In this document: positions 1 to 64,000 of the stretch, piece after piece | How positions within the stretch are numbered: the stretch's first letter is position 1 | Layout of the letters: each line of letters opens with the position of its first letter | Virus record (IMG/VR): IMGVR_UViG_3300027974_000031 | Location: 11,060-75,059 of that record | Reading direction: 5' to 3' (one strand) | Origin: a virus | Taxonomy: Duplodnaviria > Caudoviricetes | DNA: 64,000 nt | Position numbers and translations under genes: made by a program | The notes under the pieces: generated by a model | Databases searched by the model: none | What the model saw: only the letters and a program-made list of their open reading frames with translations | Told to the model about the DNA's origin: nothing

Positions 1-22
1 AAAAATATATAGTGTTATTACA

Positions 23-331
23 ATGGATCATGTAGGAGAAGGAAAAAATATAGTAAATTATTTTGAGCCAGAATTAAAAGAAGAATTTGAAAAATATCCT
101 TATATATCAGAATTTTTAATAAAACAGGGAGTTCATGTATCAGATTTTTTAATAAAAAAAGGATTTTTAAGAACTGTTTTTATGGAAGATGAGATGCTTA
201 TAGATAACTATTACTATGATGTTGAGAAAAAAAAGAATATTAAACAGCCGCCTACCAATAAAGCTAAAAAAACTGCACAAGACATAGCTATATTCTATAA
301 CACAAAACCTGTTTTTACACAGATGGATTAA
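23..331 (+). CDS. hypothetical protein (possibly the 3' part of an ORF starting upstream of the window)
   Basis: ORF; the frame is also open upstream to the window edge. Confidence 0.55.
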   Translation: MDHVGEGKNIVNYFEPELKEEFEKYPYISEFLIKQGVHVSDFLIKKGFLRTVFMEDEMLIDNYYYDVEKKKNIKQPPTNKAKKTAQDIAIFYNTKPVFTQMD

Positions 332-370
332 TATTAAAATATTAATGTTAAAATATTGATAAATAAATAT

Positions 371-676
371 ATGACTGAAAAATTTGATACTTTTGTAGAA
401 AGCTTGCTTTTAGAACGTTATAAACGTTGCAAAGCATCAACTCTTCCTGAACTTTCAGACAATCCTCGATATATTTTTTCTAAATGTGCTCCAAACCCAT
501 ATACTTCTGGATTTAAAAGAATTTATTACTTAAGAAGAGGTGAACCACTTTCACTTAAAAAGTGTAAAACAAATCCTCGCGTAGGAACAGCTCGTTATGA
601 AGAATGTCGTTTGGCTAAACTTGCATACATGAAAAGAATGGAAAGAAATAAAGCAATAGCTGAGAAACCAGATTAA
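371..676 (+). CDS. hypothetical late protein with CTS-like N-terminus
   Basis: TAAATA(360-365)-N5-ATG; starts MTEKFDTFVESLLLE. Confidence 0.7.
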   Translation: MTEKFDTFVESLLLERYKRCKASTLPELSDNPRYIFSKCAPNPYTSGFKRIYYLRRGEPLSLKKCKTNPRVGTARYEECRLAKLAYMKRMERNKAIAEKPD

Positions 677-680
677 GTTT

Positions 681-1871
681 ATGACAAGAAACTTTGACCA
701 ATTTTGTTCTAAATTTTTATTTGAATCTTCACGAAACAGTTGGAATCCTGAGCGATTTATGCGTGTTGTTCCGAGAGATTTATTTAATGAAGCAAAAATA
801 CTCTCAATGGTTAGTAAATTTGCCAAAGACGTTAATCAGGGTAAAATGCCAGGAGGATTTATCGGTAAACTTAATAAAAAATGGACCGTAGCATTATCGG
901 AAGGTGGAGCACTTTATATTTCGGGATTTAATTTAACATATAAAGGTCAAAAAGCAGATTTAACAATGAATTACAATGCTGGAAAAGAACATCGTTTTCC
1001 GTTACAAATAACTGTAGAAAATATGGATTTGTATAGTGCCAGTATTTATGACGAAAATGGAGAACTTGAGTCTGATATGAAACAATTTGAAGAAGCACCT
1101 GGTCCCGGTAAAATTGATATACCAGATTGGTCATCAACTATTGAAGAATTGAAAAGACTCGGTAAAATTGGTTTAAATGACAATTCAGGTCTTATGCCAA
1201 AAGATGACTCAAGAGGCTTTGCAGATAGTTTCAGTAATGGTAAAATTAACAATATAAAGGTAAACAAGAATATCACTGAAAACTTTGATCAGTTTTGTTC
1301 TAGATTTTTATATGAATCTGTTAGTGATGACGAATATCTAATGGCTGTTGATGCTGACGATATGGAAACGGCGCAAAAGATGGTGGATGAGGCGGCGCAG
1401 CGGGCAGGATATAGTGCAGAAGGATTCCACGGAACGCACAGAGATTTCACGGTATTTAATCGGCGGTTTGCATTAAAGGATCGCATCGGATTGAAACTAG
1501 ATACCGTTGGCTCATGGTTCACAGATTCTTCCAATGTCGCCAAGCTTCTCTATGGGCCAAAGGTGATGCGCAGCTATCTGTCCTTGCGGAAGCCGCTTGT
1601 GTTTGACGGCATTGGAGGATTGCAGAACCTCAGGGATGAGGTGAGTGAAGCGCATGGTGATGTCGAAACATTCAGGGAATGGGCCAAGTCTAAGGGCTAT
1701 GATGGCGTGGAGATTTCCGGCGACTTCGTTGATGGTGAACTTCAAACGATCAGGATTGTTTTCGACCCCAATCAAATCAAATCCGCCGATCCCGTCACCC
1801 GCGACGATCATGGCAATATCATTCCACTTTCACAAAGATTTGATTCTTCAAAAGACGATATTAGATATTAA
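681..1871 (+). CDS. two-module protein with C-terminal ART-like (ART-PolyVal-type) domain
   Basis: FHGT..F..F, GSWFTDS, YLSLRKPL, GYDGV, PNQIKSADPVT motifs; CTS-like tag at the N-terminus and again internally. Confidence 0.7.
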   Translation: MTRNFDQFCSKFLFESSRNSWNPERFMRVVPRDLFNEAKILSMVSKFAKDVNQGKMPGGFIGKLNKKWTVALSEGGALYISGFNLTYKGQKADLTMNYNAGKEHRFPLQITVENMDLYSASIYDENGELESDMKQFEEAPGPGKIDIPDWSSTIEELKRLGKIGLNDNSGLMPKDDSRGFADSFSNGKINNIKVNKNITENFDQFCSRFLYESVSDDEYLMAVDADDMETAQKMVDEAAQRAGYSAEGFHGTHRDFTVFNRRFALKDRIGLKLDTVGSWFTDSSNVAKLLYGPKVMRSYLSLRKPLVFDGIGGLQNLRDEVSEAHGDVETFREWAKSKGYDGVEISGDFVDGELQTIRIVFDPNQIKSADPVTRDDHGNIIPLSQRFDSSKDDIRY

Positions 1872-1885
1872 AAATAAATACCTTT

Positions 1886-2350
1886 ATGACAAGAAACTTT
1901 GACCAATTTTGTAATTATATTCTAGAAAATAATATATCATTACTGAAATTGGCTGAAAAAGATCAAGCGGGTAGAAATAAACTAGCACAATATTATAATA
2001 ATCCAAAACTATCACAATTAACTTGGCAACAAAAATTAGAACTTTTTAAAAAAGATAATAATATTCCATTAGAACAGGACGAAATATTTCCAAGTTTAAC
2101 AAAATATGTTAAAAAAATAGTTAATAAACTAGATTTTGAAAATTTAACCGACACAGATTGGAAGAATTTATTTCTTTTAGTGCAACACGCCGATGATGAT
2201 ATAAATTTTCAAAAACAAATGCTTCCGCAATTTTATAAAAAGTATGGTGAAAAGGGATACAAAACACCATATAAATATCTATATGATCGAATATCTTGCA
2301 ACGAAAACGGAACACAGAAATATAATACACAAGATCTATGTGGACAATAA
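1886..2350 (+). CDS. DUF6624-like protein with CTS-like tag
   Basis: DQAGR, LLVQHADDD, YLYDR...QKYNTQ motifs; TAAATA-N5-ATG. Confidence 0.6.
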   Translation: MTRNFDQFCNYILENNISLLKLAEKDQAGRNKLAQYYNNPKLSQLTWQQKLELFKKDNNIPLEQDEIFPSLTKYVKKIVNKLDFENLTDTDWKNLFLLVQHADDDINFQKQMLPQFYKKYGEKGYKTPYKYLYDRISCNENGTQKYNTQDLCGQ

Positions 2351-2456
2351 ACCTCGCTCATCATCAACCCCCCAACAATAGCGGAAATATCATTCCACTT
2401 TCAAGTAGATTTGATTCTTCAAAAGACGATATTAGATATTAAAGATAAATAACTTT

Positions 2457-2867
2457 ATGACTGAAAATTTTGATCAATTTTGTAATTATGTTTTAGAAGC
2501 TTGTTGGAAAGGCTATAAAAAAGTTGGAATGAAAAAGAAAGGAAAAAAACAAGTTCCTAATTGTGTTCCAGAAGAAACTGTTGAAGAAAAATCAACACCT
2601 GCATGGCAAAGAAAAGAAGGTAAAAATCCTTCTGGTGGTTTGAATAAAAAAGGTGTAGCTTCTTATAGAAAGGCAAATCCGGGTTCTAAACTTAAAACAG
2701 CAGTTACTACAAAACCTTCTAAACTTAAAAAAGGAAGCAAAGCTGCAAAACGCAGAAAGTCATTTTGCAGTCGTATGAAAGGTTTAAAAAAGAAACTCAC
2801 ATCAGCTAAGACTGCCCGTGATCCAGATAGCAGAGTAAATAAAAGTTTACGTAAGTGGAATTGTTAG
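2457..2867 (+). CDS. basic conserved T4-like phage protein (DUF6321-like)
   Basis: CWKGYKKVG..VPNCV and AWQRKEGKNPSGGLN...RRKSFCSRM motifs as in T4-like cyanophage proteins. Confidence 0.7.
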   Translation: MTENFDQFCNYVLEACWKGYKKVGMKKKGKKQVPNCVPEETVEEKSTPAWQRKEGKNPSGGLNKKGVASYRKANPGSKLKTAVTTKPSKLKKGSKAAKRRKSFCSRMKGLKKKLTSAKTARDPDSRVNKSLRKWNC

Positions 2868-3511
2868 TTCGTAACTTCTACAACACTTCCATAATATCCT
2901 AAAATAGGATTTTCCATTGAGGAGTCAATGGATTTATGTGGAAATATTGTACATTTTACATGTTTAACATTATTAGTGACTTGGTTTTTCATATTAAATT
3001 CCGATTCAAAAGGAATATTACTCTGAATAGAATGTCTCCATAAACTCCATACGTGCTCGCGGTCATCTTCGCTTATACAAATAAACCAACCGTTCATTTT
3101 TAACTGTTCAAGATCAAGTCCAGTGAAATTTATAAATGCTTTATTAGCCCATACTAAATTTCCAGATTTATCAAATTCTACCATACATGCTGTTAAGAAG
3201 TTTGATGCCATAAGTTTGCTACGTAATTCTGCTAAACGTGTATTATCGTCAATACGAAGAATGCGATCCATAATAGACTTGCCACTATTTTTAGAAAATT
3301 CTTTACTAAGAGATTGAATTACAGGAAGAATTTCTTCGTGTATAATTTTGTTATTAAACATTGTACTGTCTTCTATATTATCAATCTTTTTATAGATTTT
3401 CGTTATGGGTGATATAATCATTCTCCAACCACCATAAAGAAAACCTCCAATACCAATTAAGTAAGATGCAAATTCTAAAATTTTATTAATACCCTCTAAT
3501 TCAAATGACAT
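2864..3511 (-). CDS. membrane protein with C-terminal PAS domain (holin candidate)
   Basis: TAAATA-N5-ATG at 3511; TM segment FASYLIGIGGFLYGGW; PAS motif D..GNLVWANKAF..FTG...W...I..DD. Confidence 0.6.
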   Translation of the reverse strand: MSFELEGINKILEFASYLIGIGGFLYGGWRMIISPITKIYKKIDNIEDSTMFNNKIIHEEILPVIQSLSKEFSKNSGKSIMDRILRIDDNTRLAELRSKLMASNFLTACMVEFDKSGNLVWANKAFINFTGLDLEQLKMNGWFICISEDDREHVWSLWRHSIQSNIPFESEFNMKNQVTNNVKHVKCTIFPHKSIDSSMENPILGYYGSVVEVTN

Positions 3512-3533
3512 AATACTATTTATTATAGCTTTA

Positions 3534-6500
3534 TTATATCCCTGAAAATGGATCAAATAATGATACACTAATATTAACGTAAGATGAGATTAATGAACTA
3601 AGTGCAGTACTTATATTCTCGACTTTATTATTTTGATATTTAATAAAAACAGTATTATAAGAACTTGGAACAGATGAGTATGTTAAACCTTTGTCATTAA
3701 CAACAAAATAGTTGTTTCCATAAACATCAGTTTTCCAATTCCAAATATCACCAGTTAAAGAAAGTTGAGAAGAGTACCAGTCATTTGAACAGTTTATATT
3801 ATACTGATTACGATAATTTTTAAATATAACACTACTGTCCCATTCTCCTGTTTGATAGTTCCATGGACTAAATTTTAAAGGAATTTGGTAAAGACCATAA
3901 TAGTCTTTTCCGAATTTTTCATTTTCATTTATGTATGGAATAAAAGTTTGTTTGCCTTCTGATAAAATCTTTCCTTGATTTTTACCTAAAGAAAAATCTG
4001 TAATATATTCAGAATTACTAATCTTTTTACCATAAGGCGGATCAAAGTAATTATCTTTTCTATACACATTTATTCCTGAATTACTTGGAACAAATGCAGT
4101 TTCATTATCAAAAGTTTCATAACGATTCATTCCAATCCTTTTAGGAGAATAAAAATTAATTTCATTTACTGTTTTTAAGTTTGTTGTATTTTCTTGAACT
4201 ACAAAGTTGGAACCATTTTGATTTAATAAATTTCTCCATGGTGTTTCAGGAGTTACATAAGAACCAGTAACAATTGGAACAATCATAGATTTCTCACCAT
4301 TGGTAATATCATGTAAAGTTACATTTGCAGTAAAATTATTTTTAGCATAGTAGTTTATAAAGGCTGGAATACCACTTAGTTCTGTGTTAAAAACTATTGT
4401 AGAATCTAATGAGGTTGCTGTTAATCCAGTTTTTGTAGGACTGCAAAAATGTTCACAACCACATTTTCTTAAAGAATCACAATCTGAAAAACATCTTGTT
4501 TGTTGAATGTAACAATTTGTTATTTCACTGTTAAGATAAGTTAAAACATCACTTTCAACACAACTGTCAAAAATTATTTCGTTCCATTTACGAACAGGAG
4601 ATGAAACAGAAAAAGTAAACGTATCTTCCCAAATGAAACATTGTGTTTGACAATTTCCGAATTTATATTCTATTACATCTTTATCAGATAATAATATTCT
4701 TGAAGCTTCTGGTTGTGTGATTTGAAGATAATCGTAAATTATCTTAAATTCATTACCGTCTACAGATGTTTTTCTTGAAGATGATTCTGAGTCAAAATTC
4801 GCAATTCCCCAATAATTTTTTGTTGTGTTTATTGGTATTTTTATTAAGAAATTCACAGAGGGAACTGCATTAGAAAATTGAATAAAAGAAATGTTCGGAT
4901 CATCACCAATGATTGATACATAATTTCCGCTTGTAGAAGTTACTTCTACTCCATTGTATAAAAATCTTCTTTTACTTTCAGAAACAGTTTCTTTATGAGT
5001 GTATGTTAAAAAGTCACCAAAAAAGAGAGTCATATCAGAAACGACTCCATCATCAATCCAAACACCATTTTCGTCTTTAACTGCTTTATACCACTGAGGA
5101 ATATAAGATTGTTTTACACAATCTTCAATTGCTATGGTTCCGTTATTATATTTTTGATTTATGATAAAAAAAGGAGAATCGTAATCACAACTATTGACAT
5201 CAGAACGATAATAAAAATATGATTTTCCTTTTTCTAAAATGAAATCTTCTCCTGTTTGTGCTTTCCAAACACCACTGCTCCAACCAATATCCTTTTCAAC
5301 TAAATTGGATGGAAAGAATTTAGCAGAATCTTTGCTTGAAATGTAATTTTTACCATCAGAACCAAGCCAATTTTTAGGGTTAAAAATTGACGGGTATCCA
5401 GTTTCTTTAACAATAAAGTCTGGAATAGTGTTATAATAGTTTAATAATGTTTTATCATGTCCAAAAGGAGAATATTGAATTGCTTGGCAAGAACATTTTT
5501 TCCATTTCTCAAAAACATCACGATTTTGTTCATTTAAGAAATTAGTATCAACTATAGAAACAGAAAAATTTTCTCGTTTATAAGGACATGTGTCATCATG
5601 TTGAAATCCTGTAAATCCACGAACATTATTAATGTTTATATCATCACCAGTCCATGTGAAACGCGATAATTTTCCACCATCACATTTGAATGATAAGCCT
5701 ACTTGAGTACCACCGCTTAAAAATTCCCAATCTGTATAATATACAGTTTGATCTGGTCTGCAACCACAAATATCAGTTTCAAATCGTGAGTAATACTTTA
5801 AAGGAACTGCTTTTAACCATGCACCTTCAACTTCATCGTTACAAATATTTGTGTTACGAACAATAAAGTCTGATTCTTTAACTGTAGTGCCTGCTACTGC
5901 TCCACAGAATGCGTCAGAAACGCTTATAGATGATAAAGGTATAGAATCACCTTGCTGATATAAGAAGAACAGTTCTGATGCATCGCTGTAGCGTTGAAGT
6001 GGATAATATATTTTGTTCTCACCAACTGTAATTGGAATTTGAGTTTGACGAAAATCGTATAACCAAGCAACTTGTAAATCTCCACTATAAATTTGTTTAT
6101 TATTTGATTCAGCACTAACGTAAACTTTATCAGCATTAGAAAATTTGTTGCTTGCAAAACCGCTTTTTCCGAGATTTGTCTCTTGAAGATAAATTGGTTG
6201 AATTGTTGATATAGAAGAAAATGAACTCCAATAAGTTTTACTAATGTTACTTTCAGTTTCTGTAAAGTCTTCTTCGGAAGGGAAAAATTTTTTATCAGAT
6301 GGTATAGTGTCATTTAGTCCTGGACCACTCCATTCACCACCAAATGCTGATGTTCCAAAAAAAGGATATGGGAATTTGAATGTTTTACCATCAATTATTG
6401 TAGCAGACATACTACCTGATACAGTTACAAATGTGGTATCTTGTAACCATGCACCTTTTGTTTCTAAATTTCCTACATTTACAAAAATAAGATCAGAAAC

Positions 6501-7460
6501 ATCCATTGAACTACCACCAACAGCACCAGTCCAATCAACATCTTCAATAGCAACATCTTTATAAATTCCTTCTGGAATATCAAAAACAGTTCTTCCGCTA
6601 AACCAGTAGAAAAAGTTATTTCCTTCTGCTAATGGAATGGTTAAATCTTTATAATCCTCTACATAATAACCACCAGAAAGATAAGATACATTAGTTGATA
6701 AATATATATCATATGCTTGTTGTAAAAGACTATCTACTGTTTCATTAGAAGGATCACATAGATAATTATTTTCTAAAGGATCAGCTTTTGCAGATGTTGA
6801 TGTTGTGAACAAACTAAAACAAAGATCATTAAATGTACATGTGAATGGATTAATACTATTGGTTTCAATAAAATAATCTTTTGTATCATATAGTTCTTCA
6901 ATCTCAATAGAGAAATCATTTTTAATTGATGATAACTCTGGCGATTGACTTATAAGAGGATTTTCATTAACAAAATTAGTTCTTTGATTTTTAGAAAACT
7001 TAGAAACAAGATTAGAATAAAGAATTTTCTCTAAACCATCATATGAGCCGACGAGATTATATTCTAATTTTTTGTCTTTTAATTCTTGACGCTTTTTATT
7101 ATAAAAAAGTGCAATGTCTTTAAGTTTTCTTGCATATGCGGGAATAGCAATACTTAAATCTGTACTAGATGTTACATCAATATTTTTATATCTCTCAAAT
7201 TCCTCATCATTCTCGAATATAATTGAGAGTTTTTTAATTAAATCAATATAATCATTTTTCAATTTGTTCGCTTTTACTTCATTAACTTTTTCTGTATTTT
7301 TATAAAAAGTTTGAAGATAATTTCGGTATTGAATTTCTGCCTCTGAAAACGCAATTCCTACATGACGAGAGTTCCATTCTATGAATGACATTGGAACACT
7401 CTGATTTTCAGGAGAAATATTGCGAGGTTCAGATATATTATTTAAAATGATTGAAGGCAT
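3534..7460 (-). CDS. large virion structural protein (baseplate/tail region)
   Basis: 1308 aa, rich in S/T/N/aromatic residues; late promoter; near gp6/gp25. Confidence 0.55.
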   Translation of the reverse strand: MPSIILNNISEPRNISPENQSVPMSFIEWNSRHVGIAFSEAEIQYRNYLQTFYKNTEKVNEVKANKLKNDYIDLIKKLSIIFENDEEFERYKNIDVTSSTDLSIAIPAYARKLKDIALFYNKKRQELKDKKLEYNLVGSYDGLEKILYSNLVSKFSKNQRTNFVNENPLISQSPELSSIKNDFSIEIEELYDTKDYFIETNSINPFTCTFNDLCFSLFTTSTSAKADPLENNYLCDPSNETVDSLLQQAYDIYLSTNVSYLSGGYYVEDYKDLTIPLAEGNNFFYWFSGRTVFDIPEGIYKDVAIEDVDWTGAVGGSSMDVSDLIFVNVGNLETKGAWLQDTTFVTVSGSMSATIIDGKTFKFPYPFFGTSAFGGEWSGPGLNDTIPSDKKFFPSEEDFTETESNISKTYWSSFSSISTIQPIYLQETNLGKSGFASNKFSNADKVYVSAESNNKQIYSGDLQVAWLYDFRQTQIPITVGENKIYYPLQRYSDASELFFLYQQGDSIPLSSISVSDAFCGAVAGTTVKESDFIVRNTNICNDEVEGAWLKAVPLKYYSRFETDICGCRPDQTVYYTDWEFLSGGTQVGLSFKCDGGKLSRFTWTGDDININNVRGFTGFQHDDTCPYKRENFSVSIVDTNFLNEQNRDVFEKWKKCSCQAIQYSPFGHDKTLLNYYNTIPDFIVKETGYPSIFNPKNWLGSDGKNYISSKDSAKFFPSNLVEKDIGWSSGVWKAQTGEDFILEKGKSYFYYRSDVNSCDYDSPFFIINQKYNNGTIAIEDCVKQSYIPQWYKAVKDENGVWIDDGVVSDMTLFFGDFLTYTHKETVSESKRRFLYNGVEVTSTSGNYVSIIGDDPNISFIQFSNAVPSVNFLIKIPINTTKNYWGIANFDSESSSRKTSVDGNEFKIIYDYLQITQPEASRILLSDKDVIEYKFGNCQTQCFIWEDTFTFSVSSPVRKWNEIIFDSCVESDVLTYLNSEITNCYIQQTRCFSDCDSLRKCGCEHFCSPTKTGLTATSLDSTIVFNTELSGIPAFINYYAKNNFTANVTLHDITNGEKSMIVPIVTGSYVTPETPWRNLLNQNGSNFVVQENTTNLKTVNEINFYSPKRIGMNRYETFDNETAFVPSNSGINVYRKDNYFDPPYGKKISNSEYITDFSLGKNQGKILSEGKQTFIPYINENEKFGKDYYGLYQIPLKFSPWNYQTGEWDSSVIFKNYRNQYNINCSNDWYSSQLSLTGDIWNWKTDVYGNNYFVVNDKGLTYSSVPSSYNTVFIKYQNNKVENISTALSSLISSYVNISVSLFDPFSGI

Positions 7461-7472
7461 TTTAATATTTAC

Positions 7473-9899
7473 CTATATAATTTTAGAATAAAAGAAATCT
7501 CTAAAGGAATAATTTTTTTTTATTTTATTTTTTATTATTTTAGTATTAATTGGTAATTTGATAAAATACTTTTTGGCATAATTAGAAATTACAAGATTTT
7601 CTACATTAAATGCATCTATATCTTCGCTTTTTTCTAAATTTGGAAGAGAAAGTGAAGTTGCATAAGTTGCATATATAACTCCGCTTTTTTCTAAATTTGG
7701 AAAAGAAAGTGAAGTTGTATAAGTTGCACTTATATTTCCGCTTTCTTTTAAATTTGGAAAAGAAAGTGAAGTTGCATTAGGTGCATATATATCTCCGCTT
7801 TTTTCTAAATTTGGAAGAGAAAGTGAAGTTGCATTAGATGCACTTATATCTCCGCTTTTTTCTAAATTTGGAAGAGAAAGTGAAGTTGTATAAGTTGCAC
7901 TTATATTTCCGCTTTCTTTTAAATTTGGAAAAGAAAGTGAAGTTGCATTAGATGCATATATATCTCCGCTTTTTTCTAAATTTGGATTTCCGCTTTTTTC
8001 TAAATTTGAAAGAGAAAGTGAAGTTGCAATAGGTGCACTTATATTTCCGCTTTTTTCTAAATTTGAAAGAGAAAGTGAGGTTGCAATAGGTGCACTTATA
8101 TTTCCGCTTTCTTTTAAATTTGGAAGAGAAAGTGAAGTTGCATTAGATGCACTTATATCTCCGCTTTTTTCTAAATTTGGAAGAGAAAGTGAAGTTGCAT
8201 AAGCTACATCTATACCTCCGCTTTTTTCTAAATTTGGAAGAGAAAGTGAAGTTGCATTAGGTGCACTTATATCTCTGCTTTTTTCTAAATTTGGAAGAGA
8301 AAGTGAAGTTGCACTAGATGCATATATAACTCCGCTTTCTTTTAAATTTGGAAGAGAAAGTGAAGTTGCATAAACTGCATATATATCTCCGCTTTTTTCT
8401 AAATTTGAAAGAGAAAGTGAAGTTGTATAAGTTGCACTTATAACTCCGCTTTCTTTTAAATTTGGAAGAGAAAGTGAAGTTGCATTAGATGCATCTATAT
8501 CTCCGCTTTCTTTTAAATTTGGAAGAGAAAGTGAAGTTGCATTAGATGCATCTATATCTCCGCTTTTTTCTAAATTTGAAAGAGAAAGTGAAGTTGCAAT
8601 AGGTGCACTTATATTTCCGCTTTCTTTTAAATTTGGAAGAGAAAGTGGGTATTTATAATTCCAATAAATATCTGATAAATTTTTATGCTTTTGTAAATTA
8701 TATAAAAGACTAAATATTTCTCTATATTTTGCACTTTTTTGTATAAATAATTCTTTTAAATCTTTATTTTCACTGATTATATAATATTCATCCAAAGTAA
8801 ATTTTTCTTCATCATCTAAATCGCTTCGTTCTTCTAATTTTCTTATAACATTAATTTCTCGTTTTTTCCAATAACGATTTTTAATGATTGGAAATTTTTC
8901 TAATAAATCATGTGGGAGATCGTTTTCTTTTTCTGATAATGTTTTAAGAACTGCTTTTAGTTCTTTTTCAGATAATTTATATAAATCATCATTTATAACA
9001 TTTTTGATAGAAGCAAAAAGAATCATATCATCTATATTTTGTAATTCTAATATAGAATTTTTAAAATATATCTTTTCATAAATTTGTTTTTCACGTCCTT
9101 CAATCGGAACAGGAACAAATACATTTTGATTAAATGCTTCTGATAAACTTGGATATGTAGAAATAATTTTATTTTTTGTTGATTTAATATCAGTGTTATC
9201 TTTGACATTATTATAAGAATATTTTGTAACTCCATTATCATCATATGCATCTACAAGTATATATCGGTTTTCAGATTTTAACCATACAAAATAAGTTGTT
9301 AATGATTTTTCCCATCTATAAAAATTATAATAATAAAATGAACTAGAACCTGAAATACATAAATCTGAACCTTTTCCATAATTTTTACAATTGTTTTCAC
9401 TAGAAACAGGATCACCTGTATTTGCTAAAACTACTATTACTTTATCATCTTCATAAACTTTATTCGGATCGTCGCTTGAACCAGCTTTTATTTTAGATTC
9501 ATCTCCTTTCATTTCAGAGTGAACTTTTTCTGAAAAATCTATATAACTAGAAGAAGATTGTAATATTTTATTATTAGTTAAAGACTGATATTTAATATAA
9601 TTTGTATAATCATCGTCTATAACGTTTGTCGGAATATTAGGATCATAAAGTCGAACAAGTTCTTTTAAATCACTAAGATTTTTATCTTTAGGATTATTAT
9701 TTTTAACTATATTTTCTAAAGAAGAAATTATCGGATTCCATTTATCTCTTAACTGATTTATACTATCAATATTCTCTGGTTTATTTTTATTTTTAAATAC
9801 TTGAAAACCTAATTCTTTTTGTATAATATTGTTAAATATTTCTGCTTTTGTAGAATTTGCATCCTCTGTTAATAGATTATAAAAACTTTTAAAATTCAT
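7473..9899 (-). CDS. CTS-tagged protein with PcfJ-like segment and 22-aa LRR-like repeats
   Basis: MNFKSFYNLLTED start; YGKGSDLCIS motif; about 15 SLSLPNLEKSGxIxAxxAT units. Confidence 0.75.
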   Translation of the reverse strand: MNFKSFYNLLTEDANSTKAEIFNNIIQKELGFQVFKNKNKPENIDSINQLRDKWNPIISSLENIVKNNNPKDKNLSDLKELVRLYDPNIPTNVIDDDYTNYIKYQSLTNNKILQSSSSYIDFSEKVHSEMKGDESKIKAGSSDDPNKVYEDDKVIVVLANTGDPVSSENNCKNYGKGSDLCISGSSSFYYYNFYRWEKSLTTYFVWLKSENRYILVDAYDDNGVTKYSYNNVKDNTDIKSTKNKIISTYPSLSEAFNQNVFVPVPIEGREKQIYEKIYFKNSILELQNIDDMILFASIKNVINDDLYKLSEKELKAVLKTLSEKENDLPHDLLEKFPIIKNRYWKKREINVIRKLEERSDLDDEEKFTLDEYYIISENKDLKELFIQKSAKYREIFSLLYNLQKHKNLSDIYWNYKYPLSLPNLKESGNISAPIATSLSLSNLEKSGDIDASNATSLSLPNLKESGDIDASNATSLSLPNLKESGVISATYTTSLSLSNLEKSGDIYAVYATSLSLPNLKESGVIYASSATSLSLPNLEKSRDISAPNATSLSLPNLEKSGGIDVAYATSLSLPNLEKSGDISASNATSLSLPNLKESGNISAPIATSLSLSNLEKSGNISAPIATSLSLSNLEKSGNPNLEKSGDIYASNATSLSFPNLKESGNISATYTTSLSLPNLEKSGDISASNATSLSLPNLEKSGDIYAPNATSLSFPNLKESGNISATYTTSLSFPNLEKSGVIYATYATSLSLPNLEKSEDIDAFNVENLVISNYAKKYFIKLPINTKIIKNKIKKNYSFRDFFYSKII
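7610..8650 (-). repeat. 66-bp tandem coding repeat (LRR-like)
   Basis: ccgcttttttctaaatttggaagagaaagtgaagttgc recurs every 66 bp. Confidence 0.95.
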
Positions 9900-9907
9900 A
9901 AAACTAT

Positions 9908-11659
9908 TTACCCAATAGTTATTCTATCCACAAAGTTTTTATTGTTTAAGAAAGGAAATTGGAAATTTTCTAGCTTTATTGCTGTAGGAGTTTGAGAAAC
10001 TGTTACATCAAAATAAACAGGATTCCAATTAACCATTTTAATTCCTTCTAAAAGAATATTTGATATTTTGTTACGAGTATAAATCTGACTAACTCCATCA
10101 ATATTTAAAAGATCTGCATTTAATTGCTGTATATTAATCGTTCCGCCTAAAAAGTTCTTCTCTACTGAAAAATAATCAACAATAACAGATTGTATATCAC
10201 TTTTAATACTAGAATCACTACGGCGATTATTCTGTTTTTTAATTACATATATTTCTGAGTTATTAATGTCCGTTTTTGTAATAGCGTTTTCTGTTTGAAT
10301 GTAAATGTCAAATGCGATATATACAGGATCAGAAACAATAGTTTCAGAAGTTAAAACTTGCTCGTCTCTTATTGTATCAATAATAAGAGTTTTTTGAGAT
10401 GGTGTTAAGTATGAAAGTGTTGATTTAATAGTTTTTGGAACGCCAAAAATATAAACATTATTAAATGCGCAGGAATCAGAAAAATTAACTTGATTAAACA
10501 ATGCACGACTCTCATATTGCGGTTTTGTTAAACCTATATTGTAATAATATTTTAAATACGAATCAAGATACTCACTATTATTCATCACTTTAACGTCTTG
10601 AACAATATTAGAAAAATTGCTTTTTACAAAAGTTTCATATGCTTTTTTAGTTGAAACATTAAATTGTGAACGGAAAACTCCTGGTGCATTTTTTCTAATA
10701 GATAAAATACTTTCTGGTTCAGTAAAATATGTACTTGAAAATTTATTACTAAAGCTCAAATATTGTATTTGGCTGTTTGTCAGGTAAGTTTTATTTTCTT
10801 GATTTAAAATAGTTTGCAAATTATTAGAAACTAATTGAATCATTTTACGTCCAACTAATCCGCCACTTCCTATTTCTCCGTTACTGCCATTTGATACAAG
10901 ATAGTATATTAAAACACGATTACTAGTTGTTAGTTGTTTACCGTTAATGTTATCACCGAATTTTATCTCATATCTTTTGTTTTCATTGAAACGTAATTCA
11001 TAAACTTTATCTTCTGAATTATTCAAGTAAAGAGATTGAGTTTTATCCCATTTTTCCCAAACATTGTCAGTCTGAACATAAACATCAATTGTAAAATTAT
11101 CAACAAAAAGAGTATCATCTACAGTTAAGTGAACAATTTCGTTTGGAGTTCCAGCAGGAGTAAAAACCGGAAATTCCGTAAAAGTTCCTTGATATAAGGA
11201 TGCATCACTATCTATACCGTTTATTTTTTCAAGAGTTCCATTTTTTGTTTTTGTAAAAGATAAATCATCACTTAAGCTATAGTTAATTCCGCCAATAGTA
11301 ATATTAGAATATCTAGGAATATTATAAAAACCTGCATTTAAATTGTTTGCAGACATTGAGAATGAAACACTTGCAGTTTGATAACCAACTGGATTATAGT
11401 TAAGTTCTTTAACAATTCTGTTTATATTTTCGTAAACAGTTGTTTCTGAGAATTGACCATTTACAGAGTTTTGGTTAAGATAATAAAGAAGCAATGAAAA
11501 GCTCATAGCAATCGAATCATTGATTGCTGCTAAGTTAGAACCTTCGTAGTTTTGATCTGTAAAAATTCCAGTTTGATCTAATCTATCTTTTATTTTTTCT
11601 TTGATAGTTAAACCGTCAAATGCTACATATGCGTCTTTTGGTACTGGAAAATCGTTCAT
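9908..11659 (-). CDS. gp6: baseplate wedge protein, T4 gp6-like
   Basis: FTDQNYEGSNL...LLYYLN, ELNYNP, YEIKFGDNINGK, ESILSIRKNAP motifs. Confidence 0.85.
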   Translation of the reverse strand: MNDFPVPKDAYVAFDGLTIKEKIKDRLDQTGIFTDQNYEGSNLAAINDSIAMSFSLLLYYLNQNSVNGQFSETTVYENINRIVKELNYNPVGYQTASVSFSMSANNLNAGFYNIPRYSNITIGGINYSLSDDLSFTKTKNGTLEKINGIDSDASLYQGTFTEFPVFTPAGTPNEIVHLTVDDTLFVDNFTIDVYVQTDNVWEKWDKTQSLYLNNSEDKVYELRFNENKRYEIKFGDNINGKQLTTSNRVLIYYLVSNGSNGEIGSGGLVGRKMIQLVSNNLQTILNQENKTYLTNSQIQYLSFSNKFSSTYFTEPESILSIRKNAPGVFRSQFNVSTKKAYETFVKSNFSNIVQDVKVMNNSEYLDSYLKYYYNIGLTKPQYESRALFNQVNFSDSCAFNNVYIFGVPKTIKSTLSYLTPSQKTLIIDTIRDEQVLTSETIVSDPVYIAFDIYIQTENAITKTDINNSEIYVIKKQNNRRSDSSIKSDIQSVIVDYFSVEKNFLGGTINIQQLNADLLNIDGVSQIYTRNKISNILLEGIKMVNWNPVYFDVTVSQTPTAIKLENFQFPFLNNKNFVDRITIG

Positions 11660-11667
11660 AATATTAT

Positions 11668-13575
11668 TTAGTTGTTACGATAGCTTTCTTTAGCACTTTC
11701 TAAATCAAACGTATAGTTATTATGAGCGGAATCAGTATCAAATTCGCTATAATCTTCTTTAAATGTATCTAAAAGAGTATCTTTTAAAATATCTAATATT
11801 TCATCATTTGAATTAAATGTAATAATATTTTTTAAATCTTCTATATCTACAGGAACTGAAAAAATAAAATCATCTGGATATTTTCCGCTAATAATTAAAA
11901 AATTATCTTTTATATGATCTAATAAATCCGAATATATTTTATTTTCAATACCACTTCGAATTCCATCTTGATATGCATAAACTACATATTCATACATTCT
12001 TTCTATATCATAATCTATATCCTTTAAATCTATTTCTTCATTCAATGCACTTAAAAAACTATATGGTTGTTCATTAGAATAAGCACCACTTTCTAAAAGA
12101 TCATTTATAATTTGTATAATTTCCGTATTACTTTCATCAGAAAAATCTATATTACTTTTTATTTCTTTAACCACATTATTTAGATCATATCGTGATAGCA
12201 TAATTTCATTTCCTTGATCTTCACTAACATCAGTATCATATACACTTATATCACTTCCGTAGTCTACTGTACGTAAATACGAGGATATTCCATCATCATC
12301 AAATTCTTCTTTTACATCATTTAAATCTCCAATAAGAATTCCCATTTCAGGTCTTTTTTCTGAAAATGTCAAAATATCTAATATTTGATCAGCAAAATAT
12401 TCTAATTGTTCATACATTTCATTATCTTGGAAGAAATCAAATGTTAATTGATTTCGATCTTGTAAATTTTCTTTTGATATTAAAATTTCAAAAATATTTT
12501 CTTTAACAGTATTTTTAAAATCTTGTATTTCTTTTGGAATTTTAACTTCTAATTTTCTATTTTTTCTTTCTTCATTAATCCATTCCCAGACTTGGTACTG
12601 ATCTAAGTTTTCTTCTTTTGTTAAATCTAATAAACCTTGTTCCATTTCAACGGGATCAAACCTTTGTCCTTCGAGTTCACCTCTTATTTCTTCTACTTTA
12701 TCACCTCTCATTCTCACAGCCATTAGTGCAGTTGGTTTTTTATTTTTAATGTCTAGTAATAGATAAAAAGAACCATCTCCACTTAAATATGTATTTGCCA
12801 TTGTTTTTCCACTTATACACCATATATTACAAGAAAGACCCATAAGAGTTTCTACGTTTGAGTCAAAATTTTTAGGATCTTCTCTCTTACCTGGTATTTT
12901 AATCCATATCAAATCTCCTGTTGGTATACGTTTAAATCTTTCTACATTTGACAATTGTTCACTTAATGTTAATTCGTATATTTTTGTTAAACTTCTTAAA
13001 TCATAAGGATTACTTTCTATAGATTTTAAAAAGTTTCTAACAGCAGACCAGATATAAGGTTTTGGTGTTTTTTTCTTAGACGAATCTGTACTATCAAATA
13101 TAGGTTTAAGTGTAAGATATTTTTGTACTGGATTTTTTAAATTTTCATTTATTCTACTCCACCAAATCCACAAAACTGAATCTTTATCTTTATTAATAAT
13201 ATCTGTTATATATTCTTTAATAGCATCATCACCTTTTTCTTTTCTTATTCTTATTATATTCTCATAATGTTCAGGATGAGCTTGTCTTACAAGATTAACC
13301 TCTTTATCTACATCTATATTATCTCCAGAATACAAAACAGTTTTTGGATGATTTTTATCTCTTAATCTTTTAAGAATATTTGGCAATAAATTTTTAGATA
13401 TTTCATTTTCTATATCTTCTGATGTTTTAATATCTTTCCATTCTATTTCATCTCCATAACGTAAAATAAATTGAATCATAAAAGGATCATCAATTTTGTA
13501 TTTTCGTATTTTATCTTTTGGTGATATACCTTCTAAAAAAAGGCTATAAAAGGTTTTAAATCTTAGTGTTTTCAT
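11668..13575 (-). CDS. CTS-tagged protein with PcfJ-like domain and acidic C-terminus
   Basis: RFKTFYSLFLEG start; WCISG..A..YL..G.FYLL...AVR....VEEIRG. Confidence 0.6.
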   Translation of the reverse strand: MKTLRFKTFYSLFLEGISPKDKIRKYKIDDPFMIQFILRYGDEIEWKDIKTSEDIENEISKNLLPNILKRLRDKNHPKTVLYSGDNIDVDKEVNLVRQAHPEHYENIIRIRKEKGDDAIKEYITDIINKDKDSVLWIWWSRINENLKNPVQKYLTLKPIFDSTDSSKKKTPKPYIWSAVRNFLKSIESNPYDLRSLTKIYELTLSEQLSNVERFKRIPTGDLIWIKIPGKREDPKNFDSNVETLMGLSCNIWCISGKTMANTYLSGDGSFYLLLDIKNKKPTALMAVRMRGDKVEEIRGELEGQRFDPVEMEQGLLDLTKEENLDQYQVWEWINEERKNRKLEVKIPKEIQDFKNTVKENIFEILISKENLQDRNQLTFDFFQDNEMYEQLEYFADQILDILTFSEKRPEMGILIGDLNDVKEEFDDDGISSYLRTVDYGSDISVYDTDVSEDQGNEIMLSRYDLNNVVKEIKSNIDFSDESNTEIIQIINDLLESGAYSNEQPYSFLSALNEEIDLKDIDYDIERMYEYVVYAYQDGIRSGIENKIYSDLLDHIKDNFLIISGKYPDDFIFSVPVDIEDLKNIITFNSNDEILDILKDTLLDTFKEDYSEFDTDSAHNNYTFDLESAKESYRNN

Positions 13576-13588
13576 ATTATTATTTAAT

Positions 13589-14056
13589 TTACAGTTTATT
13601 TATAACTTTATCTGAATTCCAAATCACAATTTCGGACAGTTCTCCTTTATGATAATAAAAAATACAATCATAACCTTGTTTTATTGCGCGAGAACTTATT
13701 TCTTTTCCTAAGTATCCACTTTTTTCTTCTACTTTTTCAACTAAATTTTCGGCTTTTTCTCTAGGCAACCCTAATATTTCTAAAGCTTGTATACATGGAT
13801 GAATTCGCATATCATATAAAGAATGTATTTTTAATGGATTTTTAACATTTAAATATGCTTCAGAAATATTAGAACCTGGTTCACTTGCATATCTTAAAGC
13901 AATTTCTTTTTTAGGAGTAAAATATGCACCTGTTCCTAATGCACCTCTATCCATTTTTATAGGAGAGATTCCGTCCCATTTACCGCCATGATAAAAGGGA
14001 CCGTAACCTTCACTCTCGTTTTCTAAAAAAAGATTATAAAAATCCTTAAAATTCAT
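13589..14056 (-). CDS. ART-like protein, CTS-tagged
   Basis: FYHGG, GAYFTP, A.RYA, YLNVKNPL, GYDCI, EIVIW. Confidence 0.7.
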   Translation of the reverse strand: MNFKDFYNLFLENESEGYGPFYHGGKWDGISPIKMDRGALGTGAYFTPKKEIALRYASEPGSNISEAYLNVKNPLKIHSLYDMRIHPCIQALEILGLPREKAENLVEKVEEKSGYLGKEISSRAIKQGYDCIFYYHKGELSEIVIWNSDKVINKL

Positions 14057-14575
14057 TTAGTTATTTCCGCCGTTTGTTCTTGTTCCTTTTGGTTGTTTTC
14101 CTTTATTATACTCATTGTCTAAATTTTTAGTTTTTACAATGTTATTTTTCTGAACAATATCAGGATCAATTGGTTGTTGCATTACATACATTGGCTCAAC
14201 AGTCATTGATAAAATACTTGTAGGAACAGTGATAGGAGCATAATAAAGACCAGGAACTTTATGAGAAACAAGATCAGCTTCTTCGAAATTATTTGGTGCG
14301 GTTTCTGACATAAATGCAGATGTAGGCTTTACAATCTTAAGTGCAGATACATAAAGAACAGTTTTATTTTTAGACATAAGAATTAATTGATTATAGAAAG
14401 GTTCGCCTCTTTTCATAATTATTTCTTTTTTAATATCAGGATTTTTAATTGCTTTAGGACAAATAACTACAAAACTGCCACCACGAATGGATGTTGGATT
14501 GTAGTGTTCTAATACAGGTTGAAAAATATTTTCTGGATTGTATTTTTCTAAAAGCTTTTGGGTTTTACTATTCAT
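14057..14575 (-). CDS. hypothetical late protein
   Basis: ORF with TAAATA upstream. Confidence 0.6.
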   Translation of the reverse strand: MNSKTQKLLEKYNPENIFQPVLEHYNPTSIRGGSFVVICPKAIKNPDIKKEIIMKRGEPFYNQLILMSKNKTVLYVSALKIVKPTSAFMSETAPNNFEEADLVSHKVPGLYYAPITVPTSILSMTVEPMYVMQQPIDPDIVQKNNIVKTKNLDNEYNKGKQPKGTRTNGGNN

Positions 14576-14616
14576 AATTATATTTACTTATTTTTCTTGC
14601 ATGATAAATAGATTTT

Positions 14617-15084
14617 ATGATTAATATTACAAATCTTAGCAGTAAAAATTCTGGAAGAAATTATATTTTCTCCGACTTAAACTTACAATTTTTACAAAAA
14701 CAAGTTTCAGGTAATAAAAAAAATAATGATGTATCTCCTGGAATTGATATAGTAGTAGATTATGATCGTGAAGCAATTGAAAATTCAATTTATAATATTC
14801 TTTTTCAAAAACGTTATCTTACTGAAATGGATGTTAATCTTAAAGCGTATATAGGCCAACCTATATCTGAATTTCGTGCAATTGCTATTGGTGAAACAAT
14901 TGAAAGAGCATTATTTTTATACGAAAATAGAGTATCTCTTGAAAAACTTTATATTTACCCTAACACAGATCAATCAACTTATTTTATTTCAATGATTGTG
15001 CGATTTATAAATTTTAATAATTCCTCAGTTAAATTAAATGCATCTCTTACACAAAACGGAGCTTTCACATTTATAAATAAATAA
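14617..15084 (+). CDS. gp25: baseplate wedge protein, gp25-like
   Basis: FSDLNL, D.EAIENSIYNIL, IERAL..YENRV. Confidence 0.8.
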   Translation: MINITNLSSKNSGRNYIFSDLNLQFLQKQVSGNKKNNDVSPGIDIVVDYDREAIENSIYNILFQKRYLTEMDVNLKAYIGQPISEFRAIAIGETIERALFLYENRVSLEKLYIYPNTDQSTYFISMIVRFINFNNSSVKLNASLTQNGAFTFINK

Positions 15085-15086
15085 AA

Positions 15087-16961
15087 ATGATTTCAATCAC
15101 TCCAACATTAGGAATTAAAAACTCTACGATTTTCTCTTTCGTAATATCTCCAACAGCAGAAGATGCTTTTATAAATTGGGGTGATGGTACATTTGACTAC
15201 GGTTCTTCTGTAACACACACATATTCCTCAATTGGTCTTTATAATGTGTATGGAGGTTCTTGCAGTGAAACATCAACATTTTCATTAAGTGTTTATAATG
15301 GAGAATTTTTTACTGATAAAATTTATGTTCAACGAAATGCAGTTTCTTCAATTGTTTCTTGTCCTTTTTCTTTTACAATAAATTTATCATCTTCAAAAGA
15401 AAAGAGTACTGTTATTCTTTATGCAAGCGGAAGTCAATCAGCACCTTATAGTAATAATAGAAATTTTTGGAGTCATTTAAATCCTGAGTGGGAATTTCGA
15501 TATAATAATGAACCAATATCAGAAATAGAAATTATCGGATCTCCTGTTTATTCTGGAAATAATATTCTTGGTTACACTGCAAGTTCCTCTATAGAATTTT
15601 TAGATGATATGCCAGGAAATCCCCTTCTTTTCTTTACTGTTTTAAAAACAGAAAGTGATATTCCAATAAATTCAAGAGTTTATTCTGCATTTTCACACTC
15701 TATATGCGCTATTGCTCCTGATAAATTGTTTATAACATCAGATGGAATTAATCCATTAAATGAGATTCAATGGGCAGATAAAAACATTCCATATATTATA
15801 AGTGTTGGTAGTTCAGTAAATTCTTGTACAAATATTTTACATTATCTTTCTGGTAATATTACTGCAATAAACTTTACAGGAGATTGTGTAGGATTAGAAA
15901 GTAGTCAATTCAAGTACAATGTAACAACTATTAATCTTAAAGATTCTAACTGTTTTCCAACAGGAGGTTATATTCTTTCTTCATTCTACTATCCTAGTTC
16001 TGCACTTCCACCAATAACAATAACTAATAATTTGGATTCTTGTAATAATAATTATGATAAATTAGAATTTTATAAAACACGATATACCCCACAAGGTGTT
16101 ACACTTTCTGCAAATGGAACATTTTCTTATAAAAACAACACTTATAATTTAAGTGGAATATCAAATAAGTTTGATATTTTAGCATTTGAAAATCGTCATG
16201 CCTTTTATAGAAAAGGTGAAGATTATAATGTTTATGAGATTTTAAAAACTGCATTACCTTTTGATATAGGCGCATATCCAAACTTTAACTCTTACCTATC
16301 GGCTATTGCAGGAGAAGGTGATTCTCTTGGAGTAGCATATGATAAAATAGATAATTTCTCAAAAGATCATTCTGATATAGACATTTGCACTTATGATGCT
16401 TTAATTAATAAAGCTGACATGTTTGATTCTAAAATAGATGATTTCGGTCTTCAGATGCCTGAAGAATTAAAAAGAATTTTTAATTTTTCTACAATTCCTC
16501 TTCAAAAATTAATAGGAACTCGTTGTGTATGTAATACAAATTTTGTTGCTTGCAATGGATGTATTGGTAAAAATATATGTTCTATTTGTAATTTTGATAA
16601 AAGAAGTAATCTAGGTTCACAAATATTATTAACTGATTATATAACTGCTGGTGAAACAGTTCTTTACAAAGAAATTGGTGGAGAACTTTATAATTTTTAC
16701 ACTGTTCAAAATCAAAGTTCAAATGTTTATCAACTTAAAACTCTTTCAGCAGAACCATTTTATAGTAATAATTTAAATAATTATTGTTTTTTCAAATGGG
16801 AGAAAACTCCCCAGAATAATCCTGTTCAAAGTGTTGTGAATTATAAAGACTCTAGAAATATGTTAAATCCTTCATTATCAACAAACGAAGATTGGTATGC
16901 AGATAATGGAATAGTTGAAGAGATGTTTAATTATATTTTAACTAAAAATCTTTTAAACTAA
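15087..16961 (+). CDS. virion protein with N-terminal PKD-like domain
   Basis: INWGDGT...VTHTYSSIGLYNV; Cys cluster near the C-terminus. Confidence 0.6.
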   Translation: MISITPTLGIKNSTIFSFVISPTAEDAFINWGDGTFDYGSSVTHTYSSIGLYNVYGGSCSETSTFSLSVYNGEFFTDKIYVQRNAVSSIVSCPFSFTINLSSSKEKSTVILYASGSQSAPYSNNRNFWSHLNPEWEFRYNNEPISEIEIIGSPVYSGNNILGYTASSSIEFLDDMPGNPLLFFTVLKTESDIPINSRVYSAFSHSICAIAPDKLFITSDGINPLNEIQWADKNIPYIISVGSSVNSCTNILHYLSGNITAINFTGDCVGLESSQFKYNVTTINLKDSNCFPTGGYILSSFYYPSSALPPITITNNLDSCNNNYDKLEFYKTRYTPQGVTLSANGTFSYKNNTYNLSGISNKFDILAFENRHAFYRKGEDYNVYEILKTALPFDIGAYPNFNSYLSAIAGEGDSLGVAYDKIDNFSKDHSDIDICTYDALINKADMFDSKIDDFGLQMPEELKRIFNFSTIPLQKLIGTRCVCNTNFVACNGCIGKNICSICNFDKRSNLGSQILLTDYITAGETVLYKEIGGELYNFYTVQNQSSNVYQLKTLSAEPFYSNNLNNYCFFKWEKTPQNNPVQSVVNYKDSRNMLNPSLSTNEDWYADNGIVEEMFNYILTKNLLN

Positions 16962-17053
16962 TAAATTCTTATTTCTCTAATATGGAAAATTATTTAAATA
17001 GTTATATGGAAAGCCTTTTAGATGATGCTGTTGGTAAAGTGTTTATTATGTAA
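16962..17053 (+). pseudogene. C-terminal remnant of a paralogue of 17539-18381
   Basis: YFSNMENYLNSYMESLLDDAVGKVFIM* aligns with YLSNIERELEYNIDDALNAVIGDIFVM*. Confidence 0.55.
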
Positions 17054-17055
17054 AC

Positions 17056-17472
17056 TTATTTTCCATCATTATGTACTTTATTATTTATAACATCTATTAA
17101 TTTACTTTTAAAATCATTAAATGTAAACTGAAAACCTCCATAACCTCTATATCTTTTTTCTAGTTCATATATAGTTTTTTGATAAGCATATGTTGGAAAA
17201 ATTCTCTTACCAGGAGGAAAATTAAATGACGAGATTTCATCTTGTACTATCTTTTTTAAACGTTCTACGTGTATAGGGTCATTTAAATCTGCATATTTTC
17301 TAGAATCTTTAAACTCTTTCCGTATATTATTTAATATTGCTGGATTTTTTGCATTGCGTTTTATACCGGAAATAATTTTTTCATGTTCATCGTCTTCATA
17401 TGGGTCGTTTGGATCACGAAAACTTTCCATAATCATATTATATAACTTTTCGAATTTACTATTAAATCTCAT
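17056..17472 (-). CDS. hypothetical CTS-tagged protein
   Basis: MRFNSKFEKLYNMIMES; TAAATA upstream. Confidence 0.65.
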   Translation of the reverse strand: MRFNSKFEKLYNMIMESFRDPNDPYEDDEHEKIISGIKRNAKNPAILNNIRKEFKDSRKYADLNDPIHVERLKKIVQDEISSFNFPPGKRIFPTYAYQKTIYELEKRYRGYGGFQFTFNDFKSKLIDVINNKVHNDGK

Positions 17473-17538
17473 AAATTATATTTATCTATTTTAAATTTTT
17501 TTAAAAAAATAGTTGTAAACTAATCTATAAGTAAGTTT

Positions 17539-18381
17539 ATGACTTTTAAAGATTTTTTAAACTATTTTTTATTACATGAAGATTCTATCGAAAACATAGA
17601 ATTAAAAGGTGATTGGGATTCTAGTAAACAATATGGTTGGAACAAGGTTGACACAGGAATATTAAAATCACCAAAAGGTTTAGAAAGAATAAAAACTAAA
17701 TGGAAAATAAATCAACCTGTTGATATTTATTTAGTAAAAGATAAAAATGCTCGTAAATTTGTTGAATTAGGTAAAGTATCATTTGATTTTATAAGAGATG
17801 AAATGGGTTTAGATATACTCCCAGATAGCGATCATATAACAATTATTTATACACAAAATACAGGAGCAGAAAAAATTCCTGCTACACCTTGGACTCTTGC
17901 ACACCGTTTTGGACATGCATTAGCAAGAGTAAACGGGATGGGAAGAAGTAATGATCAGTATAAATATATTGAAGAAGTTGTTGATCGTTTGTTTCAAACT
18001 ATTGCTGATGAAGTTTATAGAACAAATATTCTAAAAAGAGGATTTGTGTCACAAACAAATAGTAAAATTCGTAAAGAATTAGGTCATGCACTTGGAACAT
18101 TTAAAAGCGCAAGAGATCGTCGTTTACGTGCAGACTTTGAATTTGTAAATGAAATTATTGCTCAGTATATTATTACTGGTAAGGTAAAACTTAATCATGA
18201 TTTTCCAAGAGTTTTACCTCTTCGTTATGCTTGGGGGCAACCTTCTGGAATGTGGAGAAAACCACTTTCAGAAAAAGACAAAGCAGACTTAGATATTTAC
18301 CTTTCTAACATAGAAAGGGAATTAGAATATAATATAGACGATGCTTTAAATGCGGTAATAGGTGATATTTTTGTAATGTAA
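17539..18381 (+). CDS. CTS-tagged protein with zincin-like HRFGH motif
   Basis: TAAGTA-N5-ATG; TPWTLAHRFGHAL; downstream E..NE..AQY. Confidence 0.6.
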   Translation: MTFKDFLNYFLLHEDSIENIELKGDWDSSKQYGWNKVDTGILKSPKGLERIKTKWKINQPVDIYLVKDKNARKFVELGKVSFDFIRDEMGLDILPDSDHITIIYTQNTGAEKIPATPWTLAHRFGHALARVNGMGRSNDQYKYIEEVVDRLFQTIADEVYRTNILKRGFVSQTNSKIRKELGHALGTFKSARDRRLRADFEFVNEIIAQYIITGKVKLNHDFPRVLPLRYAWGQPSGMWRKPLSEKDKADLDIYLSNIERELEYNIDDALNAVIGDIFVM

Positions 18382-18398
18382 TATTTATAAGTATTTCT

Positions 18399-19148
18399 AT
18401 GACTCCTAAATTTAACTTATACGTAGAAAACCTATTAAGAGATGTTTTAATCGAAAGTGTTTCATTTTTTGTTGATAGTGAAAGCACTCCGAATCATGTG
18501 TATGAAGTAGCATCTCGTATTCTCTATTCACCAGAATTGAGTAAATTTTTTAATGGTTTAATTAAGAGAAAAAAAATATCTCAAGAAGAATATAAATATT
18601 TTTTAGATAATAAAAGTTTCAATTTCATAACACTTGATGGTTATGCTACTGATGAAAAAAAAGGAAATATTAATTTATATACAAGAGCAGTTCCTTCTCA
18701 AATTATTGCTGATTTAGTTTCTTTTATAAAATATTACATAGTTGAATTTAATGCAGAATTAACAGGAGAACCTTATCAAGAAAAATCAAAATCAAGAGAT
18801 TCAGATGTTATTCGATTTCCAATAAAAATGAAAGAGGAAGTTGAGAATCCTCCTGAATTAAATCTTGCAAATGCAACTGCCCGTGCATTAATCATTGATA
18901 TATTAAATTATCCTGATGAAACATTAGAAACTTATGAATCGCTTAATGCAAGAGAATTATTGATGAGAATAGAAACTATTGAAGATAATGATTATATCTT
19001 AGATAAAGGCGTAAGACCAGAAGATATAAATGGTAATAAAATTGATATTGGATTGAGTAAAGAAAGAATAAAAACACTACTAGATGCTCTTAAAAATTTA
19101 ACAGAGTATGCTATTCAAAATCACTATACATACATCAATTTATCATAA
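18399..19148 (+). CDS. hypothetical CTS-tagged protein
   Basis: TAAGTA-N5-ATG; ...VLIES. Confidence 0.65.
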   Translation: MTPKFNLYVENLLRDVLIESVSFFVDSESTPNHVYEVASRILYSPELSKFFNGLIKRKKISQEEYKYFLDNKSFNFITLDGYATDEKKGNINLYTRAVPSQIIADLVSFIKYYIVEFNAELTGEPYQEKSKSRDSDVIRFPIKMKEEVENPPELNLANATARALIIDILNYPDETLETYESLNARELLMRIETIEDNDYILDKGVRPEDINGNKIDIGLSKERIKTLLDALKNLTEYAIQNHYTYINLS

Positions 19149-19156
19149 ATACTTTT

Positions 19157-19648
19157 ATGAATTTTAAAAAATTTTATAAATTAATAATAGAATCTGTTGA
19201 AGATGAAATAATTTCTCAAAAAGGAGAATATCATTTAAGCAGTGGTACAAATTCCATGTTTTTCGGAAACGCTGGTGCAGGTGTATTAATATATTGTACA
19301 CAAACAAAACGTTTTCTTTTAGGATTACGATCAAGACTTGTTAATGAACCTGGAACATGGGGAACTTTTGGTGGTAAAATAGATAATGATGCTGATCCTA
19401 AATCTGCTGCACGTCGTGAATTAGAAGAAGAAACAGGTTATGACGGAAACATTGATTTACAACTATTTGACATTTTTCAAAGCGGAAATTTTAAATTTTA
19501 TAATTTTTTAGGAAAAGTAGAAGAAGAATTTAAACCAAGATTAGATTGGGAAAACTCAGATGCACAATGGTTTTCTCTAGACGAGTTTCCAAGAAATTTA
19601 CACTTTGGTACAAAAAGATTATTAGAAAAATTAAAAGAAATTATATGA
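19157..19648 (+). CDS. Nudix hydrolase, CTS-tagged
   Basis: Nudix box GGKIDNDADPKSAARRELEEETG. Confidence 0.9.
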   Translation: MNFKKFYKLIIESVEDEIISQKGEYHLSSGTNSMFFGNAGAGVLIYCTQTKRFLLGLRSRLVNEPGTWGTFGGKIDNDADPKSAARRELEEETGYDGNIDLQLFDIFQSGNFKFYNFLGKVEEEFKPRLDWENSDAQWFSLDEFPRNLHFGTKRLLEKLKEII

Positions 19649-20352
19649 ACTTAAGCTTTAAAAAATTTTTCTTATTAAAAGAAGATCCTGACACTGCAAA
19701 TTTTCGCATAAGAAGTAATAATTATTATGCAAATTATGCAGAACAAGAATATAATCCAATTACATTTAATGTATATAATAAAAATTTTTTAGTTTATTCA
19801 TATACTAAATTTAATTATCATAATTCTATTAGTAGAAAACTTATTGGTAGAATATTTGATCCCGTTTCGTATTACGAAACCCATCGACCATATTCTGAAT
19901 ATATTAATTTTAAAGAAAATTTTTTAAAAAATGATTTTTATTCTTCTTATTTTTCTTTTGTTAAGAATGAAACAATAAACAGAATAAAAAAAGACTTAGA
20001 AGAAGAAAATATATTTTTTATAGGAGATTTAAACAGATCTATTATACGTTCATTAGAAAAAATTCATACAGTTGAAAAATTTACAGATTCTACATTTTTT
20101 ACTGTCCGACCAGAAAATACACCAGACTTTATTCTTGGTAGAATGTTTTCAATGCCTATAAAAGAATTTCAAGACGAAACTAATGAATCTCTTATTCCAT
20201 GTTTTTCCACATGGAACAGATTAAAAGATTTAACCTCAGAAGCGGCAGAAATGATGTTAAAGTTACCACCAATTTATGATCTAGATCCAAATAAATCTAT
20301 TATTGAAAATCGAGGTCTTGAATCAAAAATGCTACGTTCTTTTATTAAATAA
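19645..20352 (+). CDS. hypothetical CTS-tagged protein
   Basis: ATGA overlap with the Nudix stop; MNLSFKKFFLLKED. Confidence 0.65.
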   Translation: MNLSFKKFFLLKEDPDTANFRIRSNNYYANYAEQEYNPITFNVYNKNFLVYSYTKFNYHNSISRKLIGRIFDPVSYYETHRPYSEYINFKENFLKNDFYSSYFSFVKNETINRIKKDLEEENIFFIGDLNRSIIRSLEKIHTVEKFTDSTFFTVRPENTPDFILGRMFSMPIKEFQDETNESLIPCFSTWNRLKDLTSEAAEMMLKLPPIYDLDPNKSIIENRGLESKMLRSFIK

Positions 20353-20358
20353 AGTTAT

Positions 20359-21258
20359 ATGAATTTTAAACAGTTTTATAAATTATACCTTGAGAGTTTA
20401 AGTGATTGGAGTGGAGAATGGGTTCACTACACAAACATTCCATATCTTTCGTTTAATCCAAAAGCAAAGCACTCTGATCCAACAGGTATTTATTTTTTTC
20501 CAAAAGAATTTAATCCTCCTAGTTCATATAGTTCTAAAAAGTATAAATTTTCTGCTAAATTAAAGCCTGATGCAAAAGTATTAGATTTTTCTAAAATAAC
20601 AAGAGAAGAAATGACTCGTTTAGCAGATTTAGCAGGAATTGAAAGATTTGTTGAAATAGATGACTTGTATTATTCTATTAGAAATGTTTTTAATATGACT
20701 AAGAAAACGAATAAAAAACCCGGTTCATTTAATCGCTTTTTTGTTAATGCTGGATATGATGCTATTTTTGATGACATAGATGTTGTTTATGGAAAAAATG
20801 AAAAACAACTTATTGTATTAAATCAAAAGTGTTTAGATGATGTGGACATGATTATAAACACATATCCAATATACGACGAAATGGTTTTCTCATCCGAAGA
20901 GATTATTAAAAGATTAACTCCTTACTCTGATAGTGTAGAAAGTTCTAAAATAAAAAAAGAAAAAGAAGATGAAATTATAAATGATAAACAAAAATTAGTT
21001 CCTACTTATGCTCTTAAAAAATATATGACTTTTAGAAAAGGTGAAAATTATGTTACGATTTTAGCAAAAAATAATAACAATAGTAAAAAAACTAATGAAA
21101 TTAGTTTTTCAATTATTTCAGATAATAATAATAATAATACAGATATTGATAGTGGTGCCAGTTACAATTACTCTAAAAGACAATGGAATTTTAATTCTAT
21201 TTCAAAAATCGTTAAAGATGCTGTTTCTATTCTTACAGGAGAAGACGACAGAATATAA
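20359..21258 (+). CDS. ART-like protein, CTS-tagged
   Basis: WVHYT, GIYFFP, AKVLD, GYDAI, QLIVLN. Confidence 0.55.
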   Translation: MNFKQFYKLYLESLSDWSGEWVHYTNIPYLSFNPKAKHSDPTGIYFFPKEFNPPSSYSSKKYKFSAKLKPDAKVLDFSKITREEMTRLADLAGIERFVEIDDLYYSIRNVFNMTKKTNKKPGSFNRFFVNAGYDAIFDDIDVVYGKNEKQLIVLNQKCLDDVDMIINTYPIYDEMVFSSEEIIKRLTPYSDSVESSKIKKEKEDEIINDKQKLVPTYALKKYMTFRKGENYVTILAKNNNNSKKTNEISFSIISDNNNNNTDIDSGASYNYSKRQWNFNSISKIVKDAVSILTGEDDRI

Positions 21259-21266
21259 GTAAGTTT

Positions 21267-23969
21267 ATGACATTTAAAGAAGTTTATAGCATTTTATTAG
21301 AAAAAGATTTCAGAAGCAAGATATTAGCTCTTGGAATGCCTCAAGATGTGGCAGATTACCTACACGGAATGAATGACAAATATTCATTTTGGTTTGCAGA
21401 TCAAATAAACAAAATGCCTGAATATCAAGCAGCAAGAAATAAAGAAATGTTTGTTCATTCTTTACAAACTGAAATGCAAGGCATTCTTGATTGGATAAGA
21501 GGAGGTGTTCAAAACCTTTCACTAAAAGATTATGACTGGAACACTGCAATAGCATCTGCTGATGAATATCATAAAAAATTAACAGTAACAAATTCTGAAA
21601 GAGAAACCAACACTATATTAAAAGAATATCCTAATGGTTTTTATTGGGTAGATTTAGAAAGTCAGTTAGATTCTTGTGAAGCTAGTGCAATGGGACACTG
21701 TGGAAGAACAAGCAAAGGTGATACACTTTATTCATTAAGAAAGTATAATATTATAGAAGATAACATTGAAAGTTCTATAACAATAGCAGTTTCACCTGAT
21801 AAAGGAATTTGGTTTCAATGTAAGGGAAGAAATAATTCAAAGCCTAAAAAAGAATATTACTCTTACATTGCAGATATACTTGTTTCTAAAAATATATTAA
21901 CATTTAAAACAGAACACGATTCTAAGAATGATTTTAAATCAAAAGATTTGATAGAGTATATAGAAGAAAATCCAAACGTTTTTCCAAACAAAGACGAACT
22001 TCTTGAAAAGATTAATGAAGACTCTATATCTGAAAGAGATTTTGAAAAAATATTAGATAGTTATAAAGAAGATTTTTCTATTTATAGTATTAATAATTTT
22101 TATGATAGTGTTGACGATAACAGTAATAATATTTATTTTCATTATGATTTTCGTTTAACAATTAATAAAAGCGAAACAAACCTTCCTATAGATTGCTTAA
22201 CCTTAAATTATAATAGTAAAGGTATAAAAGCATTAAATGACTCTTTAGATGTTTACATAATTGATGTAAGTGTTGAAGGTGATGAAGACAAAGTAACTAT
22301 AAGTGGCATCATTGAAGATACTGATAGTTTATTTAGTTTAGATGAAATTGGTTTGCGTAGTTTTGAACGTCAATGTGAATATTACAAAGAGTTAAATGAA
22401 AAATTTGATAAAGAAGAATTTTTAAAAGAAAAATTAGAAAAAATACTTTATCTTGATGATTGTATAGAAATAAAACGCGATTCTTTTGAAAAAGATGTAA
22501 AAAAAGAATTAGGAAATTTTTATGAGTCAAATGTTAATGAAAAAACTTTAAATTTAACAGTTCATATTAAAACTCCTAACGATTTGTTTAAAACTCCTGT
22601 AATAGAAAAATTTTCTTATAATTCTATATTAAATCATGCTGATAGTACTGTACCTACTGAAAAAGATTTTTTAGAATCTTTAGAATCTTTAGAAAATTAT
22701 AAAGATGGTGTAACAAGATATGCGGATCTTTTAGCAATTACTCTTTTTTGGCAAAGTGTTAAAAGAGATATATTAGTAGATTTTTCAAAACATATGAAAA
22801 TAGGAATAAATATGATGTATGATGTTTTATCATTTCCAATTTCATTTAATTATGAATATGAAGATAGTGATGAAATTGATTATGAATATGAGTTTCGCTG
22901 CCTTGACATTTTAGAAAATAAATCAAAAGAAATTCAAAGAAGTTTACTTTCTTTTTATAATTCAGTTTTTGTTAAAATATTAAACAACAAAGAAGAACTA
23001 AATTTTAATGAAGAAAATTTAATATTTGAACCTTCAGTAAACGATTGGGTTCATGTTACAATTAAAAAACCGTATGTTTATTTAGGAATTTTACCAAAAG
23101 ACCAATTAACAACAACTGCTATTAAAAACCTAGCAGATAGTAAAGGTTTAACAGGAGAATACGAGGCTTTAGATGTTTCACAGTTAAAGAAATGGTTATA
23201 TGATAATATGGGAAGTACGCCTATATTTCCTGGGTTTAGAGATTTTTTTGAAAGCCGAAACCGAAAATCTTCTATTTTATTTAAAGAAGGTTTAATAAAA
23301 ACATATCCTTTAGATTTAACAGTTAAAAAAATGAATGAAAAATGGGAGGATTTTTTAATACAAAATTTTGAAATTGAAAAAAACTATTTTGTAGGAACTA
23401 TTATAAAAACAAATAGATTTGACTTAGAAAAACTTAAAAAAGATGCTGAGTTTTTTGGTTATTTTTTAGGCAAAATTCATAAAAACCATACCCAATGGAC
23501 AGTTACTTTTGCACCAAAATTTGCTGAAAAAGATGAACAGTCAATAAACAGTGTTTTATATCACTTTTGTCCAAACTCTGTTTTAAATAAAATAAAAAAG
23601 ATTGGAATAACACCAAGAATAAGTACAAAAAAAGATTGGCCACATCCAGGTGATCGTTCCTACTTATTAAAAATAAATTTAAATAATATAACTCTTTTCT
23701 CTATAGAAAGAATAAATTCTTTACTTGATTCTATTGCACGCGCATCAGATTCTACTTTAGCAAATTATTCTATTATAAAAATAAAAAATGATAATGACTT
23801 AATAAAATCGTTAAGAATTGATCCTTCTTTACCAGGAAATAGAGATTCAAAAGCGTATGGTGTTTATACAAATAAAAATATACCACCATCTCTTTTTGAT
23901 AAAATTATGAGTATAGAGGAATTCCAAATATCTCTTTTTGATGAAATTATGAGTGCTAATGAAGGATAA
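21267..23969 (+). CDS. multidomain CTS-tagged protein: PcfJ-like N-terminus, ART-like C-terminus
   Basis: E...MGHCG, LYSLR, QCKGRNNSKP; C-terminal LYHFCP....I..IGITPR, DRSYL, DP, VYTNKNIPP. Confidence 0.55.
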   Translation: MTFKEVYSILLEKDFRSKILALGMPQDVADYLHGMNDKYSFWFADQINKMPEYQAARNKEMFVHSLQTEMQGILDWIRGGVQNLSLKDYDWNTAIASADEYHKKLTVTNSERETNTILKEYPNGFYWVDLESQLDSCEASAMGHCGRTSKGDTLYSLRKYNIIEDNIESSITIAVSPDKGIWFQCKGRNNSKPKKEYYSYIADILVSKNILTFKTEHDSKNDFKSKDLIEYIEENPNVFPNKDELLEKINEDSISERDFEKILDSYKEDFSIYSINNFYDSVDDNSNNIYFHYDFRLTINKSETNLPIDCLTLNYNSKGIKALNDSLDVYIIDVSVEGDEDKVTISGIIEDTDSLFSLDEIGLRSFERQCEYYKELNEKFDKEEFLKEKLEKILYLDDCIEIKRDSFEKDVKKELGNFYESNVNEKTLNLTVHIKTPNDLFKTPVIEKFSYNSILNHADSTVPTEKDFLESLESLENYKDGVTRYADLLAITLFWQSVKRDILVDFSKHMKIGINMMYDVLSFPISFNYEYEDSDEIDYEYEFRCLDILENKSKEIQRSLLSFYNSVFVKILNNKEELNFNEENLIFEPSVNDWVHVTIKKPYVYLGILPKDQLTTTAIKNLADSKGLTGEYEALDVSQLKKWLYDNMGSTPIFPGFRDFFESRNRKSSILFKEGLIKTYPLDLTVKKMNEKWEDFLIQNFEIEKNYFVGTIIKTNRFDLEKLKKDAEFFGYFLGKIHKNHTQWTVTFAPKFAEKDEQSINSVLYHFCPNSVLNKIKKIGITPRISTKKDWPHPGDRSYLLKINLNNITLFSIERINSLLDSIARASDSTLANYSIIKIKNDNDLIKSLRIDPSLPGNRDSKAYGVYTNKNIPPSLFDKIMSIEEFQISLFDEIMSANEG

Positions 23970-23977
23970 ATACTTTT

Positions 23978-25090
23978 ATGAACTTTAAAGAATATTTTAG
24001 ATTATATACAGAAGGCGCATCATCAATATTATTTCATCATACATATATTAGAAATTTAATCAAAATATTAGATACAAATAAATTTAAATTAACATTTTCT
24101 TTATCAGGAAAGCCAGATCGTGCAAACTTAAAAGATCATGCATTTTATATGAGTTTTTCACGTATTCGTTGGAGTGGATATAATCACGATTCAGGTGTTG
24201 GTTCTGTTATAATTCAAGTAGATGGTTCTAAACTTAATCAAAGATACAAAGTTGAACCGATTGATTATTGGAAATATGGTTTTGAAACTAAACTTAAAAG
24301 TGCAATTGCTGATGAACAAGAAGACCGATTAATGTATAATAAATCTTCAATCTCTGCAAGTCCTTATATTCAAAATATATCTATATTAATAAATGAAGAA
24401 TTACTACCATATGCTTCTTATATATCTGGTAAGTGCGAAGAATTAAATATTCCGTGTTATGTTTATAATGACTTTCGTGCATTTAAACTTGGAGACAAAA
24501 GAAAAATTATTTCTATAGACCAATCTATAGAACTTCCAATTGAAGAAGAATATCCACTTTCAGAATATAGATTGAAAAGTTTACGTGGTATTAAAAAGAT
24601 TATTACTAATCCATATTTGGAAAACGACGAAGATTTAGAAAAAGTTTATAAAATGCTTAGTTATTCTGATTGGAAACATTCATTAAGTACAGATTTTCAC
24701 AATATAAAAAATGATTTAAATCCAGAAGTTCGTGAAATTCTTGAATGGGTAGCACGTATGGAAAAAAGAAAAGGCAAAACAATTTTTGAATTAGTTAAAG
24801 ATGCTGGTGATAAAAGATTTAAAAGAGACAGAATAAACATGGATATACAATCGTTAAGTGGATTAATTCAGTTTATAAAAGAAGGTTCTGCACCAGGATG
24901 GGCTTCTCTAAAAAGAGAATATATCTCATCTTACATTCGCAGTTCCGAATTTTCTGATGTAGAAAAAGTTTTAAAAAAAGCAAATGAACTTTCAAAGAGT
25001 GCTCTTTCTAATGATGATTCTTCTTGGTATAAGATAGCAGATTTATTAGAAAATGCTGTAGAGATGTTAAAAGAGAAATTACCAAAGTAA
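23978..25090 (+). CDS. CTS-tagged protein with possible ART-fold N-terminal domain
   Basis: LFHHT, YMSFSR, EQEDR (H-S-ExE pattern). Confidence 0.5.
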   Translation: MNFKEYFRLYTEGASSILFHHTYIRNLIKILDTNKFKLTFSLSGKPDRANLKDHAFYMSFSRIRWSGYNHDSGVGSVIIQVDGSKLNQRYKVEPIDYWKYGFETKLKSAIADEQEDRLMYNKSSISASPYIQNISILINEELLPYASYISGKCEELNIPCYVYNDFRAFKLGDKRKIISIDQSIELPIEEEYPLSEYRLKSLRGIKKIITNPYLENDEDLEKVYKMLSYSDWKHSLSTDFHNIKNDLNPEVREILEWVARMEKRKGKTIFELVKDAGDKRFKRDRINMDIQSLSGLIQFIKEGSAPGWASLKREYISSYIRSSEFSDVEKVLKKANELSKSALSNDDSSWYKIADLLENAVEMLKEKLPK

Positions 25091-25537
25091 TTATATGATT
25101 TATTTTTTATTATAATTTGTTTTTGTTTTTGTTTTCTTTTCGCCAGCACTCTAATATACACAAAAAGAAAACACTCTGCAACTATTAATTAAACAAAATC
25201 TTAAAAAATAAAAAAGCCCTACGGATATACATTTTCCTGTTTTTCTAGTAAAAAAAATTTTTGAAAAGCCCTTTCTTAAAAACATAGAAAGAAAAAAAGA
25301 ATTCCCACAGATAAAGGAAACATAAATGACTTTTATAAAAAATAAAATTTAGACGGATGTCGGATTATTCGGAAAGAGTCTCGCATTTGCGCCGTCCCTA
25401 GGTATTTTACCTAGGGCGCTTTCTTAGTCAATTTTCTACGACTCTGCTTTTCTTAGGGGATTTTCTTACAGATTTTTTTTAAAATCTATTAGGATTTTCT
25501 TTTAGACTTCTTAGAGATTACTCTTACAGTTCTTTAG

Positions 25538-25591
25538 GCAAAGAGTGTAGGAGTGTTTAGATCTTTTCTATACTATCCTACACTCTTTGCC
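25538..25591. repeat. inverted repeat / hairpin
   Basis: ggcaaagagtgtagga ... tcctacactctttgcc. Confidence 0.85.
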
Positions 25592-25696
25592 TAACACTCT
25601 CTACCTATCACAGTGTAGTAATCTACTCTAGTCTAGAGCAAGCAAAAGGCGTAACCAATTATCTCTAATTGATTACGCCCTGCTTAATCTATCTAA

Positions 25697-25831
25697 CTAG
25701 ATCACCTTCCACTCTCCGCTATTATGTAGGCGGAGAGTTACCTTTGCACCGTTAGTAAAGGTAACGAAAGCAATGCCTTCGTTCCCATACTTAACACTAG
25801 CTAATCCATCTAGAATTCCTTCCAGGGTTGT
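25697..25831 (-). CDS. small hypothetical protein (start uncertain)
   Basis: MTTLEGILDG... ORF followed by a hairpin at 25648-25679. Confidence 0.35.
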   Translation of the reverse strand, partial: TTLEGILDGLASVKYGNEGIAFVTFTNGAKVTLRLHNSGEWKVI

Positions 25832-25967
25832 CATGGGGTTCAAGAAGAACCCATGAGGGAGAAGAATCTTAAATGAGTTAGTCAGCACTCTCTGTAGCAA
25901 TTCAGGTAGCATAAATAAAAAAAGAATAAAAAAAGAAAAGAAAAAAGGATTATAAAAAAACTAACTC

Positions 25968-26000
25968 ATCCCCGCTATCTTTTTAAGAGATAGCGGGGAT
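25968..26000 (-). terminator. intrinsic terminator after the DUF932 gene
   Basis: atccccgctatct-tttta-agagatagcggggat hairpin. Confidence 0.7.
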
Positions 26001-26014
26001 GATAAGGAAAAGAA

Positions 26015-27103
26015 TTACGATGCCATCATCATAGATTCTTTGTCGCGGAAAAGCTTTTCTCCGCGCTCCAAACTGTCAGAGAATGATTCCTCATTCATCA
26101 TAAGACTTAGGAACTGTTCCTTGTGCTCGGCAGCGGCTCCGAATGTAGCCGTTGACCAGCGTTTAGCTTTAGTGGCCTTTTCACCACCAGCACCGTTGCC
26201 AGAAGTGAAATACTCGGTGAACCCGTTGAAGAGATCAGCGCGAGTTTTACCACTGTTTCCTTTTCCACTAACAGACAGGTCACGAATCTCAATCGCACGG
26301 TTATACGTGCGAGTTGAAATCTCATCAGCCTCAGGACCATTAAGGAACGCTGCTGACAAGTAAGCCGCTTGTGATGGGGACTCCATCGGAAGCGTTTCTA
26401 GATAGGACATTGCATCCATAATCTTTTGCCTACCGTTCACTACGGTGTTTAAGTAAGTAGCCAGATTATCAATCTGGATACCTGCGTTCTTTGTGTGAGA
26501 AACGCGCACTGTTACCGCACCACCTTCATAAGCTGCGCACCACCCGAAGGTATTCGCGCAGACTACTCGCTGCATCCAATCTTTTGCCACTAGATTAAGT
26601 GAACCATCGTGAGATGTGAGGAAGTTTAACACTGCCTCGAATTTATCTCCTTTAGCCGTCCTCAACTCATTGCCTTCCAGTTCCACAGAAACGTAGAACT
26701 TTTTGCAGTTATCGAGTGAACCAGCGGTGACAATCTTGCACCCTAGCCCCTCAATGCTTTTCTTCACGCATTCCCAAACTTCCCTATTCGAGATAACTCG
26801 ATAAGAGTCCTTTGGCGTGTGAAGTGGCGTAAACCGCCTAAGCCCTACTGGCAAATCCTCGCGTTCCCGTAGGTCTGCGAGAACCGTCTTGAACCCTTCA
26901 ACCCTGATCGTTTCCATGACTGGAGCACCAGAGCTGTCGTACACTCCTGTTTCGATTGACACACTTGGCTCTCCCTCGATAAAGGGGAAGAGTAAGGGCT
27001 TCATGGTTTCATCGTTGATTGATTCAACAACGTTAGCCAATCCGTGCCATTCTTTTCCATAGACGGAAAAGGTGACGTCAATGTCTTCGATTTGATGGCT
27101 CAT
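26015..27103 (-). CDS. DUF932 / TIGR03299-like phage-plasmid protein
   Basis: WHGL, Y.VISN.E, TAGSL, FLTSHDGS, RVVCANT, HTKNA, FNGFTEYF motifs. Confidence 0.85.
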   Translation of the reverse strand: MSHQIEDIDVTFSVYGKEWHGLANVVESINDETMKPLLFPFIEGEPSVSIETGVYDSSGAPVMETIRVEGFKTVLADLREREDLPVGLRRFTPLHTPKDSYRVISNREVWECVKKSIEGLGCKIVTAGSLDNCKKFYVSVELEGNELRTAKGDKFEAVLNFLTSHDGSLNLVAKDWMQRVVCANTFGWCAAYEGGAVTVRVSHTKNAGIQIDNLATYLNTVVNGRQKIMDAMSYLETLPMESPSQAAYLSAAFLNGPEADEISTRTYNRAIEIRDLSVSGKGNSGKTRADLFNGFTEYFTSGNGAGGEKATKAKRWSTATFGAAAEHKEQFLSLMMNEESFSDSLERGEKLFRDKESMMMAS

Positions 27104-27442
27104 ATACTTCTATTCTATTTTATTTGTTTTGTTGCACTCTTCCCTTTTAAACAGGCTTAGAACTGTCGCAAAATGCGGCAAGGTTGGTGCAAAGGATTTC
27201 AAAGAACTGTGGCTGTAGTGCCCTTCCCGCGTTTTGTAGGAAGACTGTTTTCATTTAGCACCGCTTGGCGCTTCGTGAAGACAACGGAACTCTAATCAGA
27301 TTTATTCCATTGTAAACTCTTTTTTTCTTTTTTCTTTTTTCGCTCATTTTAGCTCTGGATGGCTCTGGATGGCTCTGGAACGGAATGCTTCTCGTGCTGA
27401 AATACATCTTGCGTAAACCTAACGATGGGTTATTCTCTGCTC

Positions 27443-27769
27443 ATGAAAGCAATTACGTTTTCCAAAACTGGTGCTGCCCTCGGCAGCGTGTCATCCGAAT
27501 CCGAATCCTTTTCCAAGGATGTCCCAATCTCGCCAGCCGTCGCTGCCGCGCTGGCAGCAGCCAAAGGGGTCATCACCCTTCGACAAGGTGGACATGAACT
27601 GGGCGCTGCCCTCCTCACTCAAGGGTGGGGATACAGCGGAGGCCCAGGCATCGCCGCCGTGCTCGTCATCGGCGATGATGAGCAGGAGCACCTGGCATCA
27701 GTTGCTAGGGCCGTTAAAGATGCGCGGCAGCGCGGAAGATTCAACCGCACAATCGCGACCGTGGGATAA
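27443..27769 (+). CDS. GC-rich hypothetical protein
   Basis: TTGCGT-N16-TATTCT promoter just before the ATG; strong terminator follows. Confidence 0.65.
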   Translation: MKAITFSKTGAALGSVSSESESFSKDVPISPAVAAALAAAKGVITLRQGGHELGAALLTQGWGYSGGPGIAAVLVIGDDEQEHLASVARAVKDARQRGRFNRTIATVG

Positions 27770-27796
27770 CCACGGCGAACAAAGCATCGCAGCCAA

Positions 27797-27839
27797 CCCC
27801 GCCGCGCTCGACACGGAGCGCGGCGGGGTTTTCTTTTTT
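27797..27839 (+). terminator. intrinsic terminator
   Basis: ccccgccgcgctcg-aca-cggagcgcggcgggg-ttttcttttt. Confidence 0.9.
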
Positions 27840-28467
27840 ATTTAGATTTAAATTGACTACCTCCTGCTATAGTGTAATATCAGTCACAGGTAGTGAGTCT
27901 CGACTGCCTCCGGTGATAAGGAACACAATCAGGACGAACAGGATGTCAAATTCCGAGGGTAGGGGACCAGCACCTGAACACAAACTAGGGGTTTTTCTTA
28001 GTATTTTTTCCTAAGTTTCTTAGGCATTTTTTCCTAAGTTTTTTAATCAATTTTCTTAAGTTTTTTAGTATTTTTTCTTAAAATCGTTTCTTAAGCGATT
28101 GGTTGGAGGTGGGGAATATGGTGGGAGATTTTCTTAAGCGATCCGATTGCTTTTATTAGGAAGTTTTCTTAAAATCTTTTTTATAGGTTCACTTAGAATT
28201 TTCTGGCTACTAGGGAATTTCCGTAGTTCAGTGGAGTTTTTCTGATTAGAATTTACTTTTAATCTATTTTATATTTTTATATTTTTATAAACAGATTTAT
28301 TAGATTTATTTTTAATCTGACTTATACTTTTGTGACTTATTTAATCTATTTCAACCTGATTAAATAGGTCATTTTAGTATAGGTTTTACCAGATAAAGAA
28401 GAGGCGGTGAGCGACATGAGAATTTCATAAGGTATAATAAGCTATAATAGAAGATTGTCAAAGGAAT

Positions 28468-28585
28468 ATAAAAAAAGAATAAAAAAAGAATAAAAAAAGA
28501 ATAAAAAAAGAATAAAAAAAGAATAAAAAAGAATAAAAAAAGAATAAAAAAGAATAAAAAAGAATAAAAAAGAATAAAAAAAGAT
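28468..28585. repeat. tandem 10-11 bp A-tract repeat (AATAAAAAAAG)n
   Basis: about 11 consecutive units. Confidence 0.95.
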
Positions 28586-28734
28586 TGAAAAGTTCCTGGA
28601 TTTTGTCGAATTAAAAAGAAAAAAAAGAATAGATTTAGCGGGCGGATATAAAAAAGAAAAGAATAAAAATTTGTGGGGAGGGCTGACCCTATACGCAATC
28701 AAAAAATCAGCCCTTTTTAATAATTAATTATTGT

Positions 28735-28911
28735 ATGGAAACGACTAGAAAATGTCGTAAATGTGAAATAGAAAAACCATTAGATTTATTCAGAAAAATG
28801 AAAACTAATAGAGATGGAATTGCATTAGTTTGTAAGAAATGCACTAATAAACAATGTAGAAATTTAAGAAATGCTAAAGACGTGCAGGTAATGCCCTTGT
28901 ATCAAAAGTAA
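28735..28911 (+). CDS. small zinc-finger protein (CxxC...CxxC), like the N-terminal domain of HNH/EndoVII nucleases
   Basis: METTRKCRKCEIEKPLDLF...VCKKC; 58 aa, below the ORF-track cutoff. Confidence 0.55.
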   Translation: METTRKCRKCEIEKPLDLFRKMKTNRDGIALVCKKCTNKQCRNLRNAKDVQVMPLYQK

Positions 28912-28912
28912 A

Positions 28913-28944
28913 AAGGGCTAGTAGCTTTTACACTACTAGCCCTT
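28913..28944. terminator. bidirectional terminator
   Basis: aagggctagtag...ctactagccctt between convergent ORFs. Confidence 0.75.
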
Positions 28945-28947
28945 AGT

Positions 28948-29760
28948 TTATGCAGGAGAACTAGGAAAAGGAATTACATTTTTGGGTAAATCTTTTTTAG
29001 TTTTCTCTACTTTCTTGCGAACTGGTTGTCGAACTGGTTGTTTCTTTTTAACACCCTGAGTAGAGGGATTTGAAAGATTAACTTGTAATTCGTCTAGCAA
29101 TTCTTTTAAACTCTTTTCTTTTCCTAGATCAGCCAGATAAACTAGCCAGAAACCCAGGATGTTAGCAAGAGTTAAGAAAATCCCTACCATTATCTTCATG
29201 AAAAACTTAGGATCAAGATTGAATTCAGTTGCTAATGCTTCCAATTCAGTTTTTTCTAAGCTTTTTTCCTGATTGCTCTCAGTGCGGCTTTCCATCGTTT
29301 CCAGCTTTTCTGTCAGAGTGTTAATTTCTGCTTTCAATGCTGAACTTTTGGGACCGTATCCGCTTGCGGTTTCGCTTTCAAGCGTTTTTAGCAATATCGC
29401 TTTTTCAGCTTGTAATGCGGTTTTTTGAGCGTCTAATTCCGTTAGGTTAGTCTGAGCCAGTTGAACGGCTTCGACCTTTTTAGACGCCTCTTTCAATAAG
29501 AACGAATACTGGCCAATAAGAGAAACAGGAATAGTAACAACCAGCAACAAAGCAGTTATTTTATTTTGTTTTCCCTTAGTGCTGGCCAAACTGTGAATCA
29601 AGAACAAAATCGCGATTTCTACCGAAACGGCAGTAATCGTGATTATAACGTTTCGCAACGTCTCATTCCATGCGCCTGTTTCTTTGTAAAGGTGAAAACT
29701 TCCGATTGCACCGAAACACAATACAGGAACGCTAATAGCGTATCCAAGGATTTTCTTCAT
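28948..29760 (-). CDS. membrane protein with coiled coil
   Basis: three N-terminal TM segments, a coiled coil and a C-terminal TM. Confidence 0.7.
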   Translation of the reverse strand: MKKILGYAISVPVLCFGAIGSFHLYKETGAWNETLRNVIITITAVSVEIAILFLIHSLASTKGKQNKITALLLVVTIPVSLIGQYSFLLKEASKKVEAVQLAQTNLTELDAQKTALQAEKAILLKTLESETASGYGPKSSALKAEINTLTEKLETMESRTESNQEKSLEKTELEALATEFNLDPKFFMKIMVGIFLTLANILGFWLVYLADLGKEKSLKELLDELQVNLSNPSTQGVKKKQPVRQPVRKKVEKTKKDLPKNVIPFPSSPA

Positions 29761-29933
29761 AGATTTTAATGAACATTTCTTTTGAAGATTTTCTTCAAAA
29801 GGTGCTTTTTTTGAGCACGGGACAAGATGCCACTTTTCTATGATTTGTCAAACTGAAAAATGATTTTTATTTTCCGGTTAAACGAAAAAGGGGAAATAAG
29901 ACATTTAATTCTTTCTTCCCCCTTTTTTATCTT

Positions 29934-30488
29934 TTAATCAATTTCAATGGTATCGCCGTTGATTCGCATAACTTGCATTGCGCCCTTGTCTAGTGCAAAC
30001 TCCCGAAATTTGCTAATTGGCAAGTCTTTTTTAATCTGATTTTTCAAGATTGTTATAGGCTTGCTTTTCACTTCTTTCTTGGGAGTTCCCTCTACAATGA
30101 TTTTTTTGCTTTGAACCAATCCAAAGATTTGAATTGAATCATCATGGTTAATGCTTACACCGTTGCCAAGAGGAGTCATGAGTCCCTTGCGGGTATAATC
30201 ATCGCTTTGAGTGCCGTTTTTATGAGCAAGGAGCGACTTTTGAAGACTGTTCATCACTTCATTAGCAGCAAGAAGCAATGACTCGTTAGAAAACTCTTTT
30301 AGATCCATTTTTGTTTGCAATTCCTGAATGGATTTTTCAAGAAGAGAAATGTATTTGAATCCAAGATTCAAGGTGTAACGAGCGATTGAATTGTCGCTTT
30401 TACTTTTGTATGTAAAAGAGGCAAACCCTGGACCTGCATTTAGCAGGTTTTTAAGAATTGCAACTGAATTGTTTGGTGTGGTTGTCAT
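29934..30488 (-). CDS. hypothetical early protein
   Basis: ORF with its own promoter and terminator. Confidence 0.7.
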   Translation of the reverse strand: MTTTPNNSVAILKNLLNAGPGFASFTYKSKSDNSIARYTLNLGFKYISLLEKSIQELQTKMDLKEFSNESLLLAANEVMNSLQKSLLAHKNGTQSDDYTRKGLMTPLGNGVSINHDDSIQIFGLVQSKKIIVEGTPKKEVKSKPITILKNQIKKDLPISKFREFALDKGAMQVMRINGDTIEID

Positions 30489-30556
30489 AGTGTATTGTGT
30501 GAGGTGAGATTCTACTTTAAAAGAGAAAAAGAGATGTGCAAGAGGTTTTTTATTTT

Positions 30557-31234
30557 TTACTTGTTGTTTGCAACCATTGTTGCTTTGTTTTTTCCGTTAC
30601 CATGGGCACGAAAGCCTACAATAACGCTTCTGTTTGACTTTTGGCAAAGCAAGCAATTGCTGCAATTGCTTTTTTCGTTTCTTTGAGCAGGACAAACAAC
30701 AACCTTGTTTCCGTTTGGTGTAAATACGGAGTCAGGTGAATCTTTAGGTAATACTACAACAACTGGAATTCCTTTTTGTTTGAATTTATCTGCCTCTTTA
30801 AGATTGTCTGCACTGGCATTAATTACAAAACCATCAGCGATTGCTTTTTTAATTCCATCTAGATTCTTTTTGTTTAATGGCTTATGAGTATAAGTCCATG
30901 CAATTAGTTTACGCTTTTTAACAACTTTTGAAAGCAAAGAAAGCTTTTCTAAATCAATCTTTTCGTTTATACCGGGTAAATCACCGGCTTGTGAATATCG
31001 AAACTTCCAGCCAACGGGTAAAGACTCGACATCTGAAATAAATCCATTCCAATCTTTTCCACGTTCACCATTGCTAACGGCGTTCCAGTGTATTGAAAGG
31101 GGGCCACCGTTAGCATAACAACCATTAGCCTTTAGTGGGCAGGAATCAGGACAAGTCTTTTTATCAGAGGTAGAAACTGCAACGCCAAAACCCATTTTAG
31201 AGTTAGATGACATAGGAGTGAGATGAAAGTTCAT
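30557..31234 (-). CDS. Cys-rich conserved phage protein (Gp88/DUF7227-like)
   Basis: SSNSKMG, TCP.SCPL..NGCYA, R...AGD, WTYTH, CPAQ..C..C.LC. Confidence 0.6.
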   Translation of the reverse strand: MNFHLTPMSSNSKMGFGVAVSTSDKKTCPDSCPLKANGCYANGGPLSIHWNAVSNGERGKDWNGFISDVESLPVGWKFRYSQAGDLPGINEKIDLEKLSLLSKVVKKRKLIAWTYTHKPLNKKNLDGIKKAIADGFVINASADNLKEADKFKQKGIPVVVVLPKDSPDSVFTPNGNKVVVCPAQRNEKSNCSNCLLCQKSNRSVIVGFRAHGNGKNKATMVANNK

Positions 31235-31380
31235 TTTTGAGCGGTTAGTTTGGTTGGTGAATAAATGACTTTAACCGAAAAGAGAAAAGGTGCAAGCGGT
31301 TTTTTATTTTCTTTCTTTGTATAAAGAAAGAAAGAAAGGGAAAGATTATTTATTTTCTTTCCCTTTCTTTTTGTTTTGTT

Positions 31381-31611
31381 TTATTCTCCCCAATGAACGC
31401 CCATGCTTTTCAAAGTGTCAAAAACTGCGCGGCTTGAGTGATGAGAAGGCAAACGAGTTCCAGTTTCTTCAAAAACCATTTCGTTTTCTTCTTCTTCTGC
31501 ATCATCGCCAATTAGTTTGGAAACAACTTTTTCAAAACCGAACTTGCGAGCAATAGTTACAAGTTCAGTGTTTTCGTTCAGGTCTGCGTCTAGTGTGGTG
31601 TCGGTTCTCAT
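31381..31611 (-). CDS. hypothetical protein
   Basis: ORF with TTGCAC promoter and terminator. Confidence 0.6.
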   Translation of the reverse strand: MRTDTTLDADLNENTELVTIARKFGFEKVVSKLIGDDAEEEENEMVFEETGTRLPSHHSSRAVFDTLKSMGVHWGE

Positions 31612-31716
31612 AGCGACGAAACAATAAAGAGAATTTATGTAAGTGCAAGCAGTTTATTAAATTAAAAAGGGGAAAGAAAACCTATTCAGATTTTCCTTCC
31701 CCCTTTTACCTTTACA

Positions 31717-32721
31717 CTAACCGTTTTCTTTTTCGTTTAGAATCCAGTGTGAAATGGCTGGTTGACCACGACCACTAGAAGCTTCACGAACTGCGGTTAA
31801 AACCCCTTCTTCTGTAAGATTTCTAAGCAAAGAGAGAATACCGCTTTTTGCCATGCCAGAAACTTCAAAAGTTGAATTTTCGACATCATCGCGATGAACA
31901 ATATTATTACAATCAATAATATTGTTCAAAAGACATTCACGTTGAAAAGCTTTACGCTCTGCAACCTTGCCGTCGTTTGCGTCTCCTGTCTCATTGCCAG
32001 TGCTTTTTGCAAGTTCAAAAGGACAATCTAAGTCCCATGAACCATTAAAAGGAAAGGCGCGAGAAACGGGTGAACCTTCGCGATTTTTATCACAATGAAA
32101 CTCAACAACTTTACAACCTTCGTAACCATCGCCATCAGGAACCATTCGCATTGTATAAGCAACATCTACAAGATGAAGAAGTTCATTGCGACCACCACGA
32201 TTACCTTTTTTATCAGTGTGATTTAAAAGAATAAAAGTAATGTTGTATTTTGCCGCAAAGTCTGCAATCTTGCCAACCTTTGCTTTTGTATCAAGTGCTT
32301 TTTTAGTTCCATTGTCAATTGGAAACGAAAGCATAGGAAAGGAATCAATTACAACCACATTAAGATTGTTTTCGATTATTTTTCGTTCAATAGCTGGCCA
32401 ATAATTTTCAGAATCAGCCAACATATTGTCAGAAAAATCAATTCCCATTGTTTTTCCCATTACAGCAAGCGCCATAACAGATTGTTCTCCTGTGAAATGT
32501 CCATAACGAACATCTGAATCAACTTTACTCATTGCTTTTCCAACAGTGAGACATAAACGAGTTTTGCCTGTGCCGCTTTGTGCGGAAAGCAAAATCAGTT
32601 TAGATGCTCTTGCCCCATAAACACCGCCGCAATTGCCAAGCAATTCATCGAATGCTTGATAACCCGTAGGTATAGCTGAATTCCAATTTGAAGGTAGAGT
32701 AACAGAGGATAGTGACTGCAT
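31717..32721 (-). CDS. RadA/Sms-like RecA-family ATPase
   Basis: PTGYQAFDELLG, Walker A SGTGKT, GEQS, Walker B VVIDS, LLHLVD, KNR. Confidence 0.8.
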   Translation of the reverse strand: MQSLSSVTLPSNWNSAIPTGYQAFDELLGNCGGVYGARASKLILLSAQSGTGKTRLCLTVGKAMSKVDSDVRYGHFTGEQSVMALAVMGKTMGIDFSDNMLADSENYWPAIERKIIENNLNVVVIDSFPMLSFPIDNGTKKALDTKAKVGKIADFAAKYNITFILLNHTDKKGNRGGRNELLHLVDVAYTMRMVPDGDGYEGCKVVEFHCDKNREGSPVSRAFPFNGSWDLDCPFELAKSTGNETGDANDGKVAERKAFQRECLLNNIIDCNNIVHRDDVENSTFEVSGMAKSGILSLLRNLTEEGVLTAVREASSGRGQPAISHWILNEKENG

Positions 32722-32815
32722 ATAGTTTGTTTTGGTTTTACTAACATCATTACTTTAAACGAAAAAAGAGAAAGCACAAGCACTTTCTCTTTTTTTTATT
32801 TTTTAATTCTTTCTT

Positions 32816-33391
32816 TTAATCTTTAATACGAATGTTTTTTACATCTAATCCAAGTTTATCTGCAATCTGTTCTAAAGTTAATTCAATAACCTTTGGTCGG
32901 TTATCAATGATAGTTCCTTTTGAATTTTCGGAATAGATTTTATCTCCATTCAAGTTATACTCCCGCTTAATCCAATATCCATCTGTGTTTTCATAATAGA
33001 TTTCTTTTCCATTCAAGTTATACTCCCGCTTATTCCAAAATCCATCTGAGTTTTCATAATAGATTTCATTACCATTCAAGTCATATCCATGCTTATTCCA
33101 AAATCCATCTGAGTTTTCATAATAAATTTGTTTACCATTCAAGTTATACTCACACTTATTCCAATATCTATTTGAGTTTTCAGAATAGATTTGATTACCA
33201 TTCTGGTCATACTCACGCTTAATCCAATATCCATCTGAATATTCACAATAGATTTCTTTTCCATTCTGATCATACTCACGCTTAATCCAATATCCATCTG
33301 AGTTTTCAGAATAGATTAATTTATTATTCTTATCTTTGATAAAGAATGGGAAATCTTTTACCTTTAAAAATTGTGCTATTGTTTCTTTCAT
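32816..33391 (-). CDS. 21-aa-repeat protein paralogue A5 (191 aa)
   Basis: MKETIAQ head, EIYxExSDGxWxKxEYDxNG repeats, ELTLEQIADKLG tail. Confidence 0.9.
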   Translation of the reverse strand: MKETIAQFLKVKDFPFFIKDKNNKLIYSENSDGYWIKREYDQNGKEIYCEYSDGYWIKREYDQNGNQIYSENSNRYWNKCEYNLNGKQIYYENSDGFWNKHGYDLNGNEIYYENSDGFWNKREYNLNGKEIYYENTDGYWIKREYNLNGDKIYSENSKGTIIDNRPKVIELTLEQIADKLGLDVKNIRIKD

Positions 33392-33403
33392 AATTTTATT
33401 TTT

Positions 33404-33853
33404 TTAATCTTTAATACGAAAGTTTTTTACATTCAATCCTAGTTTATCTGCGACTTCCTGTAATGTCAATTCGATAATTTTTGGTCGGTTATCAATGATA
33501 GTTCCTTTTGAATTTTCAAAATAGATTTCATTACCATTCAAGTCATACTCATGCTTAATCCAATATCCATCTGAATATTCACAATAAATTTGTTTACCAT
33601 TCAAGTTATACTCACGCTTATTACAAAGTCCATCTGAGTTTTCATAATAGATTTCTTTTCCATTCAAATTATACTCACACTTATTCCAAAATCCATTTGA
33701 GTTTTCAGAATAGATTTGATTACCATTCTGATCATACTCACGCTTAATCCAATATCCATCTGAGGTTTCAGAATAGATTTCTTTATTATCTTTATTTTTA
33801 ATAAAGAATGGAAAATCTTTTACTTTTAATAGTTGTGCAATTGTTTCTTTCAT
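33404..33853 (-). CDS. 21-aa-repeat protein paralogue A4 (149 aa)
   Basis: same architecture as A5. Confidence 0.9.
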   Translation of the reverse strand: MKETIAQLLKVKDFPFFIKNKDNKEIYSETSDGYWIKREYDQNGNQIYSENSNGFWNKCEYNLNGKEIYYENSDGLCNKREYNLNGKQIYCEYSDGYWIKHEYDLNGNEIYFENSKGTIIDNRPKIIELTLQEVADKLGLNVKNFRIKD

Positions 33854-33865
33854 AATTTTATTTTT

Positions 33866-34378
33866 TTAATCTTTAATACGAATGTTTTCTACATTCAATC
33901 CTAATTTATCTGCGACTTCCTGTAATGTCAATTCAATAATTTTTGGTCGGTTATCCATGATAGTTCCATCTGAGTTTTCATAATAGATTTGATTACCATT
34001 CTGGTCATACTCACACTTATTCCAATATCCATTTGAATCTTCAAAATAGATTTCATTACCATTCAAGTTATACTCACACTTATTCCAATATCCATTTGAA
34101 TCTTCAAAATAGATTTGATTACCATTCTGGTCATACTCACGCTTATTCCAAAATCCATTTGAGGTTTCAGAATAGATTAAATTACTATTCTGGTCATATT
34201 CATGCTTGAACCAAAGTCCATCTGAATCTTCATAATAGATTTGATTACCATTCTGATCATACTCACACTTATACCAAAATCCATCTGAATATTCACAATA
34301 GATTTCATCTTCATCTTTATTTTTAATAAAGAATGGAAAATCTGTTATCTTTAAAAATTGTGCTATTGTTTCTTTCAT
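33866..34378 (-). CDS. 21-aa-repeat protein paralogue A3 (170 aa)
   Basis: same architecture as A5. Confidence 0.9.
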   Translation of the reverse strand: MKETIAQFLKITDFPFFIKNKDEDEIYCEYSDGFWYKCEYDQNGNQIYYEDSDGLWFKHEYDQNSNLIYSETSNGFWNKREYDQNGNQIYFEDSNGYWNKCEYNLNGNEIYFEDSNGYWNKCEYDQNGNQIYYENSDGTIMDNRPKIIELTLQEVADKLGLNVENIRIKD

Positions 34379-34391
34379 AATTTTATTTTTT

Positions 34392-34904
34392 TTAATCTTT
34401 AATACGAATATTTTCTACATTCAATCCTAGTTTAGCTGCAATCTGTTCTAAAGTTAATTCAATTACCTTTGGTCGGTTATCAATGATAATTCCATCTGAG
34501 TTTTCAGAATAGATTTCATTACCATTCTGATCATACTCACGCTTAGACCAACGTCCATCTGAATTTTCAAAATAGATTATGTTACCATTCTGGTCATACT
34601 CCCACTTAATCCAATATCCATCTGAATCTTCAGAATAGATTTCATTACCATTCTGGTCATACTCAGTCTTAAACCAATATCCATCTGAATCTTCACGATA
34701 GATTTGTTTACCATTCAAGTTATACTCACACTTATACCAAAATCCATCTGAATCTTCACAATAGATTTCTTCTCCATTCAAGTTATACTCACACTTATAC
34801 CAAAATCCATCTGAGTTCTCATAATAGATTTCATCTTCATCTTTACTTTTAATACAGAATGGAAAATCTGTTACCTTTAAAAATTGTGCTATTGTTTCTT
34901 TCAT
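34392..34904 (-). CDS. 21-aa-repeat protein paralogue A2 (170 aa)
   Basis: same architecture as A5. Confidence 0.9.
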   Translation of the reverse strand: MKETIAQFLKVTDFPFCIKSKDEDEIYYENSDGFWYKCEYNLNGEEIYCEDSDGFWYKCEYNLNGKQIYREDSDGYWFKTEYDQNGNEIYSEDSDGYWIKWEYDQNGNIIYFENSDGRWSKREYDQNGNEIYSENSDGIIIDNRPKVIELTLEQIAAKLGLNVENIRIKD

Positions 34905-34917
34905 AAAAAGATTTCTT

Positions 34918-35304
34918 TTAATCTTTGATACGAATGTTCTTTACATTCAGTCCTAATTTATCTGCAATCTGTTCTAAAGTTAATTCAATTACCTTTGGTC
35001 GGTTATCAATGATAGTTCCTTCTGAGTTTTCAGAATAGATTTCATTACCATTCTGGTCATATTCATGCTTATACCAAAATCCATCTGAATATTCACAATA
35101 GATTTCTTTACCATTCTGGTCATATTCACGCTTAATCCAATATCTATCTGAATCTTCACAATAAATTTGTTTACCATTCAAGTTATACTCACGCTTAATC
35201 CAGTATCCATTTGAATCTTCATGATAGATTTCTTTATTATTCTTATTTTTAATAAGGAATGGAAAATCTTTTACTTTTAATAGTTGTGCAATTGTTTCTT
35301 TCAT
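34918..35304 (-). CDS. 21-aa-repeat protein paralogue A1 (128 aa)
   Basis: same architecture as A5. Confidence 0.9.
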   Translation of the reverse strand: MKETIAQLLKVKDFPFLIKNKNNKEIYHEDSNGYWIKREYNLNGKQIYCEDSDRYWIKREYDQNGKEIYCEYSDGFWYKHEYDQNGNEIYSENSEGTIIDNRPKVIELTLEQIADKLGLNVKNIRIKD

Positions 35305-35333
35305 AATTTTATTTTTTTAATCTTTGATCGTCT

Positions 35334-35528
35334 TTATATTAACTCAATCTTGGTTTCTGTCAAGTCTTTTCTATCTTGATTCTTCAATCGGGATTTAGCG
35401 AGCTTTCTAGCCCACTTTCTAAATTCCTGGATATTCTTAATTTTTCGGCAGCAAGAACAGCCATATTTCAGTTCTTTCGTGCCCCCGTTCAGACATTCCT
35501 GCTTTTGAAGTTTTCTAAATTCGTCCAT
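35334..35528 (-). CDS. small basic hypothetical protein
   Basis: ORF with a CSCC motif. Confidence 0.55.
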   Translation of the reverse strand: MDEFRKLQKQECLNGGTKELKYGCSCCRKIKNIQEFRKWARKLAKSRLKNQDRKDLTETKIELI

Positions 35529-35558
35529 GGCTAATTGTAGCTCTGATTAGTCTATTAG

Positions 35559-36284
35559 TCAAGCAGACAAATAATTTTTATTTGAATCAGTCAAACCTGA
35601 ATGAATATTAATTTGCTGTCCATCACTATAACCTTTGTCTGCAACCAATGCATTATAATTATTAACTGATTTTCCGGTTTTATAAACAACATCTGGAAAA
35701 AACTTGTTAATAGCTTGTTTAAGCATTTCAGACGAATTCACCAGCATTAGGCTATAATTAGCCTGCAAGTCGCTTGCTATAGTGCTTTCCGTTGCTTCCT
35801 GCATATCCTTTAGCTTCTTAGATAGACCTTGCCACAGTCCACAAAAATAGCTTTCCCTAGCAGTTTTAACCGTAACTTGTGGATTGTTTTCATAAAATTT
35901 ATACCAAAGATTGAAAAAAGTATTTGTAAGATATTCATTCAAAAACTTGGCAAATTCGATTTTGTCTTTTTTTCCAACAAAATAAATTTTGCGTCCAATC
36001 GAACGATTACCGCCAGTAATAATTTCAACTTCAAAATATTTCTTAATAATATTAGAAACAAATCGTTGAGTAATTGGCAACCTTGCTTTGTTCGTTTCCA
36101 TTTCTTCCTTTTCAATTTGATCAGAAGAATAATTGGAAGAAACCCTAGACAATTCGATATTGTGTAGAGTAGCCAGTTCAATAGCCTTTTCCATGGCAGC
36201 ACTAGCTTCATGTTCGTTCGATGAACCGCTAAGGGCAATCAATTTTTCCAACTTAACAAGGATTTTTTCGTTCGGATTGTTCAT
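35559..36284 (-). CDS. DUF2786-domain protein
   Basis: KLEKLIALSGSSNEHEASAAMEKA; TTGACA promoter, leaderless ATG. Confidence 0.75.
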   Translation of the reverse strand: MNNPNEKILVKLEKLIALSGSSNEHEASAAMEKAIELATLHNIELSRVSSNYSSDQIEKEEMETNKARLPITQRFVSNIIKKYFEVEIITGGNRSIGRKIYFVGKKDKIEFAKFLNEYLTNTFFNLWYKFYENNPQVTVKTARESYFCGLWQGLSKKLKDMQEATESTIASDLQANYSLMLVNSSEMLKQAINKFFPDVVYKTGKSVNNYNALVADKGYSDGQQINIHSGLTDSNKNYLSA

Positions 36285-36521
36285 GACTTATATTACTAGA
36301 ATTCAGCTATTTGTCAATCAATTACTTCATTACGCTCCAATATCTAAAATTTCTTCGCCTTCACGTTGTCCGATAGAATAATTAACGGGCCGAATTGCAA
36401 TATATCGCATAGAAGAATCATCAGGAATTTCAATCATGATAGTATCCAGAAGTTCTCCATCTTCGCTAGTCACAGAGATTCGTATTGCACGTAGTTCTTT
36501 CATAATACACCTTACTCCGTT

Positions 36522-36791
36522 TTATTCTTCTGTCAACATTTTATCTTGCCTTTTAATCGTGTCCCAAGGATTTGCAAAAGAATCAAAATATCCCTGTTCG
36601 CGCAATTCATCTAGTTCTTCGTCCCTCCAAACAATTTTTAGTGGTGGGCAACCATAATGACTAAGCATAAAGGAAAAAATACTTTGATTTTCTTCATCCG
36701 TAACATATGCTGCCGTAGTCTTAGGATCATTCACTAACACAACCTTGCACTCTCCACATTTTTCACAAACTGCATGATACCATGTTTTCAT
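36522..36791 (-). CDS. hypothetical protein with CxxC motif
   Basis: ORF. Confidence 0.6.
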   Translation of the reverse strand: MKTWYHAVCEKCGECKVVLVNDPKTTAAYVTDEENQSIFSFMLSHYGCPPLKIVWRDEELDELREQGYFDSFANPWDTIKRQDKMLTEE

Positions 36792-37201
36792 ATTATTTTA
36801 TTGTTTTATTGTTTTAAACGCTTCTTCTTCCGTATAACCGAATCCATTATTTGTATCATTAATCAATATTCCGGTTTCTCCATATTGATATGATACCATA
36901 TAAAAATCAGAGTTGGGCATACGCAACACCTACTTATAAATCTTTTGTTTCTTTTCCATGTTCTAATTTACATCAATAACAGTTATTCGTCAAACACTTA
37001 TTTTATTTTTTTATCCGTCTCTCTGCCCCTGTATTCACCAGTTTTGAAATTATATATTTTGTTACATTAACAATATATCAAATTTGAGAAAATATGAGGC
37101 TTCTTTCATATCATGTTAATAACCGTTCTTTTACTCATATTTGAGTTATTTCGCACGCCCGACAAAAATTTAATACAAATTGTTCTTTATTCATATAAAG
37201 A

Positions 37202-37387
37202 TTACGTAATACTTGCTTTATTCTGTCTGTGCCATTCTTGAACCTCTTCTAAATTTACGGGCATATACGGACAATAAATCACTGATTTCGGACTTCCATC
37301 ATCATATCTTTCTATAATTGGTTCATAACCTTCTTCGGTAGTTCGGAGGTCTATGAATCTTAATTTTGGAGGTTCTTCTTTATTCAT
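37202..37387 (-). CDS. hypothetical protein
   Basis: ORF with YCPYMP motif. Confidence 0.55.
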   Translation of the reverse strand: MNKEEPPKLRFIDLRTTEEGYEPIIERYDDGSPKSVIYCPYMPVNLEEVQEWHRQNKASIT

Positions 37388-37414
37388 CTTATTGTATCAT
37401 GAATTAGACTCTAA

Positions 37415-37828
37415 TCAAGCGAAACTTACGACTCCGACTAAACAATCAGGTTTTTCACACGGTTCATAACGTGTAAAATCGTCTGACAATTTAAACCATG
37501 TTTCCCCATCTGATTCATGCCAATAATGCCCTTCAATAATATTTGCCCCATGTTTTTCAATCAAAAGATAGGTATAATATCCAAGTTCTTGAATATATTC
37601 ACAATTATTTTCGATTGTTTCAACCGCCAGTTCTTTAGACAAAAAATAACCCCGATTGGACGGCTTGTTAAGCATGTTTCGCAATCGTTTTTCCTGCACT
37701 TCGGGAGGCAAGACAAACCTAGATTTATCTACCATATGTCGATACTGCTCTTCTAGTTCAAGGTTTTCAATCTGTCCCCGAATATAATTAGAGCTAAATC
37801 CAACGATTACCCAAATAAAATCATTCAT
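37415..37828 (-). CDS. hypothetical protein
   Basis: ORF. Confidence 0.65.
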   Translation of the reverse strand: MNDFIWVIVGFSSNYIRGQIENLELEEQYRHMVDKSRFVLPPEVQEKRLRNMLNKPSNRGYFLSKELAVETIENNCEYIQELGYYTYLLIEKHGANIIEGHYWHESDGETWFKLSDDFTRYEPCEKPDCLVGVVSFA

Positions 37829-37834
37829 AAAATA

Positions 37835-38086
37835 TTAATTATTTTTAACCAAACTAACACCTTTTTCAGGTAGGTCAATTGTTACTTTATTATTTTCTGC
37901 CCATTCTTTAAAATCTTCTGCCATGTATTGAAGTAGCTTTTCAAATTCGACAGGTTCTTCCAAAGATTCATTAACACGAAAAAGTATAAAAACGCGCTTC
38001 ATTACGTTTACCGCAGAAATCGCTACATCTTTCTTGATTTCTTTTTCAAAATCATCAATCGCGGTTCCGATAACATGTTTATTCAT
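37835..38086 (-). CDS. hypothetical protein
   Basis: ORF. Confidence 0.6.
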   Translation of the reverse strand: MNKHVIGTAIDDFEKEIKKDVAISAVNVMKRVFILFRVNESLEEPVEFEKLLQYMAEDFKEWAENNKVTIDLPEKGVSLVKNN

Positions 38087-38151
38087 AAGTTATTCTAAAA
38101 ATGTGATTAGTTTGATAATTTTATTATTTTTATTTAAATATTTTCTGTCAA

Positions 38152-38364
38152 CTACCTTTTCATTTTATTCCAGTCTCCAGCACAAATAGAATGTAAGAAG
38201 CACCAAAAATATGGTTTAAGATACCATTTAGAATACATATGGTTCTTCCATTCTTCCCGTGTTCGGCCATCGTTAGGATCATTCACCAATAGAAACGGAA
38301 TTCCGCACAAAAGAAGGGAAGGAATAAACAAACAAAAAGCCAGAATACGAATTAAGATTTTCAT
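38152..38364 (-). CDS. small membrane protein
   Basis: N-terminal hydrophobic helix; TTGACA..TATAAT promoter. Confidence 0.6.
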   Translation of the reverse strand: MKILIRILAFCLFIPSLLLCGIPFLLVNDPNDGRTREEWKNHMYSKWYLKPYFWCFLHSICAGDWNKMKR

Positions 38365-38518
38365 GCTTTATTATACATCAAGGTTAATCGTTGTCAATGA
38401 CTTTATGTTTATCCACCAGTTTAAATTTCTTTTGACTCATAATTTCCCTAACTTGTTCCAAAGAAATAGGAGTGTAATTGTGGCAGTATCCAGTGCTTTA
38501 GTCAATTCGATTTTTAAC

Positions 38519-39307
38519 CTAATTTGTAAATTCAAGTTTTTTGTTGATAAGTTTTGGAAAACAGAAGTTCCAGACTGGAGCCGCTTGTTTCAAATATTTT
38601 ACAAAATCGGCAAGTTCTTCTGGCTTGGAAGAATTAAAAGACCAACTCATATCATCACACCCAAAAATATATACATGGTCATCATATACCCAAACACGCA
38701 TATATGCTTCGTCACCAACAATTACTGGTTGTCCTGCATAACGATCCGATTTAATCCAAAACTGTTCAACCACCCTTTCAGAATTTCTATTATAATATTC
38801 AGGATCATCTGTCAGGATTTCAGCATAGCAATTAATATCGACTAAAACGGATTTGCGGGCCTTCTTACTCAATTTTCCATCATAGTTTTTGAAAAATTCA
38901 TCTTGTCGTTTCATCATATCAAATGAACGTCCAGCACTTTCAAAAGAATCCTTTTTAGTCTGATTGAAACCAGTTTTCAACAAACTATCAGAAATATATT
39001 CTAGCCAACTAATCATTTGTTCGGTTGTTTCGGGAACAGGAATTCTAAAAACATCATAAACATAGCTGAATAAATTATCAAAATAGAATTTGTCTTCTGC
39101 TGGTGTAATATCGAGTTTATTATTCTTACGACGATTTAGAAGTTCCATAATGATAGGAAAATCACAGTTATTATCCTGAATAAACTTCGCAATATCTTCG
39201 GGTGTCTGATATAGCGGAGGAAAATGGATAAAGTCGTTCGATATATCGACTTTAGATAAGTCAATTTCACCGTCAGGAAGTTTTGGAAGATCGTTTTTCA
39301 GTTTCAT
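38519..39307 (-). CDS. hypothetical protein
   Basis: likely start MKLKNDLP just after the upstream gene. Confidence 0.65.
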   Translation of the reverse strand: MKLKNDLPKLPDGEIDLSKVDISNDFIHFPPLYQTPEDIAKFIQDNNCDFPIIMELLNRRKNNKLDITPAEDKFYFDNLFSYVYDVFRIPVPETTEQMISWLEYISDSLLKTGFNQTKKDSFESAGRSFDMMKRQDEFFKNYDGKLSKKARKSVLVDINCYAEILTDDPEYYNRNSERVVEQFWIKSDRYAGQPVIVGDEAYMRVWVYDDHVYIFGCDDMSWSFNSSKPEELADFVKYLKQAAPVWNFCFPKLINKKLEFTN

Positions 39308-39317
39308 ATTACATTTT

Positions 39318-39521
39318 TTATTTTCTGTCACCAACAATTCCAATCCGTTTGCACCTATGTTTATTTGCCTTGGCAACCAATTCTTCTTCCTCGTTAAGGT
39401 CTGCCAAGGCTTTCCAATAAGCAGGATTCTTTTCTACTTCTTTAAAATATTTGGCAAATGGGTCATCTTCGGTAGAAAAATTAGTCTTAGCTAATTGCTG
39501 TATTGCGTCATTCCAATTCAT
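39318..39521 (-). CDS. hypothetical protein
   Basis: ORF in operon. Confidence 0.5.
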   Translation of the reverse strand: MNWNDAIQQLAKTNFSTEDDPFAKYFKEVEKNPAYWKALADLNEEEELVAKANKHRCKRIGIVGDRK

Positions 39522-39525
39522 ATAA

Positions 39526-39765
39526 TTATTTCTTCGTTGGTGTTAAAAAGCATTCGTCCATTGCACATATATTAATGGTCTTCCCGTCAAGATTTAATAC
39601 ACCTCTATAATATGTCCTATTTCTACCTAAATCTTCTGTCATACTTTCATCAACCACAAATTTGCAGCCATTCTGGTGTGTTTTATAATTTTCATCGTAA
39701 TAATAAACAATTTCTCCATGTTTATATTTTGCGCGGGGATTATCTTTTTGATATTTCATATTCAT
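39526..39765 (-). CDS. hypothetical protein
   Basis: ORF with TTGACT promoter. Confidence 0.6.
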   Translation of the reverse strand: MNMKYQKDNPRAKYKHGEIVYYYDENYKTHQNGCKFVVDESMTEDLGRNRTYYRGVLNLDGKTINICAMDECFLTPTKK

Positions 39766-39826
39766 ATAATACCATTTTAGATCACAAAGTCAACATTTGA
39801 TGTTGGGTTAGTATAAAAAAATAATT

Positions 39827-40210
39827 TTATTTTGTTTTTAGATCTTCTAGTTCTTTTTGGTTAATGGTATAGGCTTTGATGGTTTCGTGGTTTAGTGAGT
39901 GAGCTTTTGCTAGTCTATGTACACCGTCAGCTATAAAGAGGCCGTCTGGGTATTTGACGATGATGATTGGGTATTTGAGGTCAGTTTGGTTGGCTCTTTC
40001 GATAAATTCTGGATGACCGGGTAGTTCTGATCCTTCTTCGTGTGGAGATGGTTCTAGGTTATGAAGAAGTTTAGAGATTGGTATTTCTTTTATTTTCTTA
40101 TTTTTTTCTGCGTAGTTGACTATTCGTGGTACGGAGTAGGTGCCGTTGTTATCGGAGAAGGTTTGGTCTTCCATTCTGTAGGATTCAAAGAATTGTTTGA
40201 AGGTGATCAT
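39827..40210 (-). CDS. ParB/Srx N-terminal-like protein, CTS-tagged
   Basis: YPIIIV...IADGVHRLAKA; MITFKQFFES; TAAATA upstream. Confidence 0.7.
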   Translation of the reverse strand: MITFKQFFESYRMEDQTFSDNNGTYSVPRIVNYAEKNKKIKEIPISKLLHNLEPSPHEEGSELPGHPEFIERANQTDLKYPIIIVKYPDGLFIADGVHRLAKAHSLNHETIKAYTINQKELEDLKTK

Positions 40211-40364
40211 GATTTATTTAGTGGTTTTTTTATTTTTTAAGGTCTTGTTACAGGTCGAATATTTTTTGATAGTCATTTGGTTCCACTAGGTTTGATTCTA
40301 GTTCGTTTTGCATACAACACCATAATACAGGCTTTTTAAATAAGTGCAACTTTATTATTTTTAT

Positions 40365-41075
40365 TTAAATAAAATCTTTTGCAGGAACATTCATATTGAT
40401 CAGGATTTTTTCCACCCCTTTTGCAAAATAATTCAGATAAAAATCAGCATCATTAGTAGCATTAGCAGCACTAGCAGCATAAGAAGCAGCATAAGCAGCA
40501 TTAGCAGCATTAGCAGCATAAGAAGCAGCATAAGCAGCATTAGCAGCATTATCAGCAGCATAAGCAACATTAGCAGTATAAGCAGCATAAGCAGTATAAG
40601 AAGCATTAGCAGCATAAGAAGCAGAAACAGCATTAGCAGCATAAGCATTTTTTGCATTTGCTAATGTTTTTGCACCAACTAAATCATTTTTTAATTTTGG
40701 AGTAAACCAAAAATAATTTTGTTTTGATAGAAAATATGGAAGAAAATCCGTGCAGGTAAACATCGCCAGTTTTTCTAAAAATTCTTTTCGATCAAAGTTA
40801 TCATCTGTTCCCAATTGGAGAATTGCCAGATTTCGCATTCCTCTCGACCGTGCAAAATCGGAACTCCAACTTGAATCATTTAGACGAATCTTCAACGCTC
40901 GGATAGCACTATCTACACATTTTGGATCATCTGAATGATCCAATCCGAGTGAATAGCATATTGCGGCTTCAACGCACATCTGGCCAGGAATCGGGTTTCC
41001 TAGCCCATGTGATAGACCATGTGACAGTGTTTCGTCAATTTTGGCGACCAATTCTTTTGTTATTTCGATGTTCAT
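40365..41075 (-). CDS. hypothetical protein with Ala/Tyr/Asn low-complexity repeat
   Basis: MCVEAAI...DDPKCV N-terminus; AAYAASYAANA tract. Confidence 0.75.
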   Translation of the reverse strand: MNIEITKELVAKIDETLSHGLSHGLGNPIPGQMCVEAAICYSLGLDHSDDPKCVDSAIRALKIRLNDSSWSSDFARSRGMRNLAILQLGTDDNFDRKEFLEKLAMFTCTDFLPYFLSKQNYFWFTPKLKNDLVGAKTLANAKNAYAANAVSASYAANASYTAYAAYTANVAYAADNAANAAYAASYAANAANAAYAASYAASAANATNDADFYLNYFAKGVEKILINMNVPAKDFI

Positions 41076-41163
41076 ATGTTTAGTATATTCTTAAATTGTC
41101 AGTTTGTCAACTATTCTTCTGGATTATCACAACCAATAATCTCCACTCGCGAATCATCAAAAT

Positions 41164-41241
41164 TGGCACACCGGGAGGGATTCAAACCCCCATAAAATCT
41201 TCTTAGAAGGAAGACGCCTAATTCATTCGAGCCACCGGTGC
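41164..41241 (-). tRNA. trnR: tRNA-Arg(UCU)
   Basis: cloverleaf; anticodon arm TCTTC-CTTCTAA-GAAGA; encoded CCA. Confidence 0.9.
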
Positions 41242-41477
41242 ATTAATAGAAATTTGTTACTCGTCTAGTCGTTTTTGAGTGCTAGGGCAAGATATAACAG
41301 GATAAAACCGGTTTCAAACTTACCATTCCACTGTTCAATCGGTGCATGATCTACAAACTTTCCGATAATTCCAAAAGCAAAGGATAATCCAGCACCAAAA
41401 AATAAAGTAGGTCTATCAACTTTCATAACTAAATATAATCTATTTCTATGTTTATCAGATTCAAACAATTTGATTAT

Positions 41478-41810
41478 TTAGATAAACAGCTTTTGCAAGT
41501 CTGCCAATGCTTTAGACTGCTTATTCCAGAAGCTAATTGTATCAATATAAAAATCTATATCATTTAATTGCGCATCTGTTAAATTCATTTTTTCGGATTG
41601 AATATCATCTGGAGTGATAAGTTCATCAATTTGAATTATTAGCTTTTTGATTTTTTCTTCTATGTGAAGACTTTTATTCCAACTAAGATTCTTGCATCTT
41701 GCTTGATAAAGTTTTTGACTTAGTTTTGCGATTTTCTTATATTTAAGAACTAGCAAGGCTTGTTCGTTTTTAGTTAGAGTGTAATAAAGATTTTGAAGAT
41801 AGATGAACAT
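41478..41810 (-). CDS. hypothetical protein
   Basis: start reassigned to the ATG after TTGACA..TACATT. Confidence 0.6.
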   Translation of the reverse strand: MFIYLQNLYYTLTKNEQALLVLKYKKIAKLSQKLYQARCKNLSWNKSLHIEEKIKKLIIQIDELITPDDIQSEKMNLTDAQLNDIDFYIDTISFWNKQSKALADLQKLFI

Positions 41811-41843
41811 ATTAGAATGTAGGTTAGAAATGGGGTTTGTCAA

Positions 41844-42077
41844 CTAACTATTAATTTCGTTCAGAATGTCATTTTGAGTATTCTGGTCAAATGGACTTCC
41901 TCTATTAGGAATAGCGAACCATCCCTGATAGTTTCCGTTATTAATAGAAATACAAGAATTTTGTTTCCTATTAATCTCCACATATGCGCCACCATATTTT
42001 CTGGAAATACGGTTCCAGCGATTTGCTTCTTTTTTGGTAGGTTTATTTTTAGTTATGTTAAAGAAATATTGGCTCAT
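41844..42077 (-). CDS. hypothetical protein
   Basis: start reassigned to the ATG after the duplicated promoter; YQGWF..PNRGSPFD. Confidence 0.6.
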   Translation of the reverse strand: MSQYFFNITKNKPTKKEANRWNRISRKYGGAYVEINRKQNSCISINNGNYQGWFAIPNRGSPFDQNTQNDILNEINS

Positions 42078-42204
42078 GTTGTAATATAGGTTAGAAATTG
42101 GGGTTTTTGACAACTAATTATTTTATTATATTCATCTTTTGGTTCAACGATTTTATTCGTCTTAACATCCTAAACTACGTGAAAGTAGATGAATTTCTTA
42201 GGAC

Positions 42205-42512
42205 TGGTCTTTCGCCTGTGACTCGAACACAGATAAACGGTTTCTGGTTTGTGTTTATTTCTAAACTCCCTAGACTATATCATAATCCTATTACTAGGAT
42301 TTCGGAGGCTATTGAGACTTATTGTTTTCTTACTCATTCCCTAGTCGTTGAACCTTCTTGTTACTTTTTAGAATTCACAAGCTCGGCTGCTGATTGCCTT
42401 CATCATTACATGTTCAGGTTTCCAGCAATTCTTCCGATTTTCGATTAACATTACTGTTAAAAGTCACTATTTTATAATGAAACCGCCCCTTTCACCTTTA
42501 AGGTAGCGAAAG
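42205..42512 (-). tRNA. trnI: tRNA(CAU), probably Ile2, split by a group I intron (exons 42477-42512 and 42205-42243)
   Basis: spliced CTTTCGC..GCGGT-TTCAT|AA-ACCGT..CTGTG-TTCGAGT-CACAG-GCGAAAG-A-CCA. Confidence 0.85.
42244..42476 (-). ncRNA. group I intron in tRNA(CAU), position 36/37
   Basis: P AATTGCTGGAAA, Q AATCAGCAG, R TTCAACGACTA, S GATATAGTCT; P1 U.G pair; terminal G. Confidence 0.9.
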
Positions 42513-42615
42513 ATTTTTCTACTAACAAAGAACGAGTTTAATAACTTGGAAATCAATTCCGCTAACTCTTTAACTTAACATCTAAACAAACTTTGTCAAC
42601 TAACTTTTTGAAATT

Positions 42616-42700
42616 TGGTGTGCTAGATAGGATTCGCACCTATTCACCCGAAGGAACAGATTTACAGTCTGCCGCTACTCTCTAACTTAGCCGCTAACAC
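42616..42700 (-). tRNA. trnY: tRNA-Tyr(GUA)
   Basis: GCAGA-CTGTAAA-TCTGT arm, long variable arm, CCA. Confidence 0.9.
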
Positions 42701-42884
42701 ATTTAAAATTTAGGAGAAGATCGAACTACCATCTTAATTCAGAATATAGTCTTTTGGTTTAATGATTGGCGATTATTCAAATCCTATCATATTTTAACGG
42801 CCCGTTACCTACCGCTTATCTCCATTTTATATTACTCTATCCAACAAATTAACCTAATATTTCTCAATAAAGTTTTTATTTAAT

Positions 42885-43346
42885 TGGTCCCCTTGACAGG
42901 CCACGATCCTGCACATTCTTACGAATATCAGATTTTAAGTCTGCATCACAACTACGGTTTTCACCGCCATAAACGTTTAATTTGTAATTACTTACATTTC
43001 AAGTTTTACCGTTTTGTTTGTGTGCTGGACTATGCTTTCATCTTTTAGTTTATTTCTAAATTAGATGGGTGATTATAGTCTCTGCACGTCTCCTTATATT
43101 AACCTTATCTCCTAGTCTGGATAGTAACTGATAACATAAGGCTTTATTAATTACACCATACTAGATTTAACGTCATTTAAGATTTCGCTCAACGTTGGGA
43201 GTTTTAGAGTTTTACGGACTTTTACCGTCATTTATGCGCTCTTGCATACATCTAAAATTAACCGTTCATTGAATTTACACCATTTAGATATAGATTTCTC
43301 TATAAATGCACCGTTATAATGCGTCTGCCAATTCCGCCACAAGGGG
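42885..43346 (-). tRNA. trnL: tRNA-Leu(UAA) split by a group I intron (exons 43319-43346 and 42885-42943)
   Basis: CCCCTTG/CAAGGGG acceptor stem; GGAATTGGCAGAC D-loop; T|CAGA-CTTAAAA-TCTGA arm. Confidence 0.88.
42944..43318 (-). ncRNA. group I intron in the tRNA-Leu anticodon stem (about 27/28)
   Basis: P AAATTCAATGAA, Q AACGTTGAGC, R GCAGAGACTA, S AAGCATAGTCC; P1 GCAU/GUGC; ends in G. Confidence 0.85.
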
Positions 43347-43412
43347 ATTAACACTAACAAAAATTTTGTCAAAGAACAGTTTAAATCAAACTTGGGAAAA
43401 TCTTCCCTTTAA

Positions 43413-43637
43413 CTATCTTAACTTATCATCTTTTAGCTCTTTGTCAAACTCTTCTTCAACTTTAGTGACTCGTTCAGCTTCAATTTCCCAAAAATCCGAG
43501 TCTTGATCTTCGACAATTAGATTACCATTTTCGCGAATATCAGCAACTACTGCACAGAATCCGCCATAGGTCCAAGCATCACTTTCGTTAGGCTCAGGCA
43601 TTAACACCGTATCAAGAACATTAAATTGTTTATTCAT
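43413..43637 (-). CDS. hypothetical protein
   Basis: ORF with TTGACA promoter. Confidence 0.65.
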   Translation of the reverse strand: MNKQFNVLDTVLMPEPNESDAWTYGGFCAVVADIRENGNLIVEDQDSDFWEIEAERVTKVEEEFDKELKDDKLR

Positions 43638-43699
43638 ATTTTATATTACTCTATTTCTGTTGGTTTGTCAAATGTTTTGGATAATCCATAAAAAATTCA

Positions 43700-44338
43700 T
43701 TATATTTTCTTTTGGTAAAATTTGTGTCTAACTACAGTTTCTAAATTAGTTTTTTCAGCAATCATGGGCAACATCTGGTGTCTAACCCAATTTCTTTGAT
43801 ATTTTAAATCATTGTTTGTTGGATCAAATACCACCCATTTCATTAAATCGTTTTTCTCTGCCCATTCTACCATCTGTTCTTTGGTTGTCAACAAAAAAGG
43901 ATGATAAATCGTAAAATTGGGAAAAATAGTTTTTTCCTGAATTGGTTTATATTCTGGACAACCCTTGAGGAAATTCATAAAAAATTGTTCTACACAATCT
44001 CCCAAATTATGAGCAGTCACATAATTAGTATGCCCTGTTTGTTCAGCCATATAGGCCAATCTCCATTGTCTGAAATCGTTTTCGGTCTGCTCACCTATAG
44101 ATTGCTCTACCGACCTTGTAATAAATTGGAATGGTAAACTATGCGCCGAACAAAAGTCTCTAACTGATTCTTCCATTTGTTTATTAGCAGGTTGCCAATT
44201 ATGGTTAAAATGAAGAACCTTGATTTTTAATCTAGTTCTTTGGCTTAACCAGTGACATGAAGAAATAGAATCAACTCCTCCACTAACAAGGAAAGTATAT
44301 TCTTTTTGCTTATCTAATAAATTATTAAAAATTTTCAT
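43700..44338 (-). CDS. tilS: tRNA(Ile)-lysidine synthetase (short, catalytic domain only)
   Basis: PP-loop SGGVDS, HFNH, TAHNLGD, HPFL, DPTN.D..YQRNWVRH. Confidence 0.9.
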   Translation of the reverse strand: MKIFNNLLDKQKEYTFLVSGGVDSISSCHWLSQRTRLKIKVLHFNHNWQPANKQMEESVRDFCSAHSLPFQFITRSVEQSIGEQTENDFRQWRLAYMAEQTGHTNYVTAHNLGDCVEQFFMNFLKGCPEYKPIQEKTIFPNFTIYHPFLLTTKEQMVEWAEKNDLMKWVVFDPTNNDLKYQRNWVRHQMLPMIAEKTNLETVVRHKFYQKKI

Positions 44339-44440
44339 TTCTATTCTTGTTGTCAAGCAAATGTTGCTCAAATTCAGTTAACTCGCTGTCCGCAAGGTAG
44401 ATAAAGGTCATGGCTCAATATACTTCGATTTTATAATCTG

Positions 44441-44839
44441 TCAATAGATAAAATGCGGAGTTTCAATCACTCCAAAATAAGTATTAAAATCAAAAATTCC
44501 TGATTTTGCACATTTCAAACACCATGCCAATTCTTTGTCCAGTTTAGGAATAATATATTGTTTCCTACGTTTACCGCGCAATTCTCCTACAGAATATCTT
44601 TGATTCTTTTCTGGATAATAAGAAATTTCGGTTTCAAAATTGGTAGAATTTGCCCACCGATCAAAAGTAGGTTTATATGCAAATTGAACAGCCCATTTTT
44701 TCTCTCCCGGTTCAATAAATTTAGGATCAATAACTTTTTCAAAAATGCGAATATGAAAATGGGTAGTTTTTCCACAACCATACTCAAGTTTGATATTGTG
44801 GCGGCGAAATTCATCCAAAATAGGGCGAGGTAGCTTCAT
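44441..44839 (-). CDS. hypothetical protein
   Basis: ORF; start MKLPRP. Confidence 0.6.
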   Translation of the reverse strand: MKLPRPILDEFRRHNIKLEYGCGKTTHFHIRIFEKVIDPKFIEPGEKKWAVQFAYKPTFDRWANSTNFETEISYYPEKNQRYSVGELRGKRRKQYIIPKLDKELAWCLKCAKSGIFDFNTYFGVIETPHFIY

Positions 44840-44858
44840 AATACAATATACTTCAATT

Positions 44859-45068
44859 TTATACTTCGTCAAGAATATAATCAACGCCATCATCAATTGT
44901 TAATGGCCAGTAATATTCCATTTCGGTAATTGATTCATATTTCCAATTCATTTGACTACAAAAATCTTTTACAGTTTCAATAGATGGAGCATTAATCCAT
45001 TTAACTAGATGGTCGGTTTCATCCGTATTAGGATCAAATCCTTCAAGTGTGACATCAAATGTTTTCAT
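44859..45068 (-). CDS. hypothetical protein
   Basis: ORF. Confidence 0.6.
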   Translation of the reverse strand: MKTFDVTLEGFDPNTDETDHLVKWINAPSIETVKDFCSQMNWKYESITEMEYYWPLTIDDGVDYILDEV

Positions 45069-45349
45069 ACTTCGTCAATCTTCTTTTTGCTTATCCAACA
45101 AATTATTAAAAATTTTCATTTGTTTTATCTAAAGCTTGTCTAACTGCCATAATTAGACTATCTGGAGCATTTCGTAATTATTCATTCTTTAATGAATGAC
45201 ATTTTTCGCTCTGCCCTTGTATTCACTGAATTATTTTTTATATTTTTTATTACAATAAAAAATATAAAAAAGTAATGTAAAAAAATAAAATTTTAAAAAA
45301 ATTACTTTTAGTTTTTGTTGAAGAATTTTATTTATTTTTATTGCTTTTA

Positions 45350-45577
45350 TTATGTTATAAAAGCGTAAAATAACACAATTTCATCAAAAGTATAATCACG
45401 ATTATTTGAAATGTCAACATATTTCGCCTCTGTTACGCGAGGATATAAAAAAGAATTCATTACATTTGTTATAATAAGAATTGTTCTTGTTTTGTTACAT
45501 TCAAGAAAAATTGAATCATCTTCTTGAATGTCTCGCCAGAAAACGTCGGTTTTTCCATTGTTATTAAGAGGATTCAT
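45350..45577 (-). CDS. hypothetical protein
   Basis: ORF. Confidence 0.5.
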   Translation of the reverse strand: MNPLNNNGKTDVFWRDIQEDDSIFLECNKTRTILIITNVMNSFLYPRVTEAKYVDISNNRDYTFDEIVLFYAFIT

Positions 45578-45753
45578 TCTTTTTCTTCTATTTCTTTATG
45601 TTTAGGATTTCGATTGTAATCTTTAACACTTTTATGCTTTTGAGGAGGTAAAGGAAGTTCTTTACGAATTTTCTTTTTTAAATCGCGATCACGAATAGTT
45701 CCAACTTTATGTACTTTCTTTTTCATCTTCGTATGATAACAAATCAATTGGTT

Positions 45754-46110
45754 TTATTTATGAGTAATAAATTTATCTTCGATGGTAAACTTTTCGTCTT
45801 CCGTAGTTTCTAATGTGTATAGAAAAGAATAAAAAGGTTTTTGTTTTTCTTGCTCAATAGCATCTGCAAAAGTTTTTACAAAAACATTAACTTTTTTACA
45901 AGTACCTTTTATTACAAAACGAACAATTCCGCTTTTTCTCAATTTTGCTCTTTCTTCTACATTACTTTTTAGAAGCGGCAGCAACGGCATTTCCAACTTA
46001 TCAATTACACATTGAAACTTTGGCGACTTGCCTATTACAGGAATTTCTCTAAAAAGATAGTTTTGTGCAGCTTCTAGCTCTGTGATTGAACGTTCGGTAT
46101 TAGTTTTCAT
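45754..46110 (-). CDS. hypothetical protein
   Basis: ORF with TTGACA promoter. Confidence 0.6.
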   Translation of the reverse strand: MKTNTERSITELEAAQNYLFREIPVIGKSPKFQCVIDKLEMPLLPLLKSNVEERAKLRKSGIVRFVIKGTCKKVNVFVKTFADAIEQEKQKPFYSFLYTLETTEDEKFTIEDKFITHK

Positions 46111-46503
46111 AAGAATATTATATTAGCGAGTTTATTGTTTGTGTCAACTATTTAATTTGATAATGCGATTTGAATGCGATTAAATTCTTGTGAAATATGA
46201 TAAATTTGAGAATCATATTCGTCTAGCTTTCTGTCAAATTCTTTTAATGAATAATATCTTTCAAGAATAAGATTTTCTTTTTCTTTTTTCAAACGTAATA
46301 ATTTTTCTTCCAAAGTTTCTTTCATTTTTTTGAATTAATTGTTTCTCAAAAAGGCTTTTCTCTTCATCTGTCATATCAAAAGTAATAAGAGAATGAATTG
46401 ATTCGACGGCTCTTCCTTTTTTCATACTATGAATATATCTTTAAATTGTGATTTGTCAATAACAAAAATATACTATTATATAAAGTTATAAAATGAATAT
46501 TTT

Positions 46504-47181
46504 TTAAGAAACAATAACGCCATTTGCAGTAAAAGAACGATCAAGGTTCCAATCATTCTGAGAAATTGCAAAAAGCATATCTTTTGTTCGGTATTTAGTT
46601 TTTCTTAAAATCTGATTAGAATGATTTGCTAACCAAGAGTGACGAATATTCAAATATTGTATAGTCCATTCTTTTTCATTTCCGCCTTTAGACGGAGTTT
46701 TTGCAGGAAAACGAGTTCTTAAAAAGTTTAAGATTCCTCCAGAATGAATAAAAGAATCATAAATTATAAGCATTGAAAGAGGTTGTGTAAAACCATTTTC
46801 TTTGAAAAATTCAAGTGCAGGATTCCAGTAATGTTCATCAAAAAAATCATCTTGTGCTTCTCTCATTACAGGGTCACTACCTGCTTCACGAAGCTCGTTT
46901 ATAAGCTTTTCGTCATTAACTAGTGAGATTTTGCCAATCTTATCTACATAAGGTTTAAAAAACTCACTATGTTTGCCATTTTTGTTAGAATAAGATTTAA
47001 TTAATTTATTAAGATTTCCCCATTCAGTTGTTTGACTTTTGCCGTATGTTATTTGTTGTATTCCTTTTGGCCCATCGGAAAAAATTGTCACGTTACTGTA
47101 ATCACCATCAGGTTTTCCAGTTTCAAAAACATTTAAAATGCTTTGTATTTTATCTTTCTTTTTAGTAATAGAATCACTCAT
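46504..47181 (-). CDS. GH46 chitosanase-like / lysozyme-fold endolysin
   Basis: ILNVFETG, DG..GI..ITYG..QTT, AQD.FF...YW.PA, YDSFIHSG; perfect TATAAATA-N5-ATG. Confidence 0.8.
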   Translation of the reverse strand: MSDSITKKKDKIQSILNVFETGKPDGDYSNVTIFSDGPKGIQQITYGKSQTTEWGNLNKLIKSYSNKNGKHSEFFKPYVDKIGKISLVNDEKLINELREAGSDPVMREAQDDFFDEHYWNPALEFFKENGFTQPLSMLIIYDSFIHSGGILNFLRTRFPAKTPSKGGNEKEWTIQYLNIRHSWLANHSNQILRKTKYRTKDMLFAISQNDWNLDRSFTANGVIVS

Positions 47182-47289
47182 AACTTTATTTATAAGTTTT
47201 TTAATTCTAGAAAAAAATAGTAACATAAAATTACTTATTTTAAAACATACATTAATATACCAAATATAAAGAATAAAACGAGAATAATT

Positions 47290-47877
47290 TTAACTAGAGA
47301 GTTGTTCGTAAAATGATATAATACTGTTACCTTTCTCATCAACTCCTTTTTTATAGTGTTCAAAAGAAAGAATTTTTTTAGGCATTTTTTCAATTACGTT
47401 TTCTGTATAAATTGTTTTTAGAGGCCAATTTCTATATTTTTTCACATAATGATATGAATAAATATAAGCATTTGCTTCTAAAATATATTGTTTTAAATTA
47501 ACATCTAAATTATGTTTTTTAATAAAATTTATAGAATTAATTTCGCAATCTCTTTCTAATTCAATTGCTTTATTAAATGCTCTAGTTAGTTTATTTTTAG
47601 ATGTTTCTTCTCCTTCTACCCAATTAAGAAATGGACATTTATCTGCTTCACACTTTTTCCAAAACTTAGGATTATTTTTCCATTGAAGAAAATGATGGTA
47701 TTCATGTATTAATATTTCAAATCCATTTATACTTTTATATGCACAAACAAGTTCTTTTTTATTAGAATCGAACCATCCGCCATAATTACCAACTTTTTCT
47801 TTTTGAATAATTTTTAAAGAAACATCATTTTCGATGCACTCAACAGCTACTTTTCCGATAAATTCATTTCGAGTCAT
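47290..47877 (-). CDS. HExxH metalloprotease-like protein
   Basis: LIHEYHHFLQW...ELERDCE. Confidence 0.65.
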   Translation of the reverse strand: MTRNEFIGKVAVECIENDVSLKIIQKEKVGNYGGWFDSNKKELVCAYKSINGFEILIHEYHHFLQWKNNPKFWKKCEADKCPFLNWVEGEETSKNKLTRAFNKAIELERDCEINSINFIKKHNLDVNLKQYILEANAYIYSYHYVKKYRNWPLKTIYTENVIEKMPKKILSFEHYKKGVDEKGNSIISFYEQLSS

Positions 47878-47912
47878 GTTTTAACTTATCAGAAAAAACT
47901 TTAAAAGTTTTT

Positions 47913-48374
47913 TTAAACTTTGATATGAAGAATATTTACATCCATTCCAAGTTTATCTGCAATTTCTTGTAAAGTCAACTCAATAATTTTTGGACGTTTA
48001 TTAATGATAGTTCCTTTTGAGTTTTTATATGAGTTTTCAAAATAAACTAATTTACCGTTACTATCATACTCATTCTTAACCCAATATTCATCTGAGTGTT
48101 CATAATATATTAAATTACCTTTATTATCATACTCACTCTTTGACCAAAATCCACTTGAATTTTCAAAATGAATTTCGTTACCATTCAAATCATACTCTTT
48201 TTTAAACCAATATCCATTTGAGTTCTCAAAATGGATTTCGTTACCGTTCTTGTCATACTCTTTTTTAAACCAATATCCATTTGATTTTTCAGAATAGATT
48301 TCTTTATTATCTGCATTTTTAATAAAGAATGGAAAATCTGTTACCTTTAAAAATTGTGCTATTGTTTCTTTCAT
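47913..48374 (-). CDS. 21-aa-repeat protein paralogue B5 (153 aa, most diverged)
   Basis: same architecture as A5. Confidence 0.9.
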   Translation of the reverse strand: MKETIAQFLKVTDFPFFIKNADNKEIYSEKSNGYWFKKEYDKNGNEIHFENSNGYWFKKEYDLNGNEIHFENSSGFWSKSEYDNKGNLIYYEHSDEYWVKNEYDSNGKLVYFENSYKNSKGTIINKRPKIIELTLQEIADKLGMDVNILHIKV

Positions 48375-48387
48375 AAAAAGATTTCTT

Positions 48388-49089
48388 TTAATCTTTAATA
48401 CGAATGTTTTCTACATCTAATCCTAGTTTATCTGCAATCTGTTCTAAAGTCAATTCAATAATTTTTGGTCGGTTATCAATGATAGTTCCTTTTGAGTTTT
48501 CATAATAGATTTTATTGCCATTCTGGTCATACTCCCGCTTAATCCAATATCCATTTGAATCTTCAAAATAGATTTCTTTTCCATTCAAGTTATATTCACG
48601 CTTAGACCAACGTCCATTTGAATCTTCATAATAGATTTCTTTTCCATTCAAGTCATATTCACACTTATACCAAAATCTATCTGAGTTCTCATAATAGATT
48701 TGATTACCATTCAAGTTATACTCACGCTTAATCCAATATCCTTTTGAGTTTTCAGAATAGATTTTATTGCCATTCTGATCATGTTCACGTTTAGACCAAT
48801 ATCCATCTGAGGTTTCAGAATAGATTACATTACTATTCTGGTCATATTCACGCTTAGACCAACGTCCAACTGAGTTTTCATAATAGATTTCATTACCATT
48901 CAAGTCATATTCACACTTATACCAAAATCCATTTGAGTTTTCATAATAGATTACATTACCATTCAAGTTATACTCACACTTATACCAAAATCCATCTGAA
49001 TCTTCACGATAGATTTCTTCTTCATCTTTATTTTTAATAAAGAATGGAAAATCTGTTACCTTTAAAAATTGTGCTATTGTTTCTTTCAT
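48388..49089 (-). CDS. 21-aa-repeat protein paralogue B4 (233 aa)
   Basis: same architecture as A5. Confidence 0.9.
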   Translation of the reverse strand: MKETIAQFLKVTDFPFFIKNKDEEEIYREDSDGFWYKCEYNLNGNVIYYENSNGFWYKCEYDLNGNEIYYENSVGRWSKREYDQNSNVIYSETSDGYWSKREHDQNGNKIYSENSKGYWIKREYNLNGNQIYYENSDRFWYKCEYDLNGKEIYYEDSNGRWSKREYNLNGKEIYFEDSNGYWIKREYDQNGNKIYYENSKGTIIDNRPKIIELTLEQIADKLGLDVENIRIKD

Positions 49090-49101
49090 AATTTTATTTT
49101 T

Positions 49102-49551
49102 TTAATCTTTAATACGAATATTTTCTACATTCAATCCTAGTTTATCTGCGACTTCCTGTAATGTCAATTCAATTACCTTTGGTCGGTTATCCATGATAGT
49201 TCCATTTGAATCTTCAAAATAGATTTCTTTTCCATTCAAGTTATATTCACGCTTAGACCAATATCCATTTGAATCTTCATAATAGATTTGATTACCATTC
49301 TGATCATACTCACACTTATTCCAAAATCCATTTGAGGTTTCAGAATAGATTAAATTACTATTCTTGTCATATTCATGCTTGAACCAACGTCCATTTGAAT
49401 CTTCACGATAGATTTGATTACCATTCTGATCATACTCACACTTATACCAAAATCCATTTGAATCTTCATGATAGATTTCTTTATTATTCTTATTTTTAAT
49501 AAGGAATGGAAAATCTTTTACTTTTAATAGTTGTGCAATTGTTTCTTTCAT
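49102..49551 (-). CDS. 21-aa-repeat protein paralogue B3 (149 aa)
   Basis: same architecture as A5. Confidence 0.9.
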   Translation of the reverse strand: MKETIAQLLKVKDFPFLIKNKNNKEIYHEDSNGFWYKCEYDQNGNQIYREDSNGRWFKHEYDKNSNLIYSETSNGFWNKCEYDQNGNQIYYEDSNGYWSKREYNLNGKEIYFEDSNGTIMDNRPKVIELTLQEVADKLGLNVENIRIKD

Positions 49552-49563
49552 AATTTTATTTTT

Positions 49564-50013
49564 TTAATCTTTAATACGAATGTTTTCTACACTCAATCCT
49601 AATTTATCTGCAATCTCTTCTAAAGTCAATTCAATAATTTTTGGTCGGTTATCCATGATAATTCCTTTTGAATCTTCATGATAGATTTGTTTACCATTCT
49701 GATCATACTCACGCTTAAACCAATATCCTTTTGAATCTTCATGATAGATTACTTTTCCATTCAAGTTATATTCACGCTTATACCAAAATCCATTTGAATC
49801 TTCAAAATAGATTTCTTTACCATTCAAGTTATACTCACACTTAATCCAAGATCCATCTGAATCTTCGAAATAGATTTGATTACCATTCTGATCATATTCA
49901 TGCTTGAACCAATATCCATCTGAATCTTCAGAATAGATTTCTTTATTATTCTTATTTTTAATAAAGAATGGAAAATCTGTTACCTTTAAAAATTGTGCTA
50001 TTGTTTCTTTCAT
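49564..50013 (-). CDS. 21-aa-repeat protein paralogue B2 (149 aa)
   Basis: same architecture as A5. Confidence 0.9.
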   Translation of the reverse strand: MKETIAQFLKVTDFPFFIKNKNNKEIYSEDSDGYWFKHEYDQNGNQIYFEDSDGSWIKCEYNLNGKEIYFEDSNGFWYKREYNLNGKVIYHEDSKGYWFKREYDQNGKQIYHEDSKGIIMDNRPKIIELTLEEIADKLGLSVENIRIKD

Positions 50014-50025
50014 AATTTTATTTTT

Positions 50026-50475
50026 TTAATCTTTAATACGAATGTTTTCTACATTCATATCAAGTTTATCTGCAATCTCTTCTAAAGTCAACTCAATAAC
50101 CTTTGGTCGGTTATCAATGATAGTTCCTTCTGAGTTTTCATAATAAATTACGTTACTATTCTGGTCATGTTCACGTTTAGACCAATATCCATCTGAGTTT
50201 TCACGATAGATTAATTTTCCATTCTGGTCATATTCATTCTTATTCCAATATCCTTTTGAATCTTCAAAATAGATTTCTTTACCATTCTGGTCATATTCAC
50301 GCTTAATCCAGTATGCATCTGAGTTTTCATAATAGATTTCTTTTCCATTCAAATCATACTCTTTTTTAAACCAATATCCATTTGATTTTTCAGAATAGAT
50401 TTCTTTGTTATTCTTTTCTTTGATAAGAAAAGGAAAATCTGTTATTTTTAAAAATTGCGCGATTGTTTCTTTCAT
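50026..50475 (-). CDS. 21-aa-repeat protein paralogue B1 (149 aa)
   Basis: same architecture as A5. Confidence 0.9.
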   Translation of the reverse strand: MKETIAQFLKITDFPFLIKEKNNKEIYSEKSNGYWFKKEYDLNGKEIYYENSDAYWIKREYDQNGKEIYFEDSKGYWNKNEYDQNGKLIYRENSDGYWSKREHDQNSNVIYYENSEGTIIDNRPKVIELTLEEIADKLDMNVENIRIKD

Positions 50476-50494
50476 AATAAAATTGCTTTTAATT

Positions 50495-50591
50495 TCCTAT
50501 CGAATTCAACCCTAATGGCGTTCAATTCTGAACATTTCACCACACCATATTTACTACGGACACTTTACCAATAGGGTTGAATTCGATAGGA
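50495..50591 (-). repeat. 24-bp inverted repeat (23/24) around a 49-nt spacer, in the leader of array B
   Basis: tcctatcgaattcaaccctaatgg / ccaatagggttgaattcgatagga. Confidence 0.9.
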
Positions 50592-50684
50592 CTTTTTATT
50601 TTAACGTTTTCTAGAGATTTGTCAACGCCCATAGGTAGCATAATGTCGGTAAATCCCGCTGCTTCTGCTAGTTTAATTGTTTTC

Positions 50685-51316
50685 TCTTCAATAGTCATAC
50701 TTGTTCTTTACTATAGAGTTTATCCCACAATTTATCAACTACTTTTAATGTATATGCTCTTAACATAGTTAGTATTCTTCGACAGAAATAATCTTAGCAA
50801 AAGGTGTTAGGTATTCCCAAACTTGCTCATTATAATGCGGTGTTCCGTTCCAGTAATTCGCAGCAGCCTCAATTACTTCAGGATCATCTATTTCTAACCC
50901 ATCCGACATTAACACGGATATTTCAGAACTCCAATTAACATCATGTCGCTCGACTTTACCTAAAGGTTCTACTACAAATAGATATTCTGTTCCACCGCCC
51001 GCTAACTCAACATCTTCGTCATTTCCACACATAAAAACACTATTCTTATGTGATAGCATATCTTTTGGTCTATAATATTCCAAAACAGAATAAAAATAAG
51101 TATTTGACCAATTTTCTTCATAATTATCATTGGGTTTTAGTATAGTTCCCACTGGAAGTTCAGTCATACTACCATGATAAAATCTTTTTGGTGCAGTGTT
51201 TTCGTTGATTATTTTGTTGTATAATTGATTAAAGGTCATAATATTATTTATCTTCAATAGTCATACTTGTTCTTTACTATAGAGTTTATCCCACAATTTA
51301 TCAACTACTTTTAATG
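50685..51316. repeat. 66-bp direct repeats (50685-50750 and 51251-51316) flanking one gene
   Basis: identical tcttcaatagtcatac...acttttaatg copies. Confidence 0.95.
50769..51239 (-). CDS. Arr-like ADP-ribosyltransferase, CTS-tagged
   Basis: FYHGSMTELPVGTILKP, VF, LFVVEPLG, EYL; TAAATA-N5-ATG; MTFNQLYNKIINE. Confidence 0.65.
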   Translation of the reverse strand: MTFNQLYNKIINENTAPKRFYHGSMTELPVGTILKPNDNYEENWSNTYFYSVLEYYRPKDMLSHKNSVFMCGNDEDVELAGGGTEYLFVVEPLGKVERHDVNWSSEISVLMSDGLEIDDPEVIEAAANYWNGTPHYNEQVWEYLTPFAKIISVEEY

Positions 51317-51574
51317 CATCACCTGCAATCTTACCAACGTTTTCTTCGCAAGATTCTTCAACAATATCTTTCAAAGCTTCATACATCACACCCTTTTTAA
51401 CGATTGAGATAAATTCCTGGAGGCAACAAATCAATTTCAAAGATTCCCCAAGGGGTAGGCAATCCGAAAAATAGTGCAGAAAGAACTAAAATAGTTAAAA
51501 TAAGTTGAAGACAACCAGAATTTATATTTTGAATATTATTTAACATAATTATTTAATTATTATTTAATGTGATT

Positions 51575-52513
51575 TTAATAAATGGGCGAATTTAATTCTT
51601 TTAAGCGGCGAAGCTCAAAAATTGCTAAATCTTTAAATTTAAGTTCTATGTCCCAAAAAACATTAGGATTATAATTATGAGGAACATTAGTTGGCATGTC
51701 ACGATGCTTACGAGTAATAACACCATTTTCTATAATACCCTCGCTGTAATGGAACACAGGAGTATAGCTGCCCCATGTTGAATATGCAAGTTCAAATGCA
51801 TCACGTTCGCTTAAGCCATCAGGGAGAATATAATGGTGTAAAGTGTCAAAAGTAATAGGAATACTATATTTTTCATGAAAATGTCTAACCAAATTACGCA
51901 CACTCCATGTGCCGTTTTTATTGTCATTATTTTCAAAAACTAAACGCTTACGAACATTATCAGATAAACGGTCGTAGTTACGCATAACAGAAGATACAAT
52001 GTCAGACGTATTACCGTCTTTACGCACATGAATGTTCATTGGTGCAGAGTAATCAAGAGGCAAACCCAGCAAATCAAAAATCTCGCCATGCTGATTTAGG
52101 TCACGAAAAGTGTTTTTGAGAATATTTTCGTCACTAGTAGAAAGTGAAATGTATTCACTTGGATGAGCAGAAATTTTTATTGGCTGAATTGCCAGTAAAT
52201 TTTTGATACGAGAGCATACTTCTTGAATATCAGAAAAGTTAGGCAAATCACAAACCTGCATGTTTACACTGTCATGAGTAATGATAGGACAGAGTGAAGA
52301 TGAAAGACGATAGCCAGAGATATTATTAAGCTGGCAAAACCGAATTGTTTTTTCGGTGTTTTTAAAGTTGTGTAAAATACGCGAACATAGTTCAGATAAA
52401 GCATCTTTGGGAGACTGTTTGTTGAACTGTGTAAGAGTCATGGTTTTAAAGTTATTGCCGTTATCAGACAGTGTTTTACTGATACAGCACAGGTTCCAAT
52501 TATTGAATTTCAT
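51575..52513 (-). CDS. uvsE: UV damage endonuclease UvsE/UvdE
   Basis: YRLSSSL, SAHP, NIHV, RLVFENND, PITFDTLHH, FHYS, IELKFKD. Confidence 0.9.
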   Translation of the reverse strand: MKFNNWNLCCISKTLSDNGNNFKTMTLTQFNKQSPKDALSELCSRILHNFKNTEKTIRFCQLNNISGYRLSSSLCPIITHDSVNMQVCDLPNFSDIQEVCSRIKNLLAIQPIKISAHPSEYISLSTSDENILKNTFRDLNQHGEIFDLLGLPLDYSAPMNIHVRKDGNTSDIVSSVMRNYDRLSDNVRKRLVFENNDNKNGTWSVRNLVRHFHEKYSIPITFDTLHHYILPDGLSERDAFELAYSTWGSYTPVFHYSEGIIENGVITRKHRDMPTNVPHNYNPNVFWDIELKFKDLAIFELRRLKELNSPIY

Positions 52514-52727
52514 GTTGTTTAAGGAATTTAGTTTTAAAATATTCTACTGTAAAGTAGTTCTCCACTTTATCATCTTCGTTATATGCTGTCAAGTAACCGT
52601 CACTATAATAAAATAGTGAATAATTTCCAGATAGTTTGGAAGAAGCACATTCTAAATAAACTTTTTCTTCTTTTTCAAAAGAAATAGCTTTGTACTTTGT
52701 AGTTTCTTTAATTTCAGTTATTTCCAT
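52500..52727 (-). CDS. hypothetical protein
   Basis: ORF. Confidence 0.55.
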   Translation of the reverse strand: MEITEIKETTKYKAISFEKEEKVYLECASSKLSGNYSLFYYSDGYLTAYNEDDKVENYFTVEYFKTKFLKQHEIQ

Positions 52728-52753
52728 TATTATTAATCTTAACCAGTTTAAAA

Positions 52754-52978
52754 TTAAGTCAAATGATAAATGTATTGTTCTAAATCTCCCATATCAATTT
52801 CATCAGGCGAATCACCAGCAAAGAAAATTCCGCCGTGTTCAATAGTAATCACATCCATTCCTTTTGATTTGAGACGTTTAGATACTTCATTTCTAAATTC
52901 TGTAGTCACAATGCAAGGGATGACCTTTACACCATTATAGACTGATTGTTTTGCGTTAATTTTCATATTAAAATTCAT
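52754..52978 (-). CDS. hypothetical protein
   Basis: ORF; start uncertain. Confidence 0.5.
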   Translation of the reverse strand: MNFNMKINAKQSVYNGVKVIPCIVTTEFRNEVSKRLKSKGMDVITIEHGGIFFAGDSPDEIDMGDLEQYIYHLT

Positions 52979-53119
52979 TAAAAGCTTCTTCGGCTCTTTT
53001 ACAATTTCTTGTTGCACTATTCTTACAAAGAGTTGATATAAATTTATAATACCACAGAAACTTAAAAAGTTTCATGATGCACCAAGAGTATAAAAAGTAA
53101 AATAACTTAACTATAAATG

Positions 53120-53518
53120 TCAACATAAAGTATTTTCAATAATTTCTGTTCGGTTATCCATGATAGTTCCATCTGAATCTTCGAAATAGATTTCTTTACC
53201 ATTCAAGTTATACTCACGCTTAAACCAATATCCATCTGAATCTTCGAAATAGATTTCTTTACCATTCAAGTTATACTCACACTTAATCCAATATCCATCT
53301 GAATCTTCGAAATAGATTTCTTTACCATTCTGGTCATATTCATGCTTATTCCAATATCCATCTGAATCTTCAGAATAGATTTGTTTACCATTCAAGTTAT
53401 ACTCACACTTATACCAAAATCCATTTGAATCTTCAAAATAGATTTCTTTATTATTCTTATTTTTAATAAGGAATGGAAAATCTTTTACTTTTAATAGTTG
53501 TGCAATTGTTTCTTTCAT
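53120..53518 (-). CDS. orphan 21-aa-repeat protein paralogue C (truncated tail)
   Basis: same head and repeats; the ELTLEQIADKLG tail is lost. Confidence 0.85.
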   Translation of the reverse strand: MKETIAQLLKVKDFPFLIKNKNNKEIYFEDSNGFWYKCEYNLNGKQIYSEDSDGYWNKHEYDQNGKEIYFEDSDGYWIKCEYNLNGKEIYFEDSDGYWFKREYNLNGKEIYFEDSDGTIMDNRTEIIENTLC

Positions 53519-53623
53519 AATTTTATTTTTTTAATCTTTAATACGAATGTTTTCTACACCTTTTGATTCATCTAATTGAATTTCTTTTATGTTGGAAGAT
53601 ATTATCACAAATTATAGGGAATG

Positions 53624-54556
53624 TCAAACACTACGTTTAATTTTACGTGCAACAGTAATTGCCAGTTTAACAGCCAGTGGATTTTTAGTCGCCATCAATT
53701 CTTGCAATGTTGCTTGATTACTGATATTATATGTTTGTTGAAAACTACGGATTCCTGGTTCACAATATCCCAAAGAACGAGCATCTTCAAACGTCGCATT
53801 AACATTCTTACATAGACGTGCAATAAGCCTTGCTCTACGATCTTCTTTCTTAGCATTGATCTGGCGTTTACGTTCTTCCTGTGCAAGTTTGATCTTCTTA
53901 GATAATCCTTTTTCTGCATCAGCATAGGATTTAGTAGAATGATAACACATTGTCTCATTCCAACAAATCCAACCATTTACTGCCACGATAGACTTAACCT
54001 TTGTTTGCACCCAAACAGCTTGTCCATTAGGTTTAAAAGAAATCAACGGTAATCCATCACTATCCGAAAGTTTCATCACATTTTGATTTTCCCACATAAA
54101 AGGAATATCATTCGCATCAATTTTTACATTATGTGATGCATCAGTTTTACGAAACGTGCATTTACGGGAATATTGATCTCCACTATCAGTCGTTGTATGT
54201 GCATCAGAAGGACCATCAATAATAGAGTAATAAAAAGACGTATCACCCGAATAACATCTTCCCATATAACACACCTGTTTAGCAACATCAAGTGCCCATT
54301 TATGAGTTAGGTAGACTAAATCACGACGTTCTTTAGGAATTTTCTTAAATGCAGTCTCTTGTTTATAAAAGTCTGATTTGAAAGACCTGACTAGATTAAT
54401 AGTCTCAACAAGCTTATCGTCTTTCTTATCTTGGGAAAGAGCGAATTCAAATTGATCTTTGGCTTTGTTAGTATGGCGTTCCAACTTAATCTTTGTTTCT
54501 TTCAAGATAAGGAAGTTCTTCAAATCATTTATTTTTGTTTCGATTTTCATATTCAA
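53624..54556 (-). CDS. hypothetical protein
   Basis: 310-aa ORF; ARSLGYCEPGI motif. Confidence 0.7.
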   Translation of the reverse strand: MNMKIETKINDLKNFLILKETKIKLERHTNKAKDQFEFALSQDKKDDKLVETINLVRSFKSDFYKQETAFKKIPKERRDLVYLTHKWALDVAKQVCYMGRCYSGDTSFYYSIIDGPSDAHTTTDSGDQYSRKCTFRKTDASHNVKIDANDIPFMWENQNVMKLSDSDGLPLISFKPNGQAVWVQTKVKSIVAVNGWICWNETMCYHSTKSYADAEKGLSKKIKLAQEERKRQINAKKEDRRARLIARLCKNVNATFEDARSLGYCEPGIRSFQQTYNISNQATLQELMATKNPLAVKLAITVARKIKRSV

Positions 54557-54831
54557 ATTATACCGTAAATTATAGGGAATGTTAACCAGTTTACCAAATT
54601 TTTGAATACCATTTAGACTTCATTGGTTTCCAAAGAATGAATAAAACCACTAGAATTCTTTTTCATTAGTTTACTTTCTTGTTGTTTAAATTATCCCACA
54701 CAACATAACTATCTTTCCAAAATTTGGAAGTCTTGCGGGGCTTGGATACTTGATACCACTCTTTTTTTGATTGGCAATCAAAAATTGAGTAACGGAACTG
54801 TTCTTTTAATTGTAATGTGGTTGACATAAAT

Positions 54832-55053
54832 TTATACGAATGTGTTAATCATTTGCTTACCTGTTTCCTTTGAAAATAAATGCAGTGGATTCATTTTATG
54901 AAGAATGCCGTTGTCATCATATCCTCTAAAAAATAATTGATTATTGGTTATTTCTACACCATGAACAGATACTTCTTTACTAGCATTGATACCATTTGAA
55001 TATTCTGCTTCAAAAAATGAAGCATTTGTTTCAGAAAAAGTGCAAATTTTCAT
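54832..55053 (-). CDS. hypothetical protein
   Basis: TTGACA..TATTAT promoter, leaderless. Confidence 0.6.
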   Translation of the reverse strand: MKICTFSETNASFFEAEYSNGINASKEVSVHGVEITNNQLFFRGYDDNGILHKMNPLHLFSKETGKQMINTFV

Positions 55054-55199
55054 ATTTCTATAATATAATATTTTCTTTACTTGTCAACAGTTTTTGACCA
55101 AAAACTAAAAACTAAAAAAAATAACTTGCACAGACGCTTAAAAAGCTTATCCTTCGGTGTCTTCCGAAAACAAAAACAAAAACAAAAACAAATTCTATA

Positions 55200-55577
55200 G
55201 TGAAAATTAAAAAATACTCTAATGAAAAATTAAATGAAGCTAAAAAAATAATTCATAAAAATTATCTATATGTTCCAACATGGAGTTTTTCAACATGGTT
55301 GAAAGAAAATTTTTATGAAGTAAAATCAATTTATATTTTATATGAAAACGAAAAACCAATTGGTTCTTGTTTAGTATTAAATAATTTTTTTGATGTAAAT
55401 GTTGGAATTTTTATCAAACCTAATTACCGAAAAAAAGGATATGGTAAAAGATTACTTCGATTTGTTATTAGAAATAACAAAAATTTTTATTTTCGATATA
55501 GCTCTGGCATTAAAGGCAGTTTAACATTTTTCGAAAAAGCAAAGAAAAATCTTGACAACATTAAAAATTTGCAATAA
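55200..55577 (+). CDS. GNAT acetyltransferase
   Basis: FIKPNYRKKGYGKRLL motif A. Confidence 0.8.
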   Translation: MKIKKYSNEKLNEAKKIIHKNYLYVPTWSFSTWLKENFYEVKSIYILYENEKPIGSCLVLNNFFDVNVGIFIKPNYRKKGYGKRLLRFVIRNNKNFYFRYSSGIKGSLTFFEKAKKNLDNIKNLQ

Positions 55578-55749
55578 CCTCACTTCTCATTTAAACAAAA
55601 TATATGAACGAAACATTAATCGAAATCGAAGTATCCCCTGAATACATTAAGAAAATGCAAACAGAAGGTATGTATGCTGCAATAAACTCAGAAGAACCTG
55701 AGTTTCCTGATTGTATTTACTATATGCAAGCTTATAAAAGTGTAAAATA

Positions 55750-56142
55750 ATGAATTCTTATCGCCGTCAAAGGTTAATTGAAATTTCTAAAAGTCTTCAA
55801 AATTTGAGAACTGGTAGAAACTTACATTTCTCTTACATTTTGAATAAAAATCAACTTTTTATTACAGGTGTTAATTCTTATGATAAATTACATCCTTATC
55901 ATAAGTTTGGACATTATACCGCATTAAAAGAAAATTCTAAAAAATATGTAGCTGGATTTCATTCTGAAATTGTAGCAATTCGTGAGTATATTAATCGCTT
56001 CGGAAACAGTGATTTTTCAGGATTGGTACTTTTTAATGTTCGTCTTTCAAAAAGTGGAGAACCAATGATGGCGAAACCTTGTGGTAATTGTCAAAAGATT
56101 CTTGACAGTCTTAATTTTAAGAGTATACTGTGGACAGAATAA
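55750..56142 (+). CDS. cytidine/dCMP deaminase-fold protein
   Basis: HSE ... PCGNC zinc motif. Confidence 0.75.
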   Translation: MNSYRRQRLIEISKSLQNLRTGRNLHFSYILNKNQLFITGVNSYDKLHPYHKFGHYTALKENSKKYVAGFHSEIVAIREYINRFGNSDFSGLVLFNVRLSKSGEPMMAKPCGNCQKILDSLNFKSILWTE

Positions 56143-56523
56143 ATTTTAATTTTTAATAAAATGAATAAACAACAAAAACAACTAAAGAAACTTGGTCTAG
56201 CTTCCTGTAATGGTGGAGCAGGCACAACCGTTACTAAAATTAACCATGGTGCTTATGCTTTTCAAGAACCAGCAGTAGCAATTGATCGTAAAAAGCGAAA
56301 CAATGTGCGAACTTGGAAAATTACCAAAAGGCATCCAAGTCAGATTGATAAATCCAAAAATGGAAAAAGGTAATTTCATTTTTAATTTCTTCTCCAAGAA
56401 AATAGTTTTGCTTTTTGTTGGAGAAGAAATTTATGCTGTTTCAAAAGAAAATGAAACAATGCTTATACCAAAAGAATGGCACTCAGAAGCAATTAATGTC
56501 TGGAACAATAGAACTTTAAACTA

Positions 56524-57033
56524 ATGAAAGATATTCCATTTAAACGTAAACTAAAACACCTAAAAAAAGATCTTCAGAGAAGAAACATTCTATTTTTAGA
56601 TAGAATAAATGAAATTAAAAAATTCTTTTTTCAATATGGTGCTTATTGTGCTAATGAAAATAATTTAGAACGTATTTTAAAATTTGAAAATAATGATTCA
56701 CGTCGTTTTAAAAAACTTTTAATTCGGCTTGGCAAAGCTGCTAAAAAGAAAAATAGTCTTGTTCGTGTAATTGATATTATCAACATTATTAGTGATGAAT
56801 CATGTTGCTACGTTTTTGAGAATTATGAATGTGTAAAAATCTCTGATCCAAGAGAAATTGTATTTTATAAATACTACAAAATAAATGCAACTGTAGAATA
56901 TGAAAGAGAAATTCTCGAAGTTTCAGAAAAATTTGCAACTGATTCTTTTTATGCACCTTTTACCAAATTATCAAAAAACATAAAAATTGAGTCTAAAGAA
57001 ATGCTTTTAGAAGAAGTTTCTCATAAATTATAG
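56524..57033 (+). CDS. hypothetical protein
   Basis: ORF. Confidence 0.6.
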   Translation: MKDIPFKRKLKHLKKDLQRRNILFLDRINEIKKFFFQYGAYCANENNLERILKFENNDSRRFKKLLIRLGKAAKKKNSLVRVIDIINIISDESCCYVFENYECVKISDPREIVFYKYYKINATVEYEREILEVSEKFATDSFYAPFTKLSKNIKIESKEMLLEEVSHKL

Positions 57034-57041
57034 AATAAACA

Positions 57042-57069
57042 TTGACAAAAATTTAACCTTTATTATAGT
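57042..57069 (+). promoter_or_regulatory. sigma70-like promoter giving a leaderless mRNA
   Basis: TTGACA-N16-TATAGT-N5-ATG. Confidence 0.75.
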
Positions 57070-57074
57070 GTAGT

Positions 57075-58418
57075 ATGTTCAATAAATCACAAAATCACAG
57101 TCCTAATTATTTAGCATCTATTGTTAAAATCGAAAATTTTCGTCAGCATTCTAATGCTGATAAGCTCAAAGTAACATCTCTTTTCGGTAATAATGTTATT
57201 ACTGGTATTAATGCTGAAAATGGAATTTATTGTTATTTTCCTCTTGAGTGTGCAATCTCAAAAGAGTTTCTTTCTTACACAAACTCTTTTCGTGATAAAG
57301 AACTTAATCGTATTAAAGAACAAAAAGGTCTGTTTGAAGAAAATTCTAGAGTAAAAGCAGTAAAATTACGTGGTGAAAAATCTGAAGGATATATAGTTCC
57401 TGTTTCTCTGCTTGAATCTTTTGCTAAAGATATTTTGAATCAAAAGATTGAAATCACTGAAAAATATGTCGGAAGTGATTTTGACCTTTTCTTTGAACAC
57501 TATTTTTGCAAGAAATACATTCCAAAAGGAATGCGAAACTTTGGTGAAGCTGGTAAGAAAAAGACAAGAGGTAATGTTAAGAAATACATTTCTCGTCTTG
57601 TTGAAAATCAATTCCATTTCCATCCTTCTACTGAACAGTTGAAGCGTAATATTGATAAAATTAATCCAGATGATTTTATCAATATTACCGAAAAGTATCA
57701 TGGTACTTCTTTTGTAGTTTCTAATGTTATTGTTAAAAAGAAGCTTTCACTTCTTGATAAAATTGGTAAATTTCTTAGATTGAATGTAGTTGAAACCGAA
57801 TACGGATTAATCTATAGTTCTCGTAGCGTTATCAAAAATAAAATCATGGATAATGGTAAAGAAAATAACAATTTTTATGATACTGATGTTTGGAAGATTG
57901 TTGCAGACAAGCTTTATCCACATTTAAAAAAGGGTTATTCAGCTTACGGCGAAATTGTTGGTTATACTCCAACTGGAAGTATGATTCAGCGCGATTACGA
58001 TTATTCTTGTCCACAAGGCTCTCTTGATTATTTTGTTTATCGAATGACTTATACAAATACCGATGGTGATGTTTTTGAGCTTTCACCATCTCAAATGACG
58101 GAATATTGTACTCGTTATGGTTTAAAGACTCCTCTTCTTCATTATAGTGGTAAAGCTAAGGATTTATATCCTGAACTTTCTACAGAAAAACATTGGCACG
58201 AAAACTTCTTAAATAACCTCATTCGAGATTATCTTGAAAAGAAGTGTAAACTTTGTCAGAAGGACGTATGGGCGGAAGGTATTGTGTTAAGAAAAGACAT
58301 TCCTAATAGCTGGGAAGTTTACAAATTAAAGAGCTTTAACTTTTTAGAAAATGAAAGCAAGCAACTTGACTCTGGTGAAGTTGATATTGAAACTGTTGAA
58401 AGTTCACAAACCGAATAA
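57075..58418 (+). CDS. RNA ligase (DRB0094/Rnl2-like) with N-terminal OB fold
   Basis: H.NADKL, LRGEKSEG, motif I TEKYHGT, YGEIVG, EGIVLR, KLKS. Confidence 0.85.
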   Translation: MFNKSQNHSPNYLASIVKIENFRQHSNADKLKVTSLFGNNVITGINAENGIYCYFPLECAISKEFLSYTNSFRDKELNRIKEQKGLFEENSRVKAVKLRGEKSEGYIVPVSLLESFAKDILNQKIEITEKYVGSDFDLFFEHYFCKKYIPKGMRNFGEAGKKKTRGNVKKYISRLVENQFHFHPSTEQLKRNIDKINPDDFINITEKYHGTSFVVSNVIVKKKLSLLDKIGKFLRLNVVETEYGLIYSSRSVIKNKIMDNGKENNNFYDTDVWKIVADKLYPHLKKGYSAYGEIVGYTPTGSMIQRDYDYSCPQGSLDYFVYRMTYTNTDGDVFELSPSQMTEYCTRYGLKTPLLHYSGKAKDLYPELSTEKHWHENFLNNLIRDYLEKKCKLCQKDVWAEGIVLRKDIPNSWEVYKLKSFNFLENESKQLDSGEVDIETVESSQTE

Positions 58419-58430
58419 AGTATTAAATGT

Positions 58431-58464
58431 TAAAACGTCTTTAAAATTTTAAAGACGTTTTTTT
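58431..58464 (+). terminator. intrinsic terminator
   Basis: aaaacgtctttaaaa/ttttaaagacgtttt followed by a T run. Confidence 0.8.
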
Positions 58465-58500
58465 CTCTTGCAAACATGATAAAATATGATACTATAAAAT

Positions 58501-59667
58501 ATGTCTGAAACTCACTATATTAAAAACGGTAAAATAACATCTATTCTTGATGCAGAAAGTATTAAAGGTTCTTTAGAAGTTGGAAATTATGCAATTTCCT
58601 ACTCTCAATTAAAAGGATTTCATTTGATTGAACGTGAAAAAATGGATTTACCAAAGAAAATTTACGGCAATTCTAATTTTCCAGATCGAGTATTAAATAC
58701 ATATCAGTCTTTTAAAAAAGGTATGGGAGTTTTACTTTCTGGCCCAAAAGGCACTGGTAAAACTGTAGAAGCGAAATCTATTTGTGTTAAAAGTAATATG
58801 CCTATTATTCTTTTAACAGAAGCTTTTAACGATTGTAATTTTTTGGAATTTTTTGAAAGTATTAAAACCCCGTCAATTATTTTTATTGATGAGTTTGAAA
58901 AGATTTATGACAGTGAGGAGTCTCGAAACTTTTTCTTGAGTGTATTAGATGGTGTTGCAAAATCTAGACATTTATTTTTACTAACATCTAATTCATCTGA
59001 TATTGGAGAGTTTTTTAATTCTCGTCCTAGCCGTGTGCGTTATCATAAACACTATGATTTTCTTTCAGAAGAACTTATTTGTGAGATTATTGATGACCGA
59101 TTAAAACTTAAAAACAATGCTGAAATTGTTAAAAACCAATTATCTATTTTACCACAATTATCTGTTGATTCTCTTGTTTGTATAATTGATGAATGTAATC
59201 TTTACAACGAACTACCAAAAGACTTTTCAGAGTTCTTTAATGTTTGTGTAGAACGCCCTGATACATATACTGTTCAATTAACTACTAAAATAGCAATTCC
59301 AAAGAAAAGTCTTAAAGACAAAAATGAAATTGAACGTGCAAATGACTTGTGTTATTCTTTAATGAATGATGAAGAGTTGTCTTTAGAAAACAAACAAGAA
59401 TTTGATAATCTTTGTATTTTTACTGACAGTGTTTATATATCATTATATTGTAAACCATTTGATGATTACTGTAAAGACACTTCACAATATCCAAGTGTAC
59501 ACTGCTTTCTTTACTCAAAAGATAAAAGTGCTGAAAAAGGTAAATTTTTTCAGTGGAATGGTAACGATATTGTATTTTTTGAACAAAATCGAAAAGGATT
59601 TACAATTAAACATCGTAACGGTTCAGTTTTAACAGGCACTCCTATTCGTCAAAATCGAGGATTCTAA
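58501..59667 (+). CDS. AAA+ ATPase
   Basis: GPKGTGKT, IFIDEFEK, LTSN, RPSR. Confidence 0.9.
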   Translation: MSETHYIKNGKITSILDAESIKGSLEVGNYAISYSQLKGFHLIEREKMDLPKKIYGNSNFPDRVLNTYQSFKKGMGVLLSGPKGTGKTVEAKSICVKSNMPIILLTEAFNDCNFLEFFESIKTPSIIFIDEFEKIYDSEESRNFFLSVLDGVAKSRHLFLLTSNSSDIGEFFNSRPSRVRYHKHYDFLSEELICEIIDDRLKLKNNAEIVKNQLSILPQLSVDSLVCIIDECNLYNELPKDFSEFFNVCVERPDTYTVQLTTKIAIPKKSLKDKNEIERANDLCYSLMNDEELSLENKQEFDNLCIFTDSVYISLYCKPFDDYCKDTSQYPSVHCFLYSKDKSAEKGKFFQWNGNDIVFFEQNRKGFTIKHRNGSVLTGTPIRQNRGF

Positions 59668-59668
59668 T

Positions 59669-59920
59669 ATGAATATAAATTTTACAAGAGAAGAAATGGC
59701 AGAATTTCTTCGTAAAAATGGTTATGAAGTAGTTTTCGAGAAAAAACAATGTTCCATTTATTGTTATAGGGATATTTTTGAAGATGTATTAATTGATACA
59801 TGTAGTATTTTTAAAAACAACAAACATTATATGAGTCATTTATTTGATCCTGAACGTCCTTTTCAGTGGCTTGAAATGACTTTTGAAGAAGAATTAAAAA
59901 ACAAATTATTAAATTTATAA
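59669..59920 (+). CDS. hypothetical protein
   Basis: ORF in operon. Confidence 0.6.
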   Translation: MNINFTREEMAEFLRKNGYEVVFEKKQCSIYCYRDIFEDVLIDTCSIFKNNKHYMSHLFDPERPFQWLEMTFEEELKNKLLNL

Positions 59921-59924
59921 ACAT

Positions 59925-60146
59925 ATGACAAAAGAAGAACTTGATTGGTTTAAAGAAAAACTGCGTAAAGTATTGCACAATATTAAATGGGAAAGTATAG
60001 ATAATAACGAAAGTTCAGAAACTAATCTTCGAGATTGCACTATTGATGGTGCTGATATGAATGATAACACAATCACTGTAAAGCTAAATGCTCCTAACAG
60101 TGTATCTGGAGTTATTCTTGGAAGCAAAGCTAAAATCTCTTTTTAA
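59925..60146 (+). CDS. hypothetical protein
   Basis: ORF in operon. Confidence 0.6.
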   Translation: MTKEELDWFKEKLRKVLHNIKWESIDNNESSETNLRDCTIDGADMNDNTITVKLNAPNSVSGVILGSKAKISF

Positions 60147-60156
60147 CCGTTAAACT

Positions 60157-60537
60157 ATGAATCAAATTAGACAAGCAGCTTATAAACTATACGCCATTGA
60201 TGCAAAAGAAGATTTCTTACGCAAAGCTATGAGTGTTGCTTTTGATGTTAGAGTTGATGAATTGAATTGTTGTGAATCTTCGTGCAGACGACCCACCAAC
60301 AAAACTGTTGAAGAAATTTTACAATTATGTCTAGCTGCAAAAAATTCTCATTATGTCTGCATCTTGAGAGATGAGCGAGATTATGCTACAGGCAAGATGT
60401 ATTATGACATTGGAGCATCTACAATGAATACTCAAGATACTGATTACTTTTTATGGATCAATGTTGATATAGAACCAGCAGAGAATCTTATCAAAGATTT
60501 TGAGTTGGTTAAAATTTTTGATACAGCAGACAAATAA
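60157..60537 (+). CDS. hypothetical protein
   Basis: ORF; terminator at about 60593-60622. Confidence 0.65.
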   Translation: MNQIRQAAYKLYAIDAKEDFLRKAMSVAFDVRVDELNCCESSCRRPTNKTVEEILQLCLAAKNSHYVCILRDERDYATGKMYYDIGASTMNTQDTDYFLWINVDIEPAENLIKDFELVKIFDTADK

Positions 60538-60748
60538 AATAACTGGTTCGAAATAATCTTAACAAGTATTTGTAATAAAATATTAAATTAATAAAAAGAC
60601 GAGTAGAAATACTCGTCTTTTTATTTTTTAAAGTTTTAACAATAAAATGTTGATTTTAGTATTAAAAAGCTTTTGACAACCCCTTTTTATATGTTATAAT
60701 ATATTAATTCCATTACGGAAGACTATAACAAATAAACAAAACAAACAT

Positions 60749-61192
60749 ATGGCTAAACCATCAAACCCCGAAAACCGCTATTCCTTCACTTGCAAGGTGA
60801 CAGGAGAAATCGTCAAGACAAACCCTAAGCAGTTCGCCGTGTTGGCAACCCGCTACGGTATTACAAATGAGGAACTTGATTCTTCTTATGTAAGTCGTGC
60901 AGGTCGTCGTCTTATTACTGATGAAGAACTATCTCCTGAACAAGCTGTTATGAAGTATGGCATTCATCTTAATGTTGCCAAGGCTCTCAAATGCACTGTA
61001 AAGGCGAAAAAGAATCATAGTGAAACAGTTAAAGCTGAAACTTCTGTTCAAGAAGATGAAGTGCTAATTGAAGCACTTTCTAATACTTCTATTGAAGTTT
61101 CAAGTTCAAATGAACAATCAAATCAGAGTGATGATCCTTTTGAAGATTCTAATTCTGTTTTAGTTTATACATCAGCAGAACTTTCTGCTTAA
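60749..61192 (+). CDS. hypothetical protein with acidic tail
   Basis: TTGACA-N16-TATAAT promoter; terminator at 61201-61239. Confidence 0.7.
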   Translation: MAKPSNPENRYSFTCKVTGEIVKTNPKQFAVLATRYGITNEELDSSYVSRAGRRLITDEELSPEQAVMKYGIHLNVAKALKCTVKAKKNHSETVKAETSVQEDEVLIEALSNTSIEVSSSNEQSNQSDDPFEDSNSVLVYTSAELSA

Positions 61193-61269
61193 AAAAATAA
61201 AAAAAGCGTCTCTTGACTAAAATCTAGAGACGCTTTTTTGTATTTAAAAGGTAAATAAAATCAAACAGT

Positions 61270-61551
61270 ATGAATAAAGATGAATTAAAATCCCATTTAG
61301 AAAATCTTGCAGATGATTCAGGAATAGAAATCACTAATCGTCAAATTAATAAATTTGTCAATTTGGCAATTGAATTAAAAGATGAATCTGTTGTTTTCTA
61401 TGATGAAATTTTAGAAGAATTTCAAAGTATTTCGCCATCAGATGAAGATGAATGGAAGGAATTTATTGAAGAAGTATCTGACTTTGTTTATGATTTGATT
61501 TCTGATGAAAGTTCAGAAGAAGAAGATGAAGAAGAGAAACAAGAAGAATAA
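61270..61551 (+). CDS. highly acidic small protein
   Basis: very D/E-rich ORF. Confidence 0.7.
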   Translation: MNKDELKSHLENLADDSGIEITNRQINKFVNLAIELKDESVVFYDEILEEFQSISPSDEDEWKEFIEEVSDFVYDLISDESSEEEDEEEKQEE

Positions 61552-61566
61552 TTAGTAAATAAAAGT

Positions 61567-61926
61567 ATGGTTCGTCTTACTCCTTTTCTTACAACAATTT
61601 CTCAATTAAAAATATTTCATTGGCAAACTACAAGTTATGCTGAACATAAAGCATTACAAAAAGCATATGAAAATCTTGATGAATTGTTTGATTCTTTTGT
61701 AGAAGTTTATTACGGAAAATACGGTCGTCCAACAAATGCTCCTGAATATATTATTAAAGCAGAAACATATGCTGGAGATATTAAAGAAACAGTTAAAGGT
61801 TTTCGTGATCAACTCATGAAAGAGTTGACAACTGTATTAAAAGAAGAAGATAAAGATTTATTAAATATTAAAGATGAAATTGAAGGTGAATTTAACCGAT
61901 TATTATATCTTCTTTCCTTAAATTAA
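61567..61926 (+). CDS. Dps/ferritin-like protein (DUF5856-like)
   Basis: FHWQTTSYAEHKAL..YE.LDEL.D.FVE; TAAATA-N5-ATG. Confidence 0.8.
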   Translation: MVRLTPFLTTISQLKIFHWQTTSYAEHKALQKAYENLDELFDSFVEVYYGKYGRPTNAPEYIIKAETYAGDIKETVKGFRDQLMKELTTVLKEEDKDLLNIKDEIEGEFNRLLYLLSLN

Positions 61927-62101
61927 GTTGACAGACATTATTCATAGTATATAATATACTATGAATAATAAAAATTGCTCTTGTAATTGGTGTAAAAAAA
62001 TTACACCTTTAATTTTAAAAATTAAAACACTTTTAAATAAAAGTGAAAATGCTATTAGCAACGAATAGAGTATATTAGTTTAATAGAAATGAATTATATT
62101 T

Positions 62102-62734
62102 ATGTATCTTAATCATAATATTCCTGTCATAACATGTTATATCCGCAATGAATACATGTTTAATCATACAAAAGGTCACGGAGATTTCACGTTATGTGAT
62201 ATACATAGCGTGGCATCTATTGAAAAACGAACACCACTATTTGAAGCTTTTCTTGAAAATGGAGTCAACTGGACACGCAGACCTATTAATGCATTTTGTT
62301 GGAAAACAGATGCTCCAGTAAGACCTTTAAATGAGCATATGCATTGGGATTGTTTTTCTCCATATATTGATGTTCAAGTGAGACAACGGTTATCAGGTCT
62401 TCGTGCAGAATTGATAACATACAAACATGATAAATTACAAGGCGTTTATATGTTTACTCTTGATTGGTCTTGGGAAAATAAATCTGGTGCTACAGATGTA
62501 AATTTTTCTGAAACAGCAGAACATAAATGTGCTCATGTATTTAAAATGGATGAAGGTAATTATTTTGCTTATCCTAACAACAGAGTGCTCTGGTATGATG
62601 ATGCATGGATAAAAAATAGAATTGAAAAAAATCCTGGGTATCTAATTGATACAAATACTTATACAGTTGAAAACAGTCGTAAGATTGAAACTTCAGATCA
62701 TTACATTTATGAAACAAAATATGACAAACAATAA
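62102..62734 (+). CDS. conserved T4-like phage hypothetical protein
   Basis: YLNHNIP, WDCFS, YMFTLDW, EHKCAH, YPNNR. Confidence 0.7.
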   Translation: MYLNHNIPVITCYIRNEYMFNHTKGHGDFTLCDIHSVASIEKRTPLFEAFLENGVNWTRRPINAFCWKTDAPVRPLNEHMHWDCFSPYIDVQVRQRLSGLRAELITYKHDKLQGVYMFTLDWSWENKSGATDVNFSETAEHKCAHVFKMDEGNYFAYPNNRVLWYDDAWIKNRIEKNPGYLIDTNTYTVENSRKIETSDHYIYETKYDKQ

Positions 62735-63413
62735 CATTATCCTTTTAGGACATTATGGCAGCGACGAAATTCACGCATGTTCTGCCTGGACCTCTACAAG
62801 TCGTGACCTTACAGATGACAAACGTGGGCGCATTCCTAACGTACTAAAAATGCTTGCAGATCATGGACATCATACACCTTTTGAAAAATCTTCTCTTCAT
62901 TTTCTTGTGGATTGTGACATTGCAAGTCATATTCATTTACTCAAGCACCGAGTTGGCGTTTCAATCAATGGTGAGAGTGCTAGGTATAAAGAGTTGAAGG
63001 AAGATAAGTATTACATTCCTGAAGATTGGAAAGACATCATTTCTAGTGAAGCTCACAATATTGATATGATTGGATGGTGTGCTGAACCACTACCAGAAAA
63101 AGAACTTTGGTGTAAAATTCTTGCGGATTATACTGAATTAGGTAACAAACTATATCACCAATGTCTCAAAGACCTTGAACCTGTTCTTGGTCGCAAACGC
63201 TCAAAAGAAAGTGCTCGATTCTTCAAAACATACAATTCTCAGATTCAAGCTGATGTAATGTTCAATTGGAGAAGTTTTTATCACTTCTTGGAGCTTCGCA
63301 ACAAGCCAGATGCTCAAAAAGAAATTCGTGACATTGCAGCTACAATGCTTGATCTTGTTAAAAACATTGAGGGTAATCCTTTCAAATACACTATTGAAGC
63401 TTTTGGATATTAA
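62721..63413 (+). CDS. thyX: flavin-dependent thymidylate synthase
   Basis: HHTPFE, KHR...SINGESARY, KESAR, NWRS..HFLELR...AQKEIR. Confidence 0.92.
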   Translation: MTNNNIILLGHYGSDEIHACSAWTSTSRDLTDDKRGRIPNVLKMLADHGHHTPFEKSSLHFLVDCDIASHIHLLKHRVGVSINGESARYKELKEDKYYIPEDWKDIISSEAHNIDMIGWCAEPLPEKELWCKILADYTELGNKLYHQCLKDLEPVLGRKRSKESARFFKTYNSQIQADVMFNWRSFYHFLELRNKPDAQKEIRDIAATMLDLVKNIEGNPFKYTIEAFGY

Positions 63414-63465
63414 CTGTTGACAAGAAGCGAAAACTCTTTAAGTTTAAGAGAACAAATTAAATATT

Positions 63466-64000
63466 ATGGGAGGCAATTTACTTAAAACTTGGAATCTTCC
63501 AGAAAAACGTATTCCTACTGATGAATATGAAATAATGAAACATAAACTTATTAACAAGTTTCATTCAGATATGAAAGTTAACAGACCATGTTTTAATCGT
63601 GTAGCAGTTGCTCCATCTCTCAGAAATAAAGATACTCATGGTGATTTAGATATACTGGTTCAATGTTATTCTGATCCGTCAATTTTGATTTCTTGGAAAG
63701 ATTACAAAGACTTTTCAGAATATTTAGAAAAAGAATTTGGATATAAGCCTTATAAGAATAGTAACGTCTATTCTTTTCCATACCAAAGTTTTCAGGTAGA
63801 TGTCACGTTTTATCCCGAAGATGAATTTGAATCTTCTTATAACTATTGTTCTTGGGGCGACACATCTAATTTAATGGGCAGAGTCTTTCACAAAATGGGA
63901 TTACATTTTGGTCACTCTGGTCTTTCATTCTGGATTCGTCAAGGCTTGGTTGATAACAATCTTCAATGGAGTGACAGTGATCATATCTACGAGAAAGTTG
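63466..64000 (+). CDS. Pol-beta superfamily nucleotidyltransferase (partial)
   Basis: MGGNLLK..., KDTHGDLDIL, FQVD; runs off the window end. Confidence 0.7.
   Translation, partial: MGGNLLKTWNLPEKRIPTDEYEIMKHKLINKFHSDMKVNRPCFNRVAVAPSLRNKDTHGDLDILVQCYSDPSILISWKDYKDFSEYLEKEFGYKPYKNSNVYSFPYQSFQVDVTFYPEDEFESSYNYCSWGDTSNLMGRVFHKMGLHFGHSGLSFWIRQGLVDNNLQWSDSDHIYEKV

Follow-up and report, generated by a model that had tools for sequence, protein, structure and literature searches.

Tagged open reading frames in the window

The DNA studied here, referred to as the window, is a stretch of 64,000 nucleotides within a 75-kb virus contig (28% G+C, CheckV completeness 29%) from an uncultured freshwater phage related to T4. 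Eighteen open reading frames (ORFs) of this contig, coding for proteins of 101 to 900 aa, begin with a similar short peptide of the consensus x-F-[KDN]-x-[FLYV]-[YVCF]...hydrophobic-x-Glu, called the tag in the following. It comprises 12-19 aa, mostly 12-15, has aromatic residues spaced three apart, is encoded by A+T-rich codons and varies in length through insertions ahead of the first Phe. Fifteen tagged starts are found within 360-25090, eleven on the plus strand (371, 681, 1886, 2457, 17539, 18399, 19157, 19645, 20359, 21267 and 23978) and four on the minus strand (9899, 13575, 14056 and 17472). Two further ones, at 40210 and 51239, lie on the minus strand, and the eighteenth ORF opens 97 nt 5' of the window, at contig position 10962. 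The initial annotation had described about 15 ORFs with the same start in 360..25090 and two more at 40210 and 51239; exactly 15 were counted, apart from the one opening just before the window, both additional ORFs are present, and all eight peptides quoted there were found in place. The tagged genes and two untagged genes for comparison are (a slash marks the end of the tag):

1..331, plus strand: 3' part of a tagged ORF of 142 aa (start at contig 10962), tag MTKNFDLFVEKLINSFEE
371..676, plus strand: tagged ORF, 101 aa, MTEKFDTFVESLLLE/RYKRC
681..1871, plus strand: tagged fusion ORF, 396 aa, MTRNFDQFCSKFLFE/S; C-terminal half ART-PolyVal (PF18760, residues 249-370)
1272..1316, plus strand: inner tag of the 396-aa fusion, ITENFDQFCSRFLYE/S; ATC replaces the ancestral ATG
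1886..2350, plus strand: tagged ORF, 154 aa, MTRNFDQFCNYILE/N
2457..2867, plus strand: tagged ORF, 136 aa, MTENFDQFCNYVLE/A; DUF6321 (PF19846, residues 55-134)
7473..9899, minus strand: tagged ORF, 808 aa, MNFKSFYNLLTE/D
9908..11659, minus strand: untagged baseplate wedge gene with late motif (phrog_219, E 6.5e-30)
11668..13575, minus strand: tagged ORF, 635 aa, MKTLRFKTFYSLFLE/G
13589..14056, minus strand: tagged ORF, 155 aa, MNFKDFYNLFLE/N; ART-PolyVal (PF18760, residues 21-148)
14617..15084, plus strand: untagged baseplate-wedge-like gene with late motif (phrog_261, E 2e-4)
17056..17472, minus strand: tagged ORF, 138 aa, MRFNSKFEKLYNMIME/S; weakest tag by matrix
17539..18381, plus strand: tagged ORF, 280 aa, MTFKDFLNYFLLHE/D
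18399..19148, plus strand: tagged ORF, 249 aa, MTPKFNLYVENLLRDVLIE/S
19157..19648, plus strand: tagged NUDIX hydrolase, 163 aa, MNFKKFYKLIIE/S (PF00293, residues 40-158; phrog_1198)
19645..20352, plus strand: tagged ORF, 235 aa, MNLSFKKFFLLKE/D
20359..21258, plus strand: tagged ORF, 299 aa, MNFKQFYKLYLE/S
21267..23969, plus strand: tagged ORF, 900 aa, MTFKEVYSILLE/KDFR; N-terminal two thirds PcfJ-like
23232..23288, plus strand: inner tag remnant at the junction of the 900-aa fusion, GFRDFFESRNRKSSILFKE/GL; model confidence low here
23978..25090, plus strand: tagged ORF, 370 aa, MNFKEYFRLYTE/G
39827..40210, minus strand: tagged ORF, 127 aa, with late motif, MITFKQFFESYRME/D (phrog_17560)
50769..51239, minus strand: tagged ORF, 156 aa, with late motif, MTFNQLYNKIINE/N

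Family searches gave no match for the first ORF (1..331). Its presumed cleavage site is ambiguous, and P3 is Arg in the tag at 40210. At the locus of the ORF at 371, a tagged gene of 92-104 aa is conserved in the relatives, and the ORF at 17539 likely has a counterpart with a different tag in relative G004, judging from similarity of the N-terminus. The ORF at 19645 is masked by a longer ORF call; its start overlaps the stop of the NUDIX gene (ATGA), and it lacks a late motif. The 808-aa gene stands between a 1308-aa gene and the baseplate wedge gene, the counterparts of which are adjacent or almost so in relatives L007 and L008. The neighbours of the genes at 40210 and 51239 are non-structural, and the latter gene shows a weak match to Arr-type ADP-ribosyltransferases, below the cut-off.

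A late-type motif upstream of tagged genes

The hexamer TAA[AG]TA, ending 3-8 nt 5' of the ATG, precedes 27 of the 101 called genes with a peak at 5 nt, and the distance is 5-6 nt in 23 of these 27. Tagged genes have it more often (14 out of 17) than untagged ones (13 out of 84; Fisher p = 1.7e-7). Since the gene at 371 also carries it at 5 nt, 15 of 18 tagged genes have the motif, as expected from the earlier remark that most of them follow TAA(A/G)TA-N5-ATG; the exceptions are 681, 14056 and 19645. Baseplate genes had been said to possess the promoter and to lack the tag, and this holds for 9908-11659 on the minus strand, 14617-15084 on the plus strand and the 1308-aa gene. Non-structural genes of the region from 25 to 64 kb (e.g., RNA ligase, ThyX, UvdE, ATPase) have no tag. 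Tags go with genes of the late-type motif and are confined to late genes. TAA[AG]TA itself is a putative promoter, by likeness only; a fixed spacing of 5 nt from the ATG would mean near-leaderless mRNAs or else a translational role.

Conservation of the tag

The tags were scored against 4192 unrelated windows with a leave-one-out matrix of 10 columns. Fifteen N-terminal tags and one inner tag copy reach at least 9.3 bits, the 15 ranging from 9.3 to 24.1, compared to 6.8 for the best unrelated window; two hand-picked tags, at 18399 (7.9) and 17472 (2.5), score below the rest. A matrix of 6 columns combined with [LIVMFY]-x-E is passed by 17 of 657 ATG-opened frames (at least 30 aa, both strands), all 17 being tagged genes, so that no spurious match occurs, a test that is circular within the window because the matrix was trained on its own tags; the gene at 40210 fails because of its Arg at P3. 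Applied to independent relatives, the same rule accepts 6 out of 53, 2 out of 57 and 6 out of 83 genes, compared to a rate of 0 to 0.0008 per gene-equivalent at internal positions. This confirms the tag as a real feature, restricted to N-termini and far above chance.

When the first 20 residues were removed, BLASTP among 17 tagged proteins found no pair at E <= 1e-3. The earlier description of these ORFs as unrelated is thus valid at BLAST level, though two have ART-PolyVal in common. At tag positions with a shared residue, codons differ in 158 of 478 comparisons versus 184 expected under free codon choice, and DNA identity among tagged genes is 33% from -30 to -13. Conservation is at the peptide level, with synonymous sites near saturation.

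Domains of the putative cargo and gene fusions

The domains recognised among the putative cargo are two ART-PolyVal ADP-ribosyltransferases, a NUDIX hydrolase, DUF6321 and a PcfJ-like protein of 900 aa; domain searches found none in 11 of the 18 proteins. In PHROGs, DUF6321 closes longer phage proteins at their C-terminus, and phrog_15528, annotated as a portal protein, is also matched over part of its length by the NUDIX domain. The tag is located outside the folded domains, which cover residues 21-148 of 155 (ART-PolyVal), 40-158 of 163 (NUDIX) and 55-134 of 136 (DUF6321); the 155-aa protein is hardly more than tag plus domain. AlphaFold models the tag of the 900-aa protein as a helix (residues 3-11), with a confidence below that of the body. 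A relative encodes a tagged protein resembling the T7 0.7 kinase (phrog_15752, 1.7e-16).

Sequence comparison shows that two genes arose by fusion of genes with separate tags and that the inner tag was kept. The 396-aa protein combines the product of a 195-aa gene (78% identical) with that of an ART gene; relative G001 has these two genes apart, each with its own tag. The last 235 aa of the 900-aa protein exist elsewhere as stand-alone tagged proteins; its junction tag is the leading tag of the stand-alone proteins P0012 and P0039 and is also present in P0002, a relative with 73% identity. The 900-aa cargo has 1221 relatives, of which the best 150 were inspected. Leaders of 6-25 aa and very varied sequence are present in 45 of these, and each of the 45 leaders ends in L/I/F/V-x-E right before a conserved KDHR; some have 10 aa, e.g., MKTYLQYLEE/KDHR. 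Alternatively, LLE-KDHR could belong to the fold that this family conserves and not be a cut site.

The presumed cleavage tripeptide is not avoided in the mature cargo: 72 instances of [LI]-x-E compare with 68.6 expected, and 140 of [LIVMFY]-x-E with 130.4 expected. Hence, the protease must use context or accessibility, on which the T4 protease gp21 is said to depend, or the site comprises more than the tripeptide.

Head genes in the contig and its relatives

The contig encodes a T4-type portal (PF07230, 2.2e-82) with at best 31% identity to those of cultured phages. Protease, scaffold and capsid genes had no match on the contig itself, which is 29% complete, and we infer those of this phage from its relatives. 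Peptidase_S77 is above the cut-off in four of five relatives with 46-72% portal identity and in three of five contigs found via the DNA pattern of tag plus motif, namely all three of at least 94 kb; the one close relative and the two pattern-found contigs without a protease match are all fragments. Genes beside the protease in the relatives code for a scaffold-like protein of 296 aa, in which [LIVMFY]-x-E occurs about 25 times, for a major head protein (phrog_138) that conserves [VLI]-Q-E around residue 75, and for small proteins opening with MTKKFDKF or MTSEFDK. Depending on the relative, between 1 and 5 tagged genes are found in the cassette that follows the portal-side genes. A tblastn search for a cultured relative with the 900-aa cargo gave no match in 50,697 phage records.

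Proposed role of the leader and alternatives

We consider it likely that the shared start is a capsid-targeting leader of the T4 type, removed by a protease, on an expanded set of cargo proteins. The leader would act as a short amphipathic N-terminal capsid targeting sequence (CTS) on late proteins and, by analogy to T4, bind the scaffolding core of the forming prohead, such that the protein becomes enclosed in the head. A prohead protease of the gp21 family would cut after the hydrophobic-x-Glu at the leader end, and also at the inner tags kept in the two fused genes; the mature proteins thus freed would exit with the DNA at infection. We infer core binding, cleavage, packaging and injection from the likeness to T4. 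As a T4-like tag heads no fewer than 18 late proteins that are otherwise unrelated, the phage probably packs an unusually large enzyme kit into its capsid. A larger scale than in T4 had been claimed from the outset, and fits the 18 tags in 75 kb versus 3-4 in each of two more distant relatives of 130 kb. That any domain can be packaged if tagged is an extrapolation.

Several tagged genes lie amid baseplate genes, a position compatible with a tail or baseplate destination. This bears on an alternative that we regard as unlikely: the leader might be a pro-sequence, removed by the protease, of virion and assembly proteins in general (degraded core or scaffold-like, tail and baseplate proteins), most of which are not effectors delivered to the host. 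Small protease-adjacent proteins of the relatives have tag-like starts, the scaffold N-terminus there has similar sites (MLTELKNIFE...), 11 of the 18 cargo proteins have no recognisable domain, and T4 core proteins of such a type are destroyed rather than injected, according to passages of PMC5694885. However, ADP-ribosyltransferases, a NUDIX hydrolase and the kinase-like protein of a relative are implausible as scaffold, and structural genes recognised as such are untagged despite having the same late motif. Genes for T4 Alt-type ADP-ribosyltransferases also adjoin baseplate genes, as mentioned in parts of PMC5512222.

Potentially toxic enzymes among the cargo could instead suggest a late-phase signal in the producing cell that is unrelated to the capsid, e.g., an inhibitory pro-peptide, a degron or a localisation signal for such enzymes. 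We judge this improbable in view of the close likeness of the leader to that of T4 IPI, an ending that fits the specificity of the head protease family present in the relatives, and the co-occurrence of tags with S77 protease genes; moreover, the leader is too little hydrophobic for a secretion signal.

The motif at a fixed 5-6 nt from the ATG and the A+T-rich codons would also fit conservation at the nucleotide or translation level, be it an A+T-rich start that aids initiation on near-leaderless late mRNAs or a copied cassette of promoter plus start. This is very improbable, since the same motif stands before 13 untagged genes, synonymous sites are near saturation, and in-frame tags persist without initiation inside two fusions, in one of which the ancestral ATG is now ATC. 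The RNA level also leaves the final Glu and the hydrophobic pattern unexplained, and the T4 internal-protein genes have ordinary GGA-type leaders. Although Asn, Phe, Lys and Tyr codons are frequent in A+T-rich DNA, an artefact of chance or composition in a genome of 28% G+C is refuted by the matrix, the frame and the internal-rate controls.

Comparison with known systems

The preferred reading, a T4-type capsid-targeting leader on an enlarged cargo set, has its model in the CTS of IPI, IPII, IPIII and Alt of T4, which is removed by gp21. The initial annotation had called the tag CTS-like, and the anatomy of the T4 sequence is indeed present: both are N-terminal leaders in the range of 10-19 aa (12-19 aa in this phage), with aromatics three apart and a hydrophobic-x-Glu end. 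T4 IPII and IPIII start with MKTYQEFIAE/A and IPI with MKTFKEFTSTTTPVSTITE/A, which shares its x-F-K-x-F core (MKTFKEF...ITE/A) with the tags of this phage. A matrix built from the latter alone ranks IPI joint first among 269 T4 ORFs; gp61.1, from an early gene cluster, scores equally, and thus a high score by itself is no proof of packaging. In both systems, the tagged genes are late and code for otherwise unrelated proteins including an ADP-ribosyltransferase, together with a T4-type portal, an S77 protease and a scaffold (the last two seen here in relatives). For IPIII, passages of PMC9026906 state that the first 10 residues suffice for packaging, and that residues 4 and 7 are important in targeting and residues 8 and 10 in processing. 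In contrast to the handful in T4, at least 18 genes are tagged in 75 kb here. The cargo reaches 900 aa, its ART-PolyVal domains do not belong to the Alt clade, and NUDIX, PcfJ-like and DUF6321 proteins are added; the tag has mostly 12-15 aa and is retained internally in two fused genes, and the tagged genes lie within or near the baseplate and portal modules.

Giant phages offer a second comparison. In phiKZ, 201phi2-1 and SPN3US, many head-internal proteins are processed at x-x-Glu by a T4-related prohead protease, paralogs have conserved N-termini, and the propeptides are thought to direct proteins to the prohead, as set out in parts of PMC5694885. These propeptides mostly exceed 100 aa and the motif is A/S/G-x-E, whereas the leaders of this phage are short, resemble those of T4 and have a bulky hydrophobic residue at P3.

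ART-PolyVal also links the phage to the polyvalent proteins of Iyer et al. 2017 (PMC5512222), parts of which describe it as an ADP-ribosyltransferase clade of these proteins, predicted to be injected with the DNA, and T4 Alt, an ADP-ribosyltransferase that is packaged and injected, as the prototype. The predicted logic, virion-carried enzymes delivered with the DNA, would be the same. Polyvalent proteins join 2-15 domains per chain and are often MuF- or portal-anchored; the domains here are mostly single proteins with their own leader, and only two fusions of two modules occur.

The variable internal-protein genes of the T-even phages likewise form a changeable set of unrelated proteins with one leader. 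The original paper on them is reportedly that of Repoila et al. from 1994. That diverse T-even internal proteins have only the targeting leader in common is already published, as passages of PMC3012670 and PMC9026906 show. T-even internal proteins are small and basic, whereas the set of this uncultured lineage, very distant from the T-evens (31% best portal identity), is larger and enzyme-rich. The principle is known from the T-even internal proteins, and the larger, enzyme-rich set is what differs here: the 29% of the phage genome on this contig shows the leader spread across no fewer than 18 unrelated proteins.

A shared N-terminal tag

We find 18 ORFs in the contig that begin with a similar short peptide, referred to as the tag. 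The initial annotation had reported about 15 such ORFs in 360-25090 and two more at 40210 and 51239 (window positions, as throughout). All peptides quoted there are present in the sequence, 15 starts were counted in this range, and both additional ORFs were recovered; a further tagged ORF starts 97 nt before the window. One member, 19645-20352 (MNLSFKKFFLLKE), is masked by a longer ORF call, and its ATG overlaps the stop codon of the NUDIX gene.

The leaders are 12-19 aa long and occupy the extreme N-terminus in all 18 ORFs. The aligned tags follow the pattern x-F-[KDN]-x-[FLYV]-[YVCFL]-x-x-[hydrophobic]-[hydrophobic], with a Glu after a spacer of 0-2 residues (nine in 18399). Core column 2 is Phe in 17 out of 17 tags, and all 17 have F, L, Y or V in column 5. 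[LIVMFY]-x-E closes 17 of the 18 tags; the one at 40210 reads R-M-E, i.e., it carries Arg at P3, and in the ORF starting before the window the exact hydrophobic-x-Glu site is ambiguous.

With a leave-one-out matrix, 15 N-terminal tags score 9.3-24.1 bits and the two tags picked by hand come out lower, at 7.9 and 2.5 bits. None of the unrelated windows among the 4192 scored exceeds 6.8 bits, the best value. A shorter rule is passed by 17 out of 657 ATG-opened frames of at least 30 aa on both strands; all 17 are tagged genes, on which the matrix was trained. In independent relatives, 6 of 53, 2 of 57 and 6 of 83 genes pass the shorter rule, compared to internal pass rates of at most 0.0008. We regard it as nearly certain that the tag is real.

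The tagged ORFs had been called unrelated, and this is in good agreement with our comparison: without the first 20 residues, no pair is found at BLASTP E <= 1e-3. Divergence of one family of paralogs is therefore rejected as the origin of the tagged proteins, which show no similarity past residue 20 and carry differing domains.

A second recurrent N-terminus belongs to a separate system. Eleven paralogs of 128-233 aa start with MKETIAQ[FL]LK[VI][KT]DFPF and are located at 32816-35304, 47913-50475 and 53120-53518, all on the minus strand. They contain a variable number of repeats of about 21 aa (IYxENSDGYWxKxEYDxNG), 10 out of 11 have a common C-terminal tail, and the members tested have no Pfam or PHROG match. 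This array was rejected as part of the tag system because it has another N-terminus, lacks the late-type motif described below, is preceded by nearly identical DNA upstream of the starts, and consists of true paralogs.

Peptide-level conservation and the upstream motif

Where residues are shared between tags, 158 of 478 comparisons show different codons; the codon usage of the contig predicts 184. Upstream DNA (-30 to -13) has 33% identity among the tagged genes, and the leader varies in length before the first Phe. Thirteen genes carry the upstream motif TAA[AG]TA and no tag, and two tags are kept in frame inside longer proteins. Taken together, these observations argue against a copied DNA cassette as well as against an effect on translation start.

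TAA[AG]TA ends 3-8 nt before the ATG in 27 of the 101 called genes, with a distance of 5 nt in 17 of them and of 6 nt in another 6, and is found in 14 of 17 tagged versus 13 of 84 untagged genes (p = 1.7e-7). That most tagged ORFs follow this motif, as first proposed, holds for 15 out of 18 when the second motif copy at gene 371 is included and 19645 is added to the tagged genes. The motif of the tagged genes is common to the portal and baseplate genes. Both tagged genes of the non-structural half, 40210 and 51239, carry it, and thus the tag follows the motif and not the position.

We take TAA[AG]TA to resemble the T4 late promoter consensus. The fixed distance of 5 nt from the ATG would imply either mRNAs almost without a leader, in case of a T4-like late -10 element, or otherwise a signal with a role in translation. 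Since the promoter-like motif ends this close to the ATG, late genes may additionally be expressed from near-leaderless mRNAs. The motif often contains the stop codon of the preceding gene, e.g., at 19146-19156 and 23967-23977. Shine-Dalgarno sequences are not visible in the window's contig; the distant relatives L012 and L013 have AGGAG.

Contig and gene layout

The window covers bases 11060-75059 of a linear (IMG/VR) virus contig of 75,059 bp, which is 29% complete (CheckV), and has a G+C content of about 28%. A T4-type portal gene (PF07230, 2.2e-82; phrog_213) is located just upstream. Its best match among 50,697 cultured-phage records has 31% identity and comes from cyanophages. No nucleotide match to 14001-22000 (8 kb) was obtained in these records by blastn in a distant setting, none to the 900-aa tagged protein by tblastn, and the searches of this collection returned no cultured relative.

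Late-type genes occupy bases 1-25,100, including a 1308-aa protein and the baseplate wedge genes:

9908-11659, baseplate wedge gene (phrog_219)
14617-15084, baseplate wedge gene (phrog_261)

Bases 25,100-64,000 hold non-structural genes. They include RNA ligase, ThyX, UvdE and two ATPases (one AAA, one PP-loop), along with many small ORFs. At the start of this half lies a G+C-rich island (25600-28000; 41-57% versus about 28% elsewhere), which may be an acquired element. It contains a DUF932 gene at 26015-27103 (minus strand) and, directly upstream of it, a sub-threshold match to the twister-P1 ribozyme at 27134-27190 (minus strand; 37 bits compared to a gathering score of 67.2, E 1.2e-5), followed by about 0.8 kb of G+C-rich DNA with short ORFs only (114 and 124 aa). 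A group I intron at 42251-42486 (minus strand; 79.4 bits, over cut-off) is located close to a tRNA-Tyr (gta) at 42616-42700 (minus strand) and near a tRNA-Arg (tct) at 41164-41241 (minus strand).

Twelve public runs carry DNA near-identical to 15101-25100 (at least half of the sampled words). Freshwater, lake water and plain metagenome are among the run labels, and two of the runs may be the source. In one run, recorded as a lake metatranscriptome, 0.81 of the sampled words are present. These matches are only a lead for habitat and expression.

Tagged proteins and their fusions

The following tagged genes have a recognisable domain or are referred to by size:

681-1871 (plus strand), 396-aa protein, ART-PolyVal ADP-ribosyltransferase in the second half
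2457-2867, DUF6321
7473-9899 (minus strand), 808-aa protein
13589-14056, ART-PolyVal ADP-ribosyltransferase, residues 21-148 of 155
19157-19648, NUDIX hydrolase
21267-23969 (plus strand), 900-aa PcfJ-like protein
50769-51239, weak Arr-type match, below cut-off

Both ART-PolyVal matches (PF18760; 4.4e-16 and 1.5e-12) are over cut-off. Three lines of evidence mark the 900-aa protein as PcfJ-like. Of 32 members of its family, 4 match Pfam PcfJ (best E 1e-4), Foldseek with its AlphaFold model returns 'PcfJ-like' viral models with a best E of 2e-4, and an Atlas search gives leads pointing to PcfJ, all below 0.9; against the PDB, Foldseek with the model had no hit at E <= 0.001. For about ten of the tagged proteins, no family was identified. 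Scans of the tagged proteins with NCBIfam and PADLOC gave nothing useful beyond NUDIX, and Pfam at E <= 1 added noise only. One relative carries a tagged protein similar to the T7 0.7 kinase (phrog_15752, 1.7e-16).

The tag lies outside the recognised domain in each case. AlphaFold models it in the 900-aa protein (mean pLDDT 73.8) as a helix at residues 3-11, with a confidence below that of the body. Most tagged proteins have one recognisable domain or none, and only the 396-aa and 900-aa proteins are two-module fusions. A MuF or portal domain is absent from all of them, the portal being a separate gene.

Both fusions carry an inner tag. In the 396-aa protein, residues 1-196 correspond at 78% identity to a 195-aa tagged protein, over its complete length, of the related contig G001. 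Residues 198-396 line up with another, separate tagged ART protein of the same contig, residue 198 facing its Met. The junction reads ITENFDQFCSRFLYE followed by S, with ATC in place of the former ATG. Likewise, the part of the 900-aa protein from residue 665 to residue 900 is found elsewhere as stand-alone proteins, which start with MNFKTYIALKE or MNFKDFYSFKE followed by GL. Here, the junction GF[RK]DFFE...[ILFKE/ILKE], again followed by GL, is kept in the 900-aa protein and in its 73%-identical relative, and it has low confidence in the AlphaFold model. The inner junctions are at residue 212 of the 396-aa and residue 674 of the 900-aa protein. If a protease cuts at the inner tags, the fusions would represent two-module polyproteins.

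Related loci and head machinery

Twelve related loci were found via the portal (39-87% identity), and the ten closest are all tagged. Between the portal-side genes and a PAS-like gene, the window has a cassette of five tagged genes; the corresponding cassette contains four in L002, three in L003, about four in L004, and one each in L007, L008 and L011. The 808-aa tagged gene splits two genes that are adjacent in L008. When other IMG/VR contigs were searched with a DNA pattern for the upstream motif plus MNFKxFY, 15 loci were obtained; at least one of these is apparently a chance match. Two of these contigs, of about 130 kb each, have three and four tagged genes; in comparison, the 18 tags in 75 kb of our contig therefore represent an expansion.

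Peptidase_S77, the family of T4 gp21, has no match in the window's own 75-kb contig, and scaffold and capsid genes are likewise unseen on this 29% complete contig. The peptidase is over cut-off in four of five related contigs, and among five contigs with the tag pattern it is found in all three that are at least 94 kb long. In the relatives, small proteins starting with MTKKFDKF or MTSEFDK adjoin the protease, which itself starts with M-I-I-S-R-K-L-I-V-E. Beside the protease region lies a scaffold-like protein of 296 aa, in which [LIVMFY]-x-E occurs about 25 times. It is followed by a major head protein, where [VLI]-Q-E is conserved close to residue 75. A complex prediction of a relative's 296-aa scaffold with the first 60 aa of the tagged 442-aa G001 protein gave no answer (score 0.00) and weighs neither way.

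Endonuclease-like genes were observed in the same surroundings. An HNH/HTH endonuclease-like gene (DUF7487, phrog_15137) with the late-type motif is located between a 639-aa portal-side gene and the tagged cassette in L001 (9874-10953), L002 (8877-9761) and L004 (17918-19009). In G001, a homing-type endonuclease (phrog_559) adjoins the capsid gene, and the terminase gene looks interrupted.

A putative cleavage site

The 900-aa protein has 1221 cluster representatives at E <= 1e-3. Among the best 150 of these, 45 have a leader of 6-25 aa with a widely varied sequence, and the other 105 match later protein parts or embed the domain in longer proteins. All 45 leaders end in L (31), I (11), F (2) or V (1), then any residue, then E, right before a conserved KDHR. 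This is how a lineage-specific address peptide joined to a conserved cut site would be expected to look; instead, the LLE before KDHR could belong to the fold. In the predicted mature cargo, [LI]-x-E is not depleted, with 72 sites observed versus 68.6 expected.

In the T4 record, IPII and IPIII start with MKTYQEFIAE followed by A, and IPI starts with MKTFKEFTSTTTPVSTITE followed by A. A matrix built from the tags of this phage alone ranks the T4 IPI joint first among 269 T4 ORFs, tied with gp61.1. The latter (NC_000866, 18966-19130, minus strand, locus L071) is an uncharacterised 54-aa protein beside the primase gene in an early cluster. It starts with MKTFKEFIKE followed by D, which is a near copy of the start of the IPI leader, with a possible I-K-E site at residue 10.

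Interpretation

We consider the tag to be probably a head-targeting leader of the T4 type that is removed by a protease. That most of the cargo is delivered into the host appears slightly favoured over the contrary. A joint reading is more tentative, and we lean somewhat against it: the CTS would be a general plug-in address, with dozens of single effector modules per genome, each equipped with the late-type motif and the tag. These modules would insert freely between structural genes and in some cases be joined via the tags into polyproteins cut by the head protease. Extrapolated from 29% of the genome, the 18 tags would correspond to about 60 per genome. If this plug-in reading is true, the system represents the unbundled counterpart of polyvalent proteins, and the tag is a sequence-only label for first-strike effectors (e.g., anti-defence and host take-over enzymes) of uncultured phages.

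Head-carried proteins act before any phage gene expression and are therefore prime candidates for anti-defence or host take-over. Such cargo is hard to recognise from sequence, and a leader that marks it would allow the injected arsenal to be listed directly from metagenomes. Besides ADP-ribosyltransferases, a NUDIX hydrolase and a PcfJ-like protein, the arsenal predicted here comprises about ten proteins whose fold is unknown. From a practical point of view, the leaders are candidate tags for loading cargo into phages that do not belong to the E. coli T-even group.

Comparison with known systems

The finding links two known strategies, the tagged internal proteins of T4 and giant 'polyvalent' proteins. 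According to PMC9026906, the first 10 residues of IPIII suffice for packaging, residues 4 and 7 serving targeting and residues 8 and 10 processing; exchanging Glu for Asp prevented processing in T4 but left targeting intact. T-even internal proteins are described as a diverse set with only the CTS in common (PMC3012670), the processing of head proteins by a protease is reported for giant phages (PMC5694885), and polyvalent proteins and Alt are treated in PMC5512222. Hence, the principle is already known. In a limited search, we found no paper joining 'capsid targeting' with cyanophages, pelagiphages, jumbo phages or metagenomes.

The tag resembles the T4 CTS in leader length (10-19 aa in T4) and in its N-terminal place on otherwise unrelated proteins. 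It shares two aromatic or hydrophobic residues three apart, as at residues 4 and 7 of T4 IPIII, to which PMC9026906 assigns targeting, and its end in hydrophobic-x-Glu, the gp21 cleavage motif (17 of 18 tags). Unlike the T4 set, the predicted cargo of this phage is much larger, enzyme-rich and includes tag-jointed fusions. It is the putative T4 CTS mechanism on such a cargo, in an uncultured freshwater lineage, that we regard as new, and not the principle.

Polyvalent proteins (Iyer et al. 2017) combine two to fifteen domains per chain, whereas the tagged proteins mostly have one domain or none, and the tagged chains have no virion-domain (MuF/portal) anchor. Common to both systems is an effector family, the ART of the Tox-ART-HYD2 clade (PF18760).

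Follow-up and report, generated by a model that had tools for sequence, protein, structure and literature searches.

Two tandem arrays of YD/Rhs-like repeat genes in a freshwater phage encode proteins that vary at alternating strand positions

The window, a 64,000-nucleotide stretch of a freshwater phage genome record, carries 11 minus-strand paralogues which we term mini-YD genes. They form two five-gene arrays, A and B, and one orphan, C1 (Table 1, genes of each array in transcription order). The initial annotation had described five plus five genes and an orphan, with protein lengths stepping by 21 residues. All 11 open reading frames were indeed present on the minus strand where it had placed them, and nine of the 11 lengths differ by multiples of 21 amino acids. 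Within the arrays the genes are separated by near-identical spacers of 12-13 nt. Independently, Tandem Repeats Finder gave every one of the 11 genes a period of 63, with 77-89% matches and 0% indels, and likewise reported a gene-level period of 462 nt. Sigma-70-like promoter matches were located upstream of both arrays; in the array A region such matches were not above shuffles (20 vs 24.5). A stem-loop downstream of A5, reported on the plus strand, may be the terminator of the array A unit, presumably acting on the minus strand. AAA_25, PP-loop and UvdE genes lie in the array neighbourhood.

Table 1. Mini-YD genes and associated sequence features, in positions of the window.
Feature	Position	Strand	Description	Support
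A1	34918..35304	-	First in array A; head, 3 units, half unit and tail; 128 aa	AF2 pLDDT 93.8
A2	34392..34904	-	5 units; 170 aa
A3	33866..34378	-	5 units; 170 aa; units 1-3 closest to B3 units 1-3
A4	33404..33853	-	4 units; 149 aa; C replaces the invariant W in one unit
A5	32816..33391	-	Last in array A; 6 units; 191 aa	NCBIfam RHS_core E 3.2e-6, far below cut-off
B1	50026..50475	-	First in array B; 4 units; 149 aa
B2	49564..50013	-	4 units; 149 aa; protein modelled and used as search query	AF2 pLDDT 95.1
B3	49102..49551	-	4 units; 149 aa; first 100 nt identical to A1
B4	48388..49089	-	Longest member; 8 units; 233 aa	PDB sequence matches to Rhs proteins (E 3.4e-4 to 3.7e-3), in period-21 register
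B5	47913..48374	-	Last and most divergent in array B; 4 units; 153 aa; divergent tail
C1	53120..53518	-	Orphan; 4 units; 132 aa; tail-less
Promoter match, array A	35336..35363	-	Sigma-70-like, TTGACA-16-TAATAT, 32 nt upstream of A1 start	Consensus match only
Promoter match, array B	50598..50625	-	Sigma-70-like, TTGACA-16-TAAAAT (11 of 12), upstream of array B	Consensus match only
Stem-loop	32761..32796		14-bp stem between A/T runs, 20 nt downstream of A5	Reported on + strand

The proteins share one layout: a 25-residue head (short helix plus first strand), 3-8 units of 21 residues (1-8 family-wide), an 8-residue half unit followed by a conserved DNRPK linker, and a 33-residue tail. B5 carries a four-residue insert, YKNS, ahead of its tail; it has relatives at 89% (P0063) and 76% identity (P0059). 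In C1 family homology ends after an 11-nt insertion and the tail is missing; the gene is a truncated variant or else a copy in decay. Heads and tails had been called constant, which holds approximately: both are conserved, with mean nucleotide identities of 87.9% (range 76-100%) and 88.4%, respectively, compared to 80.6% for the units. Across the family four different tail types follow the DNRPK linker, and the short C-terminal tail is exchangeable between members. No 15-residue window had a hydropathy above 1.16, and the proteins are probably soluble.

The census yielded 51 full and 11 half units, and all 51 full units were distinct at both the protein and the DNA level. In the unit alignment entropy was 1.6-2.4 bits at positions 3, 5, 7, 9, 11 and 13 as against 0-0.24 bits at positions 1, 2, 4, 6, 10, 12, 14 and 15, and 0.63 at position 8. 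This agrees with the earlier description of widely varying alternating positions (x sites) in a uniform framework. The framework consists of I1, Y2, E4, S6, G8, W10, K12, E14, Y15, D/N16, N18 and G19; variation falls on alternate strand residues (3, 5, 11, 13) and on the tips of the hairpins (7, 9, 17, 20, 21). The x-site alphabets are narrow and non-random; position 3, for example, takes S/Y/F/C/H/R and position 13 R/C/H. Nucleotide diversity of the variable codons resides at codon positions 1-2 and involves more than one base.

The unit is a derived YD/Rhs repeat, a point missing from the initial annotation. NCBIfam RHS_core matched three of three proteins (E 3.2e-6 to 4.3e-4), below the curated cut-off, and YD_repeat_2x scored 14.0 bits against a cut-off of 15.8; Pfam RHS_repeat had no match at E<=1 in any of the ten proteins searched. 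Rhs effector sequences in the PDB aligned ungapped in a period-21 register, and a whole-library phmmer search reached giant YD proteins. AF2 models of B2 and A1 (pLDDT 95.1 and 93.8) consisted entirely of beta-hairpins, with 11 strands and just two short helices in B2 and nine strands in A1. This bears out the beta-sheet proposed before. With the B2 model Foldseek retrieved Rhs cores at E 1.7e-7 (rmsd 2.0-2.8 Å over 103 columns). VIA gave Z 12.8 for Rhs (rmsd 5.0 Å, 115 residues aligned), 11.5 for TccC3 (3.5 Å, 105) and 10.8 for Tse15 (4.4 Å, 104), and the model superposed on strips of Rhs, Tc-toxin and teneurin shells. The single-layer sheet of OspA was also among the structural matches. The units are predicted to stack as an open, single-layer antiparallel beta-sheet strip and not as a closed Rhs cocoon; because the proteins have just 128-233 residues and 9-19 strands, the strip would stay open and enclose nothing. 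Since the predicted sheet is open and single-layered, the variable residues should be solvent-exposed. The expectation that they share one face fared less well. Judged from where the strands end in both models, with loops at unit positions 6-9 and 16-20, positions 3/5 may point to one face and 11/13 to the other, each pair next to conserved residues of the adjacent strand.

Rhs/YD proteins, i.e. T6SS Rhs effectors, the BC components of Tc toxins and teneurins, have the 21-residue beta-hairpin unit in common with mini-YD, including the ...YD..G... motif and a second Gly ten residues on. They differ in the conserved face of the second strand, which is W-K-E in mini-YD and Y-x-Y in the canonical repeat. 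Further, mini-YD proteins are phage-encoded, multi-copy and arranged in tandem, and have neither a toxin C-terminal domain nor a secretion domain nor the DP(I/L)G...D(P/S)xG(L/W) cleavage motif. In either system recombination driven by the repeats is plausible; a passage in PMC11461821 explains 'Rhs' as rearrangement hotspot.

Mini-YD genes are not peculiar to this phage; the family is large, widespread, essentially phage-restricted and uncharacterised. Of 1003 family candidates 962 had E<=1e-3, and a whole-library search matched 5358 clusters at 50% identity. The Atlas clusters of the family were 98-100% viral, and among 185,579 species genomes just seven family loci were found, all on SAG or MAG contigs. 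Similar arrays exist in many uncultured phages, with up to 13 copies (L029; 8 copies each in L033 and L060). Two or more copies were present at 28 of 72 loci, and adjacent copies were 30 nt or less apart at 56 of 86 gaps. The 284 distinct units from other phages display the same alternation of conserved and variable positions. In longer relatives several head-repeat modules with these repeats follow one another, or the repeats are joined to a SET or HAD_SAK_1 domain.

It is highly improbable that short-read assembly of a repetitive region produced chimeric arrays or a chimeric unit order. Short-read contigs of four public runs all stop at the arrays and no listed piece spans them, and eight of ten exact window proteins were missing from a 15-billion-protein collection. 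Against this, each of the 11 genes is intact, stays in frame and is built of whole units, no exact repeat exceeds 100 nt, and 158 of 222 pieces matched at >=99% in the run most like the source. Equivalent arrays occur in many independent contigs; in three of separate assembly, the arrays match one another at 100% identity. The exact A1 and B5 proteins were each found on six contigs; the longest contig with B5 has 106,794 nt.

Do the units exchange sequence? Identical sub-blocks had been reported across genes and arrays. We counted ten in-phase exact matches of >=45 nt compared to 0.4 +/- 0.6 in 200 column shuffles, about 25 times the null, and six of the top ten link different arrays. The blocks are short, however: the longest exact match in the repeat region is 61 nt and none comprises a whole unit. 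The recombination test was likewise divided, with PHI at p=0.001 in two of five data sets and p 0.20-0.38 in the other three; high site incompatibility could also stem from recurrent mutation.

In this window the Nei-Gojobori omega was 1.23 at x sites and 0.08 in the framework; a value of 1.17 (p=0.47) for the x sites is not different from neutrality, and here the dN/dS check failed to support diversification. Diversification was evident in five of nine other loci from three contig groups (L033, L043, L049, L040 and L057; omega 4-7, p<1e-3); the remaining four arrays had omega 1.3-1.5, which was not significant. Among the closest unit pairs (>=58/63 identical) nearly every difference fell on an x site, and x sites contained 78 nonsynonymous and 3 synonymous codon differences compared to a mutational expectation of 42:8.

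We put about even weight on the reading that mini-YD proteins are soluble binding modules of single-layer beta-sheet and form a repertoire, which evolves via duplication and exchange of units and genes and in which each paralogue has its own surface and, therefore, presumably its own target or affinity. Arrays would gain and lose copies through tandem duplication of genes and through recombination, unequal or over short tracts, among the 63-nt units and among heads, tails and spacers with ~88% identity. Blocks would in this way shift between genes and between both arrays. The modules would be encoded outside the structural genes, in keeping with the AAA_25, PP-loop and UvdE genes around the arrays and the replication genes around the P8625 homologue, and would act in the cytoplasm, probably on a host macromolecule; counter-defence is one candidate role among others.

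The most serious rival, though an unlikely one, is redundant amplification with neutral drift: a dosage 'accordion' of a single function, in which exposed x sites are unconstrained and concerted evolution maintains the framework. It would account for the near-neutral omega in this window and in the four non-significant arrays, and for the homogenised heads, tails and spacers; a passage in PMC13096335 reports that phage loci undergo segmental amplification when under pressure from defence, which favours it. It sits poorly with the restricted x-site alphabets, with 51 of 51 units being distinct despite homogenisation, with the high omega at the five other loci and with the nonsynonymous excess in close pairs. 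Choline- and glucan-binding beta-hairpin repeats bind via a ladder that recurs with each hairpin, and mini-YD has an invariant Y/E/S and W/K/E ladder. This aromatic and charged ladder could itself be the functional surface, which counts against the repertoire reading. The proteins would then bind a periodic ligand, for instance a nucleic acid or a polysaccharide such as a glycan strand, with unit number setting the footprint and x sites secondary. We consider this rather improbable. W10, K12, E4 and E14 are invariant family-wide, and the genes directly downstream of array B encode an HExxH protein, a small protein whose C-terminus is hydrophobic and a GH46-like hydrolase; yet neither array A nor the P8625 homologue is beside lysis-like genes. 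The glucan-binding repeat TIGR04035 matched weakly (E 3.5e-5, 23.9 bits against a cut-off of 147.7), a dextransucrase in the PDB had E 4.1, and Pfam CW_binding did not match. Neither does a periodic ligand give a reason for keeping 11 diverged copies.

The tail, ELTLEEIADKLGxxVENIRIKD, had been called HTH-like. If it were a helix-turn-helix, mini-YD proteins might be DNA-binding regulators which use the repeat strip for oligomerisation or sensing. The resemblance exists, as Sigma70_r4 was a recurring weak Pfam match in seven of ten proteins and GntR regulators were the best natural PDB matches to the tail profile (E 0.03-0.085). Yet all Pfam scores stayed under the cut-off (best E 9.4e-4, 19.1 vs 24.1 bits), the segment has about 22 residues and one clear helix in the models, three unrelated tail types replace it in family members, and C1 has none. 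DNA binding is thus a very unlikely function. Least probable is that the x sites are products of targeted hypermutation, e.g. by a diversity-generating retroelement. In its favour, variation is largely at positions 1-2 of particular codons, but changes are not limited to one base, there are 51 targets instead of one variable region, no template repeat was noticed, and no reverse transcriptase is encoded in the 75-kb record (about 29% of the genome).

Mini-YD invites comparison with other repeat proteins. The single-layer beta-sheet of OspA and its engineered repeat extensions is likewise flat and antiparallel without a hydrophobic core layer, and OspA variants were among the structural matches (Foldseek E 7e-5 and weaker; VIA Z about 5). 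There is no sequence relation, and OspA, a lipoprotein, carries globular domains at its ends. Choline- and glucan-binding repeats are similarly aromatic-rich, about 20 residues long and variable in number; they differ as exported cell-wall or glucan binders with another consensus. Large viruses possess expanded repeat-protein families, ankyrin or MORN in poxviruses and giant viruses, and lamprey VLRs are cassette-built receptors. With mini-YD these have in common a conserved scaffold, a hypervariable surface, variable repeat numbers and tandem paralogues. They have another fold and belong to another host domain, and mini-YD showed no sign of rearrangement, be it somatic or programmed. Its weak structural neighbours included MORN-repeat proteins of giant viruses (E 1.5e-3 and weaker).

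The eleven genes reported in the initial annotation were recovered as eleven minus-strand ORFs, five in array A (A1-A5), five in array B (B1-B5) and the orphan copy C1. The source is a 75,059-nt IMG/VR virus record, of which the window covers bases 11060-75059. With a CheckV completeness of about 29% the record comes from a large phage. A search with B4 detected no copies beyond the eleven genes in the whole record. The paralogues, which we termed mini-YD, follow one plan: a 25-aa head, full 21-aa units (3/5/5/4/6 in A1-A5, 4/4/4/8/4 in B1-B5, 4 in C1), an 8-aa half unit and a 33-aa tail. Hydrophobic segments are absent from these proteins. Tandem Repeats Finder independently returned the 63-bp unit read from the sequence, with 0% indels in every gene, and a gene-level period of 462 nt. 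The spacers inside the arrays are 12-13 nt long, A/T-rich and almost identical. Heads and tails had been described as constant. Actually they are only similar, yet more so than the units (mean nucleotide identity 87.9% for heads and 88.4% for tails versus 80.6% for units). B5 has a divergent tail and a 4-aa insert; C1 carries an 11-nt insertion beyond which homology is gone, and it ends without the tail.

Coordinates, strands and search scores of mini-YD genes and other features (window positions unless a contig locus is named)
Feature	Position	Strand	Remark
Array A, A1-A5	34918-35304 down to 32816-33391	-	ORFs
Array B, B1-B5	50026-50475 down to 47913-48374	-	ORFs
Orphan C1	53120-53518	-	ORF
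RecA-like AAA_25/DnaB_C ATPase	31717-32721; locus L020 8519-9496; locus L049 11806-12762	- (window)	beside mini-YD arrays
GH46-like hydrolase and HEYHH (HExxH-like) 195-aa protein	within 46504-47877	-	hydrolase E 3.5e-15
52-aa ORF	47235-47393	-	hydrophobic C-terminus; same cluster, 46504-47877
UvdE, UV-damage endonuclease	51575-52513	-	E 4.2e-37; between array B and C1
PP-loop ATPase, TilS/QueC type	43700-44371	-	ATP_bind_3 E 1.8e-30; adjoins tRNA genes
tRNA-Arg(TCT)	41164-41241	-	
tRNA-Tyr(GTA)	42616-42700	-	
236-aa ORF	40365-41075	-	C-terminal low-complexity AYAANA... run; repeat 40446-40647
DUF932 gene	26015-27103		E 3e-24; within GC-rich island 26001-28000
396-aa protein, ART-PolyVal ADP-ribosyltransferase domain	681-1871	+	E 4.4e-16

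What kind of repeat is the 21-aa unit? Pfam returned nothing above threshold, and RHS_repeat had no match at E<=1 in 10 out of 10 proteins. NCBIfam RHS_core matched partial stretches of all three proteins searched (E 3.2e-6 to 4.3e-4; the cut-off of this model is 2000 bits), and YD_repeat_2x reached 14.0 bits in one of three (cut-off 15.8). Rhs effector chains in the PDB aligned without gaps over about 160 residues in a period-21 register. An exhaustive phmmer search extended to giant YD-repeat proteins, and in the neighbouring Atlas clusters 20-100% of members carried PF05593. AlphaFold2 models of B2 (149 aa; pLDDT 95.1, pTM 0.75) and A1 (128 aa; pLDDT 93.8) bore out the proposed beta-sheet: both are predicted to consist of consecutive beta-hairpins plus two short helices. 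With the predicted model, Foldseek placed Rhs cores, Tc toxin BC components and teneurins on top (E 1.7e-7 to 1e-5, rmsd 2.0-3.0 A, about 103 columns), followed by OspA single-layer sheets, and VIA listed Rhs at Z 12.8 (rmsd 5.0 A, 115 aligned), TccC3 at Z 11.5 and Tse15 at Z 10.8. Thus, by Foldseek and VIA a YD-type beta-hairpin sheet fold is present in the predicted models. Taking the RHS_core, YD_repeat_2x, PDB, phmmer, AlphaFold2, Foldseek and VIA data together, we identify the unit, from sequence and predicted structure, as a putative YD/Rhs repeat. The glucan-binding repeat TIGR04035 scored 23.9 bits in one of three proteins, below its cut-off of 147.7; CW_binding had no match in 10 out of 10 proteins, nor had Pfam MORN_2 (YwqK-type antitoxin repeats) at E<=1. 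Viral MORN proteins were weak structural neighbours only.

PMC11461821 defines the Rhs family by four parts: a delivery domain at the N-terminus, a YD-repeat cocoon, a motif for cleavage and, at the C-terminus, a toxic domain that varies. The Rhs cocoon is closed around its cargo, whereas mini-YD proteins are too short for this, with 9 strands in 128 aa, 11 in 149 aa and about 19 at maximum, the longest member having 8 units. Similarly, the matched stretch covers about 110 residues compared with about 650-1000 in Rhs-type shells. A cocoon may be closed via oligomerization. Prediction of a B2 homodimer or head-to-tail assembly, run with no controls, scored 0.27 (mark 0.42) and counts neither for nor against such assembly. 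The C-terminal aspartyl autocleavage motif of Rhs proteins, D(P/S)xG(L/W), searched as DPxG[LWIV], had no match in any of the 11 proteins, and toxin, PAAR or signal-peptide features were not detected in mini-YD, with its tail of 33 and head of 25 aa. Because of the 9 to about 19 strands and the lack of DPxG(L/W), a toxin domain and a hydrophobic segment, we place mini-YD outside the Rhs family and regard it as a derived form of the YD repeat with an open strip. The known role of YD/Rhs repeats is to wall in toxins inside closed containers; in mini-YD this hairpin would build a strip that is short, open and stands alone.

All 51 full units are mutually distinct. Entropy is at most 0.24 bits at unit positions 1, 2, 4, 6, 10, 12, 14 and 15 and 1.6-2.4 bits at positions 3, 5, 7, 9, 11 and 13, the x sites. 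The alphabets there are restricted (S/Y/F/C/H/R at position 3, Y/F/R at 9, I/N/Y/F/S at 11, R/C/H at 13). The diversity of the variable codons sits at codon positions 1-2, and framework codons are mostly uniform including the third position, E14, D/N16 and G19 being exceptions. In both models the strands comprise unit positions 21-5 and 10-15, and the loops 6-9 and 16-20. If the residues flanking the loops pair directly, these strand limits would put positions 3 and 5 on one face with W10, K12 and E14, and positions 11 and 13 on the opposite face, where Y2 and E4 lie. Variable residues would then run as stripes along both faces instead of making up one variable face. Both faces of a single-layer sheet are exposed whatever the pairing. 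Covariation among unit positions, tried for strand pairing, reflected mainly lineage.

By pairwise Nei-Gojobori counting, dN/dS was 1.23 for the six x sites, compared with 0.26 for the turn between units and 0.08 for the framework. In close unit pairs (at least 58 of 63 nt identical, n = 36 pairs) x-site codons differed by 78 nonsynonymous and 3 synonymous changes, with a mutational expectation of 42:8; the corresponding counts were 6/7 in the framework and 28/14 in the turn. All these selection counts ignore codon bias and recombination. We then calculated omega per locus from disjoint nearest-neighbour unit pairs, for the window and nine other loci. Omega in the window was 1.17 (p = 0.47), yet five of the nine other loci were significant. 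L033, L043, L049, L040 and L057 had omegas of 4.0-6.9 (p<1e-3); L029, L060, L036 and L034 had 1.3-1.5, not significant. As L043, L049 and L040 are on the same or identical contigs, the significant results represent three independent contig groups. Therefore, diversifying selection is supported for the family and undemonstrated for this phage.

Inter-gene recombination had been proposed as the source of diversity. Blocks common to genes and arrays are real: 10 in-phase exact blocks of at least 45 nt were counted versus 0.4 in column-shuffled controls, the longest had 61 nt, and six of the top ten join different arrays. The formal tests agreed in part only. PHI was significant in two data sets, the 51 units and the head with units 1-3 from all 11 genes (p = 0.001 for both), but not in three others (p = 0.20, 0.38 and 0.27). 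B3 is a mosaic since its first 100 nt are as in A1 and its first three units are nearest to those of A3. Exchange of short tracts and duplication followed by fast change at the x sites both fit. The arrays are a clear case of concerted evolution and repeat-number variation inside a phage genome.

What might the proteins do? A candidate function, to which we give an about even chance, is that of soluble binding modules in which each paralogue has a surface of its own; what this reading says on structure and evolution, taken by itself, is much firmer. If the variable positions bind, the arrays would amount to a repertoire of repeat proteins that arose naturally in a phage, on a scaffold resembling those of protein engineering, and factors for host takeover or counter-defence might be sought in this new source. 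The more ambitious proposal is a germline library of single-layer beta-sheet binders made of interchangeable 21-aa cassettes, with diversifying selection on the exposed residues; shuffled units and gene conversion from one array to the other would supply ever new specificities, by which the phage would neutralize variable host proteins, e.g. those of defence. We consider this rather unlikely; if true, many uncultured aquatic phages would possess a viral equivalent of immune receptors assembled from cassettes. PADLOC anti-phage defence models matched none of four proteins (0 families at E<=0.01). Competing with the binding modules are redundant amplification with drift, and a role of the sheet's conserved ladder in binding a periodic polymer. 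Targeted mutagenesis would be another source of variation; against it, the 75,059-nt record, about 29% of the genome, has no PF00078 (reverse transcriptase) match and thus no sign of a diversity-generating retroelement. The tail had been called HTH-like, and the proteins might be HTH regulators. Sigma70_r4 matched 7 of 10 proteins (E 9.4e-4 to 0.29), but the best score of 19.1 bits is under the cut-off of 24.1, and the tail profile hit natural HTH proteins in the PDB at E>=0.03 only.

The arrays might also be an assembly artefact. The public runs with sequence of the window are freshwater or lake metagenomes from 11 studies. In four of them (four studies) both arrays interrupt the short-read contigs and are covered by short, multiply mapping pieces only; in the most source-like run the flanking pieces are free of differences and stop at 32884, 35296 and 48210. 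On the other hand, all genes are intact, exact repeats never exceed 100 nt, and another phage, assembled three times separately, has arrays of the same kind that are identical each time. In a collection of 15 billion proteins exact A1 and B5, the edge genes, occurred on 6 contigs each; exact A2-A5 and B1-B4 were absent, even though the collection includes the contig of the window itself. As break points of short-read assemblies such arrays are a practical hazard. Joints between array positions (e.g. 34915 to 35315 in related populations) were rejected as evidence of copy number because they rest on at most 39 letters of near-identical head sequence. Near-identical contig pairs are uninformative on population variation, their arrays being 100% identical.

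Mini-YD is plentiful in uncultured phages, often multi-copy and has no described function; a description of this family was not found in the literature. Of 1003 word-sharing candidates 962 scored E<=1e-3, several matches being on the same long contigs, and the exhaustive search matched 5358 clusters at 50% identity. The Atlas clusters are 98-100% viral with names such as 'hypothetical' or 'RHS repeat', and the best BFVD neighbours are uncharacterized phage proteins. A homologue, P8625_42, lies among the replication genes of one cultured phage, Verrucomicrobia phage P8625, whose genome paper leaves the unannotated genes, P8625_42 included, 'hypothetical'. A nucleotide search of cultured phage records with array A had no match. 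In 185,579 species genomes 7 loci were found, every one on a SAG or MAG contig. At least two copies were present in 28 of 72 loci (13 copies in L029, 8 each in L033 and L060) and the gap between neighbours was at most 30 nt in 56 of 86; these are undercounts as the regex overlooked genes with 1 or 2 units. Lengths elsewhere also step by 21 aa (105/126/147/168), and 284 distinct units of other phages show the same alternation of conserved and variable positions. Four unrelated tail types follow a conserved DNRPK linker, and longer relatives either string together several head-repeat modules within a single polypeptide or are fused to SET or HAD_SAK_1 domains. Judged from sequence, such swappable tails and fusions would characterize a portable module for binding or adaptor roles. 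Two related proteins of 550-757 aa, P0121 and P0122, consist of 4-5 concatenated modules, each with YD-like units, DNRP and a helical head of about 60 aa unlike that of the window. Their appearance is that of a gene array fused into one or of stop read-through under another genetic code. Further scans for close relatives, meant for comparing orthologous arrays, gave little: 5 loci (a single protein against viral contigs), 11 loci with at most 58% identity (P0091 as query), 6 short loci (metagenomes, overly degenerate patterns), one locus, L113, without family genes (neighbour genes) and no locus (RecA-like neighbour). An exact 50-nt B5 pattern had no match in a set which possibly lacked the window's own record and very near ones.

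A search for partner genes beside the arrays returned only family members missed by the regex and the RecA-like ATPase (three contig groups), the sole non-family neighbour recurring together with the window. The genes directly downstream of array B, among them the GH46-like hydrolase, are a possible lysis-type cluster. In the related lake populations of the sequencing runs X3, X4 and X15 small genes were missing or replaced at 44444-45167, 36295-37978 and 50627-51392, in one example 722 nt by 26 letters. As whole small genes are affected, the non-structural region is highly plastic between close relatives. A joint in a related-population run (X3/X4) omits 42619-42701, i.e. tRNA-Tyr. The low-complexity run of the 236-aa ORF is encoded by a 9-nt/39-nt tandem repeat in which AGCAGCATA-like units occur 21 times; other frames over it also contain long ORFs, probably repeat artefacts. 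The island around the DUF932 gene has 48.7% GC compared with about 30% around it and may be a recent acquisition.
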